Part shown: positions 1 through 32,000 of the stretch, one piece after another | Layout: each line of letters opens with the position of its first letter | Position numbering within the stretch: the stretch's first letter is position 1 | Source: an uncultured Clostridia bacterium | Lineage (GTDB): Bacteria > Bacillota > Clostridia > Christensenellales > Aristaeellaceae | Length of the DNA: 32,000 nt | Assembly: GCA_937907055.1 (NCBI GenBank) | Contig: CALCTW010000044.1 | Location: 2,401-34,400 of the forward strand | Direction of reading: 5' to 3' | Made by a program: the position numbers and the translations under genes | Notes under the pieces: model-generated | Seen by the model: only the letters and a program-made list of their open reading frames with translations | Told to the model about the DNA's origin: nothing | Database searches by the model: none

Positions 1-526
1 CGCGCGGCTTTGCTCCGGGTGTCAGGTTCAGGGAACGCTTCAGCGCGTATTCCAGCATTTTTTCCGCGGCGGTGTCCTCATCCTGTCCGAATGCCGAAAC
101 CGGCGCGATGTAGATATCCAGCACCGGGCGGTTCAGCCATTTTTCACGTGTACGGGCCTCCTGCTCGCAGTATTTCACCCCGAATACGCATTCGTAGGCA
201 AAATGCTCGCAGTTGTTGTGCAGCAGGCTGTATCCGTCTTCGCCGATCCGGGATCGTGCCGCGCGGATCGCCTTGTTCCGGTCCACACGGCGGAAGGGAT
301 CGCTCTTTTCCGGCTCGCCGATCTCAATGATCTGACCGCAGGAAAAGCTGTTGATATCCGTCACACAGACGCGGATCTCTTTTTCGTTCCGGTTCAGCGT
401 CTGCACCGGCGGCTCGCCGAACTGGATGATCTCATCGTCCGTCACGTACACGCCGTAATGATGGATCTGTCCCAGCGGAATGCGGATGATGTCACCGGCT
501 TTGCATTCGCCGGGCCACCATCTCAT
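1..526 (-). CDS. LRAT/PLAAT-like (NlpC/P60 superfamily) thiol acyltransferase/phospholipase domain protein. The 3' end lies outside the window, and the C-terminal extension is of unknown function.
   Basis: Manual reverse translation from ATG 526-524 gives MRWWPGECKAGDIIRIPLGQIHHYGVYVTDDEIIQFG...LLHNNCEHFAYEC. The H-box (HYGVYV) and the catalytic NCEHF motif are LRAT-family signatures. The frame stays open to position 1. The ATG overlaps the ACP stop (ATGA). It is absent from the ORF track because it runs off the window edge. Confidence 0.7.
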   Translation of the reverse strand, partial: MRWWPGECKAGDIIRIPLGQIHHYGVYVTDDEIIQFGEPPVQTLNRNEKEIRVCVTDINSFSCGQIIEIGEPEKSDPFRRVDRNKAIRAARSRIGEDGYSLLHNNCEHFAYECVFGVKYCEQEARTREKWLNRPVLDIYIAPVSAFGQDEDTAAEKMLEYALKRSLNLTPGAKPR

Positions 527-777
527 TTCACACGCTCCTGGATATAGGTCACGATATCGCCGATGGTCTCAAAGGTGTTGGCGGAGGCATCGTCGAAGAT
601 CGCGCCGAAGGTCTCTTCCATCGCGATCAGCACATAGAGCATCCCGGTGGAGGAGAGACCCAGCTCCGTGCGCACATTGGTCGCCTCCGTGCAGGTGCTG
701 ATCACCTGCGTATAGCGGCTGTCGGAGGACACCAGAATGTCCTTCAGCTGCTCAAAGATCTCATTTCTGTTCATCAC
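523..777 (-). CDS. Free-standing acyl/peptidyl carrier protein (ACP-like)
   Basis: 84 aa and acidic. It has an ACP helix-II-like motif, LGLSSTGMLYVLIAMEETFG, with a candidate phosphopantetheine serine. The start is GTG 777 or ATG 774, overlapping the upstream ligase stop. The stop is TGA. Confidence 0.8.
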   Translation of the reverse strand: MMNRNEIFEQLKDILVSSDSRYTQVISTCTEATNVRTELGLSSTGMLYVLIAMEETFGAIFDDASANTFETIGDIVTYIQERVK

Positions 778-2273
778 TTTTTCTTATACCTCAGGATCTT
801 CATGCTGGGGCTGCGTTCAAAATCCGTATCGCGGATCACGATGCGCGAAGCCCGGCAGTGAGAGGGGAGATTGCGGTTCACTTCTTCCAGCTGCGGCATC
901 AGGAAGGCGTTCACATCCGTCACGCCGCTCAGCTCGGTCGCGCGCGGTACTACTTCCAGCGCCAGAATGGTAATGCCGTTCTCGTTCACGTCCTCAAACA
1001 GCTGGCTGTCCTGCACCGCGGGCAGCTCGTTGAAATAGGCTTCCACCTCGGCGGGAGATACATTTTCGCCGTTCTCCAGCACAATGATCTCCTTGATGCG
1101 CCCGGTGATATACAGCAGGCCGTCCTCGTCAAAGCGCGCGAGATCGCCCGTGTGGAACCAGCCGTCCGCGTCGTAGGCCTTTTCCGGAGTGCCGCTGTAG
1201 GCGGTCAGCATATTATCGCCGCGCAGCAGCAGCTCTCCGTCCTCCAGACACAGCTCCTGGTTCGGGAAGGGCAGGCCCACGGAGGTCGGCTTGGCGGCAA
1301 ATTCCGGGTTGCCGGAAACCAGGTTGGCGCTCTCGGTCAGGCCGTAGCCGGGGAACAGGCTGATGCCGTATTTGCTGTATTCACTGATCAGATAGGGCGG
1401 CACAGCAGCCGCGCCGCAGATGATGGTGCGCATATCCGGCCCCAGCATCATGCGTCCGAATTTCTTGGAAAGGGACAGCGCCATGTCCGCCAGCGCGGGC
1501 ACCGCGATCCACATCGTGGGTCTGAAGGCTGCCGCGTCGCGGAACATCGCCTGCGGGCTGAGGCAGATGAACAGAGAACTGCCGGTATAGAAGGCCGCCA
1601 GTGTGCCGCGGATCAAGCCGAACACATGGGACATGGGCAGCGCCAGGATATAGCGCTGATCGAATACATCCTTGTAGCCGTAGCAGCCGTTGATCACGCC
1701 CTGCAGCACCGCGCGGTGGTTCAGCACAGCGCCCTTGCTGCGGCCGGTCGTGCCGCCGGTAAACATGATCACGCACTCGTCGGTGCCCTTCACATCGGCC
1801 GCCGGAACGGGTTCTTCCCGTTCGCTTCCTGTCATGCAGGGCACGCAGGTGATCGCCTGATCGCTTTCGGGGCCGACGACCGCCTTGCAGCCGAACATCT
1901 TCACCAGTCCCTCGATCGCCTGCACCGGCAGCTGAGCCGGCGCGATCGCGGCGGAGCATCCGGCAGAGGCCGCCGCCAGGAAGGCGACGATCAGGTTGTA
2001 GGAATTGGCCAGGTGCAGCAGCACACGGTCGCCCTTTTTCAGGCCTCTCTGGGCCAGCGCGCCGCGGAAGGCGGCGGTATCCTTCAGCAACTGCGCGTAG
2101 GTAAAGGCTTCGCCGTTATATTGCACCGCTTCGTGCTCGGCATAAGCTTCGCACCTTTCCAGCAGCTCCGGGATCGTGCTGATCTCGGTGATCTTATCAA
2201 ACACCTCCGCGGGGGCGTATTTCCGGAAGCTTTCACGGGAACCGCGGATGATAACGCGTTCTTCAGTGGACAT
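774..2273 (-). CDS. AMP-dependent synthetase/ligase (fatty-acyl-AMP / acyl-CoA ligase family)
   Basis: 499 aa. Adenylate-forming core motifs are present: FTGGTTGRSKGAVLNH (A3), GYGLTESA (A5), HTGDLARFDEDGLLYITGRIKE (A7/A8), and a C-terminal Lys in SMKILRYK. Confidence 0.9.
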   Translation of the reverse strand: MSTEERVIIRGSRESFRKYAPAEVFDKITEISTIPELLERCEAYAEHEAVQYNGEAFTYAQLLKDTAAFRGALAQRGLKKGDRVLLHLANSYNLIVAFLAAASAGCSAAIAPAQLPVQAIEGLVKMFGCKAVVGPESDQAITCVPCMTGSEREEPVPAADVKGTDECVIMFTGGTTGRSKGAVLNHRAVLQGVINGCYGYKDVFDQRYILALPMSHVFGLIRGTLAAFYTGSSLFICLSPQAMFRDAAAFRPTMWIAVPALADMALSLSKKFGRMMLGPDMRTIICGAAAVPPYLISEYSKYGISLFPGYGLTESANLVSGNPEFAAKPTSVGLPFPNQELCLEDGELLLRGDNMLTAYSGTPEKAYDADGWFHTGDLARFDEDGLLYITGRIKEIIVLENGENVSPAEVEAYFNELPAVQDSQLFEDVNENGITILALEVVPRATELSGVTDVNAFLMPQLEEVNRNLPSHCRASRIVIRDTDFERSPSMKILRYKKK

Positions 2274-2889
2274 AGTTTTTCAGGTTCTCCTCTTTTTCCT
2301 GCAGCAGGGCAGTGTATTTTTCGATTTCTCCGATGCCGGGCTTTTTGCCGTCCTCACCGGTCAGCACGAGCGGCTCACCGATCACGAACGTGGCACGGGA
2401 GAAGCGGTTTTTACGGGGCGCGATATACACGGGAATGATCGGGCATTCTCCCTGAAGGGCCATCAGGATGATCCCGGAATGGAATCCGCCGCCGGTGTCT
2501 CCGGTAATGCGGCCTTCGGGGAAGACGGAGATCAGCCAGCCCTCGCGCAGGCCTTTCGCGATCTCGCGGATGGTCTTCAGCCCCGGGTTCTCACGGTCCA
2601 GCGGGATGCACATAAAGTGTCCGAACAGCCAGCTCAGCCCGGGGGTGCGGAAGAATTCCTTCAGGCACACGAAGCGCTGGCGGCGATACCAGATGCAAAA
2701 CTGGAGATAGATCGGATCCAGGTGAGTCTGGTGATTGGAGCAGAGCAGCGCGCCGCCCCGGATCATCTTTTTCGCGGCTTTGTTTTCATAGATCCGCTTC
2801 GGTCTCATCCAGATGAGGCCGGGGATCGCCGCGGTCACCTTGGTAAAATCGTAAAACCAGTATTTCAGGCTGAACAGCTTATGCCCCAT
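2263..2889 (-). CDS. PlsC-type (lysophospholipid/1-acylglycerol-3-phosphate) acyltransferase
   Basis: 208 aa. HX4D motif NHQTHLD and FPEGR motif. Overlaps both neighbours by 11 nt. Confidence 0.85.
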   Translation of the reverse strand: MGHKLFSLKYWFYDFTKVTAAIPGLIWMRPKRIYENKAAKKMIRGGALLCSNHQTHLDPIYLQFCIWYRRQRFVCLKEFFRTPGLSWLFGHFMCIPLDRENPGLKTIREIAKGLREGWLISVFPEGRITGDTGGGFHSGIILMALQGECPIIPVYIAPRKNRFSRATFVIGEPLVLTGEDGKKPGIGEIEKYTALLQEKEENLKNYVH

Positions 2890-3511
2890 GGGTCGGTACC
2901 TCTCCCAATTCCATCACTTTTTCGCGCAGCAGACGGCTGCATTCGCGCACAGCCTGACGCGGATCCGCCGCGGGATCGCACATTCCTCTCAGATCAAGCG
3001 GCGCGCCGATCGTCACCCGGATGCCTTCCTTGCTGAAATACCGCCCGCTGATATACACCGGGATCACGGGCGCGCCGGTCTCCAGTGCCAGATAGGCAGC
3101 GCCTTCGCGGAAGGGCAAAGGCCGTTCCTCACCGGGCAGCGGCAGTCTTCCTTCGGGGAAAACGCCCACAAGGCCGCCCTTTTTCAGGATGGCCGCGCTC
3201 TTGTCAAGGCATGCTGTCGAATGCGCGTCGCGATCCACCCGGATTCCGCCCATCTGCTTCAGAAACAGCCCCAGACCGGGCCTTGTGAACAGGATCTCCG
3301 CCATCTGCACGCGGATGGTGCGTGTCCAGAAGGCAAACAGCAGCGCGGCGAAATCATAGACGTTTGTGTGATTGCTCACAACGATCGCGCCGCCCTTCGG
3401 ATACCGGCTCTGTTTTTCAGGCTCCGCGCGGCGCACGCGGATCTTCAGCAGCAGCTTTTCCACCGGCCACGCGGTGATCTTCACAAACCATTGAAATATC
3501 GTGATCAGCAT
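2879..3511 (-). CDS. PlsC-type acyltransferase, second paralog
   Basis: 210 aa. HX4D motif NHTNVYD and VFPEGRL motif. RBS GGGAGGG lies 6 nt before the ATG. Confidence 0.85.
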   Translation of the reverse strand: MLITIFQWFVKITAWPVEKLLLKIRVRRAEPEKQSRYPKGGAIVVSNHTNVYDFAALLFAFWTRTIRVQMAEILFTRPGLGLFLKQMGGIRVDRDAHSTACLDKSAAILKKGGLVGVFPEGRLPLPGEERPLPFREGAAYLALETGAPVIPVYISGRYFSKEGIRVTIGAPLDLRGMCDPAADPRQAVRECSRLLREKVMELGEVPTHGA

Positions 3512-5433
3512 GCGCCGCCCTCCCGGATCGTCTGCACCACCGCGTTCACGGTCGTCAGCTTCTGTTCGGTGCCGGAGGGCAGGGAAACACGGAATTCTTC
3601 CTGAATGGCTTCGGCGAGCACCAGATAATCCAGCGAAGATCCGCCCAGCAGGGTAAAGTAATCATCATCCGGGCCGATCGCGATCTCTCCGCGGGACAGG
3701 GAGATCCGGAACATCTCCGTCACTCTGTCAGTCAGCGGGTCGCCGCTGCCCTGAGCAGTCTTCACAGCGCCGGGCGTCCATACCGGCAGCTCGTTCTTTA
3801 TCAATCTGTCACGCACACGGGCGCGGCTGATCTTAAAGTCATTTTCAGCGGTCAGGTCGGCCCTTGTCATCACCACGCGGCTGATCTGTCCGTTCAGCCC
3901 GGCCGCGGCGATCTGCTCATGCACGCACTTTTCGGTCGCCTTCACCTGCTCGTCCGCGGCAAAGGGCGGCACCGCGCACACGAGGGTGGGCACCAGTCCG
4001 TGTCCGCCGATCAGGCACAGCTCGCGCACGCCCGCGGTCGCCAGCCGGGGCTCGATCAGGTTGGGGTTCAGGTTTTCGCCCGCGCTGCCGATCACCAGAT
4101 CATCGCCGCGCCCCTGCAAAAACCATTTTCCGTTTTCAAGGGCGGCCAGATCGCCGGTTTGGAACCATTCGTCTCCGCGGCGCGTCTCCTGTCCGTCCTG
4201 CAGGATCCTTCTCGCGGTGGAAGGTCCGCGCACCTCCAGCATGCCTTCCGGCGATACGCGGTATTCCACCGAGGACATCGGCGTGCCGATCGAGGGTCTG
4301 CAGCGGTCGGCGGCCTTCGCGCTCAGCTCCACGGAGGTGATGCCGATCTCCGACATGCCGTAGCCGTTGCACAGATAATAGCCCATGGCATTAAAGAAAT
4401 GCAGGGTCTCCGGATTAATGAAACTGCCGCCGGTGATCGTAAACAGCACGCTGTCGCCGAACAGGCTGCCGCGCACTTCCTTAAATAACTTTTTGCAGAT
4501 CGCTTCTCCGCCGGGCAGCTTCAGCAGTTTTTCGGAGAGCGCCAGTCCTTTCTTGAACTTGGCTTCGGTCTTTTCGCCGCGGTCGTGGATCGTCCGCAGC
4601 ACCTCGCTGTGGATCTTTTCCCAGAAGAGCGGCACCGCGAAAATGTGCGTCACCTTGTGACGGCGGATGGTGCTCAGCAGGGTCTGCGCGGAAAGGTCGT
4701 TCAGCAGCACGAAGGTCCTTGAGAAGAAGGAAAACCAGATATAGACCGCGATCAGCCCGAATACGTGATAGAACGGCAGGAAGGTCAGCAGCTTCAGTTC
4801 GCCTTCATAGTGCTGCTTGATCCGGTCATTCCGGCAGATGATATCATAACTGTCGCGGATCTGATGGCAGAACTGCTCCGCGCTGTAACAGCAGATCTTG
4901 ATGTGGGAGGAGGTGCCGGAGGACATCACCATCAGTTCGCTGCCAAATTCGCCCTTTTGCGCGGGCGTTTCGGCTTCGGAGATCTCTTCCTCCATGATCG
5001 TCGGGATGCTGAACTTTCGTCCGTCCGTGATCACGGCGATCGCGTTCGTGTCCTTCAGCGCTGTTTCCAGTGTCCCGTCATCCAGACGGGTATTCATCAG
5101 CAGCGGTCTGCAGCCGATCAGCAGGATGGCCCAGAAAAGCTGGATCCACGATACGCTGTTGTCCATATGCAGGCCGATCACGCTGTCCTTTTCGGGGTCG
5201 TTCAGCATGCTTTTCAGGGTTGCGGCGCGCTTTTCCAGCTGCTCACGGCATTCCCCGTAGGTGATCTTTTCGATCGTATAGCCGCGGCTACGTTCAAAGA
5301 ACGTGTTCCCGGCTTCGGAAAACATGGAATCATACAGGGAGGAAAAACGCTTGTCGCTGTTTTCAAAGGCTTCATATTTCTTCTGGACATAAGTATTTAC
5401 ATCCTTATATCCGCCGATGTTGGTCAGCTTCAC
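3505..5433 (-). CDS. Adenylate-forming enzyme fused to a C-terminal carrier (thiolation) domain (A-T didomain)
   Basis: 642 aa. Degenerate A3 motif SSGTSSHIKI, GYGMSEIG (A5), QTGDLA...GRGDDLVIGSAGENLNP (A7/A8). The C-terminal YFTLLGGSSLDYLVLAEAIQEEF is a carrier-domain GGxSL motif. GTG start is preceded by AAGGAGG at 7 nt. Confidence 0.85.
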   Translation of the reverse strand: MKLTNIGGYKDVNTYVQKKYEAFENSDKRFSSLYDSMFSEAGNTFFERSRGYTIEKITYGECREQLEKRAATLKSMLNDPEKDSVIGLHMDNSVSWIQLFWAILLIGCRPLLMNTRLDDGTLETALKDTNAIAVITDGRKFSIPTIMEEEISEAETPAQKGEFGSELMVMSSGTSSHIKICCYSAEQFCHQIRDSYDIICRNDRIKQHYEGELKLLTFLPFYHVFGLIAVYIWFSFFSRTFVLLNDLSAQTLLSTIRRHKVTHIFAVPLFWEKIHSEVLRTIHDRGEKTEAKFKKGLALSEKLLKLPGGEAICKKLFKEVRGSLFGDSVLFTITGGSFINPETLHFFNAMGYYLCNGYGMSEIGITSVELSAKAADRCRPSIGTPMSSVEYRVSPEGMLEVRGPSTARRILQDGQETRRGDEWFQTGDLAALENGKWFLQGRGDDLVIGSAGENLNPNLIEPRLATAGVRELCLIGGHGLVPTLVCAVPPFAADEQVKATEKCVHEQIAAAGLNGQISRVVMTRADLTAENDFKISRARVRDRLIKNELPVWTPGAVKTAQGSGDPLTDRVTEMFRISLSRGEIAIGPDDDYFTLLGGSSLDYLVLAEAIQEEFRVSLPSGTEQKLTTVNAVVQTIREGGAC

Positions 5434-5466
5434 CCTGCTGCCTCCTTGTTTTGTTTCTTTATCAGT

Positions 5467-6393
5467 TTATCGGGCCGGAACCGTTATCTGTTCCGTGAAT
5501 TCCCGGATGGCTTCTGTCAGGATCTGTTCCTCAGGGGTATCCGCGCCGTTTTCTTCCGGCAGCAGATCCGTATGCCGCGCGTTTTCGATCCTGCAGAGGA
5601 ATATCAGCGGATCCTCCCTGCCCGTGAGCGCCTTTCCCGTGCTTTCCTTTTCCGGCACGGTCTCGTCCATCCCGCTTTGAATGATCAGCACCGGTTTTCC
5701 GGAACTGATCAGCGCTTCCGATGCCTTTTCAAACGGAAGGCTGCCGTTTTGCAGGAACAACCCGCCCATCAGGAAAGGCGCGCCGGTGTAGACGACAGGC
5801 CCCGCGTATTTCAGGGCCGTCTCGAGCATCAGGCCGGAGACCGTCTCAAATCCGTTGATGCAGATAACTGCTGACACCGCTTCGTCCCGGCTCTCGATCG
5901 CTGCCGCCCAGCCTCCGGCGCTGTGGCCGATCAGCATGACCGGCATGCCGGCATAGCGGCTGCTCTTCAGCATGTCCAGCGCCGCTTTCGCGTCTACAGC
6001 CCGCTGTTGCAGGCTCATCACGCCGCTGCCCTCGCTTTTTCCGGTGCCTGTGCCGTCAAAGCACAGCGCGTCCCAGCCGGCTTCCGTCAGGATCCGCCCA
6101 AGGCCTGTCATGTCCGCTGCCCCGGCGTGAAAGCCGTGCAGGATCACCGCGATCCCTTTCGGCGTTTCAGCTTCGCTGTGCAGGATCCATCCCTGCAGCA
6201 TCCGTTCACCGGAGGGGAATGTGATCATTTCCGCGTCCGCGAAGAGGACCGGCGTGTCAGCCATCCTGTCATACCGGCTGAAATAGACCGTAAAAAAGAC
6301 AGCCACGCCTGCGGCTGAAAGGATGATCCATGTGCTGAGGAGGATGGCAAGCGCCTTCAGCCATCGGAAGCCCGTCTTTTTTCCGGCGTTCAT
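5467..6393 (-). CDS. Membrane-anchored alpha/beta-fold hydrolase (lipase/thioesterase-like)
   Basis: N-terminal TM segment LKALAILLSTWIILSAAGVAVFF, HG oxyanion motif ILHGFH, and nucleophile elbow GHSAGG. The ATG at 6393 is preferred (RBS CAGGAG 7 nt upstream). The ORF track extends it to a TTG at 6450. Confidence 0.8.
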   Translation of the reverse strand: MNAGKKTGFRWLKALAILLSTWIILSAAGVAVFFTVYFSRYDRMADTPVLFADAEMITFPSGERMLQGWILHSEAETPKGIAVILHGFHAGAADMTGLGRILTEAGWDALCFDGTGTGKSEGSGVMSLQQRAVDAKAALDMLKSSRYAGMPVMLIGHSAGGWAAAIESRDEAVSAVICINGFETVSGLMLETALKYAGPVVYTGAPFLMGGLFLQNGSLPFEKASEALISSGKPVLIIQSGMDETVPEKESTGKALTGREDPLIFLCRIENARHTDLLPEENGADTPEEQILTEAIREFTEQITVPAR

Positions 6394-6480
6394 ATCCATT
6401 CTCCTGTGATCCTTTGCCTTTTCATCAGGCGTTTTTTCCTGATCCGGCAAGGCTGTTTGCGTAGGAACATACCAAACACT

Positions 6481-6508
6481 ATTATATCACACATGACCTG
6501 TTTTGCAA
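6481..6508 (-). promoter_or_regulatory. Sigma-70/SigA-like promoter for the minus-strand lipid operon
   Basis: On the minus strand: TTGCAA, 16 nt spacer, TGATATAAT (extended -10). It lies about 90 nt upstream of the hydrolase start. Confidence 0.5.
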
Positions 6509-6717
6509 ATATAAATGCGTATTTCGTCAGCATTTCGTCCGCTTTCCGGCGCTTTGGTCCCCATCGAAGCGTCGCACCGTCCGCGTCTTTCCGCCCCCCC
6601 CGTCTCCCCGGGTGAAAGGGCATCGTTTTCCACTTTCTCGCTGTCCGGCATCTTCGTTTTTATCGTTTTTATCAGCCCGGCGCCTGTCCTTCTGCCCGGG
6701 GGTCGCGGCATCTTTGC

Positions 6718-6746
6718 TTGCCACAGGCCGGGCTTTTGTTTATAAT
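6718..6746 (+). promoter_or_regulatory. SigA-like promoter for the 6775 gene
   Basis: TTGCCA (6718-6723), 17 nt spacer, TATAAT (6741-6746). The RBS AGGGAGG follows. Confidence 0.55.
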
Positions 6747-6774
6747 GAAACAAACAGAGAAGGGAGGCGCGCGC

Positions 6775-7683
6775 ATGCCGGGATCAGGCCGCATCATTTA
6801 TTATCATCTGCCCGGGCTTTTTGAGTTTACCGATCTTTACCGGGTCTTCCTTCAGCTTTACCGGGATCACCGGGACTGGTTCTATGATGACTGCCGCATC
6901 GCCTCCATCTACGGGGCTCCGGCGGATTGCCTCTGGGGCGGCGGTCGGGTCGGCTTCGGGGACGCGGATCTGTCCTCGGTCCTTTCTCTCGTCCGGGAGC
7001 ACGGCATTTCCGCCCGTCTCACGTTCAGCAATTCTCTTCTGCGGCCATAGCATCTCTCAGATCCCCGTTGCAATCGTCTCTGTGAGTCTTTTCAGCACGC
7101 GGGCCCTGTTCAAAGCGGCATCATCGTCCATTCCGATCTTCTGCTTCAGTACCTGAAGCAACGTTATCCGGATTTTTACTTCGTATCCTCCACCACCAAG
7201 GTCCTTACCCGGTTTGAGGATCTCCGTTCAGAACTGGATCGTCCTGATTTCCGCTTTGTCGTTCCCGATTTCCGTCTCAATAAGGCCTTTGATCAGCTTT
7301 CCGCCCTGACAGACATGCAGAAAAGCAAGGTCGAATTCCTCTGCAATGAATGCTGCAGCATCTCCTGTCCGGACAGGAAAGCCTGTTATGAAAATGTCAG
7401 CCGCAAAAATCTGGGGGAGACATGCCCGGATCATCGCTGCGCCTCCCCGGATGCCGGTCAGGGCTATCGTTTTTCAAAAGCCATGCGGAATCCGTCCTTC
7501 ATCAGCCTGTTCGATATCCGTACGGTCTATCTTCCGCTCGGTTTTTCTCATTTCAAGATCGAGGGGCGCAGCCTCGGCAGCGCGGTCATTCTGGAATTCC
7601 TGCTCTATTATCTCACCCGCCCGGAATTCCATCTGCAGGTGCGTGAGGAGATCTATCTTGATAGCATGCTGGATCTTTTCTGA
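6775..7683 (+). CDS. Conserved Cys-rich protein, U32-peptidase-like (KIEGR motif), interrupted by one in-frame TAG at 7048-7050. Either a pseudogene or a recoded/read-through gene.
   Basis: ORFs 6718-7050 and 7315-7683 are in the same frame. The 88 codons at 7051-7314 are open with coding-like composition and contain no ATG/GTG/TTG. The only defect is the TAG. Motifs: FKIEGRS and the CNECCSISCPDRKAC cluster. The family assignment is tentative. Confidence 0.6.
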
Positions 7684-7766
7684 TCCCTTTTTCCTTTTCT
7701 TCATCGCGGAGTACAGAGAATCTTGACTCCGCCGCGCTTTTCGTAATCAGCAAAACCCCGTTAATC

Positions 7767-7803
7767 AAAGAGGACTGTGAAATCCGCTTTCACAGCCCTC
7801 TTT
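7767..7803. terminator. Bidirectional hairpin terminator between convergent genes
   Basis: The arm aaagaggactgtgaaa pairs imperfectly with tttcacagccctcttt. A/T runs flank both sides. Confidence 0.6.
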
Positions 7804-7823
7804 GATATTTGGGATCATTTCGT

Positions 7824-8666
7824 TCAGTTTTTCATCAGCAGTGCTTCGATGCTGCCGTGTTCGTTATCCTCCAGGAAGAGCAGATCCCCCCTCGCGGCGT
7901 CAAGGATCATGTAATAGCGATGATTCACGCAGACACGCCACTGAGGAAGCGCCGGATCTGTCACATCATAGAAAAGTACGGGATCAAAAATGGTTTCGGC
8001 TTCTTTCCCAAGCGCGGTCAGACAGGCGGATACAGTCTCAAGGATCTTCTCCTCGGAGATGCCGTCCGTACCCGGCGTTCCCCATACACGGCGGGTCCAC
8101 CAGTAATATTCTTTTCCTTCAAGGATCATCCGTGCCGTTTCGTCTTTACCGTAGATCTCGTCCAACTTCTGCTTCCACGCGGCGCAGAACGCGGCCTTGT
8201 CTTCCAATGACCAGAAATAGAAATACGCTCCGTTTTCATCGTAGAGATCCGTCACATTCATCAGTTGAAGATCATCCGGAGCAAGCGGCAGATTGGCTTC
8301 AGACTGTTTCCTTTGAGTATTGGTGAATCGCCTGTCTCCGCGCGTGTGATCCATCCACTCGCCGTTTTCCCCCAGCAGATAACGGTATTGCACGTTCCCT
8401 GCATGGTCAGTAAATGTGACGATCCACACGCTTTCTTCTCCGTTCAGATACTCCCCGCTGATCACTTTCTCCGCTTCGGCCTTCAGCAGGCGCGCCTCAC
8501 TGAAGTTCAGTTCCTCCTGTTCCGTCAGGGAAGAACAGCACAGCTCGATCACTTCGATCTGTTCCTCCCGGGAGGGGATCGTATCATCCTCGGCATGGCA
8601 GACCGGAATCATCATGCCTATCAGGAGGATGCACAGCAGGGATATCATATGCTTCTTCATGTTCAT
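7824..8666 (-). CDS. Secreted hypothetical protein
   Basis: 280 aa. Signal peptide MNMKKHMISLLCILLIGMMIPVCHA|EDD. RBS AGAGAGGA. GC is visibly lower than in the neighbouring genes. No motif recognised. Confidence 0.7.
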   Translation of the reverse strand: MNMKKHMISLLCILLIGMMIPVCHAEDDTIPSREEQIEVIELCCSSLTEQEELNFSEARLLKAEAEKVISGEYLNGEESVWIVTFTDHAGNVQYRYLLGENGEWMDHTRGDRRFTNTQRKQSEANLPLAPDDLQLMNVTDLYDENGAYFYFWSLEDKAAFCAAWKQKLDEIYGKDETARMILEGKEYYWWTRRVWGTPGTDGISEEKILETVSACLTALGKEAETIFDPVLFYDVTDPALPQWRVCVNHRYYMILDAARGDLLFLEDNEHGSIEALLMKN

Positions 8667-8722
8667 GTCCTCTCTTTCCTGTTGCCCTTTATCTTGCTTT
8701 TTTTACCGCGGACAACAGAAAG

Positions 8723-8751
8723 ATTTTACCACGGCCGGCGCGTGGTGTAAA
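8723..8751 (-). promoter_or_regulatory. SigA-like promoter for the secreted-protein gene
   Basis: On the minus strand: TTTACA, 17 nt spacer, TAAAAT. The spacer carries the inverted repeat CCACG...CGTGG. Confidence 0.45.
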
Positions 8752-8819
8752 CAAATGAGGCTGTTAACATATGTAAAAAGTCGTGGTATGCTCCTGATCC
8801 GGGCTGTCATCCATACAAC

Positions 8820-8856
8820 AAAAAAGAATCCTCGAAAACATGGTTTTCAAGGATTC
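8820..8856 (-). terminator. Rho-independent terminator downstream of tRNA-Ser
   Basis: On the minus strand: GAATCCTTGAAAAC / GTTTTCGAGGATTC stem followed by TTTTTT. Confidence 0.75.
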
Positions 8857-8860
8857 CTGT

Positions 8861-8952
8861 TGGCGGAGAAGGAGAGATTCGAACTCTCGAACGGTTTTAC
8901 CCGTTACACGATTTCCAGTCGTGCGCCCTCGACCAAGCTAGGCGACTTCTCC
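8861..8952 (-). tRNA. tRNA-Ser(GGA), class II with a long variable arm and encoded CCA
   Basis: The reverse complement folds as a cloverleaf. Acceptor stem is GGAGAAG/CTTCTCC. Anticodon stem is CACGA/TCGTG with loop CU-GGA-AA. The variable arm is ACGG...CCGT and the T-arm is GAGAG-TTCGAATC-CTCTC, followed by discriminator G plus CCA. Confidence 0.93.
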
Positions 8953-8969
8953 ACTTGGTCAACGCAAAG

Positions 8970-8998
8970 ATAATAGCATATCCATCCTTGTTTGTCAA
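8970..8998 (-). promoter_or_regulatory. SigA-like promoter for tRNA-Ser
   Basis: On the minus strand: TTGACA, 17 nt spacer, TATTAT. It ends about 18 nt before the tRNA 5' end. Confidence 0.6.
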
Positions 8999-9107
8999 AT
9001 ACTTTTTTTCTCTTTTTCGGGCCTTTTTCATGCTTTGGTGTCAATGCCGCGTTTCGCGGTTCACACCCTTCTCTTCCGTTTCTCGTGTTTTCTTCCATAC
9101 CAAAGCC

Positions 9108-9131
9108 CGGACAGGTTTTCGCGCCTGTCCG
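9108..9131 (-). terminator. Hairpin downstream of the 904-aa gene (weak terminator)
   Basis: On the minus strand: CGGACAGG-cgcgaaaa-CCTGTCCG, followed by a poor T-tract (GGCTTTGG). Confidence 0.4.
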
Positions 9132-9161
9132 AGCTGCCTTGTTTTGTTTGATCTGTGTTCC

Positions 9162-11876
9162 TCAGTTCAGCTTGATGCCGTACATGGCGGCATTGCCCTT
9201 GCTGCAGGTGCCGATCACCAGCACGTTCTTATATACCGCGGGGCTGCTCTGGATCGTTCCGCCCAGGTTCAGGGTGGAGATCTCCGCGCCGCTCACGCCG
9301 TCCAGCAGGTGCAGCACGCCGCTCTCGTCCGCCTGAATGATCCAGGCGTTCCCCAGCTCGTTGTACACAGCCACGGGGGAGGAGACAGCCGTCGTGGTCA
9401 GCTCGCGGGTCCAGCGGATCTTGCCGCTCTTCTTTTCAAAGGCCATCACAGCGCTTGTCTTGCCCTTGCCGGTCATGTTCACCGTGAAGATCACCAGGTC
9501 ATCGATCGCGTTTTCACCGATCACCGGGCTGGCTTTGCATCCGGCCAGTTCGCTGCTGTTGTAAACGCAGCTCACATCCGCTTTCCAGATCTCTTCGCCG
9601 GTCAGGGCGTCCAGACGGCGGATCACACACTTTCCGTCCTTCTTTAGGCGCTCATAGCAGGTCGTTCCGGTATACAGGCCCAGATTGCCGTCCTCGTCAA
9701 AGTCCAGCGCGATGCTGGCATCCGTATTGTCGCCGCAGTCCACCGCCCACACCGTATTCATGGTGGTGGTGTCCACGCAGCGCAGCAGGCCGTAGGTATC
9801 CGCCATGTACACATATCTGCCGTACATGGCCGCGCTGCTCTCAATTCCCGTGCGGTTGTCCTTCTGGGCGTTGGCCTTGCTCTTCAGGTACACCGTGTCG
9901 GCATTGATGGTCAGGTTCGTCGCGCCGGCAGGGAAGGTGGTATGCAGATCCACCGTGTACAGCAATCCGTTCTCGCCGCCGATGATCAGCGCGTCACCGT
10001 CCTCCTGGCTCAGGAACAGGCCGGTTCCGTCAAAGGCGCCGTTGGCGGAGTATTGTTCGTTCTGGCGGCCGTTCAGGAACAACAGCTGTTTCTGATCCAC
10101 CAGGTTGTATACATAGTATCCGATCGATCCGGTTTTGTTGGCCAGCTTGGAGACCGCCTGACCGATGCCCATGATCGGGCGGGAGTAGGGATCGACCGCC
10201 GCGCTGCTCTTCAGCGGGAAGCCGATATTGATGCAGTCGCGGGTCTGTTCGCCGGTCGTCAGGTCCAGGAAGTAGATCTTTCCGTCCAGCGCGCCGAAGA
10301 TCACTTCCTTCAGTCCCTGCTTTTCCTTTTTCGCGTCATACAGGTTCATGATGGCGCGTACATCGCCGGGCCACTTGATAATGGCGGGCTGTGTGCCCCA
10401 GCCGACACCGTACAGCGTGCCGTCGCTCGTCTTCAGGCTGCCCAGATCCTTCTTCCACAGGATCTCCATCTGTCCGGTCGTGATCTCCACGGTGCTGTAG
10501 GCGGCATTGCGGCGGAAGTTGTCGCCGCGGAAGGTGAAGATACCGTTATTCGCGTAGGTATAGTGGTTCGGGTCGGGCGCGTTGTAGGGCAGCTCACGGG
10601 TGAAGCCGGATTGCTTCTTTCCGCCCTTATAGATCGCCTGCAGCAGCTTCACCAGCGAGGGATCGGTCCGGCCGGTCACGGCGGCAGCGTCCAGCACAGG
10701 CATGGGGGTCGCGGTGGGATCCGGCACCTCGGTCGGTTCCGGGGTCTCGGTGGGATTGGGCGTCGGTACCTCCGTCGGCATCGGGGTGGGCTCCGGCGTG
10801 ATCATCTCCGTGGGGGCCGGGGTCGGCACTTCGGTCTCCGCCGGCGCGGGGGCTTCGGTCGGGATCGCGGTCGCGTTCGCCACGGGCACAAATCCGGAGG
10901 CGTTCACATCCTCGGGCTCCTCGGTCGGGGCAGCGGTGGGCACCATGGTCACAAATACAGGCGCCTGTGTCACAAAGGGCACTTCGGTCACGGGCGCGGC
11001 GGTCACCGGCGCTTCGGTCTCAACGGCATCCTTCACGATCACGCGGATGCGCGCGTTGGTGTCCTTCAGTTCGGTGTTCAGGTTCTCGCGGATCTGCACG
11101 CGGAAGTAGCCGTCATATTCGGCGGCCAGATACACTCGCACATCCCAGGTGCCGTTGTCACCGTTGGTGTAGGTGCCGATCACTTCGCCGGTCTGCTCGT
11201 AGATCAGGCGGATCTCCGCCACGGAGGCAGAGGTCTTCACCGTAAATTCCAGCGGCTGCGCGGTGGTGCAGCTCTCGTTGTTGCCCTTCGGGCAAACGAT
11301 CGTCACATTGGCGCTCGTATCCTGCGTGCTCACCTCCGGCGTGACCACGGGGGCGTTCACACCGTTTCCGGTCAGGTTGCTGAATTTTTCGCCGATGCCG
11401 TTTCCGGGCACCAGCACGAAGAAGGCGATCACCAGTCCCACGATCAGCGCGATCAGCATGGCGATCAGCACCTTGGGCCACACAGGGCTGTTATCCTCTT
11501 CCGGATAGTACGGAGGCGTGTTCTCCGGGGCGTATCCGCCGTCATCGTACGGCGAATAGGGGGATTCGCCCCTCGGCATCTCATATTCGTTTCCGTTCGC
11601 GCCGGGCTGCGGGCGTTCCGCGGGACGCTCAAAGCGCGTCGTGCTGCCGGGCGCGGCAGCGGAGGCGGGCTGGAAACGCACCGTTTCGCCGCCGGCATTG
11701 CCTGTCGGCATCCTGTCTCCGCGGTGTCTGATCGTTGTATCCGGCGCGGCGGGCATCGGCGGCACGTATTCGCGCGCCTCCGGCTGCTTCTCGGTGGATT
11801 TGATATATTGCTCGTGTTCGTTCCCTCTCATCCTGTTGGGATCGTACTGCGGGTTATAGTCATGCTTTTCGCTCAA
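9162..11876 (-). CDS. Single-pass membrane protein. Domains in order: disordered Pro/Tyr-rich cytoplasmic N-terminus, TM segment, Ig-like region, Pro/Thr-rich linker, and a PQQ-like (BamB-like) beta-propeller ectodomain.
   Basis: 904 aa. TTG start preceded by GAAGGAGGG at 7 nt. TM segment is VLIAMLIALIVGLVIAFFVLV. A PT linker of about 110 aa precedes a C-terminal region with repeated G-x-hydrophobic-Y/W strand patterns typical of PQQ-like propellers. The domain call is by eye. Confidence 0.75.
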   Translation of the reverse strand: MSEKHDYNPQYDPNRMRGNEHEQYIKSTEKQPEAREYVPPMPAAPDTTIRHRGDRMPTGNAGGETVRFQPASAAAPGSTTRFERPAERPQPGANGNEYEMPRGESPYSPYDDGGYAPENTPPYYPEEDNSPVWPKVLIAMLIALIVGLVIAFFVLVPGNGIGEKFSNLTGNGVNAPVVTPEVSTQDTSANVTIVCPKGNNESCTTAQPLEFTVKTSASVAEIRLIYEQTGEVIGTYTNGDNGTWDVRVYLAAEYDGYFRVQIRENLNTELKDTNARIRVIVKDAVETEAPVTAAPVTEVPFVTQAPVFVTMVPTAAPTEEPEDVNASGFVPVANATAIPTEAPAPAETEVPTPAPTEMITPEPTPMPTEVPTPNPTETPEPTEVPDPTATPMPVLDAAAVTGRTDPSLVKLLQAIYKGGKKQSGFTRELPYNAPDPNHYTYANNGIFTFRGDNFRRNAAYSTVEITTGQMEILWKKDLGSLKTSDGTLYGVGWGTQPAIIKWPGDVRAIMNLYDAKKEKQGLKEVIFGALDGKIYFLDLTTGEQTRDCINIGFPLKSSAAVDPYSRPIMGIGQAVSKLANKTGSIGYYVYNLVDQKQLLFLNGRQNEQYSANGAFDGTGLFLSQEDGDALIIGGENGLLYTVDLHTTFPAGATNLTINADTVYLKSKANAQKDNRTGIESSAAMYGRYVYMADTYGLLRCVDTTTMNTVWAVDCGDNTDASIALDFDEDGNLGLYTGTTCYERLKKDGKCVIRRLDALTGEEIWKADVSCVYNSSELAGCKASPVIGENAIDDLVIFTVNMTGKGKTSAVMAFEKKSGKIRWTRELTTTAVSSPVAVYNELGNAWIIQADESGVLHLLDGVSGAEISTLNLGGTIQSSPAVYKNVLVIGTCSKGNAAMYGIKLN

Positions 11877-11922
11877 GTTCTTTCCCTCCTTCGCGGGTCT
11901 CAGGGGTTTATCGCAATATAAA

Positions 11923-11951
11923 AGTATAGCAGAAAATCACGCTTTTCTCAA
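11923..11951 (-). promoter_or_regulatory. SigA-like promoter for the 904-aa gene
   Basis: On the minus strand: TTGAGA, 17 nt spacer, TATACT. Confidence 0.5.
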
Positions 11952-11981
11952 GCCGTTGCCCTGCATTTTACAGCCGCCGCG

Positions 11982-12014
11982 TTTTTTTCGCTTTTTTCGC
12001 CTTTTTCGCCTTTT
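11982..12014. repeat. Four helically phased T/A tracts of lengths 7, 6, 5 and 4, separated by CGC(C)
   Basis: gTTTTTTTcgcTTTTTTcgccTTTTTcgccTTTTcc. Tract starts are 11982, 11992, 12002 and 12011. Confidence 0.9.
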
Positions 12015-12024
12015 CCGCCGGTTC

Positions 12025-13173
12025 TCAGTTTGTCCCGGCGCTTCTGTTCAGCATCACCAGCGCGCGGTTCAGGCTCGTGTCGTCATAGCTGTCCAGCGAA
12101 TAGATGAACAGCATGCTGTCGATCGTTTCCTCCGCCCCCAGCACATCGCCGATCGTCACCGAAGCCGGCAGATAACGGGTGTCCACTGCCACGATCCGCT
12201 TGTAATTCATCATCAGGAAAGGCAGCAGGCTGTTGGCAAAGCTGTCCTTCATCACAAACAGCGTGCCGTTTTCCGCGTTTTCATTCTCCAGCACGGTCAC
12301 ACCGTGGTTGCCGTCCAGATACACGGCATACATGTCATAGGTTTCGGCGCGTCCGGGGAAGATTACATGATCATAGGTTTCACCGTCAAAGGTCACTTTC
12401 ACGCTCGTTTTCGGTTCCGCCGCGCGGATCGTGTCGCTTACGCTCACGGGCAGTCCGCTTCTGGAGGCTGTCGTGCCCCGGAAGCCCGTATATTCCGTGA
12501 TCGTAAATGCATCCATGGCCGCCGCTGTCAGTCCGGTCTGTCCGCAGTAGGCTTCGTAGGCCGCGTACGCGCCCTCCAGCGTCCAGTGGTGATCGGTCAG
12601 GTAATACAGATCCTTTTCGCCTTCAAATAGCGGCTGCAGCTTCACAAAGCGCGGGTCATCCGTCAGCGCTGTGTACGCCGCGCGCTCCTCCTCAAACAGC
12701 GTTTGGCTCAGCGGCCCCATCCGGTCCGCCAATACCTCGCCGTGGGTCGGCGGTGTGATGAACGCGCAGCTTACACCGTACTTTTCCGCCATCCGGATCA
12801 GATTGTCCCGTGTCCGGCACAGCGTTTCCGCGTCCGCGTCCACAGGCTTCTCCACCAGGCTGTTTCCGGCGATCCACGCGCCCAGCTGGCTTCCGCGCCC
12901 TGTCGCCACATTATATACGGCATTCACGGATACCAGCGTGTCTCTTCCCGGCAGGTGATCGGAAAGATAGGTTTCCAGGTCATTGTTAAAGGTCCATTCA
13001 GTCAGGCTTTCCGGAGCCTTCAGCCCGGCCAGCGCGCGGCGTTCCCGGTCGGAAAAATCTTTTCCCGGCAGCACCAGCGTGCAGATCCCGATCACCAGCA
13101 GCAGGGGAAGCGCGCCGTAGGCGATGACCCGGTCCCAGACTGCTGATTTTTTCAGCTTCTTATCATCATCCAT
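12025..13173 (-). CDS. DHHW-family protein (AlgJ/AlgX/PatB-like SGNH-fold O-acyltransferase partner of MBOAT)
   Basis: 382 aa. N-terminal TM anchor, the motif YYLTDHHWT, and a downstream KDSFANS serine motif. Confidence 0.85.
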   Translation of the reverse strand: MDDDKKLKKSAVWDRVIAYGALPLLLVIGICTLVLPGKDFSDRERRALAGLKAPESLTEWTFNNDLETYLSDHLPGRDTLVSVNAVYNVATGRGSQLGAWIAGNSLVEKPVDADAETLCRTRDNLIRMAEKYGVSCAFITPPTHGEVLADRMGPLSQTLFEEERAAYTALTDDPRFVKLQPLFEGEKDLYYLTDHHWTLEGAYAAYEAYCGQTGLTAAAMDAFTITEYTGFRGTTASRSGLPVSVSDTIRAAEPKTSVKVTFDGETYDHVIFPGRAETYDMYAVYLDGNHGVTVLENENAENGTLFVMKDSFANSLLPFLMMNYKRIVAVDTRYLPASVTIGDVLGAEETIDSMLFIYSLDSYDDTSLNRALVMLNRSAGTN

Positions 13174-13185
13174 GCGGGTCTCTCC

Positions 13186-14535
13186 TTAGAATTGGAAGTA
13201 CACAAAAGGCGCGAAGCCCTCCGCCGCCAGCGCCGCCAGGCACAGCAGGAACAGAAGGATCGTCAGCACACGCTTCACCGGCATCGGCAGTTTGATCGCC
13301 GGGGCAAAGCTGATCCCGGCGCACACCAGCATCATCGGCAGGTAAGAAACACAGGTCAGCAGGGCTTTGGAACTGATGGGGGAGAAGGCGAAGATCGTTC
13401 CGGCCAGCTGTCCGCCGAAGCCGGAAAACAGCCCCCAGCCGATCACCACCAGCAAGAAGGTCACAGCCCTTCTCAGCAGGCGCGGGATCGCTTCATACCA
13501 GGCTTTTTTCAGCATGAACCGCTTCTCGATCATCAGCAGCGCCGCGAAGTAAAGTCCCCACAGCACATAGTTCCAGCCCGCGCCGTGCCACAGTCCTGTC
13601 AGCGCCCACACGATCAGAATATTCACATTTCTGCGCAGCACGCTGCACCGGCTTCCGCCCAGCGGGAAATACACATACTCGCGGAACCAGGTGGTCAGTG
13701 TCATGTGCCAGTGCCGCCAGAAGCCGGTAATGGAATCCTCGCGGTAGGGTCTGTCAAAGTTTTCAGGCAGCCGGAAGCCCATCGCTTCGCCAAGGCCCAG
13801 CGCCATGTCGGAATAGCCCGAAAAGTCAAAAAAGATCTGGAATGAGAATGCCAGAATGCCGATCACGGCGCCGATCGATCCGGCGCTCGCAAAATCGCCG
13901 TTGATCGTGCCCCACAGCCGTCCCATGGCGTCCGCCAGCAGCACCTTCTTGCCAAGGCCTACGGTAAATCGGGCCAGTCCGTGACGGATGCCCGCCGGGG
14001 TCACGTTTGCCGGGCTGTCCAACTGCGCCTCCAGGTCGGTATAGCGCACGATCGGGCCGGCTACCAGCTGGGGGAACAGTGTCAGATACACGCCGAAGCG
14101 GACGATGCTCCTTTGCGGCTTTGCCTGCCCGCGGTACACGTCGATCAGATAACTGATCCCCTGAAAGGTAAAGAACGAGATGCCGGCCGGCAGCACCGGG
14201 TCATCAAAAGCCATGCCCCAGCCGGTCAGGCCGCGCACGGTCTCAAGGAAAAACCCTGTGTACTTGTAATAGAGCAGCGGCAGCACATTCAAAATGATCA
14301 GCCCCGCCAGCACCGCCTTCCGCTGCTTTCCGCCGCGTGTCATGAACAGGGCTCCGGCCCAGTCCAGCACCAGCACGTACAAAAGCAGGATCAGCCACAG
14401 CGGCGATCCCCACGCGTAAAACAAAAGCGAGGCCGCTAATAAAAACGGCCTTTTCGCTTTTTGCGGCAGCAGCTTATGCCCCAGCAGCACCGCGGGCATA
14501 AACAGCAGCAGAAATGTAAAGGAACAAAACAGCAT
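13186..14535 (-). CDS. MBOAT-family membrane-bound O-acyltransferase (AlgI/DltB/PatA-like)
   Basis: 449 aa and polytopic. It shows an AlgI-like N-terminus (MLFCSFTFLLLF), FWRHWHMTLTTWFREYVYFPLGG, and WHG containing the conserved His. Confidence 0.9.
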   Translation of the reverse strand: MLFCSFTFLLLFMPAVLLGHKLLPQKAKRPFLLAASLLFYAWGSPLWLILLLYVLVLDWAGALFMTRGGKQRKAVLAGLIILNVLPLLYYKYTGFFLETVRGLTGWGMAFDDPVLPAGISFFTFQGISYLIDVYRGQAKPQRSIVRFGVYLTLFPQLVAGPIVRYTDLEAQLDSPANVTPAGIRHGLARFTVGLGKKVLLADAMGRLWGTINGDFASAGSIGAVIGILAFSFQIFFDFSGYSDMALGLGEAMGFRLPENFDRPYREDSITGFWRHWHMTLTTWFREYVYFPLGGSRCSVLRRNVNILIVWALTGLWHGAGWNYVLWGLYFAALLMIEKRFMLKKAWYEAIPRLLRRAVTFLLVVIGWGLFSGFGGQLAGTIFAFSPISSKALLTCVSYLPMMLVCAGISFAPAIKLPMPVKRVLTILLFLLCLAALAAEGFAPFVYFQF

Positions 14536-14551
14536 TCGTTTTTCTCTCCGG

Positions 14552-15073
14552 TCAGCGTCCCTGCAGCACGGCGCGGGTCTCTTCAGCCGCGTCGCTGCCC
14601 ACGATCAGCACCACGGTGTTGCCCTTGCGCTCCACCTTGGCCGCGCTCAGCAGCTTGTATTCATCGGGCAGGTAGTTCTGGGTCTCCTTCATGCGCTGAT
14701 TCAGGTATTTGTTCAGCGCGCTCTCGGCCTTGTCGGCAGCGGCGCTGTCATTGGCGGTCAGCACGATCACGCAGCGGGCGCTCACGCCGTCCTCGCTCTC
14801 AAAGTAGACGATCTCGCTGTAGCTTTCCTCCGTAAGACCGATCAGCTCGCAGATGATCGCGCCGGGGAATTCCACAATGCCGTCCGTGTTCTTCAGCGCG
14901 TCCTTCACCGCTGCAGGCTCATTCACCGCGGGCGCGCTCGTCGCTTCCGCGGGCGCGGCGGTCGCCGCGTTCTTTTCATCGGTCTTCGTGTTATTTCCGC
15001 AGGCGCACAGGCCGGTCATCAGCACCAGCAGCAGAAGCGCGCATCCAATACTCTTTTTCTTCATATCTTTCAC
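14552..15073 (-). CDS. Small lipoprotein (DUF4358-like, tentative)
   Basis: 173 aa. Signal sequence plus lipobox LMTGLCAC|G. Confidence 0.7.
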   Translation of the reverse strand: MKDMKKKSIGCALLLLVLMTGLCACGNNTKTDEKNAATAAPAEATSAPAVNEPAAVKDALKNTDGIVEFPGAIICELIGLTEESYSEIVYFESEDGVSARCVIVLTANDSAAADKAESALNKYLNQRMKETQNYLPDEYKLLSAAKVERKGNTVVLIVGSDAAEETRAVLQGR

Positions 15074-15082
15074 TTATCTCCT

Positions 15083-15844
15083 TTATTTCGGTTCCCAGCG
15101 CCCGGCATCCGCTTCGCTCCGGGCAAAGTCCAGCAGGCATTCCACCCACAGCTTCAGCCCGTCGTCGCCCAGGTGATACTTGCCGTCCGAGGAATAGCTT
15201 TCCTTCAGATAACCTTCCTCGTCCTTCAGCACCTCGGCGATCTCCAGATACACCGCGCCGTTCTTTTCGCAGGCAGCCTTCATGGCCACGTTGTATTTGT
15301 CCCACATCGTGCGGTAGTCTTTTTTCCGGCAGAACGCGCGTGTCACCGGGGTCAGGGACTGGAACACGATCACCGTCTCGGGGGAGGCTTCTTTGGCCAG
15401 CTCGATGATCCTTTCCACATAGCCGATCCCCTTGTCGATCGTCTCGCCGATATAGTCATTCACGCCCAGCAGGATGAACACATAGCGCGGCTTCAGCTGG
15501 CGGATGATGTTGGTCATCGTGCTCTCATCGCCGTTCAGGGTCAGGTTCACCGCGTCGCTCTGCAGGTATTTGCGGCTGGCGATATACAGCATATAGCTCT
15601 GCGCGGTAAAGAACCGTGTGCCTTTCATGAAGGCCGGGTCCTTCTTCTGCTGCTCCAGCACATACACGCGCAATTGTCTTGTGATCGAGTCGCCCACAAA
15701 AATGCAGTTGTCAAAGAAGGGATAAAGCGCCTCGTTACTCAGCCGTTGTATTGTGCTTTCTGTCTGCTCCTCCGCGTTCACACCCGGCAAAAGCAGCAGG
15801 ATCATCATCAGCGCCAGCAGCGCTGCAGTCAGGCGGTGCATCAT
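15083..15844 (-). CDS. Secreted SGNH/GDSL-family hydrolase or acyltransferase
   Basis: Block I is FVGDSITRQ, block III is LLGVNDY, and block V is DGKYHLGDDG. A signal peptide is present. The start at 15844 (MMHRL) is preferred, with RBS GGAAGGGGG upstream. The ORF track extends it to 15874. Confidence 0.8.
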   Translation of the reverse strand: MMHRLTAALLALMMILLLLPGVNAEEQTESTIQRLSNEALYPFFDNCIFVGDSITRQLRVYVLEQQKKDPAFMKGTRFFTAQSYMLYIASRKYLQSDAVNLTLNGDESTMTNIIRQLKPRYVFILLGVNDYIGETIDKGIGYVERIIELAKEASPETVIVFQSLTPVTRAFCRKKDYRTMWDKYNVAMKAACEKNGAVYLEIAEVLKDEEGYLKESYSSDGKYHLGDDGLKLWVECLLDFARSEADAGRWEPK

Positions 15845-16037
15845 GTTTTCCCCCTTCCGTTCAACGTGTTCCATTATATGCTTTGCTCCCCTTCTTTGTC
15901 AACCGCCGGGGGCGCTTCACCCCTTGCGGGAACGGCTTTTCTATGGTATCCTGCTCATAACGCATTCTGTTTTTTTACATTGTTAAGGGTCCGCGTTTCA
16001 TGCGCGTGATCCATGATCTATGAAAGGAAGTATTTCT

Positions 16038-17108
16038 ATGGCAGATCAGTTGGATATCTCTGTATCGTTCGATGCTTATGCCGGTGAACCGAACCGTGAC
16101 GGTCATCAGTTTGCTGTTCCGCTTCCGGACGGCCGTGTCCGGTTCCGTCTTCTCGCGAAGGACGCTTCTTCTGTCGTCATCGATCAGTTCGGCTCCCTCA
16201 CGCCCCTTTCTCCCGCGGGGGATGGCTACTGGGAGGGCATTGCCGATCTGGGCCGCGGCTTCAAGTATTTCTTCCTCAAGGTGGACGGGGCGGATGTCCT
16301 GTCTCCCTATCTGCCCATCGGCTACGGCTGCTGCCGTCCCATGAATTTTGTGGATGTCCCGGTCGAGGGCGAGGATTGGGATGCCCTCCTTCCGTCCATT
16401 CCGCACGGCGCGGTCACCCGTCATTATTATCCCTCCTCCGTCACCGGCCGGCTGGAGGTCTGCCTTGTTTACACGCCGCCCTGCTATGATCCCGCGAAAA
16501 AGTATCCCGTTCTCTATCTCCAGCACGGCTACGGCGAAAATGAGACCGGTTGGATCTATCAGGGGCATGCCGGGCGCATTGCCGATCAGCTCCTTCACGA
16601 AGGCGCCATGCAGGAAATGCTCATCGTCATGGGCAACGGCATGACGAAGATCGACGGCAGCGATGAACGCAATGTCTTCACCCGTGTCATCCTGCAGGAT
16701 CTGATCCCCTTCATTGAAAAGACCTATAATGTCCACACCGATAAATGGCACCGCGCTATGGCCGGTCTCAGCATGGGCAGTTATCAGACTTCTCTCGTCA
16801 CCATGTCCCATCCGGAGCTTTTCGGCTACGCCGGCATCTTCTCCGGTTTCATGCGCGCGCCCTGGGGCGGCGCGCCCGAGGCGCATCTGGCCATTCTGGA
16901 TGATCAGGCGCTTTTCTCCTCCAGCTATCGTGTTTTCTACCGCGCCATGGGCACGGAGGATATTTTCTTCGCGTCCTTCGCGGCAGATGATGAAATGCTT
17001 TCCGCCAAGTCGCTTCCCATCATCCGCCAGACCTTCCCCGGCGGCCATGATTGGAGCGTCTGGCGCCGCTGCATCCACGCCTTCCTGCCCCTTCTTTTTA
17101 AGGAATGA
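16038..17108 (+). CDS. Esterase-family alpha/beta hydrolase (CE1-like, feruloyl/acetyl-xylan-esterase-like) with an N-terminal Ig-like/E-set domain
   Basis: Motifs VLYLQHGYGENETGW and GLSMGSYQ (nucleophile), plus a C-terminal GGHDW. The start at 16038 follows RBS GAAAGGAAG at 7 nt. Confidence 0.8.
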   Translation: MADQLDISVSFDAYAGEPNRDGHQFAVPLPDGRVRFRLLAKDASSVVIDQFGSLTPLSPAGDGYWEGIADLGRGFKYFFLKVDGADVLSPYLPIGYGCCRPMNFVDVPVEGEDWDALLPSIPHGAVTRHYYPSSVTGRLEVCLVYTPPCYDPAKKYPVLYLQHGYGENETGWIYQGHAGRIADQLLHEGAMQEMLIVMGNGMTKIDGSDERNVFTRVILQDLIPFIEKTYNVHTDKWHRAMAGLSMGSYQTSLVTMSHPELFGYAGIFSGFMRAPWGGAPEAHLAILDDQALFSSSYRVFYRAMGTEDIFFASFAADDEMLSAKSLPIIRQTFPGGHDWSVWRRCIHAFLPLLFKE

Positions 17109-17290
17109 CCGGGCCTGCGCTCTGCTTCTGTCCATCAGCGGCTGTGTCTGCATTCACCTTTTTTGGATGCCGTATCTTCCGCGTCCCGCGTGATCCACAG
17201 GTTCGGGCGCGCGCGTCACGCTCTGCTGTCTGGTATCAGCTTCAGTCATGACGCGTGACGGGGTATGAGCATTTTCCGGTCAACACCCTG

Positions 17291-17318
17291 TTGCGTGCCC
17301 TCTTTTCTGTGGTATACT
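17291..17318 (+). promoter_or_regulatory. SigA-like promoter with extended -10 for the rph operon
   Basis: TTGCGT, 16 nt spacer, TGGTATACT. Confidence 0.5.
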
Positions 17319-17404
17319 GTAGTCGAAAATCGGAATCTTTCCCGTCTGCCGCCGTTCTGGTCCGGCGTCCTTCCGGGATCGTCTGTTATAAAAGGAGAAT
17401 GATT

Positions 17405-18712
17405 ATGACCCGCTGCAGCAACGAACTCAGAGAACATACGATCATCCCCGGCTTTGTGGCCACGGCGGATGGCAGCTGCCTCATCAGCACCGGCAATACC
17501 AAGGTCATCTGCACGGCCTCCATCGATGAATCCGTTCCGCCCTTCCTGCGCGGCAAGGGCATGGGCTGGGTCACGGCGGAATACGCCATGCTGCCCGCCT
17601 CCACCGGCCATCGCAAGGCCCGTGACGGGGTCAAGAAGGATGGCCGCGGCGTGGAGATCAGCCGTCTCATCGGCCGCGCGCTGCGTCAGGCGGTGGATCG
17701 CCGTTATATGGACGGCTTCACCATCACCATCGACTGCGATGTGCTTCAGGCGGACGGCGGCACCCGCACCGCCTCCATCACCGGCGGCTTTGTCGCGCTC
17801 TGCCTCGCGGTGGATAAACTCCTCCGGCAGGGCAAGCTTAAGCAGTCTCCCATCATCCATCAGATCAGCGCGGTCTCTGCCGGCATCTGTGAAGATGTCC
17901 CCACGCTGGATCTTTGCTACGAGCAGGATTCCTCCGCGCAGGTGGATATGAACTTCGTCATGGATGACGCCGGTCATTTTGTTGAATTGCAGGGCACCGG
18001 CGAAGGCCGTGCCTTCTCGGATGAAGAACTGGCCTCTCTGCTTTCGCTGGGCAAGAAGGGCTGCATGGAATTGCAGGCGCTTCAGCGCGAAGCCCTTGGC
18101 GAGGCCGTGTCCGTCATCGCGCCCAGGCGTGTCATCGTTCTGGCCAGCAATAACGCCCATAAGGTGGTCGAGCTCAAGACCATGCTGGGCGATCGCTACA
18201 CCGTCCTCTCCATGAAGGAAGCCGGCATCGATACCGATATCGATGAAAACGGCGAGACCTTCGAGGAAAACGCCCTCATCAAGGCGCGCGCCGTGTGCCG
18301 GCTCACCGGTCTTCCGGCGCTGGCGGATGACAGCGGTCTCGCGGTCGATGCCCTCGGCGGCGCGCCCGGTGTCCACAGCGCCCGCTATGCCGGTGAACAC
18401 GGCAATGACAAGGCCAATAATGATCTCCTCATCGAAAACATGAAGGATGTTCCGGATGAAAAGCGTACCGCCTCCTTCGTCAGCTGCGTGGCGCTGGTCA
18501 CGCCCTGGGGCGAGGAGGCTGCCCGTGAGGGCCGCTGCCCCGGTGTCATCATCCACGAAAGCCGCGGCAACGGCGGCTTCGGCTATGACCCCTATTTCCT
18601 GTATGAATCGGGCCGCACCTTCGCGGAAATGGGCGCGGAGGAGAAGAACGCCATCTCGCACCGCGCCATCGCCATGGCCGCCATGCTGCCCGTCATTCTC
18701 GAAATCCTGTAA
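17405..18712 (+). CDS. rph: Bifunctional fusion of RNase PH and RdgB/HAM1-type non-canonical NTP (dITP/XTP) pyrophosphatase
   Basis: The RNase PH part (to about 18100) contains GSCLISTGNTKVICTAS, GWVTAEYAMLP and DCDVLQADGGTRTASITG. The RdgB part (from about 18125) contains VLASNNAHKVVEL, ADDSGLAVDALGGAPGVHSARY, GFGYDPYF and ISHRA. The start at 17405 follows AAGGAG. Confidence 0.9.
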   Translation: MTRCSNELREHTIIPGFVATADGSCLISTGNTKVICTASIDESVPPFLRGKGMGWVTAEYAMLPASTGHRKARDGVKKDGRGVEISRLIGRALRQAVDRRYMDGFTITIDCDVLQADGGTRTASITGGFVALCLAVDKLLRQGKLKQSPIIHQISAVSAGICEDVPTLDLCYEQDSSAQVDMNFVMDDAGHFVELQGTGEGRAFSDEELASLLSLGKKGCMELQALQREALGEAVSVIAPRRVIVLASNNAHKVVELKTMLGDRYTVLSMKEAGIDTDIDENGETFEENALIKARAVCRLTGLPALADDSGLAVDALGGAPGVHSARYAGEHGNDKANNDLLIENMKDVPDEKRTASFVSCVALVTPWGEEAAREGRCPGVIIHESRGNGGFGYDPYFLYESGRTFAEMGAEEKNAISHRAIAMAAMLPVILEIL

Positions 18713-18726
18713 GGAGGGGCCTTCCC

Positions 18727-19191
18727 ATGATCACACTCGGTGTCGTGTCCGATTCTCATGGCGATAAAGGCCGCCTCGGCAACATCATGATGATGTTTTA
18801 GTATAAGAAGGTGGACGGGGTCATCCATCTGGGGGATGGCTGCCGGGATATGGAGCCCTATGCCGCGGCCTTCAGACAGGTCTGGCAGGTCGCCGGCAAC
18901 TGTGATTTTTCCTCCCTTCCGCGGGAGGAGGTCATCACGATAGGCGGACAGCGCATCCTGATCACCCACGGGCATCGCTTCATGGTCAAGAGCAGCACCA
19001 CGCTGCTCGGCATAGAGGCGGAGGAGCAGGGGGTCAAAGCCGCGCTCTTCGGTCACACGCACGAGCCCTTTATCGATTATCACGGCGGCATCCTGCTGCT
19101 GAACCCCGGTTCCGCGCATGACGGCTGCTACGCCATATTGAAGATCCACGATAACGGCATGGTGGAGGGCGAGCTCAACCGCCGCGCCTGA
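18727..19191 (+). CDS. YfcE/YsnB-family metallophosphoesterase with one in-frame TAG at 18799-18801 (codon 25). Either a pseudogene or a recoded/read-through gene.
   Basis: ATG 18727 follows RBS AAGGAGGGG. The N-terminal segment MITLGVVSDSHG carries the essential DxH motif. After the TAG the same frame continues with VDGVIHLGDG, GNCD, ITHGH and GHTH. There are no other defects. Confidence 0.75.
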
Positions 19192-19297
19192 CACACGGCA
19201 GGGGAGAGATCTTCTTTGGATCCGTGCCATCCGCGTCCGAGCATACTTCCCTTTCCGCTTTTTTCCGTTGTTCCCTGTACCGATCAAAAGCAAAAAT

Positions 19298-19327
19298 GTG
19301 TCCGGCAGCGTGTCGGGCACATTTTTT
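19298..19327 (+). terminator. Rho-independent terminator of the rph operon
   Basis: GTGTCCG-gcagcgtgt-CGGGCAC stem (one G-U pair) followed by ATTTTTT. Confidence 0.65.
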
Positions 19328-19551
19328 ACATCTGTACTCTACCACACTTTGGAGTGACCTGCAATGAACCTCTGCTGACTTTTTCTATCCTTTTCTATCC
19401 TTTGTTCAACCTCTTCGCGCCTTTTGTGACCTTTACTGACCTGATTTAATATTTTTGTAACATTTAACGGCGCTCTCTCTTTTTTCGCGCCTCGGCCGCC
19501 TGTTTTCCGCGCTGTTTTTTCGCGAAAAAGCGCCTTCTCCTCCGTCACGGG

Positions 19552-19581
19552 TTGCGGCGCGCCGCAAAAAGGTGGTATAAT
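19552..19581 (+). promoter_or_regulatory. Putative promoter overlapped by a perfect 16-bp palindrome
   Basis: TTGCGG, 18 nt spacer, TATAAT (19576-19581). The palindrome TTGCGGCGCGCCGCAA spans 19552-19567. Confidence 0.4.
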
Positions 19582-19668
19582 CTTGATGATCAGGCGGAGT
19601 ATTCCGCTGTCCTTTGCGTTATCCGGCTCCGCGGCCGCTTTATATCTTCAGAAAGGAAGCACGATACC

Positions 19669-21129
19669 ATGTCCAGCCGAAAAGAAAAATGGATGAGTCA
19701 GCTTGCCGCGCTCCTGCGGGATGATGATGTTTTCTGGAATAACGAGATCAAGGCCAATATCTTCGTCAGTTTTTCCCTGATGATCCTCGCGTTTGTGCTG
19801 GTGCTGTCCTATGTCCTGGCTTCAGCCGGGGTCTTCAATGTTCCGAAGGAGCATATGCAGCTCACCATGATCATCAATATCCCCATCATCCTCGCGGCCA
19901 TCATCGTCAGCAATGTCTTCAAGGGTCAGAAGAAGTGGATCAAGTACATGCTCTGTATCACCAGCATCCTGACCGCCGGGGCCCTTGGCGCTGTGCTCAA
20001 TATCTTCGTTGCCCTCATCTGGGCCATTCCGGTCATCCTCAGTGTCCGCTATTACAGCGTGCGCCTCACCGGGATCATCGCGCTCCTCACTGTGGTCGAT
20101 ATGCTGGTCTCCCTGTATTTCTTCGGCATCGCGGGCATGGTCGATCTTAATCTCGTCAAGGTTCCCGCGCAGGCCACCCTGCAGGTCACGGATACGCTCC
20201 GTGATGCTGTCACCGCCCATGGTTATGATCTGCACACCTATCTCAGCGCTCTGTTCCGCGGTTCCTTCATGCCGCGTCTGCTTTTGTTCATCATCATCGC
20301 CTTCACCTGTCTGGAACTGTCCCGCCGCGCGCATGAGAATATTCTGGAGCAGGCCGCGATCTCCCGCAAGACGGAGGGCATGCGCACGGAGCTTTCGATG
20401 GCCAGCGCCATCCAGAGCGGCGTGCTGCCCAAGTTCTTTCCGCCCTATCCGGCCAGAAAGGAATTCGATATCTACGCCACCATGACACCGGCCAAAGAGG
20501 TCGGCGGTGATTTTTACGATTTCTTCTTCATCGATGATGATCATTTCATGCTCGTCATGGCGGATGTTTCCGGCAAGGGCGTTCCGGCTTCGCTTTTCAT
20601 GATGACCAGCAAGATCCTGCTCAAGACCTCCGCGCTCCATAGCATGTCGCCCGGCGAGATCGCGCAGAGTGTGAATGATATCCTCTGTTCGGATAATGTG
20701 CTGGATATGTTCGTCACCGTCTGGATGGGCATCGTGCAGCTTTCGACCGGCGAGGTCGTCTCCATCGATGCCGGCCATGAATATCCCATCCTGTGCCGCG
20801 CGGACGGGCGGTACGAGGTCTTCAAGGATAAGAAGGGCTTTGTCCTCGGCGGCATGGAAGGCACGCGTTACCGGGAGACTGCCTTCACGCTGGCGCCGGG
20901 CGATACTCTTTTCCTGTATACCGACGGTGTTCCGGAGGCGACCGACCGCAATGAAGCAATGTTCGGCATGGATCGCACCCTTGCCGCGCTCAACAGCGAT
21001 CCTTCCGCCGGTCCGGCAGCGCTGCTGCAAAATGTCCGTTCCGCGGTCGATACGTTTGTCGGCGACGCGCCGCAGTTTGATGATCTCACCATGCTCGCTT
21101 TCCGCTACAACGGCCCTGACGCGAAATGA
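19669..21129 (+). CDS. Membrane-bound PP2C-family (SpoIIE/RsbU-like) serine phosphatase
   Basis: The N-terminal half has about 5-6 TM segments. The C-terminal PPM domain contains EVGGDFYDFFFIDDDHFMLVMADVSGKGVPASLFMM, LFLYTDGVPEA and QFDDLTMLAF. The start at 19669 follows GAAAGGAAG. Confidence 0.85.
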   Translation: MSSRKEKWMSQLAALLRDDDVFWNNEIKANIFVSFSLMILAFVLVLSYVLASAGVFNVPKEHMQLTMIINIPIILAAIIVSNVFKGQKKWIKYMLCITSILTAGALGAVLNIFVALIWAIPVILSVRYYSVRLTGIIALLTVVDMLVSLYFFGIAGMVDLNLVKVPAQATLQVTDTLRDAVTAHGYDLHTYLSALFRGSFMPRLLLFIIIAFTCLELSRRAHENILEQAAISRKTEGMRTELSMASAIQSGVLPKFFPPYPARKEFDIYATMTPAKEVGGDFYDFFFIDDDHFMLVMADVSGKGVPASLFMMTSKILLKTSALHSMSPGEIAQSVNDILCSDNVLDMFVTVWMGIVQLSTGEVVSIDAGHEYPILCRADGRYEVFKDKKGFVLGGMEGTRYRETAFTLAPGDTLFLYTDGVPEATDRNEAMFGMDRTLAALNSDPSAGPAALLQNVRSAVDTFVGDAPQFDDLTMLAFRYNGPDAK

Positions 21130-21228
21130 TCATCTGACCGGGCGGTTCTCCGGCGGCACGGTGTGTTCACGCGCGTGACCGCTCCGTTCCGGTTTATCCG
21201 TTTCCATCCCCTGATCCGCGTAGTAAAA

Positions 21229-21264
21229 ATCCCCGGGAGAAGGTGCTTTCCTTCTCCCGGGGAT
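21229..21264. terminator. Bidirectional rho-independent terminator between convergent genes
   Basis: A 15-bp perfect stem, ATCCCCGGGAGAAGG-tgcttt-CCTTCTCCCGGGGAT, flanked by AAAAA and CTTTT. Confidence 0.8.
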
Positions 21265-21288
21265 GCTTTTATGTTTGATCGTCTGTGA

Positions 21289-22611
21289 TCAGTTCTTGCT
21301 GCTCTCCATCTTGTCCACTACGCGCAGCGTGAGGGTCAGGTCGGTATAGATGCCGTCGCCCAGCTTCGCCGCGGCTTCCAGATCCGCTGTCCAGGTGGAC
21401 AGATCCACGATGCCGGTCAGACCTTCCAGACGGTATACCGTGATGGTCAGTTCATCACCGGCGCCGAAAGCGCCCACGGCCTTGGTCAGCGCGCTCTGGT
21501 CGGTCACCACCTCGCCGTTCACCGCCACAATGATATCACCGGGCAGAATGCCGGCTTCGGCGGCCGGGGTGCCGTCTTCCACCGCTGCCACATACGCGCC
21601 GGAGGGCAGTACGGAGCCGCTGGTGTTGCGCAGCGTCAGCACGCTCACGCCCATGCGGGGCTTGCCGGTCAGGCCGTTGGCCGCGGCAGGAGTCTCTTCG
21701 GTCTTTTCTTCCTTCGCGGTCATGCCGGGCACATAATCCTTCAGCACGCTTTCGATCAGCGGCTTGGCCACATTGATCGGGATGCACATGCCGATGTTGT
21801 CCACATCCGCGCCGGCAAAGACGTTGGTGGAATACTTGCGCGCGGGAACGCCCATCAGCTGTCCCAGCACATTGAACATACCGCCGCCGCTGTTGCCGCT
21901 GTTGATGGCGGCGTCCACCTGGATCATGGTGTTGGTCACGCTGGTCTTGCGGCCGTAGCGGTCATAGGTGGTATCGGTCACATTGCGGTTCAGCGCGGAA
22001 ACCACACCCACCGTCAGGGTACGGGCAAAGCGCTCGCCCAGCGGGTTGCCGATCACGATGGCCCATTCGCCCACCTGCAGCTGATCGCTGTCGCCCAGCT
22101 GCACAGGCGCGACATTCAGGTCTTCCACCAGCAGCACGGCGATATCCAGATCGGCGTCATAGCCCATCACGGTCGCCTCATGCTCTTCCTCGTCAGCCGC
22201 GGTGGTGATGGTCACGCGGGTCGCGTTCTCGACCACATGATAGTTGGTCAGAATGTGGCCGTAAGCGGTGATCACCACGCCGCTGCCGGTGCTGTAAAGG
22301 CGTTCCTGGGTCTCGCGCTGATAGCCGTAGTTATCACCGTAGCCAAAGTTCCAGCCAAAGTTGCCCCAGCCGTTATTATAGGTGGTCACCTGCTGGTAGT
22401 TGTTCACGCCCACCACGCTGTCACGCACGCTGTTGGATACCTCGATAAACGGGCTGGTCACCTTGGAAGCATCCGTCTGGGTATTGAGGATACTGTTGAT
22501 CTCATCCGCGGAGATGCTTCCGGTCACCTCTTCCGCTCCGGCGAAGCCGACTGTCATCAGCATGGCCCAGATGAGCAGCAGGCTCGTGAACGCCATCATC
22601 TTTTTCATCAT
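21289..22611 (-). CDS. htrA: HtrA/DegP-family (S1C) serine protease with a C-terminal PDZ domain
   Basis: Signal/anchor sequence, catalytic His in ILTNYHVV, Asp in DIAVLLV, Ser in GNSGGGMF, and a PDZ-like GDIIVAVNGEVV. Confidence 0.9.
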   Translation of the reverse strand: MMKKMMAFTSLLLIWAMLMTVGFAGAEEVTGSISADEINSILNTQTDASKVTSPFIEVSNSVRDSVVGVNNYQQVTTYNNGWGNFGWNFGYGDNYGYQRETQERLYSTGSGVVITAYGHILTNYHVVENATRVTITTAADEEEHEATVMGYDADLDIAVLLVEDLNVAPVQLGDSDQLQVGEWAIVIGNPLGERFARTLTVGVVSALNRNVTDTTYDRYGRKTSVTNTMIQVDAAINSGNSGGGMFNVLGQLMGVPARKYSTNVFAGADVDNIGMCIPINVAKPLIESVLKDYVPGMTAKEEKTEETPAAANGLTGKPRMGVSVLTLRNTSGSVLPSGAYVAAVEDGTPAAEAGILPGDIIVAVNGEVVTDQSALTKAVGAFGAGDELTITVYRLEGLTGIVDLSTWTADLEAAAKLGDGIYTDLTLTLRVVDKMESSKN

Positions 22612-22733
22612 TGCATCAGTCCTTTCGTCCCGGAACTTATCCTTTTTCCGGTACGGGGCTATTATACTACATTTTTTCGGTTTGTGATCCCTATGTCACG
22701 ATGATGTCATAATTTATATTCCCCGCTCTTTGA

Positions 22734-22762
22734 AAAAGACCGCTCCCGCGATTGGGAGCGGC
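22734..22762 (-). terminator. Rho-independent terminator of the glg operon
   Basis: On the minus strand: CCGCTCCC-aatcgc-GGGAGCGG followed by TCTTTTT. Confidence 0.75.
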
Positions 22763-22777
22763 CTTCATTCAGGCTGT

Positions 22778-24484
22778 TTATTCAGCTTTTTCCGCCTTTT
22801 TCGCGGTCTTCCGGGGGGCCTTTTTGGCAGGCTCCTTCACCGGCTTTTCAGCGGTCTCGGTCTTTTTCGCGGCGGTCTTCTTTGCTGCCTTCGCGGGCTT
22901 TTCCGCTTCCGCGCCGGCCTTCACGGCAGCCGTTTTCCGGGGCGTTTTGGCCTTCGCGGGCTTCTTTACGCTCTCTTCGGCAGGGATCACCTCTGCAGGC
23001 GCTGCTTCCGCGGGCTTTTCCTCGGCTTTTTCAGCAGTCTCCGCGGGGGCGGCCAGCAGGGTCTCATACAGCTTCAGATAGGTATCCGCGCTGTGATCCC
23101 AGCTGTAATCGCCGCTCATGCCGCGCTTCTGCAGCTTTTCCCACACGGCCTTGTCGGTCCTGTAGTAGTTCAGGGCGCGGCGCAGGGTGTACAGCATGTC
23201 GTGCGCGTTGTAGTTAAAGAAGCTGAAGCCGTTTCCGGCGTCATTGTAATCATTGTAGCTCAGCACGGTGTCGCGCAGGCCGCCCGTCTCGCGTACGAGC
23301 GGGATGGTGCCGTAGCGCATGGCCAGCATCTGGCTCAGACCGCAGGGCTCAAACTGGCTGGGCATCAGGAAGAGATCGGCGCCGGCATACAGGCGGTGCG
23401 CCAGACCGGCATCCATGCAGAAGCGCGCGGCTACGCGGCCGGGATACTGCTGCTCGGCCCAGCTGAACAGGTTCACATAGCGGCTGTCGCCCATGCCCAG
23501 CACCACAAACTGCACATTCTCGTTCATGATATCGCTGATCACATAATCGATCAGGTCCAGACCCTTCTGGTTGTTCAGACGGCTGATGATGGCCAGCAGG
23601 GGGATGTTCTCATCCACGGTCAGGCCCAGTTCCTTCTGCAGCTCGCTCTTGCAGATCTTCTTGCCGCTCATGTCCTCCACGGTGTAGTTGGCCGGGATGG
23701 TCTTGTCGGTGGCAGGATCGTATTCTGTGGTGTCGATGCCGTTCAGGATGCCGCTCAGATGATTGTTCTTGGCGCGGAGCAGTCCGTCCAGGCGCTCGCC
23801 GTAGTAGGCGGTCTGGATCTCCTCGGCATAGCTTGGCGAGACGGTGGTGATCTCATCGCTATAGACCAGCGCGGCCTTCATGTAGTTGGCGCAGCCGTAG
23901 CATTCCAGCTTGTCATTGGTGAACAGGCTGTCACCCAGACCCATGATGTCCTGTACGTCACGGATGGAGAAGATGCCCTGATACTGCAGGTTGTGGATGG
24001 TGTACACCGTCTTCATCTTGGCGAAGAAGGGCAGATGCGCGTACTGGATCTTCAGCAGGGCCGGCACCATACCGCTCTGCCAGTCATGGCAGTGGATGAT
24101 ATCGGGTTGGAAGCCCAGCAGGGGCAGCGCGTTCAGGCAGGCGCGGCAGAAGAAGCCGAAGCGTTCAAATTCGTCGCCGCCCATGCCGTAGATATAATTG
24201 CGGTTGAAGTAGAATTTGTTGTCGATGAAGTAGAAGGTCACACCGCGGTACTGCAGCTCCTCAATGCCGCAGTACTGCTTGCGCCAGCCCAGATCGATCT
24301 CAAAATCGCAGGCGTGACGCAGCTGCTGGCGGTAACTATCGGGGATCTGGCCGTAAAGGGGCAGCATCACGCGCACGTCATGGCCCTTGGCTGCCAGCAC
24401 GGGAGACAGAGCGCCCACCACATCGGCCAGACCGCCGGTCTTGATGAAAGGTACGCACTCCGCGGCAGAGAAAAGGATCTTCAT
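22778..24484 (-). CDS. glgA: Glycogen (starch) synthase GlgA with a 91-aa Lys/Ala/Pro/Glu-rich C-terminal extension
   Basis: MKILFSAAECVPFIKTGGLADV (KTGGL motif), a GT5 core, and LMPSQFEPCGLSQM. The canonical end is near YLKLYETLL. The low-complexity tail is encoded by 22781-23053. Confidence 0.93.
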   Translation of the reverse strand: MKILFSAAECVPFIKTGGLADVVGALSPVLAAKGHDVRVMLPLYGQIPDSYRQQLRHACDFEIDLGWRKQYCGIEELQYRGVTFYFIDNKFYFNRNYIYGMGGDEFERFGFFCRACLNALPLLGFQPDIIHCHDWQSGMVPALLKIQYAHLPFFAKMKTVYTIHNLQYQGIFSIRDVQDIMGLGDSLFTNDKLECYGCANYMKAALVYSDEITTVSPSYAEEIQTAYYGERLDGLLRAKNNHLSGILNGIDTTEYDPATDKTIPANYTVEDMSGKKICKSELQKELGLTVDENIPLLAIISRLNNQKGLDLIDYVISDIMNENVQFVVLGMGDSRYVNLFSWAEQQYPGRVAARFCMDAGLAHRLYAGADLFLMPSQFEPCGLSQMLAMRYGTIPLVRETGGLRDTVLSYNDYNDAGNGFSFFNYNAHDMLYTLRRALNYYRTDKAVWEKLQKRGMSGDYSWDHSADTYLKLYETLLAAPAETAEKAEEKPAEAAPAEVIPAEESVKKPAKAKTPRKTAAVKAGAEAEKPAKAAKKTAAKKTETAEKPVKEPAKKAPRKTAKKAEKAE

Positions 24485-24574
24485 AGTTTTGTCCTCCGGT
24501 TCAGGTTGGGAGAACGCTGCGCGCTCTCCGGGGGTTTTGTGAAAGGGCTGCCGGCTTCGCGGCAGCCCGGAAGA

Positions 24575-25699
24575 TCAGATGGTGGTATCCTTCGCGATCA
24601 CGATGGGATACTTTTTCGCGCCGATCAGACGGGTGTTGTCCAGCACGGTCACCTGCTTGTCCAGAATGCAGCCATCCAGCTCTGCCTTGCGCATGATGAT
24701 GGCATCCTGCATGACGATGCAGTTGCGCACCACGGCGCCCTTCTGTACGCGTACGCCGCGGAACAGAATGGAGTTCTCCACCGTGCCCTCGATCACGCAG
24801 CCGTCGGCGATCATGGAATTGGTCACCTTCGCGCCTTCAATGAAGCGGGTGGGCATTTCGTCGCGCAGCTTGGTCAGCACAGCGGTGTTGCCGTAGAACA
24901 GCTGCTTGCGCACGGCGGGGATCAGCATGTCCATGCTGGCCTCGTAGTAGGCGGGGATGCTGTCCAGCCTCCACACCTTGCCGGGGCATTCATAGCTGCC
25001 CATCTTGAGGGAGCCGTCACGCAGACCGTTCAGCAGCAGCTCGCGGGTCAGGTGGTGCATGCCGCGCGCCACAGCGCTGTCCACCAGATTGATCAGCAGC
25101 TCGCGGCGGATGACGAAGGCTTCCATGAAGGTGTTGGGATAGTGGGGGATGCCGGGATTGATCTCCATCTGGAGCACGCGGCCGTTCTCGCCCAGCTCCA
25201 GATAGCGGCCCGCGCCGTTGCGAAGCACGCCGGGATCACGGGTGTAGAGCAGCGTGATATCCATGCCGCTCTCCGCGTGCTGACGCACCATTTCATCAAA
25301 GTTGCAGGTGAACAGCATATGGGTGTCCGTCACCACGGCATAGCGTTCCTTGCTCTTGCGCAGGAAGTGCATATTGCTGCGCAGGGCATCCAGGCAGCCC
25401 GCGTACACGCCCACGTTGTCATGGGTGAGGAAGGGCGGCAGGATGACCAGGCCGCTGCGCTTGCCGTGCAGGTCCCATTCACGTCCGCTGCCCAGGTGAT
25501 CCATCAGGCTCTGGTAATTGCGCTGCACGATGACGCCCACATGGCGCACACCGCTGCTGACCAGGGAGGACAGGGGGAAGTCGATCTGACGGTAACGGCC
25601 GGCCATGGGGACTGCCGCGATCGCGCGCATGGAGGTCAGTTCCTTCAGCATGGTATCGCTTTCACCGGTATAGATAATGCCTACAGTGCTCAAATCCAT
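24575..25699 (-). CDS. glgD: Glucose-1-phosphate adenylyltransferase regulatory-type subunit GlgD
   Basis: 374 aa. It is a GlgC paralog with a degenerate N-terminal G-loop (AVPMAGRYRQIDFPLS) and a left-handed beta-helix C-terminus. Its position between glgC and glgA matches the Firmicutes arrangement. Confidence 0.88.
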   Translation of the reverse strand: MDLSTVGIIYTGESDTMLKELTSMRAIAAVPMAGRYRQIDFPLSSLVSSGVRHVGVIVQRNYQSLMDHLGSGREWDLHGKRSGLVILPPFLTHDNVGVYAGCLDALRSNMHFLRKSKERYAVVTDTHMLFTCNFDEMVRQHAESGMDITLLYTRDPGVLRNGAGRYLELGENGRVLQMEINPGIPHYPNTFMEAFVIRRELLINLVDSAVARGMHHLTRELLLNGLRDGSLKMGSYECPGKVWRLDSIPAYYEASMDMLIPAVRKQLFYGNTAVLTKLRDEMPTRFIEGAKVTNSMIADGCVIEGTVENSILFRGVRVQKGAVVRNCIVMQDAIIMRKAELDGCILDKQVTVLDNTRLIGAKKYPIVIAKDTTI

Positions 25700-25700
25700 C

Positions 25701-26882
25701 TTACTTCGCCTCCTCTGCGTACTGCTCGCCGGGCTTGACCACGGTGCCCTCGGGAACGGTGATGCCGTTGCTCACGACCGCGATGAGGCCCTCTTCGCCG
25801 CCGACGACCGCGCCGCCGCGGACCACGGCGTTCTCCGCGATGATGGCACGGCGCACGACCGCGCCGCTTTCAATGACCGCGCCGGGCATGATCACGCTGT
25901 CGATGACCGTCGCGCCCTTCTTGATGCGCGCGCCGGAGGACAGAATGGAATGCTTCACATTGCCGCATACCTCGCAGCCCTCGGTGATCAGGCAGTTTTC
26001 CACCTGCGCGTCCTCGCTGATGTACTGGGGCGGCATGCCCATGTTACGGGCATAGATGCGGAACTTCTTGTCGTGCAGGTCGATCTGCGGGTTGTCGGAC
26101 AGCAGGTCCATATTGGCTTCCCACAGGCTCTCGATGGTGCCGACATCCTTCCAGTAATCATTGAAGGAATAGGCCACCAGATGCTGCTCCTCGGCCAGCA
26201 TGGCGGGAATGATGTTTTTGCCGAAGTCGTTGCTGCTGTTGGGGTTGGCTTCGTCCTCGGTCAGATACTTGCGCAGCTTTTCCCACGTGAACACATACAC
26301 ACCCATGGAGGCGTTGTTGCTCTTGGGGTTCTTGGGCTTTTCTTCAAATTCGATGATGTTGTCATTCTCATCGGTGTTCATGATGCCGAAGCGGCTCGCT
26401 TCCGCCCACGGCACCTGACGCACGGCGATGGTGGCATCGGCGTTCTTGGCGATATGATGCTGCAGCATGGCGGCATAGTCCATCTTATAAATATGGTCAC
26501 CGCTCAGGATGAGCACATAATCGGGGTTGTACTGCTCAATGAAGCTGATGTTCTGATAGATGGCGTTGGCCGTGCCCTTGTACCATTCGCCGGTCGTGCC
26601 GGTGTGGTAGGGAGGCAGCACGAAAACACCGCCGTTCACAAGGTCCAGATCCCAGGGCGCGCCGCTGGCGATATAGGCGTTCAGCTCCAGCGGACGGTAC
26701 TGGGTGAGCACGCCCACCACATCGATGCCGCTGTTGGTGCAGTTGGAAAGGGGGAAGTCGATAATACGGTATTTGCCGCCAAAGGGAACGGCGGGCTTGG
26801 CGACCTGTCGGGTGAGCACGCCCAGGCGGCTACCCTGACCGCCGGCCAGCAGCATGGCGACGCAGCGCTTTTTACGCAGCAT
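25701..26882 (-). CDS. glgC: Glucose-1-phosphate adenylyltransferase GlgC
   Basis: [29 protein letters not shown], and WYKGTANAI. The start at 26882 ([10 protein letters not shown]) is preferred. The ORF track extends it to 26954. Confidence 0.93.
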
Positions 26883-27193
26883 AGGGAGATCATCCTTTCT
26901 CATTATATTGATAAGATCATATGCTTGAGTGGATATGAAAGCGAACAAGACCAAGGACTGCCGTGTTTATGCCTGCGGATAGCCCTTGCCCTGTCTCTTT
27001 CATCTCTGTGAGAACATTATAGCATACCCTGTATCATTTTTCTATATCTTTTTTCGAAAAAATGTTAAAAATGGCTATCTTTTTACCAAATTCGGATGTA
27101 TAATGATGATTTGAACGCCTTTTCGGCCTCCGGAGACGGCAAAAAACGGGTTTCGGTTTCGGATCATCCGTCAAACGGTGAACATAATTGATA

Positions 27194-27222
27194 TTGACAA
27201 AAAGAAACGTTCGCTTTATAAT
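27194..27222 (+). promoter_or_regulatory. Consensus SigA promoter of the T-box/leu operon
   Basis: TTGACA (27194-27199), 17 nt spacer, TATAAT (27217-27222). Confidence 0.8.
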
Positions 27223-27228
27223 GATACC

Positions 27229-27512
27229 GCTGTAATGGCGATGATGGGAAGAAAGACATCCGGGATGTGTCAAGAGAGCTGCCGGGCGGTGCAAGGCGGT
27301 CACGGAAGGGTGTTATACTGGTCCCGGAGCTGCTGTGCCGAACGATCCTCCAGTAGGTGCAGCCGGGTTTCCCCCGTGACAGGGAACACGATTCGCGAAA
27401 GCTGATCGTACTGAGCGGCCGCAAGGCAATAAGAGTGGTACCGCGGAACCTGATATCAAAAAGTTCCGTCTCTTAAACTGACGTTTTGTTTCAGTGAGGA
27501 GACGGTTTTTTA
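27229..27512 (+). promoter_or_regulatory. T-box riboswitch leader (tRNA-sensing transcription attenuator), probably Leu-specific
   Basis: GA/K-turn-like GCGAUGA near the 5' end, AG-bay AGAGAG (27273-27278), and GGUGCAA distal-loop-like sequence. The T-box core AGAGUGGUACCGCG lies at 27432-27445. The antiterminator arm GGAAC/GUUCC competes with the terminator CCGTCTC...GAGACGG plus TTTTTT (27466-27511). Tandem CUG CUG at 27330-27335 follows the Stem I helix CCGGGA/UCCCGG. Confidence 0.85.
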
Positions 27513-27632
27513 TTACGGTTTTTCCGCTGGCCGCGGGCGCTTCTTTGAGGGCGTTTTTTCCGTCAGGAATGATATAAAAACAGGCCGCGAAAAACGCGGC
27601 TGTCCCGATTCGGGATCATATGAGGTGATAAC

Positions 27633-28106
27633 ATGGGAAAGATCTTCAAGTTTGAAAAGGACGTGGATACCGATCAGATCATCGCGTCCCAGTATCTGCT
27701 GTTTCCCACCATCGATGAAATGAAGGCGCACACGTTCGAGTCGCTGGATACCGCCTTTGCCTCTCAGGTAAAGCCGGGCGATTTTGTGGTGGCGGATGAA
27801 AATTTCGGCTGCGGCTCCTCGCGTGAGCAGGCCCCCAGCGTGCTGAAGGCGCTGGGTGTCAAGGCCGTTGTGGCCAAGTCCTTCGCGCGCATCTTCTACC
27901 GCAATTCCATCAACATCGGCATGCCGGTCATCGTCAGCAAGGAGCTGCACGATGTCGTTTCCGCGGGCGATGAAATGGAACTGGATCTGGAAAAGGGTCA
28001 GATCACCGCGAACGGAAAGATCTATCCCTGCACCCGTCTTCCCGGCAAAATGCAGGAGATCCTGGATCAGGGCGGTCTGATCGCCAGCTTGAATAAGGAG
28101 GATTGA
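27633..28106 (+). CDS. leuD: Aconitase-family dehydratase small subunit (LeuD-like), paralog 1
   Basis: 157 aa. Motifs [20 protein letters not shown] and ARIFYRNSIN. Confidence 0.88.
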   Translation: MGKIFKFEKDVDTDQIIASQYLLFPTIDEMKAHTFESLDTAFASQVKPGDFVVADENFGCGSSREQAPSVLKALGVKAVVAKSFARIFYRNSINIGMPVIVSKELHDVVSAGDEMELDLEKGQITANGKIYPCTRLPGKMQEILDQGGLIASLNKED

Positions 28107-28110
28107 CATC

Positions 28111-29361
28111 ATGGGCATGACAATGGCTGAAAAGATCATCGCCTGCGCCGCGGGCGTTCCGTCGACCAAAGCCGGTGATATCGAGACCGTCACGCTGGAT
28201 CGTCTCATGAGCAATGACGGCACCACCCACCTGACGATCGATATGTACAATAATAAATTAACCAATCCGCGCATCGCGGATGTTTCCAAGCTGGTCTGGA
28301 TCGTGGATCACAATATCCCGGCGGACAGCCCGAAGACTGCCGCTTCCCAGAAAAAGATGCGTGATTTCGCGCGCGAGCACGGCATCACCTTCTATGAGGG
28401 CGAGGGCGTGTGTCATCAGGTGATGATGGAAAAGCACGTCCGTCCGGGCGAACTGATCTTCGGCGCGGATTCCCACACGTGCGCCTACGGCGCGCTCGGC
28501 GCGTTCGGCACCGGCGTCGGCTGCACGGATTACCTTTACGCCATGGTCACCGGCACCTCCTGGCTGCTGGTCCCGGAGACCTTGCGTTTTAATTTGAAGG
28601 GCCGCCTGCCCGAGGGCGTTTACGCCCGTGATCTGATCCTTACCATCATCGGCCGCATCGGCGCGAACGGCGCTAATTACAAGGCCATGGAGTTCGCGGG
28701 GGAGGGCCTTGCCACCCTCACGATGGCGGATCGTATCTCCATCTGCAACCTGTGCGTGGAGGCCGGCGCGAAGACCGCGCTGATGGAGGTGGATGACACC
28801 GCCATGGCGTATCTGACTGAGCATGGCCGTACGCCCAAGGCTGTTTTCACCTCCGATCCCGATGCCGTGTTCGCCAAAGTCTATGATATCGACCTGTCCG
28901 AGATCCGCCCCATCGTGGCAAAGCCCCACTTTGTGGATAATGTGGTCCCGGCGGAGGAATGCCTCGGCGTTCATATCGATGAAGCCTTCCTCGGCTCCTG
29001 CAATAACGGCCGCATCGAGGATCTGCGTGTCGGCGCCGCGGTCATCAAGGGCAAGAAGGTCGCGCCCAAGGTGCGCTTCCTCGTGGTCCCGGCCAGCCGC
29101 GCGGTCTATAAGCAGGCCATGCTGGAGGGCCTCCTCGATATCTTCATGGAAGCCGGCGCGATCGTCATGAACCCCAACTGCTCCGTGTGCTGGGGCGCCT
29201 GTCAGGGCGTCATCGGCGAGGGCGAAACGCTCATTTCCACCGGCACCCGCAATTTCAAGGGCCGCGCCGGTCACAAGGATTCCTTTGTTTATCTGGCTTC
29301 GGCCGCCACGGTCACCGCTTCCGCGATCGCGGGCGAGATCACCACGGCGGACCGCGTGTAA
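28111..29361 (+). CDS. leuC: Aconitase-family dehydratase large subunit (LeuC-like, short archaeal/clostridial type), paralog 1
   Basis: 416 aa. GADSHTCAYGALGAFGTG, with Fe-S cysteines in GSCNNGR and NCSVCWG. RBS AAGGAGGA. Confidence 0.9.
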   Translation: MGMTMAEKIIACAAGVPSTKAGDIETVTLDRLMSNDGTTHLTIDMYNNKLTNPRIADVSKLVWIVDHNIPADSPKTAASQKKMRDFAREHGITFYEGEGVCHQVMMEKHVRPGELIFGADSHTCAYGALGAFGTGVGCTDYLYAMVTGTSWLLVPETLRFNLKGRLPEGVYARDLILTIIGRIGANGANYKAMEFAGEGLATLTMADRISICNLCVEAGAKTALMEVDDTAMAYLTEHGRTPKAVFTSDPDAVFAKVYDIDLSEIRPIVAKPHFVDNVVPAEECLGVHIDEAFLGSCNNGRIEDLRVGAAVIKGKKVAPKVRFLVVPASRAVYKQAMLEGLLDIFMEAGAIVMNPNCSVCWGACQGVIGEGETLISTGTRNFKGRAGHKDSFVYLASAATVTASAIAGEITTADRV

Positions 29362-29373
29362 CGGAGGGACGAT

Positions 29374-29862
29374 ATGACATTTACAGCAAAGATCTGGGTG
29401 CTGGGGGATGACATCGACACCGATATCATCCTGCCCACCGAATATCTGGCGCTCAAGAGCGTGGAGGATATGAAGCCCTACGCCTTCTCTCCGCTCCGTC
29501 CGGAGCTGGCCGCTCTCATTCAGCCCGGCGATATGATCGTGGCCGGCAAGAATTTCGGCTGCGGCTCCTCGCGTGAGCAGGCCCCCGAGGTGGTCAAGGC
29601 GCTGGGCATCTCCTGCGTGGTGGCCAAGTCCTACGCGCGCATTTTCTTCCGCAACGCCATCAATAACGGCCTTTTGCTCATCGAGAACGCCGATCTTTAC
29701 GATGCCGTCACCGAGGGCGGCACGGCGGAGGTCACTCCGGGCGAAAAGATCGTCTACAACGGCAAGACCTACGAGATCGCTTCCTTGCCGGAGAATCTGA
29801 TGGAGATCCTGAACGCCGGCGGGCTTGTCAAGGCCATGAGAAAACGGAACGGTCTGGGCTGA
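29374..29862 (+). CDS. leuD: Aconitase-family dehydratase small subunit (LeuD-like), paralog 2
   Basis: 162 aa. Motifs [21 protein letters not shown] and [10 protein letters not shown]. Confidence 0.88.
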
Positions 29863-29875
29863 GCAGGAGGACAGA

Positions 29876-31117
29876 ATGGGAAATACAGTTATCGAAAAGA
29901 TCATTGGCAATAAGGTTGGCCATCCTGTGCGCCCCGGTGATATCGTCACCGTGCCGGTGGACTGGTGCATGGTCGATGACATCATGGTGCCGTTCTGCGT
30001 CAAAAAGTTTGAGGAAATGGGCTTCAAAAAGGTCTGGGATCCGGATCGTGTGGTGCTGATCTACGATCACTTCCTGCCGGCCACGCAGACCGATGATTCC
30101 CGTCACTTCCGCGAGGGCGACGCCTTCGCCGAAAAATACGGCATCCGCAATATCCACCGCACGGACGGCATCTGCCATCAATTGATGACCGAGGCCGGTT
30201 ATGTGAAGCCGGGCGATATCTCCTTCGGCACGGACAGCCACACGGTCACCTACGGCTGTGTCGGCGCGTTCGCGACCGGCATCGGTTACACCGAGATGGC
30301 CGGCATTTTGGGCACGGGCGAGTTGTGGATCCGCGTGCCGGAATCCATTCGGGTGGAGATCAACGGCACATTGCCTCAAAATGTCACCTCCAAGGATGTC
30401 ATCCTGCGCGTGATCGGCGATCTGACCGCTTCCGGCGCCACCTACCGCTCTTTGGAATTCTGCGGCAGCACCGTGGATGCCATGAGCGTGGCCGGCCGCA
30501 TGACCATGTCCAACATGGCGGTGGAGGCCGGCGCCAAGTGCGGCGTGTTCGCGCCGGATGAGAAGACCTGCGAATACTGCGGCATTCCCTTCACCGAGAA
30601 GGAAAAGGCGCTGCAGGCGGACGCGGACGCTTCCTACGCGCGGGTGCTGCGCTATCAGGCGGAGGAGCTGGTGCCCGTCGTGGCCTGCCCCTCGCTGGTG
30701 GATAATATCAAACCGGTCTCCGAGGTGGCGGGCACCAGGGTGGATCAGGTGTTCCTGGGCTCCTGCACCAACGGCCGTCTTGAGGATCTGCAGGCGGCCG
30801 CCCAAATCCTGAAGGGCAAGACCATCGCCCCCTATCTCAAGATGATCGTCACCCCGGCCAGCCGCAAGGTCTACCGCGCGGCGCTGCAGGACGGCACACT
30901 GGAGATCCTGGCCGATGCCGGATGCATCATCACCACGCCGGGCTGCGGCCTTTGCTGCGGACGCGGCGGCGGCATCCTGTCGGATCATGAAGTGGTGGTC
31001 GCCACCAATAACCGCAATTTCCTGGGCCGTATGGGCACCAGCAAGGTGCAGATCTATCTGGCCTCCCCGAAGACCGCGGCCATGACCGCGCTCGCGGGCG
31101 TGATCACGCAGGCCTGA
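29876..31117 (+). CDS. leuC: Aconitase-family dehydratase large subunit (LeuC-like), paralog 2
   Basis: 413 aa. GTDSHTVTYGCVGAFATG, with Fe-S cysteines in GSCTNGR and GCGLCCG. Confidence 0.9.
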   Translation: MGNTVIEKIIGNKVGHPVRPGDIVTVPVDWCMVDDIMVPFCVKKFEEMGFKKVWDPDRVVLIYDHFLPATQTDDSRHFREGDAFAEKYGIRNIHRTDGICHQLMTEAGYVKPGDISFGTDSHTVTYGCVGAFATGIGYTEMAGILGTGELWIRVPESIRVEINGTLPQNVTSKDVILRVIGDLTASGATYRSLEFCGSTVDAMSVAGRMTMSNMAVEAGAKCGVFAPDEKTCEYCGIPFTEKEKALQADADASYARVLRYQAEELVPVVACPSLVDNIKPVSEVAGTRVDQVFLGSCTNGRLEDLQAAAQILKGKTIAPYLKMIVTPASRKVYRAALQDGTLEILADAGCIITTPGCGLCCGRGGGILSDHEVVVATNNRNFLGRMGTSKVQIYLASPKTAAMTALAGVITQA

Positions 31118-31170
31118 CGGAAGAATAATATAAATCAGTTCACAGTATACAGAGGAGAGGTACATATCCC

Positions 31171-32000
31171 ATGATGGACGCAAGCAAGTACAAGGTTGGT
31201 TATTTCACCCCGCCGGTCGAGCCCGGCCATGTGTATAAATGGATGCTGAAGGATCACATCGAGGTTCCGCCCACATTCTGCAGCGTGGACCTGCGTGACG
31301 GCAACCAGAGCCTCATCGTGCCCATGAGCCTGGAGGAAAAGCTGGAATTCTTCAAGCTGCTGGTCGAAGTGGGCTTCAAGGAGATCGAGGTCGGTTTCCC
31401 TGCCGCCTCCGAAACGGAATATGAATTCCTGCGCACCCTGATCGACAATCACATGATCCCCGATGATGTGACCGTGCAGGTGCTTACCCAGTGCCGTGAC
31501 CACATCATCCGCAAGACCTTTGAGGCCGTGAAGGGCGCGCCCCGAGCCGTCATCCACTTCTACAATTCCACCTCCAAGGCCCAGCGCGAGCAGGTGTTCA
31601 AGAAGAGCAAGGAAGAGATCAAGCAGATCGCCGTGGACGGCGCGAAGCTGGTCAAGCAGCTTTCCGAGGAATTTGAGGGCGATTTCCTGTTTGAATACAG
31701 CCCCGAATCCTTCACCGGCACCGAGCCGGAGTATGCCGTGGAGGTGTGCAACGCGGTTCTGGATGTGATGCAGCCCACCAAGGAGCGTCCCATGATCCTG
31801 AACCTGCCTGTCACCGTGGAAATGAGCATGCCGCATGTCTATGCCAATCAGATCGAATGGTGCTCCGATCACTTCAAGTATCGTGACGGCGTCATCATCT
31901 CCAGCCATCCCCACAACGACCGCGGCACCGGCGTGGCCTGCGCCGAAATGGCCTGTCTCGCGGGCGCGGACCGCATTGAGTGCTGCCTCTTCGGCAACGG
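31171..32000 (+). CDS. leuA: 2-isopropylmalate synthase, long (LeuA type 2, actinobacterial-like) form. The 3' end lies outside the window.
   Basis: Manual translation gives MMDASKYKV...[51 protein letters not shown]...HFYNSTS...[12 protein letters not shown]...[11 protein letters not shown]...CLFGNG. The frame is open to the window end. RBS AGGAGAGG. Confidence 0.93.

Follow-up and report, generated by a model that had tools for sequence, protein, structure and literature searches.

Gene content of the locus and its stop codons

The DNA analysed here, referred to as the window, is a stretch of 32,000 nucleotides from an uncultured gut-type Clostridia species. The features on which the analysis is based are the following:

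523..31117, both strands: the 25 genes whose terminators were read, with every gene end listed
6775..7683, plus strand: gene A, 302 codons, encoding a Cys-rich protein, intact but for a TAG at codon 92
7048..7050, plus strand: in-frame TAG no. 1, gene A codon 92, in the context CGG CCA TAG CAT CTC
8861..8952, minus strand: tRNA-Ser(GGA), the only RNA gene of the window (ARAGORN; Rfam at gathering thresholds)
18727..19191, plus strand: gene B, 154 codons, encoding a YfcE-family metallophosphoesterase, intact but for a TAG at codon 25
18799..18801, plus strand: in-frame TAG no. 2, gene B codon 25, in the context ATG TTT TAG TAT AAG

The original prediction had named the TAG codons at 7048-7050 and 18799-18801 as the only in-frame stops of the window, with neither in-frame TGA or TAA codons nor frameshifts in its genes, and both statements were confirmed. 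Re-reading the window with TAG as a sense codon revealed no other TAG-containing ORF with coding signal. TAG accounted for 2 of 9,446 codons (0.02%) and for about 0.3% of Glu codons (2 vs 595, with 299 GAG and 296 GAA). From the codon usage of the window, 53-58% of all single-base nonsense mutations lead to TAG and, because TAG is therefore the commonest nonsense product, the TAG identity of both interruptions is weak evidence taken alone. The interruptions themselves are far beyond chance, as they are fixed in all sampled strains and lie in genes under purifying selection.

Recounting the terminators reproduced exactly the 17 TGA, 8 TAA, and 0 TAG reported for the 25 genes whose 3' ends fall within the window. 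Three further genes of the same species, located to the left of the window in contig L009, terminate with TGA, TGA, and TAA. A clade baseline was obtained from 626 kb of related sequence (80 metagenome contigs, about 456 genes), in which TAG ends 14-16 genes, or about 3-3.5%; the 10-20% share of stops assumed in the original prediction was thus too high. At the measured clade rate, the probability of finding 0 of 25 is 0.41, and 0 of 28 genes of the species corresponds to p 0.37 at a baseline of about 3%. The lack of TAG terminators, which had been taken as evidence, is therefore not significant, and it carries no weight because TAG is rare as a stop across the whole clade. In the genus-level relative L007, TAG serves as an apparently genuine terminator, and in family-level relatives orthologous genes end with TAG where others have TAA or TGA. 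UAG may still terminate some genes of the species under study (ambiguous decoding). TAA is a normal terminator here (8/25) and has no in-frame occurrence in the window.

Gene integrity and selection across the TAG codons

Gene A belongs to a distant U32-peptidase-like TIM-barrel family that has no Pfam model, and Pfam and NCBIfam searches with gene A gave no match. Its homologue clusters number more than 8000, and the 120 listed are full-length proteins (296-326 aa) with 70-75% identity. The AF2 model of one homologue (P0001; pLDDT 87.6) had the U32 peptidase 5d88 as its best PDB match (E 1.8e-6). TAG no. 1 falls on a near-invariant Glu in the motif SNSLLR-x-E-HL; this column holds Glu in 113/117 full-length homologues (97%; 17/18 in a smaller set) and Gln in none. 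The other strains have Ala or Thr in place of the sole ATG 3' of the TAG (codon 181), and separate expression of the downstream part is implausible because there is no conserved internal start codon.

Gene B is located directly 3' of an rph-rdgB fusion gene and matches Metallophos_2 (Pfam, E 2.7e-26) and TIGR00040 yfcE (E 6e-23) over residues 4-140, a region that spans the TAG. Its metal-binding D-x-H motif (DSHG, residues 9-12) sits upstream of the TAG, so a product translated from a start 3' of the TAG would omit the catalytic DSHG and is implausible by itself. At the site of TAG no. 2, Glu is found in the three closest homologues, P0242, P0244, and the genus-level orthologue in L007 (codon GAG), the ancestral state being read from homologues of only about 60% identity.

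Each TAG was checked in five assemblies per gene, six to seven assemblies in all, which are independent, originate from different pipelines (MEGAHIT/ENA, Logan, and an NCBI MAG), and share 95.8-97.9% nucleotide identity with the window (a difference of 2-4%). Both TAGs were kept in every strain sampled (5/5 assemblies for each gene). TAG no. 1 is shared without change, along with 9-12 flanking bases, by the window, L009, L010, L011, and L012, and TAG no. 2 was found in the window, L006, L095, L096, and L097. No copy of gene A or gene B contained a second stop or an indel, and substitutions dating from after the origin of the TAGs were overwhelmingly synonymous on either side of each TAG. Among five strains, gene A showed 29 synonymous and 18 non-synonymous changes (dN/dS 0.19), divided into 6 and 1 in the part 5' of the TAG and 23 and 17 in codons 93-303, 3' of the TAG (dN/dS 0.22, p 1.9e-6). 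The corresponding counts for gene B were 17 and 1 (dN/dS 0.02, p 1.8e-10), with 3 and 0 in the part 5' of the TAG and 14 and 1 in the part 3' of it (dN/dS 0.02, p 1.5e-8).

It is very improbable that these genes are ordinary pseudogenes, or the products of assembly or consensus errors, under the standard genetic code. Such an origin would fit the prevalence of TAG among nonsense products at this codon usage, the singleton status of two additional TAGs in assembly L096 (see below), and the sporadic in-gene TAGs of related contigs, which are found at Trp in L055 (not in its 98%-identical sister L044), at Leu in L016, and at Glu in L017. However, the window TAGs are identical in all independent assemblies of each gene, and divergence after them is strongly synonymous (p 2e-6 and 1.5e-8) and free of further stops and indels. 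In-gene stops were also far more frequent than in relatives, where they affect 3/456 genes, compared with 2/26 window genes (Fisher p 0.025) or 4/26 at the species level (Fisher p 2e-4), a rate more than 10 times that of the relatives. All strains of the species share both TAGs, and L007 has GAG at the gene B site. Recent nonsense mutations or consensus errors, for which the original prediction had left room, are excluded for both window sites by the presence of the TAGs in all independent assemblies and by the synonymous divergence.

Strain-specific TAG codons and the amino acid at TAG sites

Two further TAG codons were found in L096, an NCBI MAG (GCA_045628485.1, contig JAZQPK010000218.1), in genes that also lie in the window:

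15083..15874, minus strand: SGNH/GDSL lipase gene, carrying the L096 TAG at codon 36
15767..15769, minus strand: lipase codon 36 (counted from the ATG at 15874), GAG (Glu) in the window and TAG in L096
19669..21129, plus strand: SpoIIE/PP2C phosphatase gene, carrying the L096 TAG at codon 230
20356..20358, plus strand: SpoIIE codon 230, TAG in L096 where L006 and L095 have GAG (Glu) and the window has GCG (Ala)

Lipase codon 36 is GAG in the window, L006, L010, and L095; the L096 gene carrying TAG is otherwise intact and has no indels. The SpoIIE/PP2C gene is split into calls of 229 and 249 aa in the L096 MAG only. Since the G-to-T rate of the L011/L096 strain is not elevated (0.0046, the lowest of four strain comparisons), sequencing or assembly errors are an unlikely source of the two additional TAGs. 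If GAG-to-TAG changes were neutral, G-to-T changes at four-fold sites would predict 0.8 of them in this strain, where two were observed, and about 4 when the four strain comparisons are summed, again with two observed; the GAG-to-TAG rate is thus close to neutral.

All four TAGs of the species occupy Glu/GAG positions. With GAG providing 17-21% of the one-step routes to TAG, the chance of 4/4 is about 0.001-0.002, or about 0.015 if only E, K, and Q positions count (arithmetic from codon counts), for four sites that come from about 35 kb of one genomic region, two of them only in one MAG, and for a residue whose positions are often surface-exposed and tolerant, which weakens the argument. No CAG-to-TAG or TGG-to-TAG change was seen among the strains, nor was any GAA-to-TAA change, despite similar numbers of GAA (296) and GAG (299) codons. 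Because all four TAGs lie at Glu/GAG, UAG as Glu is favored, whereas pyrrolysine and Gln-type suppression are disfavored. Judged from sequence comparison, the bacterium probably reads UAG as an amino acid, most likely glutamate.

Amber suppression with another residue, for example Gln inserted by a supE-like tRNA-Gln(CUA), possibly supplied by a prophage, with TAG persisting at tolerant positions, is unlikely. TAG-to-Gln reading by suppressor tRNAs is a known natural use in gut phages (background in 10.1101/2024.09.30.615893), a Glu-to-Gln exchange is conservative, and selection across the TAGs shows read-through as such, the inserted residue being predicted. However, none of the four TAGs lies at a Gln position, and the conserved Glu column of gene A (113/117) never contains Gln. 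C-to-T transitions are about 6 times commoner than G-to-T changes here. Were TAG synonymous with the Gln codon CAG, or freely tolerated, each strain pair should show about 4 CAG-to-TAG changes; 0 CAG/TAG polymorphisms were seen (Poisson p 0.017, one pair). The genes are chromosomal and of housekeeping type, and the window contains no phage genes.

The tRNA-Ser(GGA) of the window is, as had been stated, an ordinary tRNA and not a candidate UAG decoder, and no tRNA-CUA was detected in the window or in the 41 loci scanned, all same-species loci included (about 35 kb of the genome); these sequences contain no prfA or pyl locus either. RNA structure 3' of the TAGs was not significant (folding z -0.4 for gene A and -1.0 for gene B), and windows spanning the TAGs gave folding z values of +0.6 and -0.1. 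The four TAG contexts differ (next base C, T, C, and A) and have no common motif. The absence of RNA structure together with the differing contexts points to general decoding and not to site-specific recoding. Programmed site-specific recoding through a SECIS/PYLIS-like element or a read-through signal is not supported, as there is neither local structure nor shared context.

Escherichia coli strains lacking RF1 read UAG with near-cognate tRNAs. A comparable situation, in which RF1 is lost or weak and UAG has no dedicated tRNA but is read by near-cognate ones (Glu, Gln, Lys, Tyr, Trp), giving mixed products adequate at tolerant sites, would agree with read-through in the face of a scan that yielded no tRNA-CUA, although that scan covered a tiny part of the genome, and with the great rarity of TAG as a sense codon (2 in 9,446), as poor decoding predicts. 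Mixed insertion should not, however, confine TAG to Glu codons (4/4), and it is hard to square with the dN/dS of gene B (0.02) or with a Glu that is 97% conserved at the gene A site; we consider this account slightly less likely again than suppression with Gln.

To our knowledge, no natural sense reading of UAG other than pyrrolysine has been described for bacterial chromosomes. Insertion of pyrrolysine here by a pylTSBCD system, as in known pyrrolysine-using bacteria or in a bacterial counterpart of the archaeal Code 34, seems improbable. Genome-wide TAG as pyrrolysine occurs in archaea with few TAG terminators (10.1101/2024.09.30.615893; 10.64898/2026.05.24.727570), and its decoding requires no local RNA element, in line with the folding results. 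On the other hand, pyrrolysine has no synonymous neighbor, so that TAG should arise from any of eight codons, and here it is associated with Glu/GAG in 4/4 cases; the exchange of an acidic residue conserved at 97% for a bulky lysine derivative would probably not be neutral. In bacteria, reports of pyrrolysine are confined to methylamine methyltransferases and one serine dehydratase, and Code 34 is unseen there (10.1101/2024.09.30.615893). The window contains no pyl genes and no methyltransferase genes, and none of the four TAGs falls in a gene of the latter kind.

Proposed decoding of UAG and comparison with known codes

The sense reading or efficient suppression of UAG put forward in the original prediction is supported by the fixation of the TAGs, by purifying selection, and by the Glu positions. 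On balance, we are inclined to the view that UAG is not, or not only, a terminator in this species and that it is read through efficiently, most likely as glutamate. The TAGs are real, fixed in genes A and B, selected across, confined to Glu positions, and devoid of a local RNA signal; the decoding tRNA and how it is charged, what has become of RF1, and the genome-wide extent of UAG reading are what we infer from them. The most economical mechanism would be a dedicated Glu-charged tRNA with the anticodon CUA. It could be a tRNA-Glu with its anticodon altered from CUC to CUA, or a tRNA-Gln-like molecule charged by a non-discriminating GluRS and not amidated, and non-discriminating GluRS is typical of Clostridia. 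RF1 would compete less strongly at UAG or not at all. With UAG read in this way, GAG-to-TAG would be a synonymous change and could therefore drift to fixation, as in genes A and B, or segregate among strains, as in the lipase and SpoIIE genes of L096. The small share of TAG terminators in the clade (about 3%) would lower the cost of capturing the codon, and the low share of TAG among Glu codons suggests that the change is recent or that TAG decoding is inefficient. More tentatively, the species may have an undescribed bacterial code with UAG as a 62nd sense codon, specifying Glu genome-wide through a tRNA-Glu-type tRNA(CUA), with RF1 lost or disabled and only UAA and UGA as stops.

The reading of UAG as an amino acid, which is probable here, would be a genetic-code change so far undescribed in bacteria. 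If confirmed by whole-genome data, it would constitute a new bacterial genetic code and the first non-pyrrolysine UAG reassignment in a cellular prokaryote, caught early, while TAG codons are few and strains still differ synonymously between GAG and TAG. So young a reassignment would allow direct tests of the 'codon capture' and 'ambiguous intermediate' models, and would indicate that RF1-dependent termination can be abandoned in nature, as has been done artificially in recoded E. coli. It would also account for the split or 'pseudogene' calls in these MAGs, where annotation with table 11 cuts short no fewer than two to four of the roughly 26 genes, provide synthetic biology with a natural Glu-inserting amber-suppressor pair, and be relevant to TAG-recoded phages of the gut, the hosts of which are taken to stop at UAG.

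Our literature search found no report of a bacterial chromosome in which UAG encodes a standard amino acid. A screen of over 250,000 genomes is reported to have yielded no bacterial UAG reassignment (PMC8629427), and none was reported from a screen of about 2.7 million NCBI assemblies (July 2025; 10.64898/2026.04.02.715157). The species has a MAG in NCBI, which either screen may or may not have included.

In the archaeal Code 34, all TAG codons are read as pyrrolysine, and this code has not been observed in bacteria (Kivenson et al., 10.1101/2024.09.30.615893). As in Code 34, TAG is a sense codon in ordinary genes, there is no local recoding element, TAG terminators are few, and the effect is hard to spot by coding density. 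Code 34, however, is archaeal, needs pylTSBCD, and leaves TAG untied to a standard amino acid, whereas the present case concerns a bacterium in which TAG is confined to Glu/GAG. UAG as glutamate is itself a feature of the UAR = Glu nuclear codes of Blastocrithidia nonstop and peritrich ciliates; in B. nonstop (table 31), UAG is reported to be read as Glu by the cognate tRNA-Glu (PMC12153298). Those codes are eukaryotic and nuclear, involve eRF1 changes, and have UAA reassigned too, whereas here TAA is the stop codon of 8/25 genes and is absent in frame. With the table 15 phages (TAG = Gln) and the classical amber suppressors such as supE, the species would share the reading of UAG by a suppressor tRNA in a bacterial cytoplasm, and table 15 recoding is known from gut-associated Bacillota and Bacteroidota systems; there, however, the genes are those of phages and the residue is Gln, while here the genes are chromosomal, have no phage context, and argue against Gln.

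All accepted bacterial code variants touching a stop codon involve UGA, as far as we know. UGA encodes Trp in table 4 (Mycoplasmatales and others) and Gly in table 25 (Gracilibacteria/Absconditabacteria). Compared with these two codes, the codon is UAG instead of UGA, the factor expected to be lost is RF1 instead of RF2, and the frequency as a sense codon is far lower (0.02% of codons); for tables 4 and 25 a tRNA with the anticodon UCA and the loss of RF2 are documented, whereas the present case is known from TAG sites. In common with both, a bacterial chromosomal stop codon stands in frame at conserved sites of housekeeping-type genes and corresponds to one amino acid, the trait is common to a coherent lineage, and the codon was rare as a terminator beforehand.

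Window genes and the rarity of TAG terminators

The window is a chromosomal segment of 32 kb (G+C 0.53-0.62), and its gene content held no phage or plasmid signs. The closest relatives of its proteins were unnamed 'Clostridia bacterium' MAG proteins (~70-82% identity), and the species is absent from the GTDB representative genomes, in which the best match to the MBOAT protein reached ≤42% identity. The encoded functions include acyl-AMP ligases, acyltransferases, MBOAT and DHHW proteins, a GDSL lipase, an esterase, an RNase PH-RdgB fusion, a SpoIIE-type phosphatase, HtrA, GlgA/GlgD/GlgC and two aconitase-family subunit pairs. The one tRNA is tRNA-Ser(GGA); as first described, the window carries no tRNA-CUA and no pyl genes. 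Several other loci were noted:

9162-11876 (-), a protein of 904 aa, secreted or in the membrane, with a weak PQQ-like beta-propeller signature and a long linker rich in Pro, Thr and Glu, without clear family assignment
22778-24484 (-), glycogen synthase GlgA with an Ala/Lys/Glu/Pro-rich C-terminal tail of ~100 residues (…AEKAEEKPAEAAPAE…KKTAAKK…), unusual for GlgA
27633-31117 (+), two tandem aconitase-family subunit gene pairs (LeuD/LeuC-like), the small subunit first in each
31171-31998, a homocitrate/isopropylmalate-synthase-like gene that continues past the window end

The gene set was re-derived by combining homology with a codon-usage score and G+C by codon position, and all terminators were read. 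The 25 genes with a 3' end in the window terminate with TGA (17) or TAA (8) and never with TAG, exactly the count originally given. Both in-frame TAGs were confirmed:

6775..7683 (+), gene A, a 302-codon Cys-rich, U32-peptidase-like gene; TAG at codon 92 (7048-7050)
18727..19191 (+), gene B, a 154-codon YfcE-family metallophosphoesterase gene; TAG at codon 25 (18799-18801)

No window gene contained an in-frame TGA or TAA or a frameshift, again as stated before, and reading TAG as sense across the window revealed no further TAG-containing ORF with coding signal.

As a baseline for terminator usage, genes were called in the same way on 80 related metagenome contigs (626 kb, L015-L094) around the esterase gene, which lies between the two TAG genes; the esterase scan of JGI metagenomes returned no same-species contig (identity ≤72%). 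In these contigs, 16/456 genes ended in TAG, or 14/454 when two in-gene TAGs were left out. Many of these terminators are genuine, since their orthologues stop at the identical residue but use TAA or TGA. TAG is thus a genuine but very rare terminator throughout the related clade (~3% of ~455 genes), far below the 10-20% assumed in the original prediction, which had taken its absence as an argument for sense UAG. That argument is void: at the clade baseline, 0/25 has a probability of 0.41, and 0/28 one of 0.37 once three additional genes of the species from contig L009 are counted. TAG being the stop in both interruptions is likewise unremarkable by itself. At window codon usage, in which GAG, CAG and AAG are as frequent as GAA, CAA and AAA or far more so, 53-58% of all possible single-base nonsense mutations give TAG.

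Interrupted genes in the relatives were sought by homology against called genes only, and hits were checked by hand over the 626 kb. Two other scans were dropped: one by codon score alone, which picks up ordinary junctions between genes in the same frame, and a homology scan of all ORFs in six frames, which matches conserved alternative frames. Most hits of the called-gene scan were stops in conserved 5' leaders, outside genes. Three true in-gene stops were left, all TAG:

L055 6320 (+), esterase gene, TAG at Trp, TGG in the 98%-identical sister contig L044
L016 4980 (-), DHHW gene, TAG at a conserved Leu
L017 4123 (-), MBOAT gene, TAG at a conserved Glu

The first is clearly a strain-specific nonsense change or an error, given TGG in the sister. 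The rate of 3/456 genes compares with 2/26 in the window (Fisher p 0.025) and 4/26 in the species (2e-4); on this basis the relatives appear to use the standard code, with a nonsense variant now and then, and the species of the window differs from them.

Conservation of the interrupted genes among strains

The products expected under table 11, a 91-aa N-terminal part of gene A and a 113-aa C-terminal part of gene B, were present in several public assemblies by exact-sequence look-ups. Four strain contigs were retrieved for gene A (L009, L010, L011, L012) and four for gene B (L006, L095, L096, L097), drawn from two SRA runs assembled by Logan, two MEGAHIT assemblies in ENA and one NCBI MAG. They share 95.8-97.9% identity with the window and therefore represent different strains of one species. 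In all copies of both genes, TAG occupies the same codon and its flanks are identical; a second stop or an indel occurs in none of the strain copies.

As the differences between strains all postdate the TAGs, their pattern tests whether constraint has continued. Gene A has accumulated 29 synonymous and 18 non-synonymous changes (dN/dS 0.19), of which 6/1 lie upstream of the TAG and 23/17 downstream (p 1.9e-6 vs neutrality for the latter). Gene B has 17 synonymous changes and one non-synonymous change (dN/dS 0.02, p 1.8e-10), with 3/0 upstream and 14/1 downstream of the TAG. Recent nonsense mutations or consensus errors, the alternative allowed for in the original prediction, are excluded by these data, and so are sequencing error and recent pseudogenisation.

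Separate translation of the parts downstream of the TAGs is implausible, because the sole ATG 3' of the TAG in gene A (codon 181) is Ala or Thr in other strains and the metal-binding DSHG motif of gene B lies upstream of its TAG. Gene callers likewise gave no consistent start for the downstream part of gene A. Judged from this conservation, ribosomes must get past both TAGs so frequently that the two proteins still matter.

Next to gene B, divergence is locally raised. Positions 19283-21230, covering an intergenic stretch and the SpoIIE-type phosphatase gene, are only ~87% identical between the window and L006, compared with 97.9% over the 5.4 kb to the left, and differ from L095 at 72 synonymous and 41 non-synonymous sites; the region is a local hot spot, either of divergence or of recombination.

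Residues and context at the TAG positions

The TAG column of gene A holds Glu in 113/117 full-length homologues (motif SNSLLR-x-E-HL). The TAG column of gene B holds Glu in the three closest homologues, with GAG as the codon in the genus-level orthologue L007. One strain contig, L096 (MAG GCA_045628485.1), carries two extra in-frame TAGs in otherwise intact genes:

window 15767-15769, lipase gene, GAG in sister strains
window 20356-20358, SpoIIE gene, GAG in sister strains and GCG in the window

Both are singletons from one MAG and were therefore given less weight than the fixed TAGs. Glu/GAG is expected at all four TAGs of the species, and GAG accounts for 17-21% of the one-step routes to TAG (p ~0.001-0.002).

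Using a neutral rate from G-to-T changes at four-fold degenerate sites, 0.8 GAG-to-TAG changes were expected in the L011/L096 comparison and ~4 when four non-independent strain comparisons were summed; two were observed. Excess G-to-T error does not explain the extra TAGs, since among the four comparisons G-to-T changes were least frequent in the MAG that carries them. Were TAG read as Gln, or tolerated at any residue, ~4 CAG-to-TAG changes would be expected per strain pair, because C-to-T transitions are several-fold commoner than G-to-T. Among the strains there were no CAG-to-TAG, TGG-to-TAG or GAA-to-TAA changes.

No PYLIS/SECIS-like structure was found: the 100 nt 3' of each fixed TAG folded no better than shuffled controls (z -0.4 for gene A, -1.0 for gene B). 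The four TAGs share no surrounding motif, and the next base is C, T, C and A. The lack of both a fold and a common context points to decoding at the codon level and argues against a site-specific recoding element.

The family of gene A (~300 aa; homologues P0001-P0120) is very large, uncharacterised and extremely conserved: members from Clostridia, Lachnospiraceae and even Fibrobacter retain 70-80% identity. A Cys-rich motif (EFLCNECC...C..R..CYE) is invariant, and neither Pfam nor NCBIfam has a model for the family. Its AF2 model (pLDDT 87.6) predicts a TIM-barrel-like fold, best matched in the PDB by the U32 peptidase Mk0906 (5d88, E 1.8e-6). Two members from unrelated lineages (G+C 0.58 and 0.42) also have an in-frame TAG, at the same codon in L013 (1066-1068, ...LLRE*HL) and at the adjacent codon in L014 (951-953, ...LLR*EHF), the remainder of the L014 gene being intact. 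A special recoding site in the family was set aside, because these TAGs were found by seeking fragments ending at that site, their nearest relatives have K and Q at the TAG positions, and frameshifts or truncation by a contig end affect many fragments of so large a family; the two may be coincidences or errors.

Candidate decoding mechanism and known codes

The comparisons show apparent read-through of UAG in at least two genes, and probably four, all at Glu positions and with no local signal. The decoder would be a Glu-charged tRNA whose anticodon is CUA. GlnRS is generally missing from Clostridia, and their non-discriminating GluRS accepts YUC and YUG anticodons and is thus already relaxed at anticodon position 36. 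A tRNA mutated from CUC to CUA (or from CUG to CUA) could then stay chargeable with Glu, and without the determinants for GatCAB its Glu would escape conversion to Gln. Once UAG is sense, RF1 would become dispensable, because RF2 reads UAA and UGA. The scarcity of TAG terminators across the clade (~3%) would have made codon capture cheap. The window and the other retrieved loci of the species, which represent one genomic region, contain no tRNA-CUA, prfA, gltX or pyl genes.

That UAG is sense or suppressed, as originally concluded, is now supported by much stronger evidence, namely the strain-wide TAGs, selection and the Glu positions. Functional read-through in this species is accordingly put forward as highly probable on comparative evidence. 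We lean, by a narrow degree, towards UAG being read as Glu by a dedicated tRNA, and a code change that is complete across the genome, with RF1 lost, is put forward only tentatively, as the doubtful extension. The case is worth whole-genome and proteomic follow-up.

In the literature searched, bacterial stop-codon reassignments all concern UGA. UAG encodes Pyl genome-wide in some archaea (Code 34) and in a few bacterial enzymes, and the authors of Code 34 state that the code was not seen in bacteria (10.1101/2024.09.30.615893). Recoded phages read UAG as Gln, according to background in the same source (10.1101/2024.09.30.615893), and PMC12153298 describes UAG as Glu, jointly with UAA, in some eukaryotes. 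A k-mer screen of ~2.7 million NCBI assemblies reported no bacterial UAG reassignment (10.64898/2026.04.02.715157), and the title and abstract of a Codetta screen of >250,000 genomes mention none (PMC8629427). The tested expectations of Pyl insertion, Gln suppression, UAR co-reassignment, programmed recoding and pseudogenes each failed. What could be tested of a reassignment was found, with TAG apparently used in frame in selected genes, for one amino acid and in a coherent lineage. In its logic the present case would resemble the bacterial UGA codes, whereas its meaning would be that of the UAR = Glu codes of eukaryotes.

What the first reader, a model, noticed from the sequence alone, without database searches (positions are those of the whole stretch)
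1..6450. Uncharacterised carrier-protein-dependent lipid acylation/remodelling operon (two ligase/carrier/PlsC triads plus hydrolase plus LRAT)
Seven co-directional genes encode the following:
- a membrane-anchored alpha/beta hydrolase (GHSAGG);
- an adenylating enzyme fused to a thiolation domain (GGSSL);
- two PlsC-type acyltransferases (both with HX4D and FPEGR motifs);
- a second canonical acyl-AMP/CoA ligase;
- a free ACP;
- an LRAT/PLAAT-type Cys acyltransferase.
There is no ketosynthase, condensation domain or thioesterase domain, so this is not a classical PKS, NRPS or FAS. The logic resembles a disassembled and duplicated version of E. coli Aas, which fuses an acyl-ACP synthetase to a PlsC-type lysophospholipid acyltransferase. 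In that reading, two different acids would be activated, parked on two dedicated carriers and transferred by two dedicated PlsC enzymes, perhaps to the two positions of a glycerol-type or amino-alcohol backbone. The hydrolase and the PLAAT-like enzyme would provide deacylation or transacylation. I do not recognise this gene set as a described pathway, and the product (an unusual membrane lipid or lipidated metabolite) is unknown. The A3 motif of the A-T enzyme is atypical (SSGTSSHIKI), which hints at a non-standard substrate.
Basis: partly seen in the sequence, partly recalled or inferred. Interest (0 to 1): 0.75.

Follow-up and report, generated by a model that had tools for sequence, protein, structure and literature searches.

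The report
Split Aas-like lipid reacylation operon
This is a real, tightly packed operon, conserved in roughly 500 or more species of uncultured gut and rumen Clostridia, that most likely loads free fatty acids onto two private carrier proteins and uses two PlsC-type enzymes to re-acylate membrane lipids; nobody seems to have characterised it, and its product is still unknown.

Summary
All seven genes lie on the minus strand at the stated coordinates, with the stated domains and motifs, and they are translationally coupled.

- The "LRAT" gene is a fusion of a PLAAT/LRAT Cys-His domain with an Sfp-type phosphopantetheinyl transferase (PPTase). In this species the PPTase catalytic residues are lost.
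- It is followed by a second hydrolase, DegV/FakB, FakA, a third alpha/beta-fold protein with an invariant Cys nucleophile, and a DUF4190 membrane protein.

The six-gene core (A-T, PlsC, PlsC, ligase, ACP, LRAT-PPTase) keeps the same order in 72-79 of 80 related loci from uncultured Clostridia. An MFS_2 transporter sits inside 48 of them (52 of the 80 loci carry one).

PlsC2 plus the ligase is collinear with, and similar to, E. coli Aas. The "disassembled Aas" reading is therefore supported by sequence evidence. No gene reaches any curated equivalog cutoff, and no paper describing the cluster was found.

Best reading: a carrier-dependent lysolipid reacylation and remodelling system. The acceptor and the product are not determined.

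Side finding: three conserved genes of this organism carry an in-frame TAG, which is best explained by Gln decoding.

The parts
6481..6509 (-). Promoter-like site (TTTGCA-17-TATAAT, with TG) just upstream of the first gene
   Evidence: Consensus scan only; 14 sites were found against 3.7 expected in the region.
5467..6450 (-). hydA: alpha/beta hydrolase anchored by a single transmembrane helix, with a GHSAGG Ser nucleophile
   Evidence: Pfam Hydrolase_4, 7e-15. Ser conserved in 32/32 orthologues. TM helix at 34-52. Weakly similar to monoglyceride lipases in the PDB. Present in 41/80 related loci, at varying positions.
3505..5433 (-). A-T: adenylating enzyme fused to a carrier (thiolation) domain
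   Evidence: AMP-binding plus PP-binding. Motifs A3-A10 and the carrier Ser are conserved in 64/64. At least 2249 homologue clusters, named only 'AMP-binding protein'. Found in 79/80 loci.
2879..3511 (-). PlsC1: PlsC-family acyltransferase (HX4D, PEGR)
   Evidence: PF01553, 1e-22. H, D, PE and R invariant in 68/68. TmPlsC 5kym at 1.6e-9. Best NCBIfam hit is the LplT-Aas fusion model, far below its cutoff.
2263..2889 (-). PlsC2: PlsC-family acyltransferase of the Aas type (FPEGRIT)
   Evidence: PF01553, 1e-21. 28% identity over 121 aa to the E. coli Aas N-terminal domain, E 1e-7. HX4D conserved in 72/72.
774..2273 (-). Ligase: canonical ANL acyl-AMP-forming enzyme, probably an acyl-ACP synthetase
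   Evidence: AMP-binding, 3.5e-57. 30% identity over 279 aa to the Aas synthetase domain, E 2e-26. Core motifs conserved in 73-74 of 74. Its stop overlaps the ACP start.
523..777 (-). Free acyl carrier protein
   Evidence: NCBIfam ACP models at 3e-11, below cutoff. Ser conserved in 77/77. Found in 77/80 loci.
1..526 (-). 5' part (LRAT/PLAAT domain and the start of the Sfp-like domain) of the LRAT-PPTase fusion gene; cut by the window edge
   Evidence: PF04970, 5e-18. Full-length protein is 308 aa in L001. Most of the 120 homologues listed (of 123 found) carry PF04970 plus PF01648. The family profile hits Sfp at 7e-13 and PLAATs at 3e-9. The model (pLDDT 89) matches PLAAT3 and Sfp. The PPTase Mg/catalytic residues are replaced in this species.

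Best explanation
This is a membrane-associated, carrier-protein-dependent lipid reacylation and remodelling operon. It looks like a disassembled and duplicated relative of the E. coli Aas/LplT system.

Inferred steps:
1. Free fatty (or other aliphatic carboxylic) acids are adenylated by two ANL enzymes.
2. One enzyme loads its own fused carrier domain (A-T). The other loads the adjacent free ACP (ligase plus ACP, an acyl-ACP synthetase pair).
3. Two monotopic PlsC-family acyltransferases then transfer the carrier-bound acyl groups onto lyso-type lipid acceptors at the membrane. PlsC1 sits next to A-T. PlsC2 sits next to the ligase, and together those two form a split Aas.
4. The PLAAT/LRAT Cys-His domain and the membrane-anchored alpha/beta hydrolases supply the deacylation or transacylation half of the cycle.
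5. DegV/FakB and FakA, encoded downstream, capture released or exogenous fatty acids.
6. In most relatives the Sfp-type domain fused to LRAT makes the two carriers holo, and an MFS_2 transporter probably brings in or flips the acceptor. In this species the PPTase active site is lost and the MFS gene is absent. Carrier activation would then depend on another PPTase, and the Sfp-like fold may only dock carriers.

Shown: domains, motifs, gene order, conservation, and the similarity to Aas. Inferred: substrates, acceptor, pairing of the components, and direction of the LRAT reaction.
For: - Domains and motifs.
- Translational coupling and operon extent.
- Conservation: the core genes are found in 72-79 of 80 loci and the Fak/hydrolase module in about 41-50 of 80, in fixed order.
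- Aas similarity: PlsC2 and the ligase are similar to, and collinear with, Aas. Both PlsCs have their best NCBIfam hit at positions 409-555 of the MFS-PlsC-AMP fusion model NF006386.
- Transporter: an MFS_2 transporter is embedded in the cluster in 48 of the 80 loci; 52 carry one.
- LRAT-PPTase fusion. LRAT His23/Cys106 are invariant and Gln35 nearly so, with the same spacing as His23/His35 in PLAAT3.
- Substrate class: acyl-CoA-synthetase-type A4 motifs in both adenylating enzymes.
- Hydrolases: they resemble monoglyceride lipases and esterases and carry N-terminal TM anchors.
Against: - No biochemical data exist for any member.
- No gene reaches an NCBIfam equivalog cutoff. The PlsCs score 59-69 bits against a cutoff of 1221.
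- A-T and PlsC1 are only weakly Aas-like.
- The MFS_2 transporter is unrelated in sequence to LplT and is absent from this locus.
- The PPTase half is catalytically degenerate here.
- It is unclear why both kinase-type (Fak) and adenylate-type activation would be needed.
- The acceptor lipid is unknown, and no glycerolipid head-group or backbone gene is conserved in the cluster.
Confidence: 0.5

Rival explanations
1. Housekeeping de novo phosphatidic acid synthesis from scavenged fatty acids. One PlsC homologue would act as a glycerol-3-phosphate acyltransferase and the other as an LPA acyltransferase. Both would be fed by acyl-carriers made by adenylation, in Clostridia with weak or absent type II fatty-acid synthesis.
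For: - Two PlsC-family enzymes with intact HX4D and block II-IV motifs, including the (V/I/L)DR block typical of LPAATs.
- The cluster carries its own ACP, PPTase and FakAB.
- Many host lineages are uncultured, gut-restricted taxa.
Against: - The cluster varies in content (Fak module in about 60% of loci, MFS in about 65%, ligase plus ACP missing in a few), as expected for an accessory system.
- The PPTase is degenerate here.
- A canonical PlsX lies 9 kb from the cluster in L045, so the standard pathway coexists with it in at least one genome.
- PlsC2 is closer to the Aas reacylation domain than to the TIGR00530 PlsC cutoff.
- Whole genomes could not be inspected.
Confidence: 0.15
2. A dedicated biosynthetic cluster for an unusual lipid or lipidated metabolite. 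Candidates are head-group acylation (acyl-PG, N-acyl-PE, or short-chain acyl esters such as those reported for rumen Butyrivibrio lipids) or an estolide- or wax-like ester. The two adenylating enzymes would select two different acids.
For: - Two divergent adenylating enzymes with separate carriers suggest two different acyl donors.
- A PLAAT-type domain is present; mammalian PLAATs make N-acyl-PE (established knowledge).
- hydC has an invariant Cys at the nucleophile elbow (41/41), as in thioester-forming alpha/beta-fold transferases such as PHA synthases.
- The cluster carries its own Sfp-type PPTase, as secondary-metabolite clusters do.
Against: - No tailoring, backbone-forming or export genes are conserved apart from MFS_2.
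- The similarity to and collinearity with Aas point to lysophospholipid acceptors.
- The association with the FakAB salvage system also points that way.
- The link to Butyrivibrio lipids comes from memory and was not tested.
Confidence: 0.22
3. A Dlt-like system that acylates a cell-envelope polymer or a protein (for example lipoprotein N-acylation or teichoic-acid esterification) from carrier-bound acyl groups.
For: - The ligase (499 aa) plus small carrier (84 aa) pair resembles DltA/DltC in architecture.
- NlpC/P60-superfamily enzymes take part in lipoprotein N-acylation in staphylococci (LnsA; established knowledge, not tested here).
Against: - The transferases are PlsC-type, not MBOAT or DltD. 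A separate MBOAT/DHHW module lies elsewhere in the window.
- The adenylating enzymes have acyl-CoA-synthetase A4 motifs, not amino-acid-type motifs.
- No polymer-synthesis genes are conserved nearby.
Confidence: 0.06

Closest known systems
E. coli Aas (2-acyl-GPE acyltransferase / acyl-ACP synthetase) with LplT, and the MFS-PlsC-AMP fusion proteins (NCBIfam NF006386)
   Same: - A PlsC-family acyltransferase and an ANL acyl-ACP synthetase act together on lysophospholipids.
- PlsC2 then ligase is collinear with Aas (208+499 aa against 719 aa) and similar to both halves (E 1e-7 and 2e-26).
- Most relatives carry a transporter gene in the same operon.
   Different: - The components are split into separate genes and duplicated (a second A-T plus PlsC1 pair).
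- The cluster has dedicated carriers (a fused T domain and a private ACP) instead of the housekeeping ACP.
- The transporter is MFS_2, not LplT-like, and is missing here.
- LRAT-PPTase, three alpha/beta-fold proteins and FakAB are added.
- Scores are far below the equivalog cutoffs.
FakA/FakB fatty acid kinase system of Firmicutes
   Same: DegV (188 bits against TIGR00762, above its cutoff) and a YloV/FakA homologue are encoded in the same operon.
   Different: - In known systems the acyl-phosphate goes to PlsY or PlsX. Here neither is in the cluster, and adenylating enzymes sit alongside.
- FakB1 and FakA score below the equivalog cutoffs.
- FakA carries an in-frame TAG in this species.
Mammalian PLAAT/HRASLS and LRAT enzymes
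   Same: - The fold matches (Foldseek target-normalised TM-score 0.8 to PLAAT3).
- The NCEHF Cys motif and the His at position 23 are present.
- These enzymes deacylate phospholipids through an acyl-Cys intermediate (established knowledge).
   Different: - The C-terminal membrane helix is replaced by an Sfp-type PPTase domain.
- The third triad residue is Gln rather than His.
- The protein is bacterial and sits in a carrier-protein operon.
- Its substrate is unknown.
Sfp-type 4'-phosphopantetheinyl transferases
   Same: - The family profile hits Sfp at 7e-13.
- Relatives keep the GxD.E and WxxKES.xK motifs.
- The fold is retained here.
   Different: - The domain is fused to an LRAT domain.
- In this species D is replaced by A and E by G in the metal site, the WxKE motif is replaced, and 23 aa are deleted.
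DltA/DltC and the aryl-polyene/xanthomonadin acid:ACP ligase plus ACP plus lysophospholipid-acyltransferase logic
   Same: A stand-alone adenylating enzyme loads a small dedicated carrier, whose cargo is delivered to a membrane acceptor.
   Different: - There is no MBOAT or DltD, and no KS/KR/DH genes.
- These comparisons rest on established knowledge and were not tested by sequence here.

Membership tests
Aas / LplT-Aas lysophospholipid reacylation system | PlsC-family acyltransferase domain with HX4D and FPEGR(IT) | tested here: met
   PlsC2 shares FPEGRIT with Aas and aligns at E 1e-7.
Aas / LplT-Aas lysophospholipid reacylation system | ANL acyl-ACP synthetase module homologous to the Aas C-terminal domain | tested here: met
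   Ligase against Aas: 30% identity over 279 aa, E 2e-26. A-T is only weakly similar, at 7e-4.
Aas / LplT-Aas lysophospholipid reacylation system | Score above the curated equivalog cutoffs (NF006386, NF005959, NF005291) | tested here: not met
   59-69 bits against 1221, and 19-21 bits against 886. The genes are therefore not filed as Aas orthologues.
Aas / LplT-Aas lysophospholipid reacylation system | LplT-type MFS lysophospholipid flippase in the operon | tested here: not met
   This locus has no MFS gene. The MFS_2 gene in relatives has no similarity to LplT.
Aas / LplT-Aas lysophospholipid reacylation system | ATP-dependent acylation of 2-acyl-lysophospholipid via acyl-ACP | not testable with these tools
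   Needs enzyme assays.
LRAT/PLAAT (PF04970, NlpC/P60 superfamily) | Pfam score above the gathering threshold; NCEHF Cys; conserved His; PLAAT fold | tested here: met
   65.9 bits against 24.3. C106 and H23 are invariant. Foldseek hit to PLAAT3 at E 4e-7, target-normalised TM-score 0.81.
Sfp-type PPTase (PF01648) | Sfp fold | tested here: met
   Foldseek hit to 4mrt at E 8e-5. The family profile hits Sfp at 7e-13.
Sfp-type PPTase (PF01648) | Mg-binding Asp/Glu (GxDxE) and catalytic Glu/Lys (WxxKE..K) | tested here: not met
   This species has GIAIG and LKKRCLFDE, and no Pfam hit. In relatives the residues are present in 52-55 of 62.
PlsC (LPA acyltransferase, TIGR00530) | Score above the curated cutoff | tested here: not met
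   64.5 and 62.8 bits against 102.95. The Pfam PF01553 domain itself is met.
FakA/FakB fatty acid kinase | DegV-family binding protein and a Dak2/FakA_M/FakA_C kinase | tested here: met
   The genes lie outside the window, in L001. FakA is interrupted by one in-frame TAG.
NRPS / PKS / FAS | Condensation, ketosynthase or thioesterase domain | tested here: not met
   None appears in any of the 13 genes or among the families conserved across loci.

The most novel reading that the evidence does not exclude
The cluster encodes a bacterial, carrier-protein-based Lands cycle with a new entry reaction.
- The PLAAT/LRAT domain would strip an acyl chain from a membrane phospholipid as an acyl-Cys intermediate. 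It would then pass the chain directly to a holo-carrier docked on the fused Sfp(-like) domain. That would be ATP-independent formation of acyl-ACP from lipid.
- The two split-Aas triads would then install different, exogenous acyl chains.
- Alternatively, the same machinery builds a so far undescribed acylated lipid class abundant in gut and rumen Clostridia.
Probability: 0.15. Interest if true: 0.85.

Novelty: new variant of a known kind. Interest (0 to 1): 0.62.

Why it matters
How strictly anaerobic gut and rumen Clostridia take up and remodel dietary and host lipids is poorly understood, and most of the lineages that carry this cluster are uncultured.

A conserved module present in roughly 500 or more species would define a new route for incorporating exogenous fatty acids. 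It combines adenylation, private carriers, PlsC-type transferases, a PLAAT-PPTase fusion, a Cys-type alpha/beta-fold enzyme and the fatty acid kinase. Such a route could produce membrane lipids or lipid mediators that the host sees.

The cluster also supplies two protein families with no described function: the LRAT-PPTase fusion, and the membrane-anchored Cys-nucleophile Hydrolase_4 proteins.

Tried and rejected
- Exact-sequence look-ups failed for A-T, the ligase, LeuC2 and the x2 ORF. Only PlsC2, LeuD and P0241 gave contigs.
- Six of the seven literature searches concerned the cluster (LRAT plus PPTase; Aas/PlsC in Clostridia; fatty-acid auxotrophy in Butyrivibrio; NRPS-like plus PlsC; LRAT gene clusters; FakB plus lysophospholipid). 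None found a description of it.
- No homologue of the LRAT-PPTase protein was found on plasmids.
- The MFS_2 transporter has no match to any PDB chain sequence and no similarity to LplT.
- No Rfam element lies near the operon.
- I first read this species' FakA as split or decayed. I rejected that reading after finding that the 'split' is a single in-frame TAG at an invariant Gln.
- I took the absence of TAG terminators (0 of 32 genes) as evidence for recoding. I rejected that as not significant, because related loci use TAG for only 5% of stops.
- A supposed fourth in-frame TAG near 19341 was a shadow ORF. A GC3-based scan for further in-frame TAGs was too noisy to use.
- A search for FASII and PlsX genes in the locus flanks was uninformative: one PlsX in 1.4 Mb.
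- The A3-motif argument for an unusual substrate was rejected.

Full report
**Observation.** The region 1-6450 holds seven co-directional genes on the minus strand:

| Gene | Coordinates | Size |
|---|---|---|
| hydA | 5467-6450 | 327 aa |
| A-T | 3505-5433 | 642 aa |
| PlsC1 | 2879-3511 | 210 aa |
| PlsC2 | 2263-2889 | 208 aa |
| ligase | 774-2273 | 499 aa |
| ACP | 523-777 | 84 aa |
| LRAT gene | ATG at 526-524, runs off position 1 | cut |

The quoted motifs are all present: GHSAGG, GGSSL, HX4D, FPEGR, NCEHF and SSGTSSHIKI. The free ACP is weak in Pfam (18.3 bits against a cutoff of 20.8). It does match NCBIfam ACP models (3e-11), and its Ser is kept in 77/77 orthologues. Neighbouring genes from A-T through the LRAT gene overlap by 4-11 nt. 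A promoter-like site lies at 6509-6481. No KS, C or TE domain is present.

**What lies beyond the window edge.** An exact-sequence look-up of PlsC2 recovered metagenome contigs of the same species (L001 and L002). L001 is 97.9% identical in nucleotides to the window over 6422 nt, with no gaps. These contigs show that the LRAT gene encodes a 308-aa protein. They also show that the operon continues with:
- a second TM-anchored hydrolase (hydB);
- DegV/FakB;
- FakA;
- a third TM-anchored alpha/beta-fold protein (hydC);
- a zinc-ribbon/DUF4190 membrane protein.

A divergent glutamate dehydrogenase gene then ends the cluster.

**The LRAT gene is a fusion.**
- Most of the 120 homologues listed (of 123 found) are 325-350 aa and carry PF04970 (LRAT) plus PF01648 (4'-phosphopantetheinyl transferase).
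- A profile of 30 members hits Sfp at 7e-13 and human PLAAT/HRASLS proteins at about 3e-9.
- An AlphaFold model of this species' protein (pLDDT 89) matches PLAAT3 (target-normalised TM-score 0.81) in its N-terminal half and Sfp (E 8e-5) in its C-terminal half.
- The LRAT half keeps His23 and the NCEHF Cys106 as invariant residues and Gln35 as a nearly invariant one. Gln35 has the same spacing from His23 as His35 has in PLAAT3.
- In relatives the PPTase half keeps the Sfp metal-binding and catalytic motifs (PVGVDIE, WTxKESxFK; 52-55 of 62). In this species they read GIAIG and LKKRCLFDE, and a 23-residue segment is deleted. Here the Sfp-like fold is almost certainly not a PPTase.
- Nine related loci have a stand-alone 141-aa LRAT protein instead of the fusion.

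**Conservation.**
- A scan of one genome per species found at least 501 loci encoding a relative of the fusion protein. The best 80 are all uncultured Clostridia from gut and rumen: Oscillospiraceae, Ruminococcus, Christensenellaceae, Butyrivibrio, Scatosoma, Coproplasma and others. None is the window's species.
- tblastn of the 13 operon proteins against those 80 loci gave these counts:

| Protein | Loci with a hit (of 80) |
|---|---|
| A-T | 79 |
| ACP | 77 |
| ligase | 76 |
| PlsC2 | 74 |
| PlsC1 | 72 |
| DegV | 50 |
| hydB | 49 |
| hydC | 49 |
| FakA | 47 (N-terminal/middle part), 41 (C-terminal part) |
| hydA | 41 |

- The gene order is fixed: A-T, PlsC1, PlsC2, ligase, ACP, LRAT-PPTase, hydB, DegV, FakA, hydC, DUF4190.
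- De novo clustering of all ORFs in the loci found no other conserved family except an MFS_2 (GPH-type) transporter.
- 52 of the 80 loci carry an MFS_2 gene. In 48 it sits inside the cluster, either between DegV and FakA (31 loci) or between A-T and PlsC1 (17 loci). It is absent from this locus.
- Catalytic motifs are conserved throughout.
- hydC has an invariant Cys at the nucleophile elbow (HG[IV]CIG, 41/41) and an invariant His.

**Relation to known systems.**
- No gene reaches an NCBIfam equivalog cutoff. Both PlsCs have their best hit in the acyltransferase segment (positions 409-555) of the MFS-PlsC-AMP 'acyl-[ACP]--phospholipid O-acyltransferase' model.
- I compared the genes directly with E. 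coli Aas. PlsC2 aligns to the N-terminal acyltransferase domain (28% over 121 aa, E 1e-7, identical FPEGRIT). The ligase aligns to the synthetase domain (30% over 279 aa, E 2e-26).
- PlsC2 and the ligase are adjacent, overlap, stand in the Aas domain order, and together are 707 aa against 719 aa for Aas. They are in effect a split Aas followed by a private ACP.
- A-T and PlsC1 are much more distant from Aas and form a second pair in reversed order.
- Both adenylating enzymes have the LPxxHxxG A4 motif of acyl-CoA-synthetase-type enzymes. The unusual A3 P-loop of A-T is a family-wide trait, and because the P-loop binds ATP it does not bear on the substrate.
- The hydrolases resemble monoglyceride lipases and esterases only weakly.
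- By K/R distribution around the TM helices, hydB and hydC face the cytoplasm and hydA faces outward (weak evidence).
- The six literature searches on the cluster found no description of it or of the LRAT-PPTase fusion.

**Most likely mechanism (inference).**
1. Free fatty acids are adenylated and parked on the two dedicated carriers.
2. Two PlsC-type enzymes at the membrane surface then transfer them to lyso-type lipid acceptors, as Aas does.
3. The PLAAT-type domain and the hydrolases would generate lysolipids and free acids.
4. DegV and FakA would capture those acids.
5. In most relatives the fused PPTase primes the carriers, and MFS_2 supplies or flips the acceptor.

I give this about 0.5. 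The rivals are:
- a dedicated unusual-lipid pathway (0.22);
- housekeeping phosphatidic acid synthesis from scavenged acids (0.15), weakened by the variable gene content and by a canonical PlsX next to the cluster in L045;
- Dlt-like envelope acylation (0.06).

**Side finding.** What first looked like a split FakA is a single in-frame TAG at a position where 37/37 homologues have Gln; the flanking HNE motif is intact. Two more conserved genes in the window carry single in-frame TAGs:
- A YfcE-type phosphoesterase (TAG at 18799-18801) has catalytic motifs on both sides of the TAG. The same TAG is present on another contig (L089), with synonymous differences on both sides.
- A roughly 311-aa protein of unknown function has its TAG at 7048-7050.

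In these two genes the closest homologues have Glu at the TAG position, and more distant ones include Gln. Only Gln fits all three sites. The lack of TAG terminators is not significant, because related loci use TAG for only about 5% of stops. TAG-to-Gln recoding is documented for gut phages (papers listed), and that one literature search found no report of it for a bacterial chromosome. This deserves a genome-wide check.

Noticed in passing
window 18799-18801 (+), window 7048-7050 (+), L001 9736-9738 (+): Three conserved genes each carry one in-frame TAG, with an intact reading frame and conserved motifs on both sides. They are a YfcE-type phosphoesterase, a roughly 311-aa protein with no Pfam family, and FakA. 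The FakA site aligns to an invariant Gln (37/37). The other two align to Glu in close homologues and to Gln in some distant ones. The phosphoesterase TAG recurs on a second contig, with synonymous changes around it. This suggests that TAG is read as Gln (or read through) in this bacterium. The alternative is three pseudogenes.
   Followed up: partly
window 12025-15874 (-): A separate O-acylation module sits 6 kb from the operon: a DHHW/AlgX-like SGNH protein, an MBOAT, DUF4358 and a GDSL lipase (Dlt/Alg/Pat-like). An esterase (PF00756) follows at 16020-17108 (+).
   Followed up: no
L006 12910-14274; L021 5067-6956 (and 50 other loci): An MFS_2 (GPH-type) transporter is embedded in the cluster at one of two alternative positions. 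The form lying between A-T and PlsC1 has a C-terminal extension of about 170 aa. It is absent from the window's species and has no detectable similarity to LplT.
   Followed up: partly
L001 10485-11423 (hydC) and 41 orthologues: A TM-anchored Hydrolase_4-family protein has an invariant Cys in place of Ser at the nucleophile elbow (HG[IV]CIG). This suggests a thioester-forming transferase rather than a hydrolase.
   Followed up: partly
L049, L052, L063 and six other loci (match at about 10001-10420): In Butyrivibrio and some other lineages the LRAT domain is a stand-alone protein of about 141 aa with no PPTase half.
   Followed up: no
window 17255-18712 (+): An RNase PH and a Ham1/RdgB-type NTP pyrophosphatase are fused in one 485-aa ORF.
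   Followed up: no
window 27633-31117 (+): There are two tandem sets of aconitase-family subunit genes (LeuCD/HacAB-like): small subunits at 27633-28106 and 29374-29862, and large subunits at 28111-29361 and 29876-31117.
   Followed up: no
window 15975-21030 and 31135-31914 (-): Several long minus-strand ORFs are shadow ORFs of plus-strand genes (GC3 about 0.6, against 0.75-0.83 for real genes). ORF lists for this 58% GC sequence need a check of GC content at the three codon positions (GC1/GC2/GC3).
   Followed up: yes

What the first reader, a model, noticed from the sequence alone, without database searches (positions are those of the whole stretch)
6775..7683. U32-like Cys-rich gene with a single in-frame TAG and 88 start-less open codons after it
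The frame opened by ATG 6775 (consensus promoter and RBS upstream) runs to TGA 7681-7683, with only TAG 7048-7050 interrupting it (…TFSNSLLRP-TAG-HLSDPRCNRLCE…). Codons 7051-7314 are open, have GC3-rich coding-like composition, and contain no ATG, GTG or TTG. The conserved C-terminal two thirds (CNECCSISCPDRKAC, FKIEGRS) therefore cannot be translated independently. Either the gene was inactivated very recently by one point mutation, or the TAG is read through.
Basis: seen in the sequence. Interest (0 to 1): 0.65.

Follow-up and report, generated by a model that had tools for sequence, protein, structure and literature searches.

The report
Conserved in-frame TAG codons, apparently translated
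A highly conserved enzyme gene carries one TAG "stop" codon that every sampled strain shares, the gene still evolves like a working gene, and a second gene 11 kb away shows the same thing, so this gut bacterium probably reads TAG as an amino acid, which outside pyrrolysine has not been described for a bacterium.

Summary
ATG 6775 to TGA 7683 is one frame broken only by TAG 7048-7050, followed by 88 codons without ATG, GTG or TTG. More than 8000 full-length homologs (about 300 aa) align collinearly across the TAG, and 116 of 120 have Glu there.

It is neither a sequencing error nor a recent pseudogene. Three further strains from other assemblies (L140, L141, L154; 96-97% nucleotide identity) carry the same TAG. 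Downstream of it, pN/pS is about 0.2, the same range as intact neighbours. There are no indels where about 4.6 are expected, and 138 of 139 family-conserved residues are kept.

A second gene, a YfcE-type phosphoesterase at 18727-19191, has an in-frame TAG at 18799-18801 between its catalytic motifs. That TAG is also conserved in a sister strain, and the closest homologs again have Glu. None of the 25 window genes whose stop codon is visible ends in TAG.

Neither TAG is followed by an RNA structure, which points to a trans-acting decoder: a suppressor tRNA or a reassigned codon. No such tRNA, RF1 gene or pyl gene lies in the window, so the mechanism is inferred.

The protein is a distant U32-like TIM barrel. 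Elsewhere the same family is sometimes truly pseudogenised.

The parts
6718..6746 (+). Promoter-like site TTGCCA-17-TATAAT upstream of the U32-like gene
   Evidence: 11 of 12 matches. Both hexamers are conserved in sister strains L140 and L141.
6762..6767 (+). Shine-Dalgarno-like GGGAGG, 7 nt before ATG 6775
   Evidence: Identical in L140 and L141.
6775..7047 (+). Codons 1-91 of the U32-like gene (strands beta1-beta3 of the predicted TIM barrel)
   Evidence: Between strains there are 3 synonymous changes and 1 non-synonymous change.
7048..7050 (+). In-frame TAG at the position of a near-invariant Glu (GAG in relatives)
   Evidence: The same TAG is present in L140, L141 and L154.
7051..7683 (+). 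Codons 93-302 plus TGA: the rest of the barrel, including the Cys-rich CNECCx3Cx5C and CPDHxC motifs and FKIEGR. The frame is open and under purifying selection.
   Evidence: There is no conserved internal start: the first in-frame ATG/GTG/TTG after the TAG is codon 181 (window), 216 (L140) or 152 (L141, L154).
18712..18717 (+). AGGAGG ribosome-binding site of the second TAG-containing gene
18727..19191 (+). YfcE-family metallophosphoesterase gene (154 codons) with one in-frame TAG. Motif I (DSHGD) lies before the TAG and motifs II-V after it.
   Evidence: collinear with PDB 3ck2; TIGR00040, 82.6 bits against a cut-off of 56.25, spanning the TAG.
18799..18801 (+). Second in-frame TAG. The two closest homologs have Glu at this column.
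   Evidence: The TAG is conserved in sister strain L155, where the gene shows 5 synonymous changes and 1 non-synonymous change.

Best explanation
In this organism UAG is translated rather than used only for termination. The decoder is trans-acting, most likely a tRNA with a CUA anticodon, possibly with weakened or lost RF1. The U32-like gene at 6775-7683 is therefore one intact, functional gene of 302 codons. Its codon 92 arose as GAG to TAG and is read as an amino acid, with Glu as the best guess and Gln or another residue not excluded.

The same applies to the YfcE-type phosphoesterase gene at 18727-19191.

Shown here:
- both TAGs are conserved across strains;
- the sequence on both sides of each TAG is under protein-level constraint;
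- the window has no TAG terminators;
- there is no local RNA signal.

Inferred, because the components lie outside the window:
- the existence of a decoding tRNA;
- the amino acid it inserts;
- the status of RF1.
For: 1. The TAG at 7048 is present in the window and in three other assemblies from different ENA samples: L140, L141 and L154, at 96-97% nucleotide identity. No intact copy closer than 75% protein identity exists among 5.8 billion proteins.

2. Protein-level constraint persists after the TAG.
- Across the strains, codons 93-302 show about 22.5 synonymous and 15.5 non-synonymous changes, pN/pS about 0.2. The 16 intact genes compared give 0.02-0.27.
- The binomial p against neutrality is 3e-6 to 3e-4, depending on transition bias.
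- There are no indels, whereas intergenic DNA has about 1 indel per 7 substitutions, so 4.6 are expected and P(0) = 0.01.
- Gene divergence is 3.2-3.5% against 5.7-7.3% for intergenic DNA.
- 138 of 139 columns that are at least 97% conserved in 120 homologs are kept. That is within the family norm, whereas a lineage with an in-frame TGA (L146) deviates at 5 columns, one of them the stop itself.

3. Polymorphisms lie 9 codons upstream and 6 codons downstream of the TAG between the window and its sisters. The TAG therefore did not spread by a recent sweep.

4. There is a second in-frame TAG in an unrelated gene at 18799. It is collinear with homologs and solved structures and separates essential catalytic motifs. 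It is conserved in the sister strain, and five related strains yield only a truncated 113-aa product; the cluster's only longer member, 126 aa, is the window's own truncated product.

5. Both TAG sites align with Glu: 116 of 120 homologs at the first and the two closest homologs at the second.

6. Of 25 genes with a visible stop codon, 17 end in TGA, 8 in TAA and 0 in TAG. Comparably GC-rich loci use TAG for 12-15% of stops, so P(0) is roughly 0.04 or below.

7. No significant RNA structure follows either TAG (z -0.4 and -1.0) and the two contexts share nothing (CCA TAG CAT versus TTT TAG TAT). This argues for a trans-acting decoder rather than a cis recoding signal.

8. There is no conserved internal start codon for separate translation of the C-terminal part.
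Against: - No CUA-anticodon tRNA, RF1 gene or pyl gene is in the 32 kb. The only tRNA is Ser-GGA.
- Only about 26 genes can be examined, so the lack of TAG terminators is weakly significant on its own.
- Only two TAG sites bear on the amino acid. Both are also what simple GAG to TAG nonsense mutation would produce.
- The same protein family carries true-looking lesions in other lineages: TGA at Arg81 in a common human-gut species, TAA or TAG at the same Glu in two others, and frameshifts. The family can therefore be lost.
- A pN/pS of 0.2 is in the upper part of the range of neighbouring genes.
- The sister strains come from adjacent ENA accessions and may represent one study.
Confidence: 0.6

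Rival explanations
1. Leaky termination without a dedicated decoder. The organism uses the standard code, and near-cognate tRNAs read UAG at a low rate. Read-through may be helped at 7048 by the poor terminator context Pro-UAG-C. The small amount of full-length enzyme is enough for selection to maintain the gene.
For: This also explains the conserved TAG and the purifying selection downstream. The codon before the TAG is Pro (CCA) and the next base is C. From general knowledge of E. coli, a C-terminal Pro slows termination. No suppressor tRNA is seen in the window.
Against: Two genes out of about 26 would depend on read-through of around 1%. The second site has a different context (Phe-UAG-U). 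The absence of TAG terminators is not predicted by this model.
Confidence: 0.15
2. Ordinary pseudogene. A GAG to TAG nonsense mutation killed the gene, the rest has not yet decayed, and the second TAG is another pseudogene.
For: One G-to-T change explains the TAG. The family is interrupted or frameshifted in several other lineages, such as L010, L144, L145 and L146-L153, and L146 shows excess changes at conserved columns. The GC3 of this gene is lower than in most of its neighbours.
Against: The TAG predates the split of four strains. Since then pN/pS has been 0.2 rather than 1 (p <= 3e-4), with no indels (P = 0.01), no second stop, and half the intergenic divergence. The promoter and RBS are conserved. 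138 of 139 conserved residues are kept. The model requires two old but undecayed TAG pseudogenes in 32 kb and, by chance, no TAG terminators.
Confidence: 0.12
3. Pyrrolysine insertion. The organism carries pylTSBCD, and its tRNA-Pyl(CUA) reads these TAGs.
For: Pyrrolysine decoding is the only UAG decoding known in bacteria. Archaea that use it constitutively have few TAG terminators and stray in-frame TAGs (general knowledge; abstract of PMC3941956, listed).
Against: The window has no pyl genes and no methylamine methyltransferase. Both sites are Glu in relatives, not Lys. Pyl-using bacteria are not known to avoid TAG terminators.
Confidence: 0.08
4. Split gene. The 91-aa N-terminal piece and a separately initiated C-terminal piece assemble into one enzyme.
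For: Gene callers produce two ORFs. In another lineage (L146), a TTG 12 codons after the stop could serve as a restart.
Against: No ATG, GTG or TTG occurs for 88 codons in the window, and the first one differs between strains: codon 181, 216 or 152. In L140 it lies beyond the Cys motif. No RBS follows the TAG. The TAG sits inside a single TIM barrel, just after beta3, and not at a domain border. In the second gene the upstream piece is only 24 aa but carries catalytic motif I.
Confidence: 0.03
5. Sequencing or assembly error at position 7048.
For: None, beyond the fact that a single base is involved.
Against: The same base is present in four independent assemblies that differ at 22-32 other positions of the gene when L140 and L141, which differ from each other at only 9, are taken as one group.
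Confidence: 0.01

Closest known systems
Amber (TAG)-recoded gut phages such as Lak and crAss-like phages, which carry suppressor tRNAs (preprint 10.1101/2021.08.26.457843; PMC10607447)
   Same: They have in-frame TAG codons at conserved positions of otherwise intact genes, decoded in trans by a tRNA(CUA). They come from the same type of habitat, gut metagenomes.
   Different: Those are phage genomes whose hosts use the standard code. This window is chromosomal, with glycogen synthesis genes, a leu operon, SpoIIE, HtrA and RNase PH. TAG density is low (2 in about 26 genes), and no suppressor tRNA is visible.
Pyrrolysine decoding of UAG (Methanosarcinales, Methanomassiliicoccales, some Bacillota and Deltaproteobacteria)
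   Same: It is the only known natural UAG decoding in prokaryotic cells. In constitutive users TAG terminators become rare and occasional in-frame TAGs appear.
   Different: The window has no pyl genes or methylamine methyltransferases. Relatives have Glu at both sites.
UGA stop-to-sense reassignments in bacteria (code 4, Trp; code 25, Gly)
   Same: A stop codon becomes a sense codon across the genome. Such cases are recognised from in-frame stops at conserved positions and from loss of that codon as a terminator.
   Different: A different codon is involved. [quoted passage not shown]
UAR to Glu codes of peritrich ciliates and Blastocrithidia (codes 30 and 31)
   Same: UAG is read as Glu, the residue suggested here by both sites.
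   Different: Those are eukaryotic nuclear codes that also involve UAA. Here TAA is clearly a terminator (8 genes).
Peptidase U32 superfamily (Mk0906 structure 5d88; from general knowledge also the Fe-S hydroxylases UbiU/UbiV, RlhA and TrhP)
   Same: A single TIM barrel. The top Foldseek hit is 5d88 (E 2.5e-6, TM 0.53/0.63). Weak PF01136 similarity lies around the FKIEGR segment. There is a cluster of conserved cysteines.
   Different: The scores are below Pfam's threshold and no NCBIfam model matches. The cysteine pattern, CNECCx3Cx5C...CPDHxC, is its own. This is a separate, uncharacterised family that stays about 70% identical across Clostridia, Fibrobacter, Treponema and Bacteroidales.

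Membership tests
Stop-codon (UAG) reassignment or genome-wide amber suppression | In-frame TAG at conserved positions of several unrelated, otherwise intact genes | tested here: met
   Two genes out of about 26: TAG 7048 and TAG 18799. Both TAGs are conserved in sister strains.
Stop-codon (UAG) reassignment or genome-wide amber suppression | Sequence downstream of the in-frame TAG evolves under protein-level constraint | tested here: met
   pN/pS is about 0.2 with p <= 3e-4, there are no indels (P = 0.01), and 138 of 139 conserved residues are kept. The second gene shows 5 synonymous changes and 1 non-synonymous change.
Stop-codon (UAG) reassignment or genome-wide amber suppression | TAG is not used, or only rarely used, as a terminator | tested here: inconclusive
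   0 of 25 genes end in TAG, against 12-15% in loci of similar GC content. P is roughly 0.04 or below, and the sample is too small to be decisive.
Stop-codon (UAG) reassignment or genome-wide amber suppression | A tRNA with anticodon CUA (or UUA) is encoded in the genome | not testable with these tools
   Only tRNA-Ser(GGA) lies in the window. The rest of the genome could not be fetched.
Stop-codon (UAG) reassignment or genome-wide amber suppression | Release factor 1 (prfA) is lost or altered | not testable with these tools
   prfA is not in the window.
Stop-codon (UAG) reassignment or genome-wide amber suppression | The same amino acid is aligned to TAG across sites | tested here: inconclusive
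   Glu aligns at both sites. There are only two sites, and the second column is variable in more distant homologs.
Pyrrolysine system | pylT, pylS and pylBCD genes; TAG in mtmB, mtbB or mttB genes | not testable with these tools
   None of these is in the 32 kb. The rest of the genome is unavailable.
cis-directed recoding (SECIS- or PYLIS-like read-through signal) | A conserved RNA structure or motif next to the stop codon | tested here: not met
   Folding z-scores are -0.4 and -1.0. The two sites share no context.
Pseudogene | Relaxed constraint: dN/dS near 1, indels, secondary stops, decay of expression signals | tested here: not met
   See the best explanation for the figures.
Peptidase U32 (Pfam PF01136) | A match to the family HMM above the gathering score | tested here: not met
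   The window protein gives no hit at E <= 1. Four of 30 homologs hit at E 0.055-0.11; the one hit shown in full (P0001) scores 12.2 bits against a cut-off of 22.4.
Peptidase U32 (Pfam PF01136) | A U32-type TIM-barrel fold | tested here: met
   The AlphaFold2 model has pLDDT 87.5 and an alternating beta/alpha pattern. The best PDB match is 5d88, U32 peptidase Mk0906, with probability 1.00.
Peptidase U32 (Pfam PF01136) | Four conserved Cys ligating a 4Fe-4S cluster, as in UbiU/UbiV, RlhA and TrhP (general knowledge) | not tested
   Invariant cysteines exist (C190, C193, C194, C198, C204, C217, C222 in window numbering). Their equivalence to the U32 ligands was not examined.
YfcE family phosphodiesterase (TIGR00040), second gene | An HMM match above cut-off that spans motifs I-V | tested here: met
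   82.6 bits against a cut-off of 56.25, residues 4-130, with Glu placed at the TAG. The Pfam Metallophos_2 match to the part after the TAG begins at profile position 25.

The most novel reading that the evidence does not exclude
This Clostridia-like gut lineage has changed its genetic code. UAG is no longer a terminator but a rare sense codon, read by a canonical-amino-acid tRNA(CUA) that most likely inserts Glu or Gln, probably after loss or weakening of RF1. That would be the first stop-to-sense reassignment of UAG in a bacterium outside the pyrrolysine system, caught at an early stage in which roughly 1 gene in 12 holds a TAG.
Probability: 0.4. Interest if true: 0.9.

Novelty: new variant of a known kind. 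Interest (0 to 1): 0.75.

Why it matters
All bacterial stop-codon reassignments documented so far concern UGA. UAG decoding is known only for pyrrolysine and for phages. A free-living gut bacterium that translates UAG would have several consequences:
- It would add a new bacterial genetic code.
- Current annotation of such MAGs would be shown to be wrong. Here gene callers split both genes into fragments, which hides intact enzymes and inflates pseudogene counts.
- It would bear on how TAG-recoded gut phages and their hosts interact.
- It would offer a natural tRNA and synthetase pair, and possibly an RF1-free chassis, for genetic-code expansion.

Even under the more modest reading of tolerated leaky termination, it is a clear case of a nonsense codon kept for a long time inside a gene that remains under selection.

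Tried and rejected
- **Exact look-ups of the window's own products** found nothing; the window's contig appears to be withheld from the index. The neighbouring 280-aa protein gave a 97% relative and so led to the sister contigs.
- **The degenerate DNA pattern around the TAG** in metagenome contigs found 59 contigs. All belong to a different, GC-richer species (<= 70% nucleotide identity) with GAG or GGG. They are useful only for the ancestral codon.
- **The genome-contig scan** returned no relative closer than 75% protein identity, and one search found no DNA similarity outside the gene, so no synteny.
- **A possible hotspot for stops and frameshifts at codon 92.** I suspected this because fragments from other lineages end at or near it. 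Much of it is ascertainment: the query was residues 1-91 and the hits returned were all 160 aa or shorter. The 'LSLIHI' tails look like translated sequencing adaptor (recognised from memory). Among 139 loci not selected by that fragment search, the only internal stop is at Glu17 in L010. A roughly five-fold excess of frameshift breakpoints at codons 88-94 remains unexplained.
- **A replicate selection test in the TGA-bearing lineage** (L146-L153) failed for lack of variation: at most 1 difference in the gene.
- **cis recoding signals** were rejected, as was Rfam.
- **Organism names** could not be obtained from cluster look-ups.
- **Sequence search against PDB** gave nothing for the U32-like family. 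Only the fold search did.

Full report
**1. The observation**

The frame from ATG 6775 to TGA 7681-7683 has 303 codons. Its single internal stop is TAG 7048-7050. The 88 codons from 7051 to 7314 contain no ATG, GTG or TTG. A near-consensus promoter (TTGCCA-17-TATAAT, 6718-6746) and a GGGAGG 7 nt before the ATG precede the gene.

The stretch after the TAG has coding-like periodicity. Its GC3 is only 0.53, however, lower than in most of the surrounding genes (0.72-0.83).

**2. What the gene is**

Pfam and NCBIfam do not recognise the conceptual product. A search of 5.8 billion proteins nevertheless returned more than 8000 relatives. The best are all full length (296-326 aa), 70-75% identical, and cover 97-100% of the query.

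The alignment is collinear across the TAG. Among 120 homologs the column holds Glu 116 times, Ala 2, Lys 1 and Ser 1, flanked by invariant L-L and H-L. In 59 metagenome contigs that share the local peptide, the codon is GAG 58 times and GGG once. The TAG therefore arose as GAG to TAG.

An AlphaFold2 model of a 75%-identical homolog (pLDDT 87.5) is a single beta/alpha barrel. Its best match among solved structures is the U32 peptidase Mk0906 (5d88, E 2.5e-6). Four of 30 homologs also give sub-threshold PF01136 hits around FKIEGR. 'U32-like' is thus right at the level of fold, but this is a separate uncharacterised family.

The family is unusually conserved, about 70% identity across Clostridia, Fibrobacter, Treponema and Bacteroidales from rumen and gut. 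The TAG lies just after strand beta3, inside the barrel and not at a domain border.

**3. Sister strains**

The window's own products are not retrievable. The adjacent 280-aa protein has a 97% relative, whose contigs are 96-97% identical to the window. A fourth strain came from the 91-aa N-terminal product.

All three full-length sister copies (L140, L141, L154) carry TAG at the same codon, and the frame is open to the same TGA. This excludes a sequencing error and places the TAG before the divergence of these strains.

No copy with more than 75% identity and an intact codon exists in the protein collection.

**4. Is the downstream part still under selection?**

Among the strains, codons 93-302 show about 22.5 synonymous and 15.5 non-synonymous changes. 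Pairwise pN/pS is 0.19-0.22. The intact genes compared give 0.02-0.27 between the same genomes.

Under neutrality 68-78% of changes should be non-synonymous. The binomial probability of the observed split is 3e-6 to 3e-4.

Non-coding DNA between the same genomes shows about one indel per seven substitutions and 5.7-7.3% divergence. The gene has no indel (4.6 expected, P = 0.01) and 3.2-3.5% divergence.

The window protein keeps 138 of 139 columns that are at least 97% conserved in the family. This is within the family norm (mean 0.5 deviations).

Polymorphisms 9 codons before and 6 codons after the TAG separate the window from its sisters. The TAG allele therefore did not spread recently by recombination.

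The first canonical in-frame start after the TAG differs between strains: codon 181, 216 or 152. In L140 it lies beyond the Cys-rich motif. Independent translation of a C-terminal protein is therefore not a conserved option.

**5. A second case in the same window**

While annotating the window I found that the Pfam Metallophos_2 match of ORF 18802-19191 begins at profile position 25. Upstream, in the same frame, an AGGAGG and ATG 18727 open 24 codons (MITLGVVSDSHGDKGRLGNIMMMF) that carry metallophosphoesterase motif I. TAG 18799-18801 follows, and then YKKVDGVIHLGDG..., which is motif II.

- The conceptual protein aligns collinearly with PDB 3ck2 and 2kkn.
- It passes the TIGR00040 (YfcE) cut-off across the TAG.
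- The two closest homologs (59% and 46-47% identity) have Glu at the TAG column.
- The sister strain has the same TAG, and the gene differs by five synonymous changes and one non-synonymous change.
- Five related strains yield only a truncated 113-aa product, and none yields an intact 154-aa one.

**6. Use of TAG in the window**

With TAG treated as sense, no other ORF pair merges convincingly. Of 25 genes whose stop codon is visible, 17 end in TGA, 8 in TAA and none in TAG. A crude gene call on fetched loci of similar GC content gives 12-15% TAG, so P(0 of 25) is roughly 0.04 or below. This is suggestive but weak on its own.

**7. Mechanism**

Neither TAG is followed by a significant RNA structure (z -0.4 and -1.0). 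The contexts differ (CCA TAG CAT versus TTT TAG TAT). Rfam and ARAGORN find only tRNA-Ser(GGA).

Two unrelated genes, no cis signal and no TAG terminators point to a trans-acting decoder, meaning a tRNA that reads UAG, perhaps with reduced RF1 activity. That both sites are Glu in relatives makes Glu the best guess for the inserted residue. Gln or another residue is possible, because the first site tolerates Ala, Lys and Ser in a few homologs. These steps are inference; the relevant genes lie outside the window and could not be fetched.

**8. Rivals**

- Leaky termination by near-cognate tRNAs explains the selection data. It does not readily explain two genes in 32 kb or the lack of TAG terminators.
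- An ordinary pseudogene is contradicted by section 4.
- Pyrrolysine cannot be excluded without the genome, but nothing supports it.
- A split gene with re-initiation lacks a start codon and a domain border.
- Sequencing error is excluded.

**9. Caveat from other lineages**

The same family carries single in-frame stops elsewhere:
- TGA at Arg81 (CGA to TGA) in a very common human-gut species (index lists it in 450 blocks; L146-L153);
- TAA at the same Glu in a close relative of that species (L144);
- TAG at the same Glu in a third lineage, whose relatives also show Lys at the site, a frameshift and another truncation (L145, P0257, P0258);
- a stop at Glu17 in L010.

L146 deviates at five highly conserved columns, one of which is the stop itself, which looks like decay. 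The family is therefore lost in some lineages, and this raises the prior for a pseudogene. The within-lineage tests in sections 4-6 are what set the window's lineage apart.

**10. Comparison with what is known**

[quoted passage not shown] Four literature searches found no report of non-pyrrolysine UAG decoding in a bacterium. The closest known systems are TAG-recoded gut phages with suppressor tRNAs and pyrrolysine users.

**11. Verdict**

The TAG is old and conserved, it sits in a gene that is still under selection, and it is not unique in the window.

I put 0.6 on trans-acting UAG decoding as a property of the organism. Within that, about 0.4 goes to a true canonical-amino-acid reassignment. 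The remainder is 0.15 on leaky termination, 0.12 on pseudogene and 0.08 on pyrrolysine. Whole-genome inspection for tRNA(CUA), prfA, pyl genes and TAG usage would settle it.

Noticed in passing
window 18727-19191 (TAG at 18799-18801): A second gene, a YfcE-type metallophosphoesterase, has a conserved in-frame TAG between catalytic motifs I and II. Gene callers report only a 113-126 aa fragment.
   Followed up: yes
window, all 25 genes with a visible stop codon: No gene ends in TAG: 17 end in TGA and 8 in TAA.
   Followed up: partly
L146-L153, positions 2501-3400 (TGA at 2732-2734): In a very common human-gut species (index lists the product in 450 blocks) the same family gene has one in-frame TGA at a conserved Arg (CGA to TGA) and is otherwise open. 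It has four further changes at highly conserved columns, so it is probably a fixed pseudogene. Variation was too low to test selection.
   Followed up: partly
L144 619-621 (TAA); L145 1066-1068 (TAG); L010 (stop at Glu17): Other lineages carry a stop at exactly the same Glu codon (TAA or TAG) or at another conserved Glu. Among database fragments of 160 aa or less, frameshift breakpoints cluster at codons 88-94, about five times the density further downstream. Part of this is ascertainment and the rest is unexplained.
   Followed up: partly
window 6775-7683 and loci L001-L080: The U32-like family has no Pfam or NCBIfam model yet stays about 70% identical across Clostridia, Fibrobacter, Treponema and Bacteroidales of rumen and gut. 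This suggests strong constraint, horizontal spread, or both. Invariant cysteines suggest a metal or Fe-S site. The function is unknown.
   Followed up: partly
window 6775-7683: The GC3 of this gene (0.53-0.69, depending on the segment) is below that of most neighbours (0.72-0.83; the adjacent 280-aa gene has 0.65), which may reflect foreign origin.
   Followed up: no
window 523-5433 (- strand): A cluster of an acyl carrier protein, two AMP-binding enzymes (one with a PP-binding domain) and two acyltransferases. An LRAT/NlpC-like gene runs off the left end.
   Followed up: no
window 12025-15874 (- strand): An MBOAT, DHHW/AlgX-like, DUF4358 and GDSL lipase set, resembling a polysaccharide or teichoic-acid O-acylation module. 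It lies next to a 904-aa beta-propeller protein with a Pro/Thr-rich linker (9162-11876).
   Followed up: no
window 27633-31117: Two tandem pairs of aconitase-family small and large subunit genes (LeuD/LeuC-like), followed by a LeuA-like gene that runs off the right end. A 678-nt gap with no called gene precedes them (26955-27632), and Rfam finds nothing there.
   Followed up: no
window 17255-18712: A fused RNase PH and Ham1 (dITP/XTP pyrophosphatase) gene. The sister-strain gene call starts 50 codons later (435 aa).
   Followed up: no
proteins P0176, P0187, P0209, P0217, P0225, P0138: Several database 'proteins' end in LSLIHI(SEPTRH). I recognise this from memory as the translation of a Nextera adaptor left at contig ends in public assemblies.
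   Followed up: no

What the first reader, a model, noticed from the sequence alone, without database searches (positions are those of the whole stretch)
18727..19191. Housekeeping ysnB-like phosphoesterase split from its catalytic DxH motif by an in-frame TAG
The gene is translationally well signalled (AAGGAGGGG then ATG 18727) and sits directly after the rph-rdgB fusion. This mirrors the rph-ysnA-ysnB operon order I recall from Bacillus subtilis. Codons 1-24 (MITLGVVSDSHGDKGRLGNIMMMF) contain metallophosphoesterase motif I. Codon 25 is TAG. The same frame then continues with motifs II-V (HLGDG, GNCD, THGH, GHTH). The downstream piece could only initiate at GTG 18811 and would lack a metal ligand motif. 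This is a second, independent TAG-only interruption in a conserved operon, 11.7 kb from the first.
Basis: partly seen in the sequence, partly recalled or inferred. Interest (0 to 1): 0.7.

Follow-up and report, generated by a model that had tools for sequence, protein, structure and literature searches.

The report
Bacterium that reads TAG as sense
The TAG inside this phosphoesterase gene is real, is kept in five independent assemblies and sits in a gene under strong purifying selection, and the organism never uses TAG to end a gene, so this Clostridia lineage most likely translates TAG (probably as glutamate), which has not been described for any bacterium in the literature I searched.

Summary
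ATG 18727, TAG 18799-18801 and TGA 19189-19191 lie in one frame, which encodes a complete YfcE/YsnB-type metallophosphoesterase directly after an rph-rdgB fusion. It is neither an error nor a pseudogene. Four other assemblies (96.5-97.9% nucleotide identity) keep the TAG, and 17 of the 18 variable codons are synonymous. Across about 75 kb of this species, 51 genes end in TGA or TAA and none in TAG. Outgroup relatives end 3 of 13 genes in TAG. Four more in-frame TAGs occur in core genes: a U32-like gene, FakA, a SpoIIE-domain gene and a GDSL lipase. Three of these are polymorphic between strains. Four of the five TAGs sit where relatives have Glu (GAG), and one where they have Gln. GAG/TAG polymorphism is close to the neutral expectation (2 observed, 4.6 expected). 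CAG/TAG (0 versus 13) and AAG/TAG (0 versus 7) are far below it. The best reading is that TAG is a sense codon in this lineage, probably Glu. The tRNA(CUA), the state of RF1 and the pyl genes could not be examined, and there is no protein evidence.

The parts
17255..18712 (+). rph-rdgB fusion gene (RNase PH plus Ham1/RdgB). Gene callers on related strains start it at 17405 (435 aa). It ends in TAA.
   Evidence: Pfam RNase_PH, RNase_PH_C and Ham1p_like; gene calls on L001, L003 and L004.
18711..18719 (+). Shine-Dalgarno-like AAGGAGGGG; its GGAGG core ends 9 nt upstream of ATG 18727.
   Evidence: Read directly from the sequence.
18727..19191 (+). YfcE/YsnB-type metallophosphoesterase CDS of 154 codons, read through TAG at codon 25; ends in TGA.
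   Evidence: PF12850 matches residues 4-140. Homologue alignments. AlphaFold2 model with pLDDT 95.5 and pTM 0.91. Foldseek best hit 3ck2, also Vps29, MJ0936 and YfcE. 17 synonymous versus 1 nonsynonymous variable codons in 5 strains.
18799..18801 (+). In-frame TAG (codon 25), in the loop after helix alpha-1, between motif I (DxH) and motif II (GDxxD).
   Evidence: Conserved in 5 assemblies. The column is E in all 8 closest homologues and in 71 of 119 homologues. Secondary structure from the model.
18811..19191 (+). The only possible standard-code downstream ORF (GTG start, 126 aa). It lacks motif I. Public gene callers report this or a 113-aa version.
6775..7683 (+). Second TAG-containing core gene: a 302-codon conserved protein that one source calls 'collagenase-like PrtC family protease', with no Pfam hit. 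TAG at 7048-7050 (codon 92).
   Evidence: The TAG column is E in 14 of 14 homologues. The 91-aa N-terminal fragment ending at this codon exists in 3 strain variants.
20356..20358 (+). Codon of the SpoIIE-domain gene that is GCG here, GAG in two strains and TAG in the NCBI MAG strain (L003 9540-9542).
15767..15769 (-). Codon 36 of the GDSL-lipase gene, numbered from the ATG at 15874. It is GAG here and in two other strains, and TAG in L003.

Best explanation
In this Clostridia lineage TAG is not a terminator but a rare sense codon. The ysnB-like gene is therefore an intact 154-residue metallophosphoesterase, translated from ATG 18727 through TAG 18799 to TGA 19191. The most likely residue at TAG is glutamate.

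Shown by the data:
- The TAG is real and conserved.
- The gene is under purifying selection on both sides of the TAG, in one frame.
- No gene in about 75 kb of the species ends in TAG.
- TAG also occurs in frame in other core genes, and it interchanges with GAG or CAG between strains.

Inferred, not shown:
- Decoding is by a tRNA with anticodon CUA, most simply a tRNA-Glu(CUC) or tRNA-Gln(CUG) derivative changed at position 36.
- That tRNA would be charged by the non-discriminating GluRS typical of Firmicutes that lack GlnRS.
- RF1 is lost or weakened.
For: 1. The TAG is conserved in five assemblies at 96.5-97.9% nucleotide identity.
2. Of 18 variable codons among the five strains, 17 are synonymous and 1 is not. 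Upstream of the TAG the split is 3 synonymous and 0 nonsynonymous. About 77% of random changes would be nonsynonymous. The nonsynonymous fraction for ysnB is 0.06, against 0.22 for the region as a whole.
3. Stop codons of tool-called genes over about 75 kb of this species are TGA 31, TAA 18 and TAG 4. All four 'TAG ends' are followed by a continuing ORF. Adding two window genes gives 0 real TAG terminators in 51 genes.
4. A related species (GCA_002315555.1) has 0 TAG stops in 16 genes. Outgroups L023 and L024 end 3 of 13 ORFs in genuine TAG terminators.
5. Further in-frame TAGs in core genes:
   - U32-like gene, codon 92: the column is E in 14 of 14 homologues.
   - FakA, codon 315: Q in two other strains and in PDB 7w7h.
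   - SpoIIE-domain gene in L003: GAG in two strains, GCG in the window.
   - GDSL lipase in L003: GAG in three strains.
   No in-frame TAA or TGA and no credible frameshift appeared in 55,010 aligned codon cells.
6. Four of the five TAGs correspond to GAG. The chance of at least 4 of 5 under random nonsense origin is 0.003-0.008.
7. Polymorphism test: GAG/TAG 2 observed versus 4.6 expected if neutral; CAG/TAG 0 versus 13; AAG/TAG 0 versus 7; TGG/TAG 0 versus 3.7.
8. The private mutation spectrum of L003 is normal, with 48 of 55 changes being transitions, so its TAGs are not G>T damage artefacts.
9. The read-through protein models as one compact domain, with pLDDT 95.5.
10. There is no shared RNA structure downstream of the TAGs, which fits context-independent decoding.
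Against: - No tRNA with a CUA anticodon was found, but only about 100 kb of the lineage could be read, and it holds a single tRNA, Ser-GGA.
- The presence of RF1 and of the pyl genes could not be examined.
- There is no protein-level evidence.
- TAG is very rare in core genes (about 0.02% of codons), so the amino-acid inference rests on five sites, and two of those come from one MAG.
- The FakA site has a conserved Gln, not Glu.
- Zero TAG stops in 51 genes is less decisive if the lineage's natural TAG-stop usage was already low; at 5% usage, by my own arithmetic, P is about 0.07.
Confidence: 0.72

Rival explanations
1. TAG is a sense codon but encodes glutamine, as in the code-15 phages, via a tRNA-Gln(CUA).
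For: FakA codon 315 is TAG in two assemblies and Q in two other strains, and Q is conserved in PDB 7w7h. Gln is the usual outcome of UAG reassignment in phages and eukaryotes (papers read).
Against: Four of five TAGs lie at Glu columns, two of them family-wide conserved E. If TAG were synonymous with CAG, about 13 CAG/TAG polymorphisms would be expected from the C>T rate, and none was seen in the DNA set.
Confidence: 0.1
2. TAG encodes pyrrolysine genome-wide, a bacterial counterpart of the archaeal 'Code 34'.
For: This is the only known prokaryotic genome-wide UAG reassignment. The pattern is the same: no TAG terminators, and TAG inside housekeeping genes.
Against: There is no reason for Pyl codons to concentrate at Glu columns. 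At least 4 of 5 from GAG has P of about 0.001 (my own arithmetic) when the source codons are weighted by the mutational input. AAG/TAG is 0 versus 7 expected. No methylamine methyltransferase or pyl gene lies in the roughly 100 kb seen. The source paper says this code is not observed in bacteria. None of this is decisive, because the pyl genes could not be searched for.
Confidence: 0.07
3. The code is ambiguous or leaky. RF1 is retained and a moderately efficient natural amber suppressor reads TAG part of the time, so TAG sites give a mixture of full-length and truncated products, possibly as a form of regulation.
For: TAG is very rare in core genes. Three of the five sites are polymorphic within the species, as expected if TAG is tolerated rather than fully neutral. 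GAG/TAG is somewhat below the neutral expectation, at 2 versus 4.6.
Against: Two TAGs are fixed in conserved genes under strong constraint. TAG terminators are completely absent, which points to more than occasional leakage.
Confidence: 0.08
4. The genes are pseudogenes or null alleles. ysnB and the others are simply inactivated by nonsense mutations, and the lack of TAG terminators is a coincidence of codon bias.
For: GAG>TAG and CAG>TAG are single-step nonsense mutations. MAG consensus sequences can carry null alleles.
Against: 17 synonymous versus 1 nonsynonymous variable codons in ysnB, including 3 versus 0 upstream of the TAG. All disruptions are TAG, never TAA, TGA or frameshifts, in 55,010 codon cells. 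There are 0 TAG terminators in 51 genes, plus 0 in 16 in a relative, against 3 of 13 in outgroups. No full-length or sense-codon version of ysnB from this species appeared among the listed hits of the 15-billion-protein collection.
Confidence: 0.03

Closest known systems
UGA reassignment in bacteria (codes 4 and 25: Mycoplasmatales, insect endosymbionts, Absconditabacteria and Gracilibacteria, Eggerthellaceae MAGs)
   Same: A stop codon disappears as a terminator and reappears in frame in conserved genes of a bacterial chromosome. The change is lineage-specific, and close outgroups use the standard code.
   Different: The codon here is UAG, not UGA. The release factor expected to be dispensable is RF1, not RF2. 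The genome is GC-rich (58%) and not obviously reduced. According to the papers read, every known bacterial reassignment involves UGA.
Code 15 (TAG to Gln) in crAss-like, Lak and other phages
   Same: TAG is read as a sense codon by means of a suppressor tRNA(CUA).
   Different: Those are phage genomes. Here the TAGs are in chromosomal housekeeping genes (rph operon, fakA, sporulation phosphatase). TAG aligns mainly with Glu, and CAG/TAG exchange is far below the neutral expectation.
Archaeal Code 34 (all TAG read as pyrrolysine; Kivenson et al., bioRxiv 10.1101/2024.09.30.615893)
   Same: A prokaryote with two stop codons. TAG occurs inside housekeeping genes without reducing coding density much, so standard annotation pipelines miss it.
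   Different: That code is in Archaea and depends on the pyl machinery. Here the Glu-column bias argues for a standard amino acid, and the authors state the code is not observed in bacteria.
UAR to Glu codes of eukaryotes (peritrich ciliates, code 30; Blastocrithidia, code 31)
   Same: UAG is read as glutamate.
   Different: Those are eukaryotic nuclear codes in which UAA is reassigned as well. Here TAA remains a terminator (18 of 49 stops).
YfcE / YsnB / MJ0936 (COG0622) metallophosphoesterases
   Same: The gene product itself is an ordinary member, with all five motifs, the fold, and a position next to rph-rdgB.
   Different: Only the TAG at codon 25.

Membership tests
YfcE/YsnB-type metallophosphoesterase (PF12850, COG0622) | Five metallophosphoesterase motifs (DxH, GDxxD, GNxD, H, GHxH) in one polypeptide | tested here: met
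   D9/H11, G36-D37, G57-N58-C59-D60, H81 and G109-H112 are invariant columns, all in the frame that reads through the TAG. Pfam E=2.7e-26 over residues 4-140.
YfcE/YsnB-type metallophosphoesterase (PF12850, COG0622) | Calcineurin-like beta-sandwich fold | tested here: met
   AlphaFold2 model with pLDDT 95.5 and pTM 0.91. Foldseek best hit 3ck2 (E=1e-14), then Vps29, MJ0936 (1s3l) and YfcE (1su1).
YfcE/YsnB-type metallophosphoesterase (PF12850, COG0622) | Phosphoesterase activity | not testable with these tools
   Needs an enzyme assay.
Genome-wide stop-codon reassignment | The codon occurs in frame in conserved genes that remain under purifying selection | tested here: met
   ysnB has 17 synonymous and 1 nonsynonymous variable codons. 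The U32-like gene, FakA, the SpoIIE-domain gene and the GDSL lipase also carry in-frame TAGs.
Genome-wide stop-codon reassignment | The codon is not used as a terminator | tested here: met
   0 of 51 genes in about 75 kb and 0 of 16 in a related species, against 3 of 13 in outgroups. Only part of the genome was seen.
Genome-wide stop-codon reassignment | Consistent amino-acid identity at aligned columns | tested here: inconclusive
   Four of five sites are Glu and one is Gln. The polymorphism test favours Glu, but the number of sites is small.
Genome-wide stop-codon reassignment | A cognate tRNA with an anticodon complementary to the codon (CUA) | not testable with these tools
   None in the window or in any fetched locus of the lineage.
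Genome-wide stop-codon reassignment | Loss or alteration of the matching release factor (RF1) | not testable with these tools
   prfA does not lie in the region that could be read.
Pyrrolysine decoding (Code 34-like) | pylT, pylS and pylBCD present | not testable with these tools
Pyrrolysine decoding (Code 34-like) | TAG positions show no bias towards one standard residue | tested here: not met
   Four of five sites are at Glu columns; AAG/TAG is 0 versus 7 expected.
Code 15 (TAG to Gln) | TAG aligns with Gln and exchanges freely with CAG | tested here: not met
   One of five sites; CAG/TAG is 0 observed versus 13 expected if neutral.
Pseudogene | Relaxed selection, mixed stop types, frameshifts | tested here: not met

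The most novel reading that the evidence does not exclude
A lineage of GC-rich Clostridia known only from metagenomes uses a previously undescribed bacterial genetic code in which UAG encodes glutamate and only UAA and UGA terminate. The lineage includes at least this species, with MAG GCA_045628485.1, and probably the species of UBA MAG GCA_002315555.1. RF1 would presumably be lost and a tRNA-Glu(CUA) gained. Standard annotation pipelines silently truncate its genes. AT-rich accessory islands in the same chromosomes use TAG at about 1% of codons, which suggests a pool of mobile DNA adapted to the same code.
Probability: 0.45. Interest if true: 0.93.

Novelty: new variant of a known kind. Interest (0 to 1): 0.86.

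Why it matters
According to the recent literature I read (2021-2026), every natural genetic-code change known in bacteria reassigns UGA. UAG reassignment is known only in phages (Gln), some archaea (Pyl) and eukaryotes. A free-living, GC-rich bacterium that reads UAG as a standard amino acid would be a fourth bacterial code.

It would also give a natural test case for how RF1 can be lost, a step that synthetic recoding of E. coli had to engineer. It bears on host compatibility for TAG-recoded phages. And it exposes a blind spot in annotation: public gene callers already report these genes as fragments of 113, 126, 91, 314 and 216 aa, and coding density barely changes, so code-prediction tools based on density would miss it.

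Tried and rejected
- The genome-contig scan with the YsnB protein found only an unrelated Acidobacteria hit, so the species was not picked up among the GTDB representatives.
- The first metagenome-contig scan with YsnB found nothing.
- The third homologue search, using the C-terminal part of the U32-like protein, did not return the strain-level fragments.
- Several exact look-ups of window proteins failed. The window's own 37,925-bp contig is listed in the protein collection but could not be fetched.
- No tRNA(CUA) was found in any locus.
- No shared or unusually stable RNA structure follows the TAGs, with z between -0.5 and -1.8, so a PYLIS- or SECIS-like cis element is not supported.
- Rfam found only the tRNA.
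- The two AT-rich island proteins have no Pfam or PHROGs family, and island359, the only one of the two searched, has no phage or plasmid tblastn match, so their TAG columns could not be assigned.
- Sequencing error is rejected because five assemblies agree.
- G>T damage in the L003 MAG is rejected because its mutation spectrum is normal.
- A-to-I mRNA editing (UAG to UGG, Trp) is rejected on inference only: the columns are Glu or Gln, not Trp, and no TACG-type hairpin context is present.
- Apparent stops in the L003 HtrA gene and at DUF4358 codon 2 are artefacts, of a scrambled contig end and of my too-early start choice respectively.
- Literature searches for the accession numbers found nothing.

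Full report
**1. The observation**

- The 485-codon ORF at 17255-18712 carries RNase_PH, RNase_PH_C and Ham1p_like domains and ends in TAA at 18710-18712.
- AAGGAGGGG (18711-18719) precedes ATG 18727.
- Codons 1-24 read MITLGVVSDSHGDKGRLGNIMMMF. Codon 25 is TAG (18799-18801). The same frame continues to TGA at 19189-19191.
- The first start codon after the TAG is GTG 18811.

With the TAG read through, Pfam Metallophos_2 matches residues 4-140 at E=2.7e-26. All five metallophosphoesterase motifs fall on invariant columns of the family alignment: D9/H11, G36-D37, G57-N58-C59-D60, H81 and G109-H110-T111-H112. An AlphaFold2 model of the read-through protein is a single compact domain with mean pLDDT 95.5 and pTM 0.91. 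Strand beta-1 (residues 2-7) and helix alpha-1 (14-23) lie before the TAG, and residue 25 sits in the loop before beta-2. The closest solved structures are the COG0622 phosphoesterase 3ck2, Vps29, MJ0936 and YfcE. A product starting at GTG 18811 would lack beta-1 and the DxH metal ligands.

**2. Not an error and not a pseudogene**

The public protein collection holds only truncated calls for this species, of 113 or 126 aa. No full-length version above 65% identity appears among the listed hits.

Four other assemblies carry the same locus at 96.5-97.9% nucleotide identity, and all have TAG at codon 25:
- L001, from ENA ERZ27247138
- L003, from NCBI MAG GCA_045628485.1
- L004, from Logan SRR21151017
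- L005, from Logan SRR21150884

Among the five sequences, 18 codons vary. Seventeen changes are synonymous and one is not (P44L). The three variable codons upstream of the TAG are all synonymous. Under neutrality about 77% of changes would be nonsynonymous. The nonsynonymous fraction for ysnB is 0.06, against 0.22 for all genes of the region. That is as low as for LeuA and the aconitase-family genes.

**3. TAG is not used as a terminator in this species**

By walking outwards through exact-protein look-ups I assembled about 75 kb of this species: L015 and L006 to the left of the window, L001 across it, and L011 and L016 to the right.

The stop codons of the tool-called genes are TGA 31, TAA 18 and TAG 4. 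All four 'TAG ends' are followed by a continuing ORF: the FakA N-terminal fragment and three fragments in AT-rich islands. With two more window genes added, that makes 0 TAG terminators in 51 genes.

A related species also has 0 in 16 genes (TAA 9, TGA 7) and no in-frame TAG. This is UBA MAG GCA_002315555.1, which is also present in two JGI metagenomes. Its GC content is 52% and its Leu proteins are 89-96% identical to those here.

More distant relatives found in metagenomes have rph-rdgB at 68% identity. They keep the rph-rdgB then ysnB order, and they carry GAA, GAG or CAG at the column in question. They do use TAG as a true terminator, in 3 of 13 ORFs, with clearly non-coding sequence after the TAG.

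**4. More in-frame TAGs in core genes**

| Gene | TAG position | What relatives or other strains have |
|---|---|---|
| U32-like (window 6775-7683) | codon 92 | E in 14 of 14 homologues at 70-75% identity; the 91-aa N-terminal fragment ending at this codon exists in three strain variants |
| FakA, fatty-acid kinase (left of the window) | codon 315, in two assemblies | full-length 556-aa proteins with Q in two other strains; Q also in PDB 7w7h |
| SpoIIE-domain gene, strain L003 | L003 9540-9542 | GAG in two strains, GCG in the window (20356-20358) |
| GDSL lipase, strain L003 | codon 36 | GAG in three strains |

A codon-by-codon comparison covered all strains and 55,010 codon cells. It found no credible in-frame TAA or TGA and no frameshift. 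The few hits were at a scrambled contig end of L003 or upstream of a true start.

**5. AT-rich island ORFs**

Two ORFs in 36%-GC islands carry in-frame TAGs but no in-frame TAA or TGA. The ORF at L016 6578-7765 (396 codons) carries two TAGs. The ORF on the minus strand of L011, 15987 to 14914 (358 codons), carries four. The other frames of these regions hold 7-32 TAA or TGA codons each.

In the L011 ORF the in-frame TAG count (4) is about the same as in its two other forward frames (4 and 5). TAG therefore appears not to be selected against in that frame, while TAA and TGA are. These ORFs have no recognisable homologues. They could in principle derive from a TAG-recoded mobile element, so I treat them as supporting evidence only.

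**6. Which amino acid**

Four of the five core TAGs correspond to Glu (GAG) and one to Gln.

I counted the eight codons one step from TAG in 50 genes. If TAGs arose as random nonsense changes, the chance that at least four of five come from GAG is 0.003-0.008.

A polymorphism test is more informative. I used the per-site rates of each base change at four-fold degenerate sites in the same multi-strain alignment. The expected numbers of segregating TAG codons, if the change were neutral, compare with the observed numbers as follows:

| Source codon | Expected if neutral | Observed | P |
|---|---|---|---|
| GAG | 4.6 | 2 | 0.16 |
| CAG | 13 | 0 in the DNA set (1 at protein level) | about 2e-6 (my calculation; the tool printed 0.0000) |
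| AAG | 7 | 0 | 0.0009 |
| TGG | 3.7 | 0 | 0.026 |

TAG thus behaves as nearly synonymous with GAG and not with CAG, AAG or TGG. This favours Glu over Gln, and over a Lys-like residue or 'any residue' such as Pyl.

Both polymorphic GAG/TAG sites come from one MAG (L003). Its private mutation spectrum is normal, with 48 of 55 changes being transitions. The sample is small, so I hold the Glu assignment at roughly even odds.

**7. Mechanism**

Shown: TAG is retained in frame under selection, and it is absent as a terminator.

Not shown: the decoder. The only tRNA in about 100 kb of the lineage is tRNA-Ser(GGA). No common or unusually stable RNA structure follows the TAGs, so decoding appears to be independent of context.

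The simplest mechanism rests on established knowledge of translation. It is a tRNA with anticodon CUA, derived by a change at position 36 from tRNA-Glu(CUC) or tRNA-Gln(CUG). Most Firmicutes lack GlnRS and use a non-discriminating GluRS that already accepts both C36 and G36, which could ease the charging of such a tRNA with Glu. RF1 would be expected to be lost, by analogy with the loss of RF2 in UGA-recoded bacteria. All of this is inference.

**8. Comparison with what is known**

The papers I read state that every known bacterial code change reassigns UGA. They also state that the only genome-wide UAG reassignment in prokaryotes is UAG to Pyl in some archaea, and that this is not observed in bacteria. 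Targeted searches found no report of a natural bacterial UAG reassignment.

The gene product itself is an ordinary YfcE/YsnB-family member. What is unusual is the code in which it is written.

**9. Limits**

- The whole genome could not be read.
- tRNA(CUA), prfA and the pyl genes were not examined.
- There are no read-level or protein data.
- The amino-acid inference rests on five sites.
- The taxonomy is known only as class Clostridia, from the names of the best hits.

Noticed in passing
window 6775-7683 (TAG at 7048-7050): A highly conserved 302-aa protein, 70-75% identical across many Clostridia. It has no Pfam family, and one JGI record calls it 'collagenase-like PrtC family protease'. 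It is interrupted by TAG at an invariant Glu. After the TAG, the next start codon in frame is 88 codons downstream (ATG 7315).
   Followed up: partly
L006 8794-10467, the same stretch as L015 12858-14531 (-) and L007 8744-10417; about 8 kb left of the window start: The fatty-acid kinase gene fakA is called as two genes (314 and 216 aa) because of an in-frame TAG. Other strains of the same species have CAG (Gln) there and a 556-aa product (P0352, P0353).
   Followed up: yes
L003 9540-9542 and L003 GDSL codon 36 (window equivalents 20356-20358 and 15767-15769): The NCBI MAG strain GCA_045628485.1 carries two private in-frame TAGs within 10 kb, where sister strains have GAG. This suggests ongoing GAG-to-TAG turnover.
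   Followed up: yes
L016 6578-7765 (same as L017 783-1970); L011 14914-15987 (-): AT-rich (36% GC) accessory ORFs carry 2 and 4 in-frame TAGs and no in-frame TAA or TGA. The L011 ORF sits where other strains (L016, L018) have an RHS/YD-repeat toxin tip; the L016/L017 ORF lies next to an HTH_26 regulator gene. The region differs between strains (L011 versus L016 and L018). No homologues were found in Pfam or PHROGs, nor (island359 only) among phage or plasmid records.
   Followed up: partly
window 17255-18712: RNase PH and RdgB/Ham1 are fused into one ORF. A metagenome scan returned 372 stretches encoding relatives of this protein, and many of the 80 listed match both domains, so the fusion looks widespread.
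   Followed up: partly
window 27633-31117: Two consecutive pairs of aconitase-family small and large subunit genes (157+416 aa and 162+413 aa) lie upstream of leuA and leuB. In each pair the small subunit comes first. The arrangement is conserved in the related species (L019).
   Followed up: no
L019-L022 (GCA_002315555.1 and JGI 3300001598 / 3300020112): The related species at 52% GC shows no TAG at all, neither as a stop nor in frame, in 16 genes. That fits a 'codon vanished' state or the same recoding with very low usage. In L021 the nagB-like gene has a frameshift.
   Followed up: partly
window 9162-15874 (-): A cluster of a 904-aa beta-propeller (PQQ-like) protein, a DHHW protein, an MBOAT acyltransferase, a DUF4358 protein and a GDSL lipase. 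It looks like a polysaccharide or teichoic-acid O-acylation module.
   Followed up: no
L003 10846-10878 (contig end): The last roughly 30 bases of the MAG contig do not align with the other strains and create spurious stops in htrA. This is probably an assembly artefact at the contig end.
   Followed up: yes
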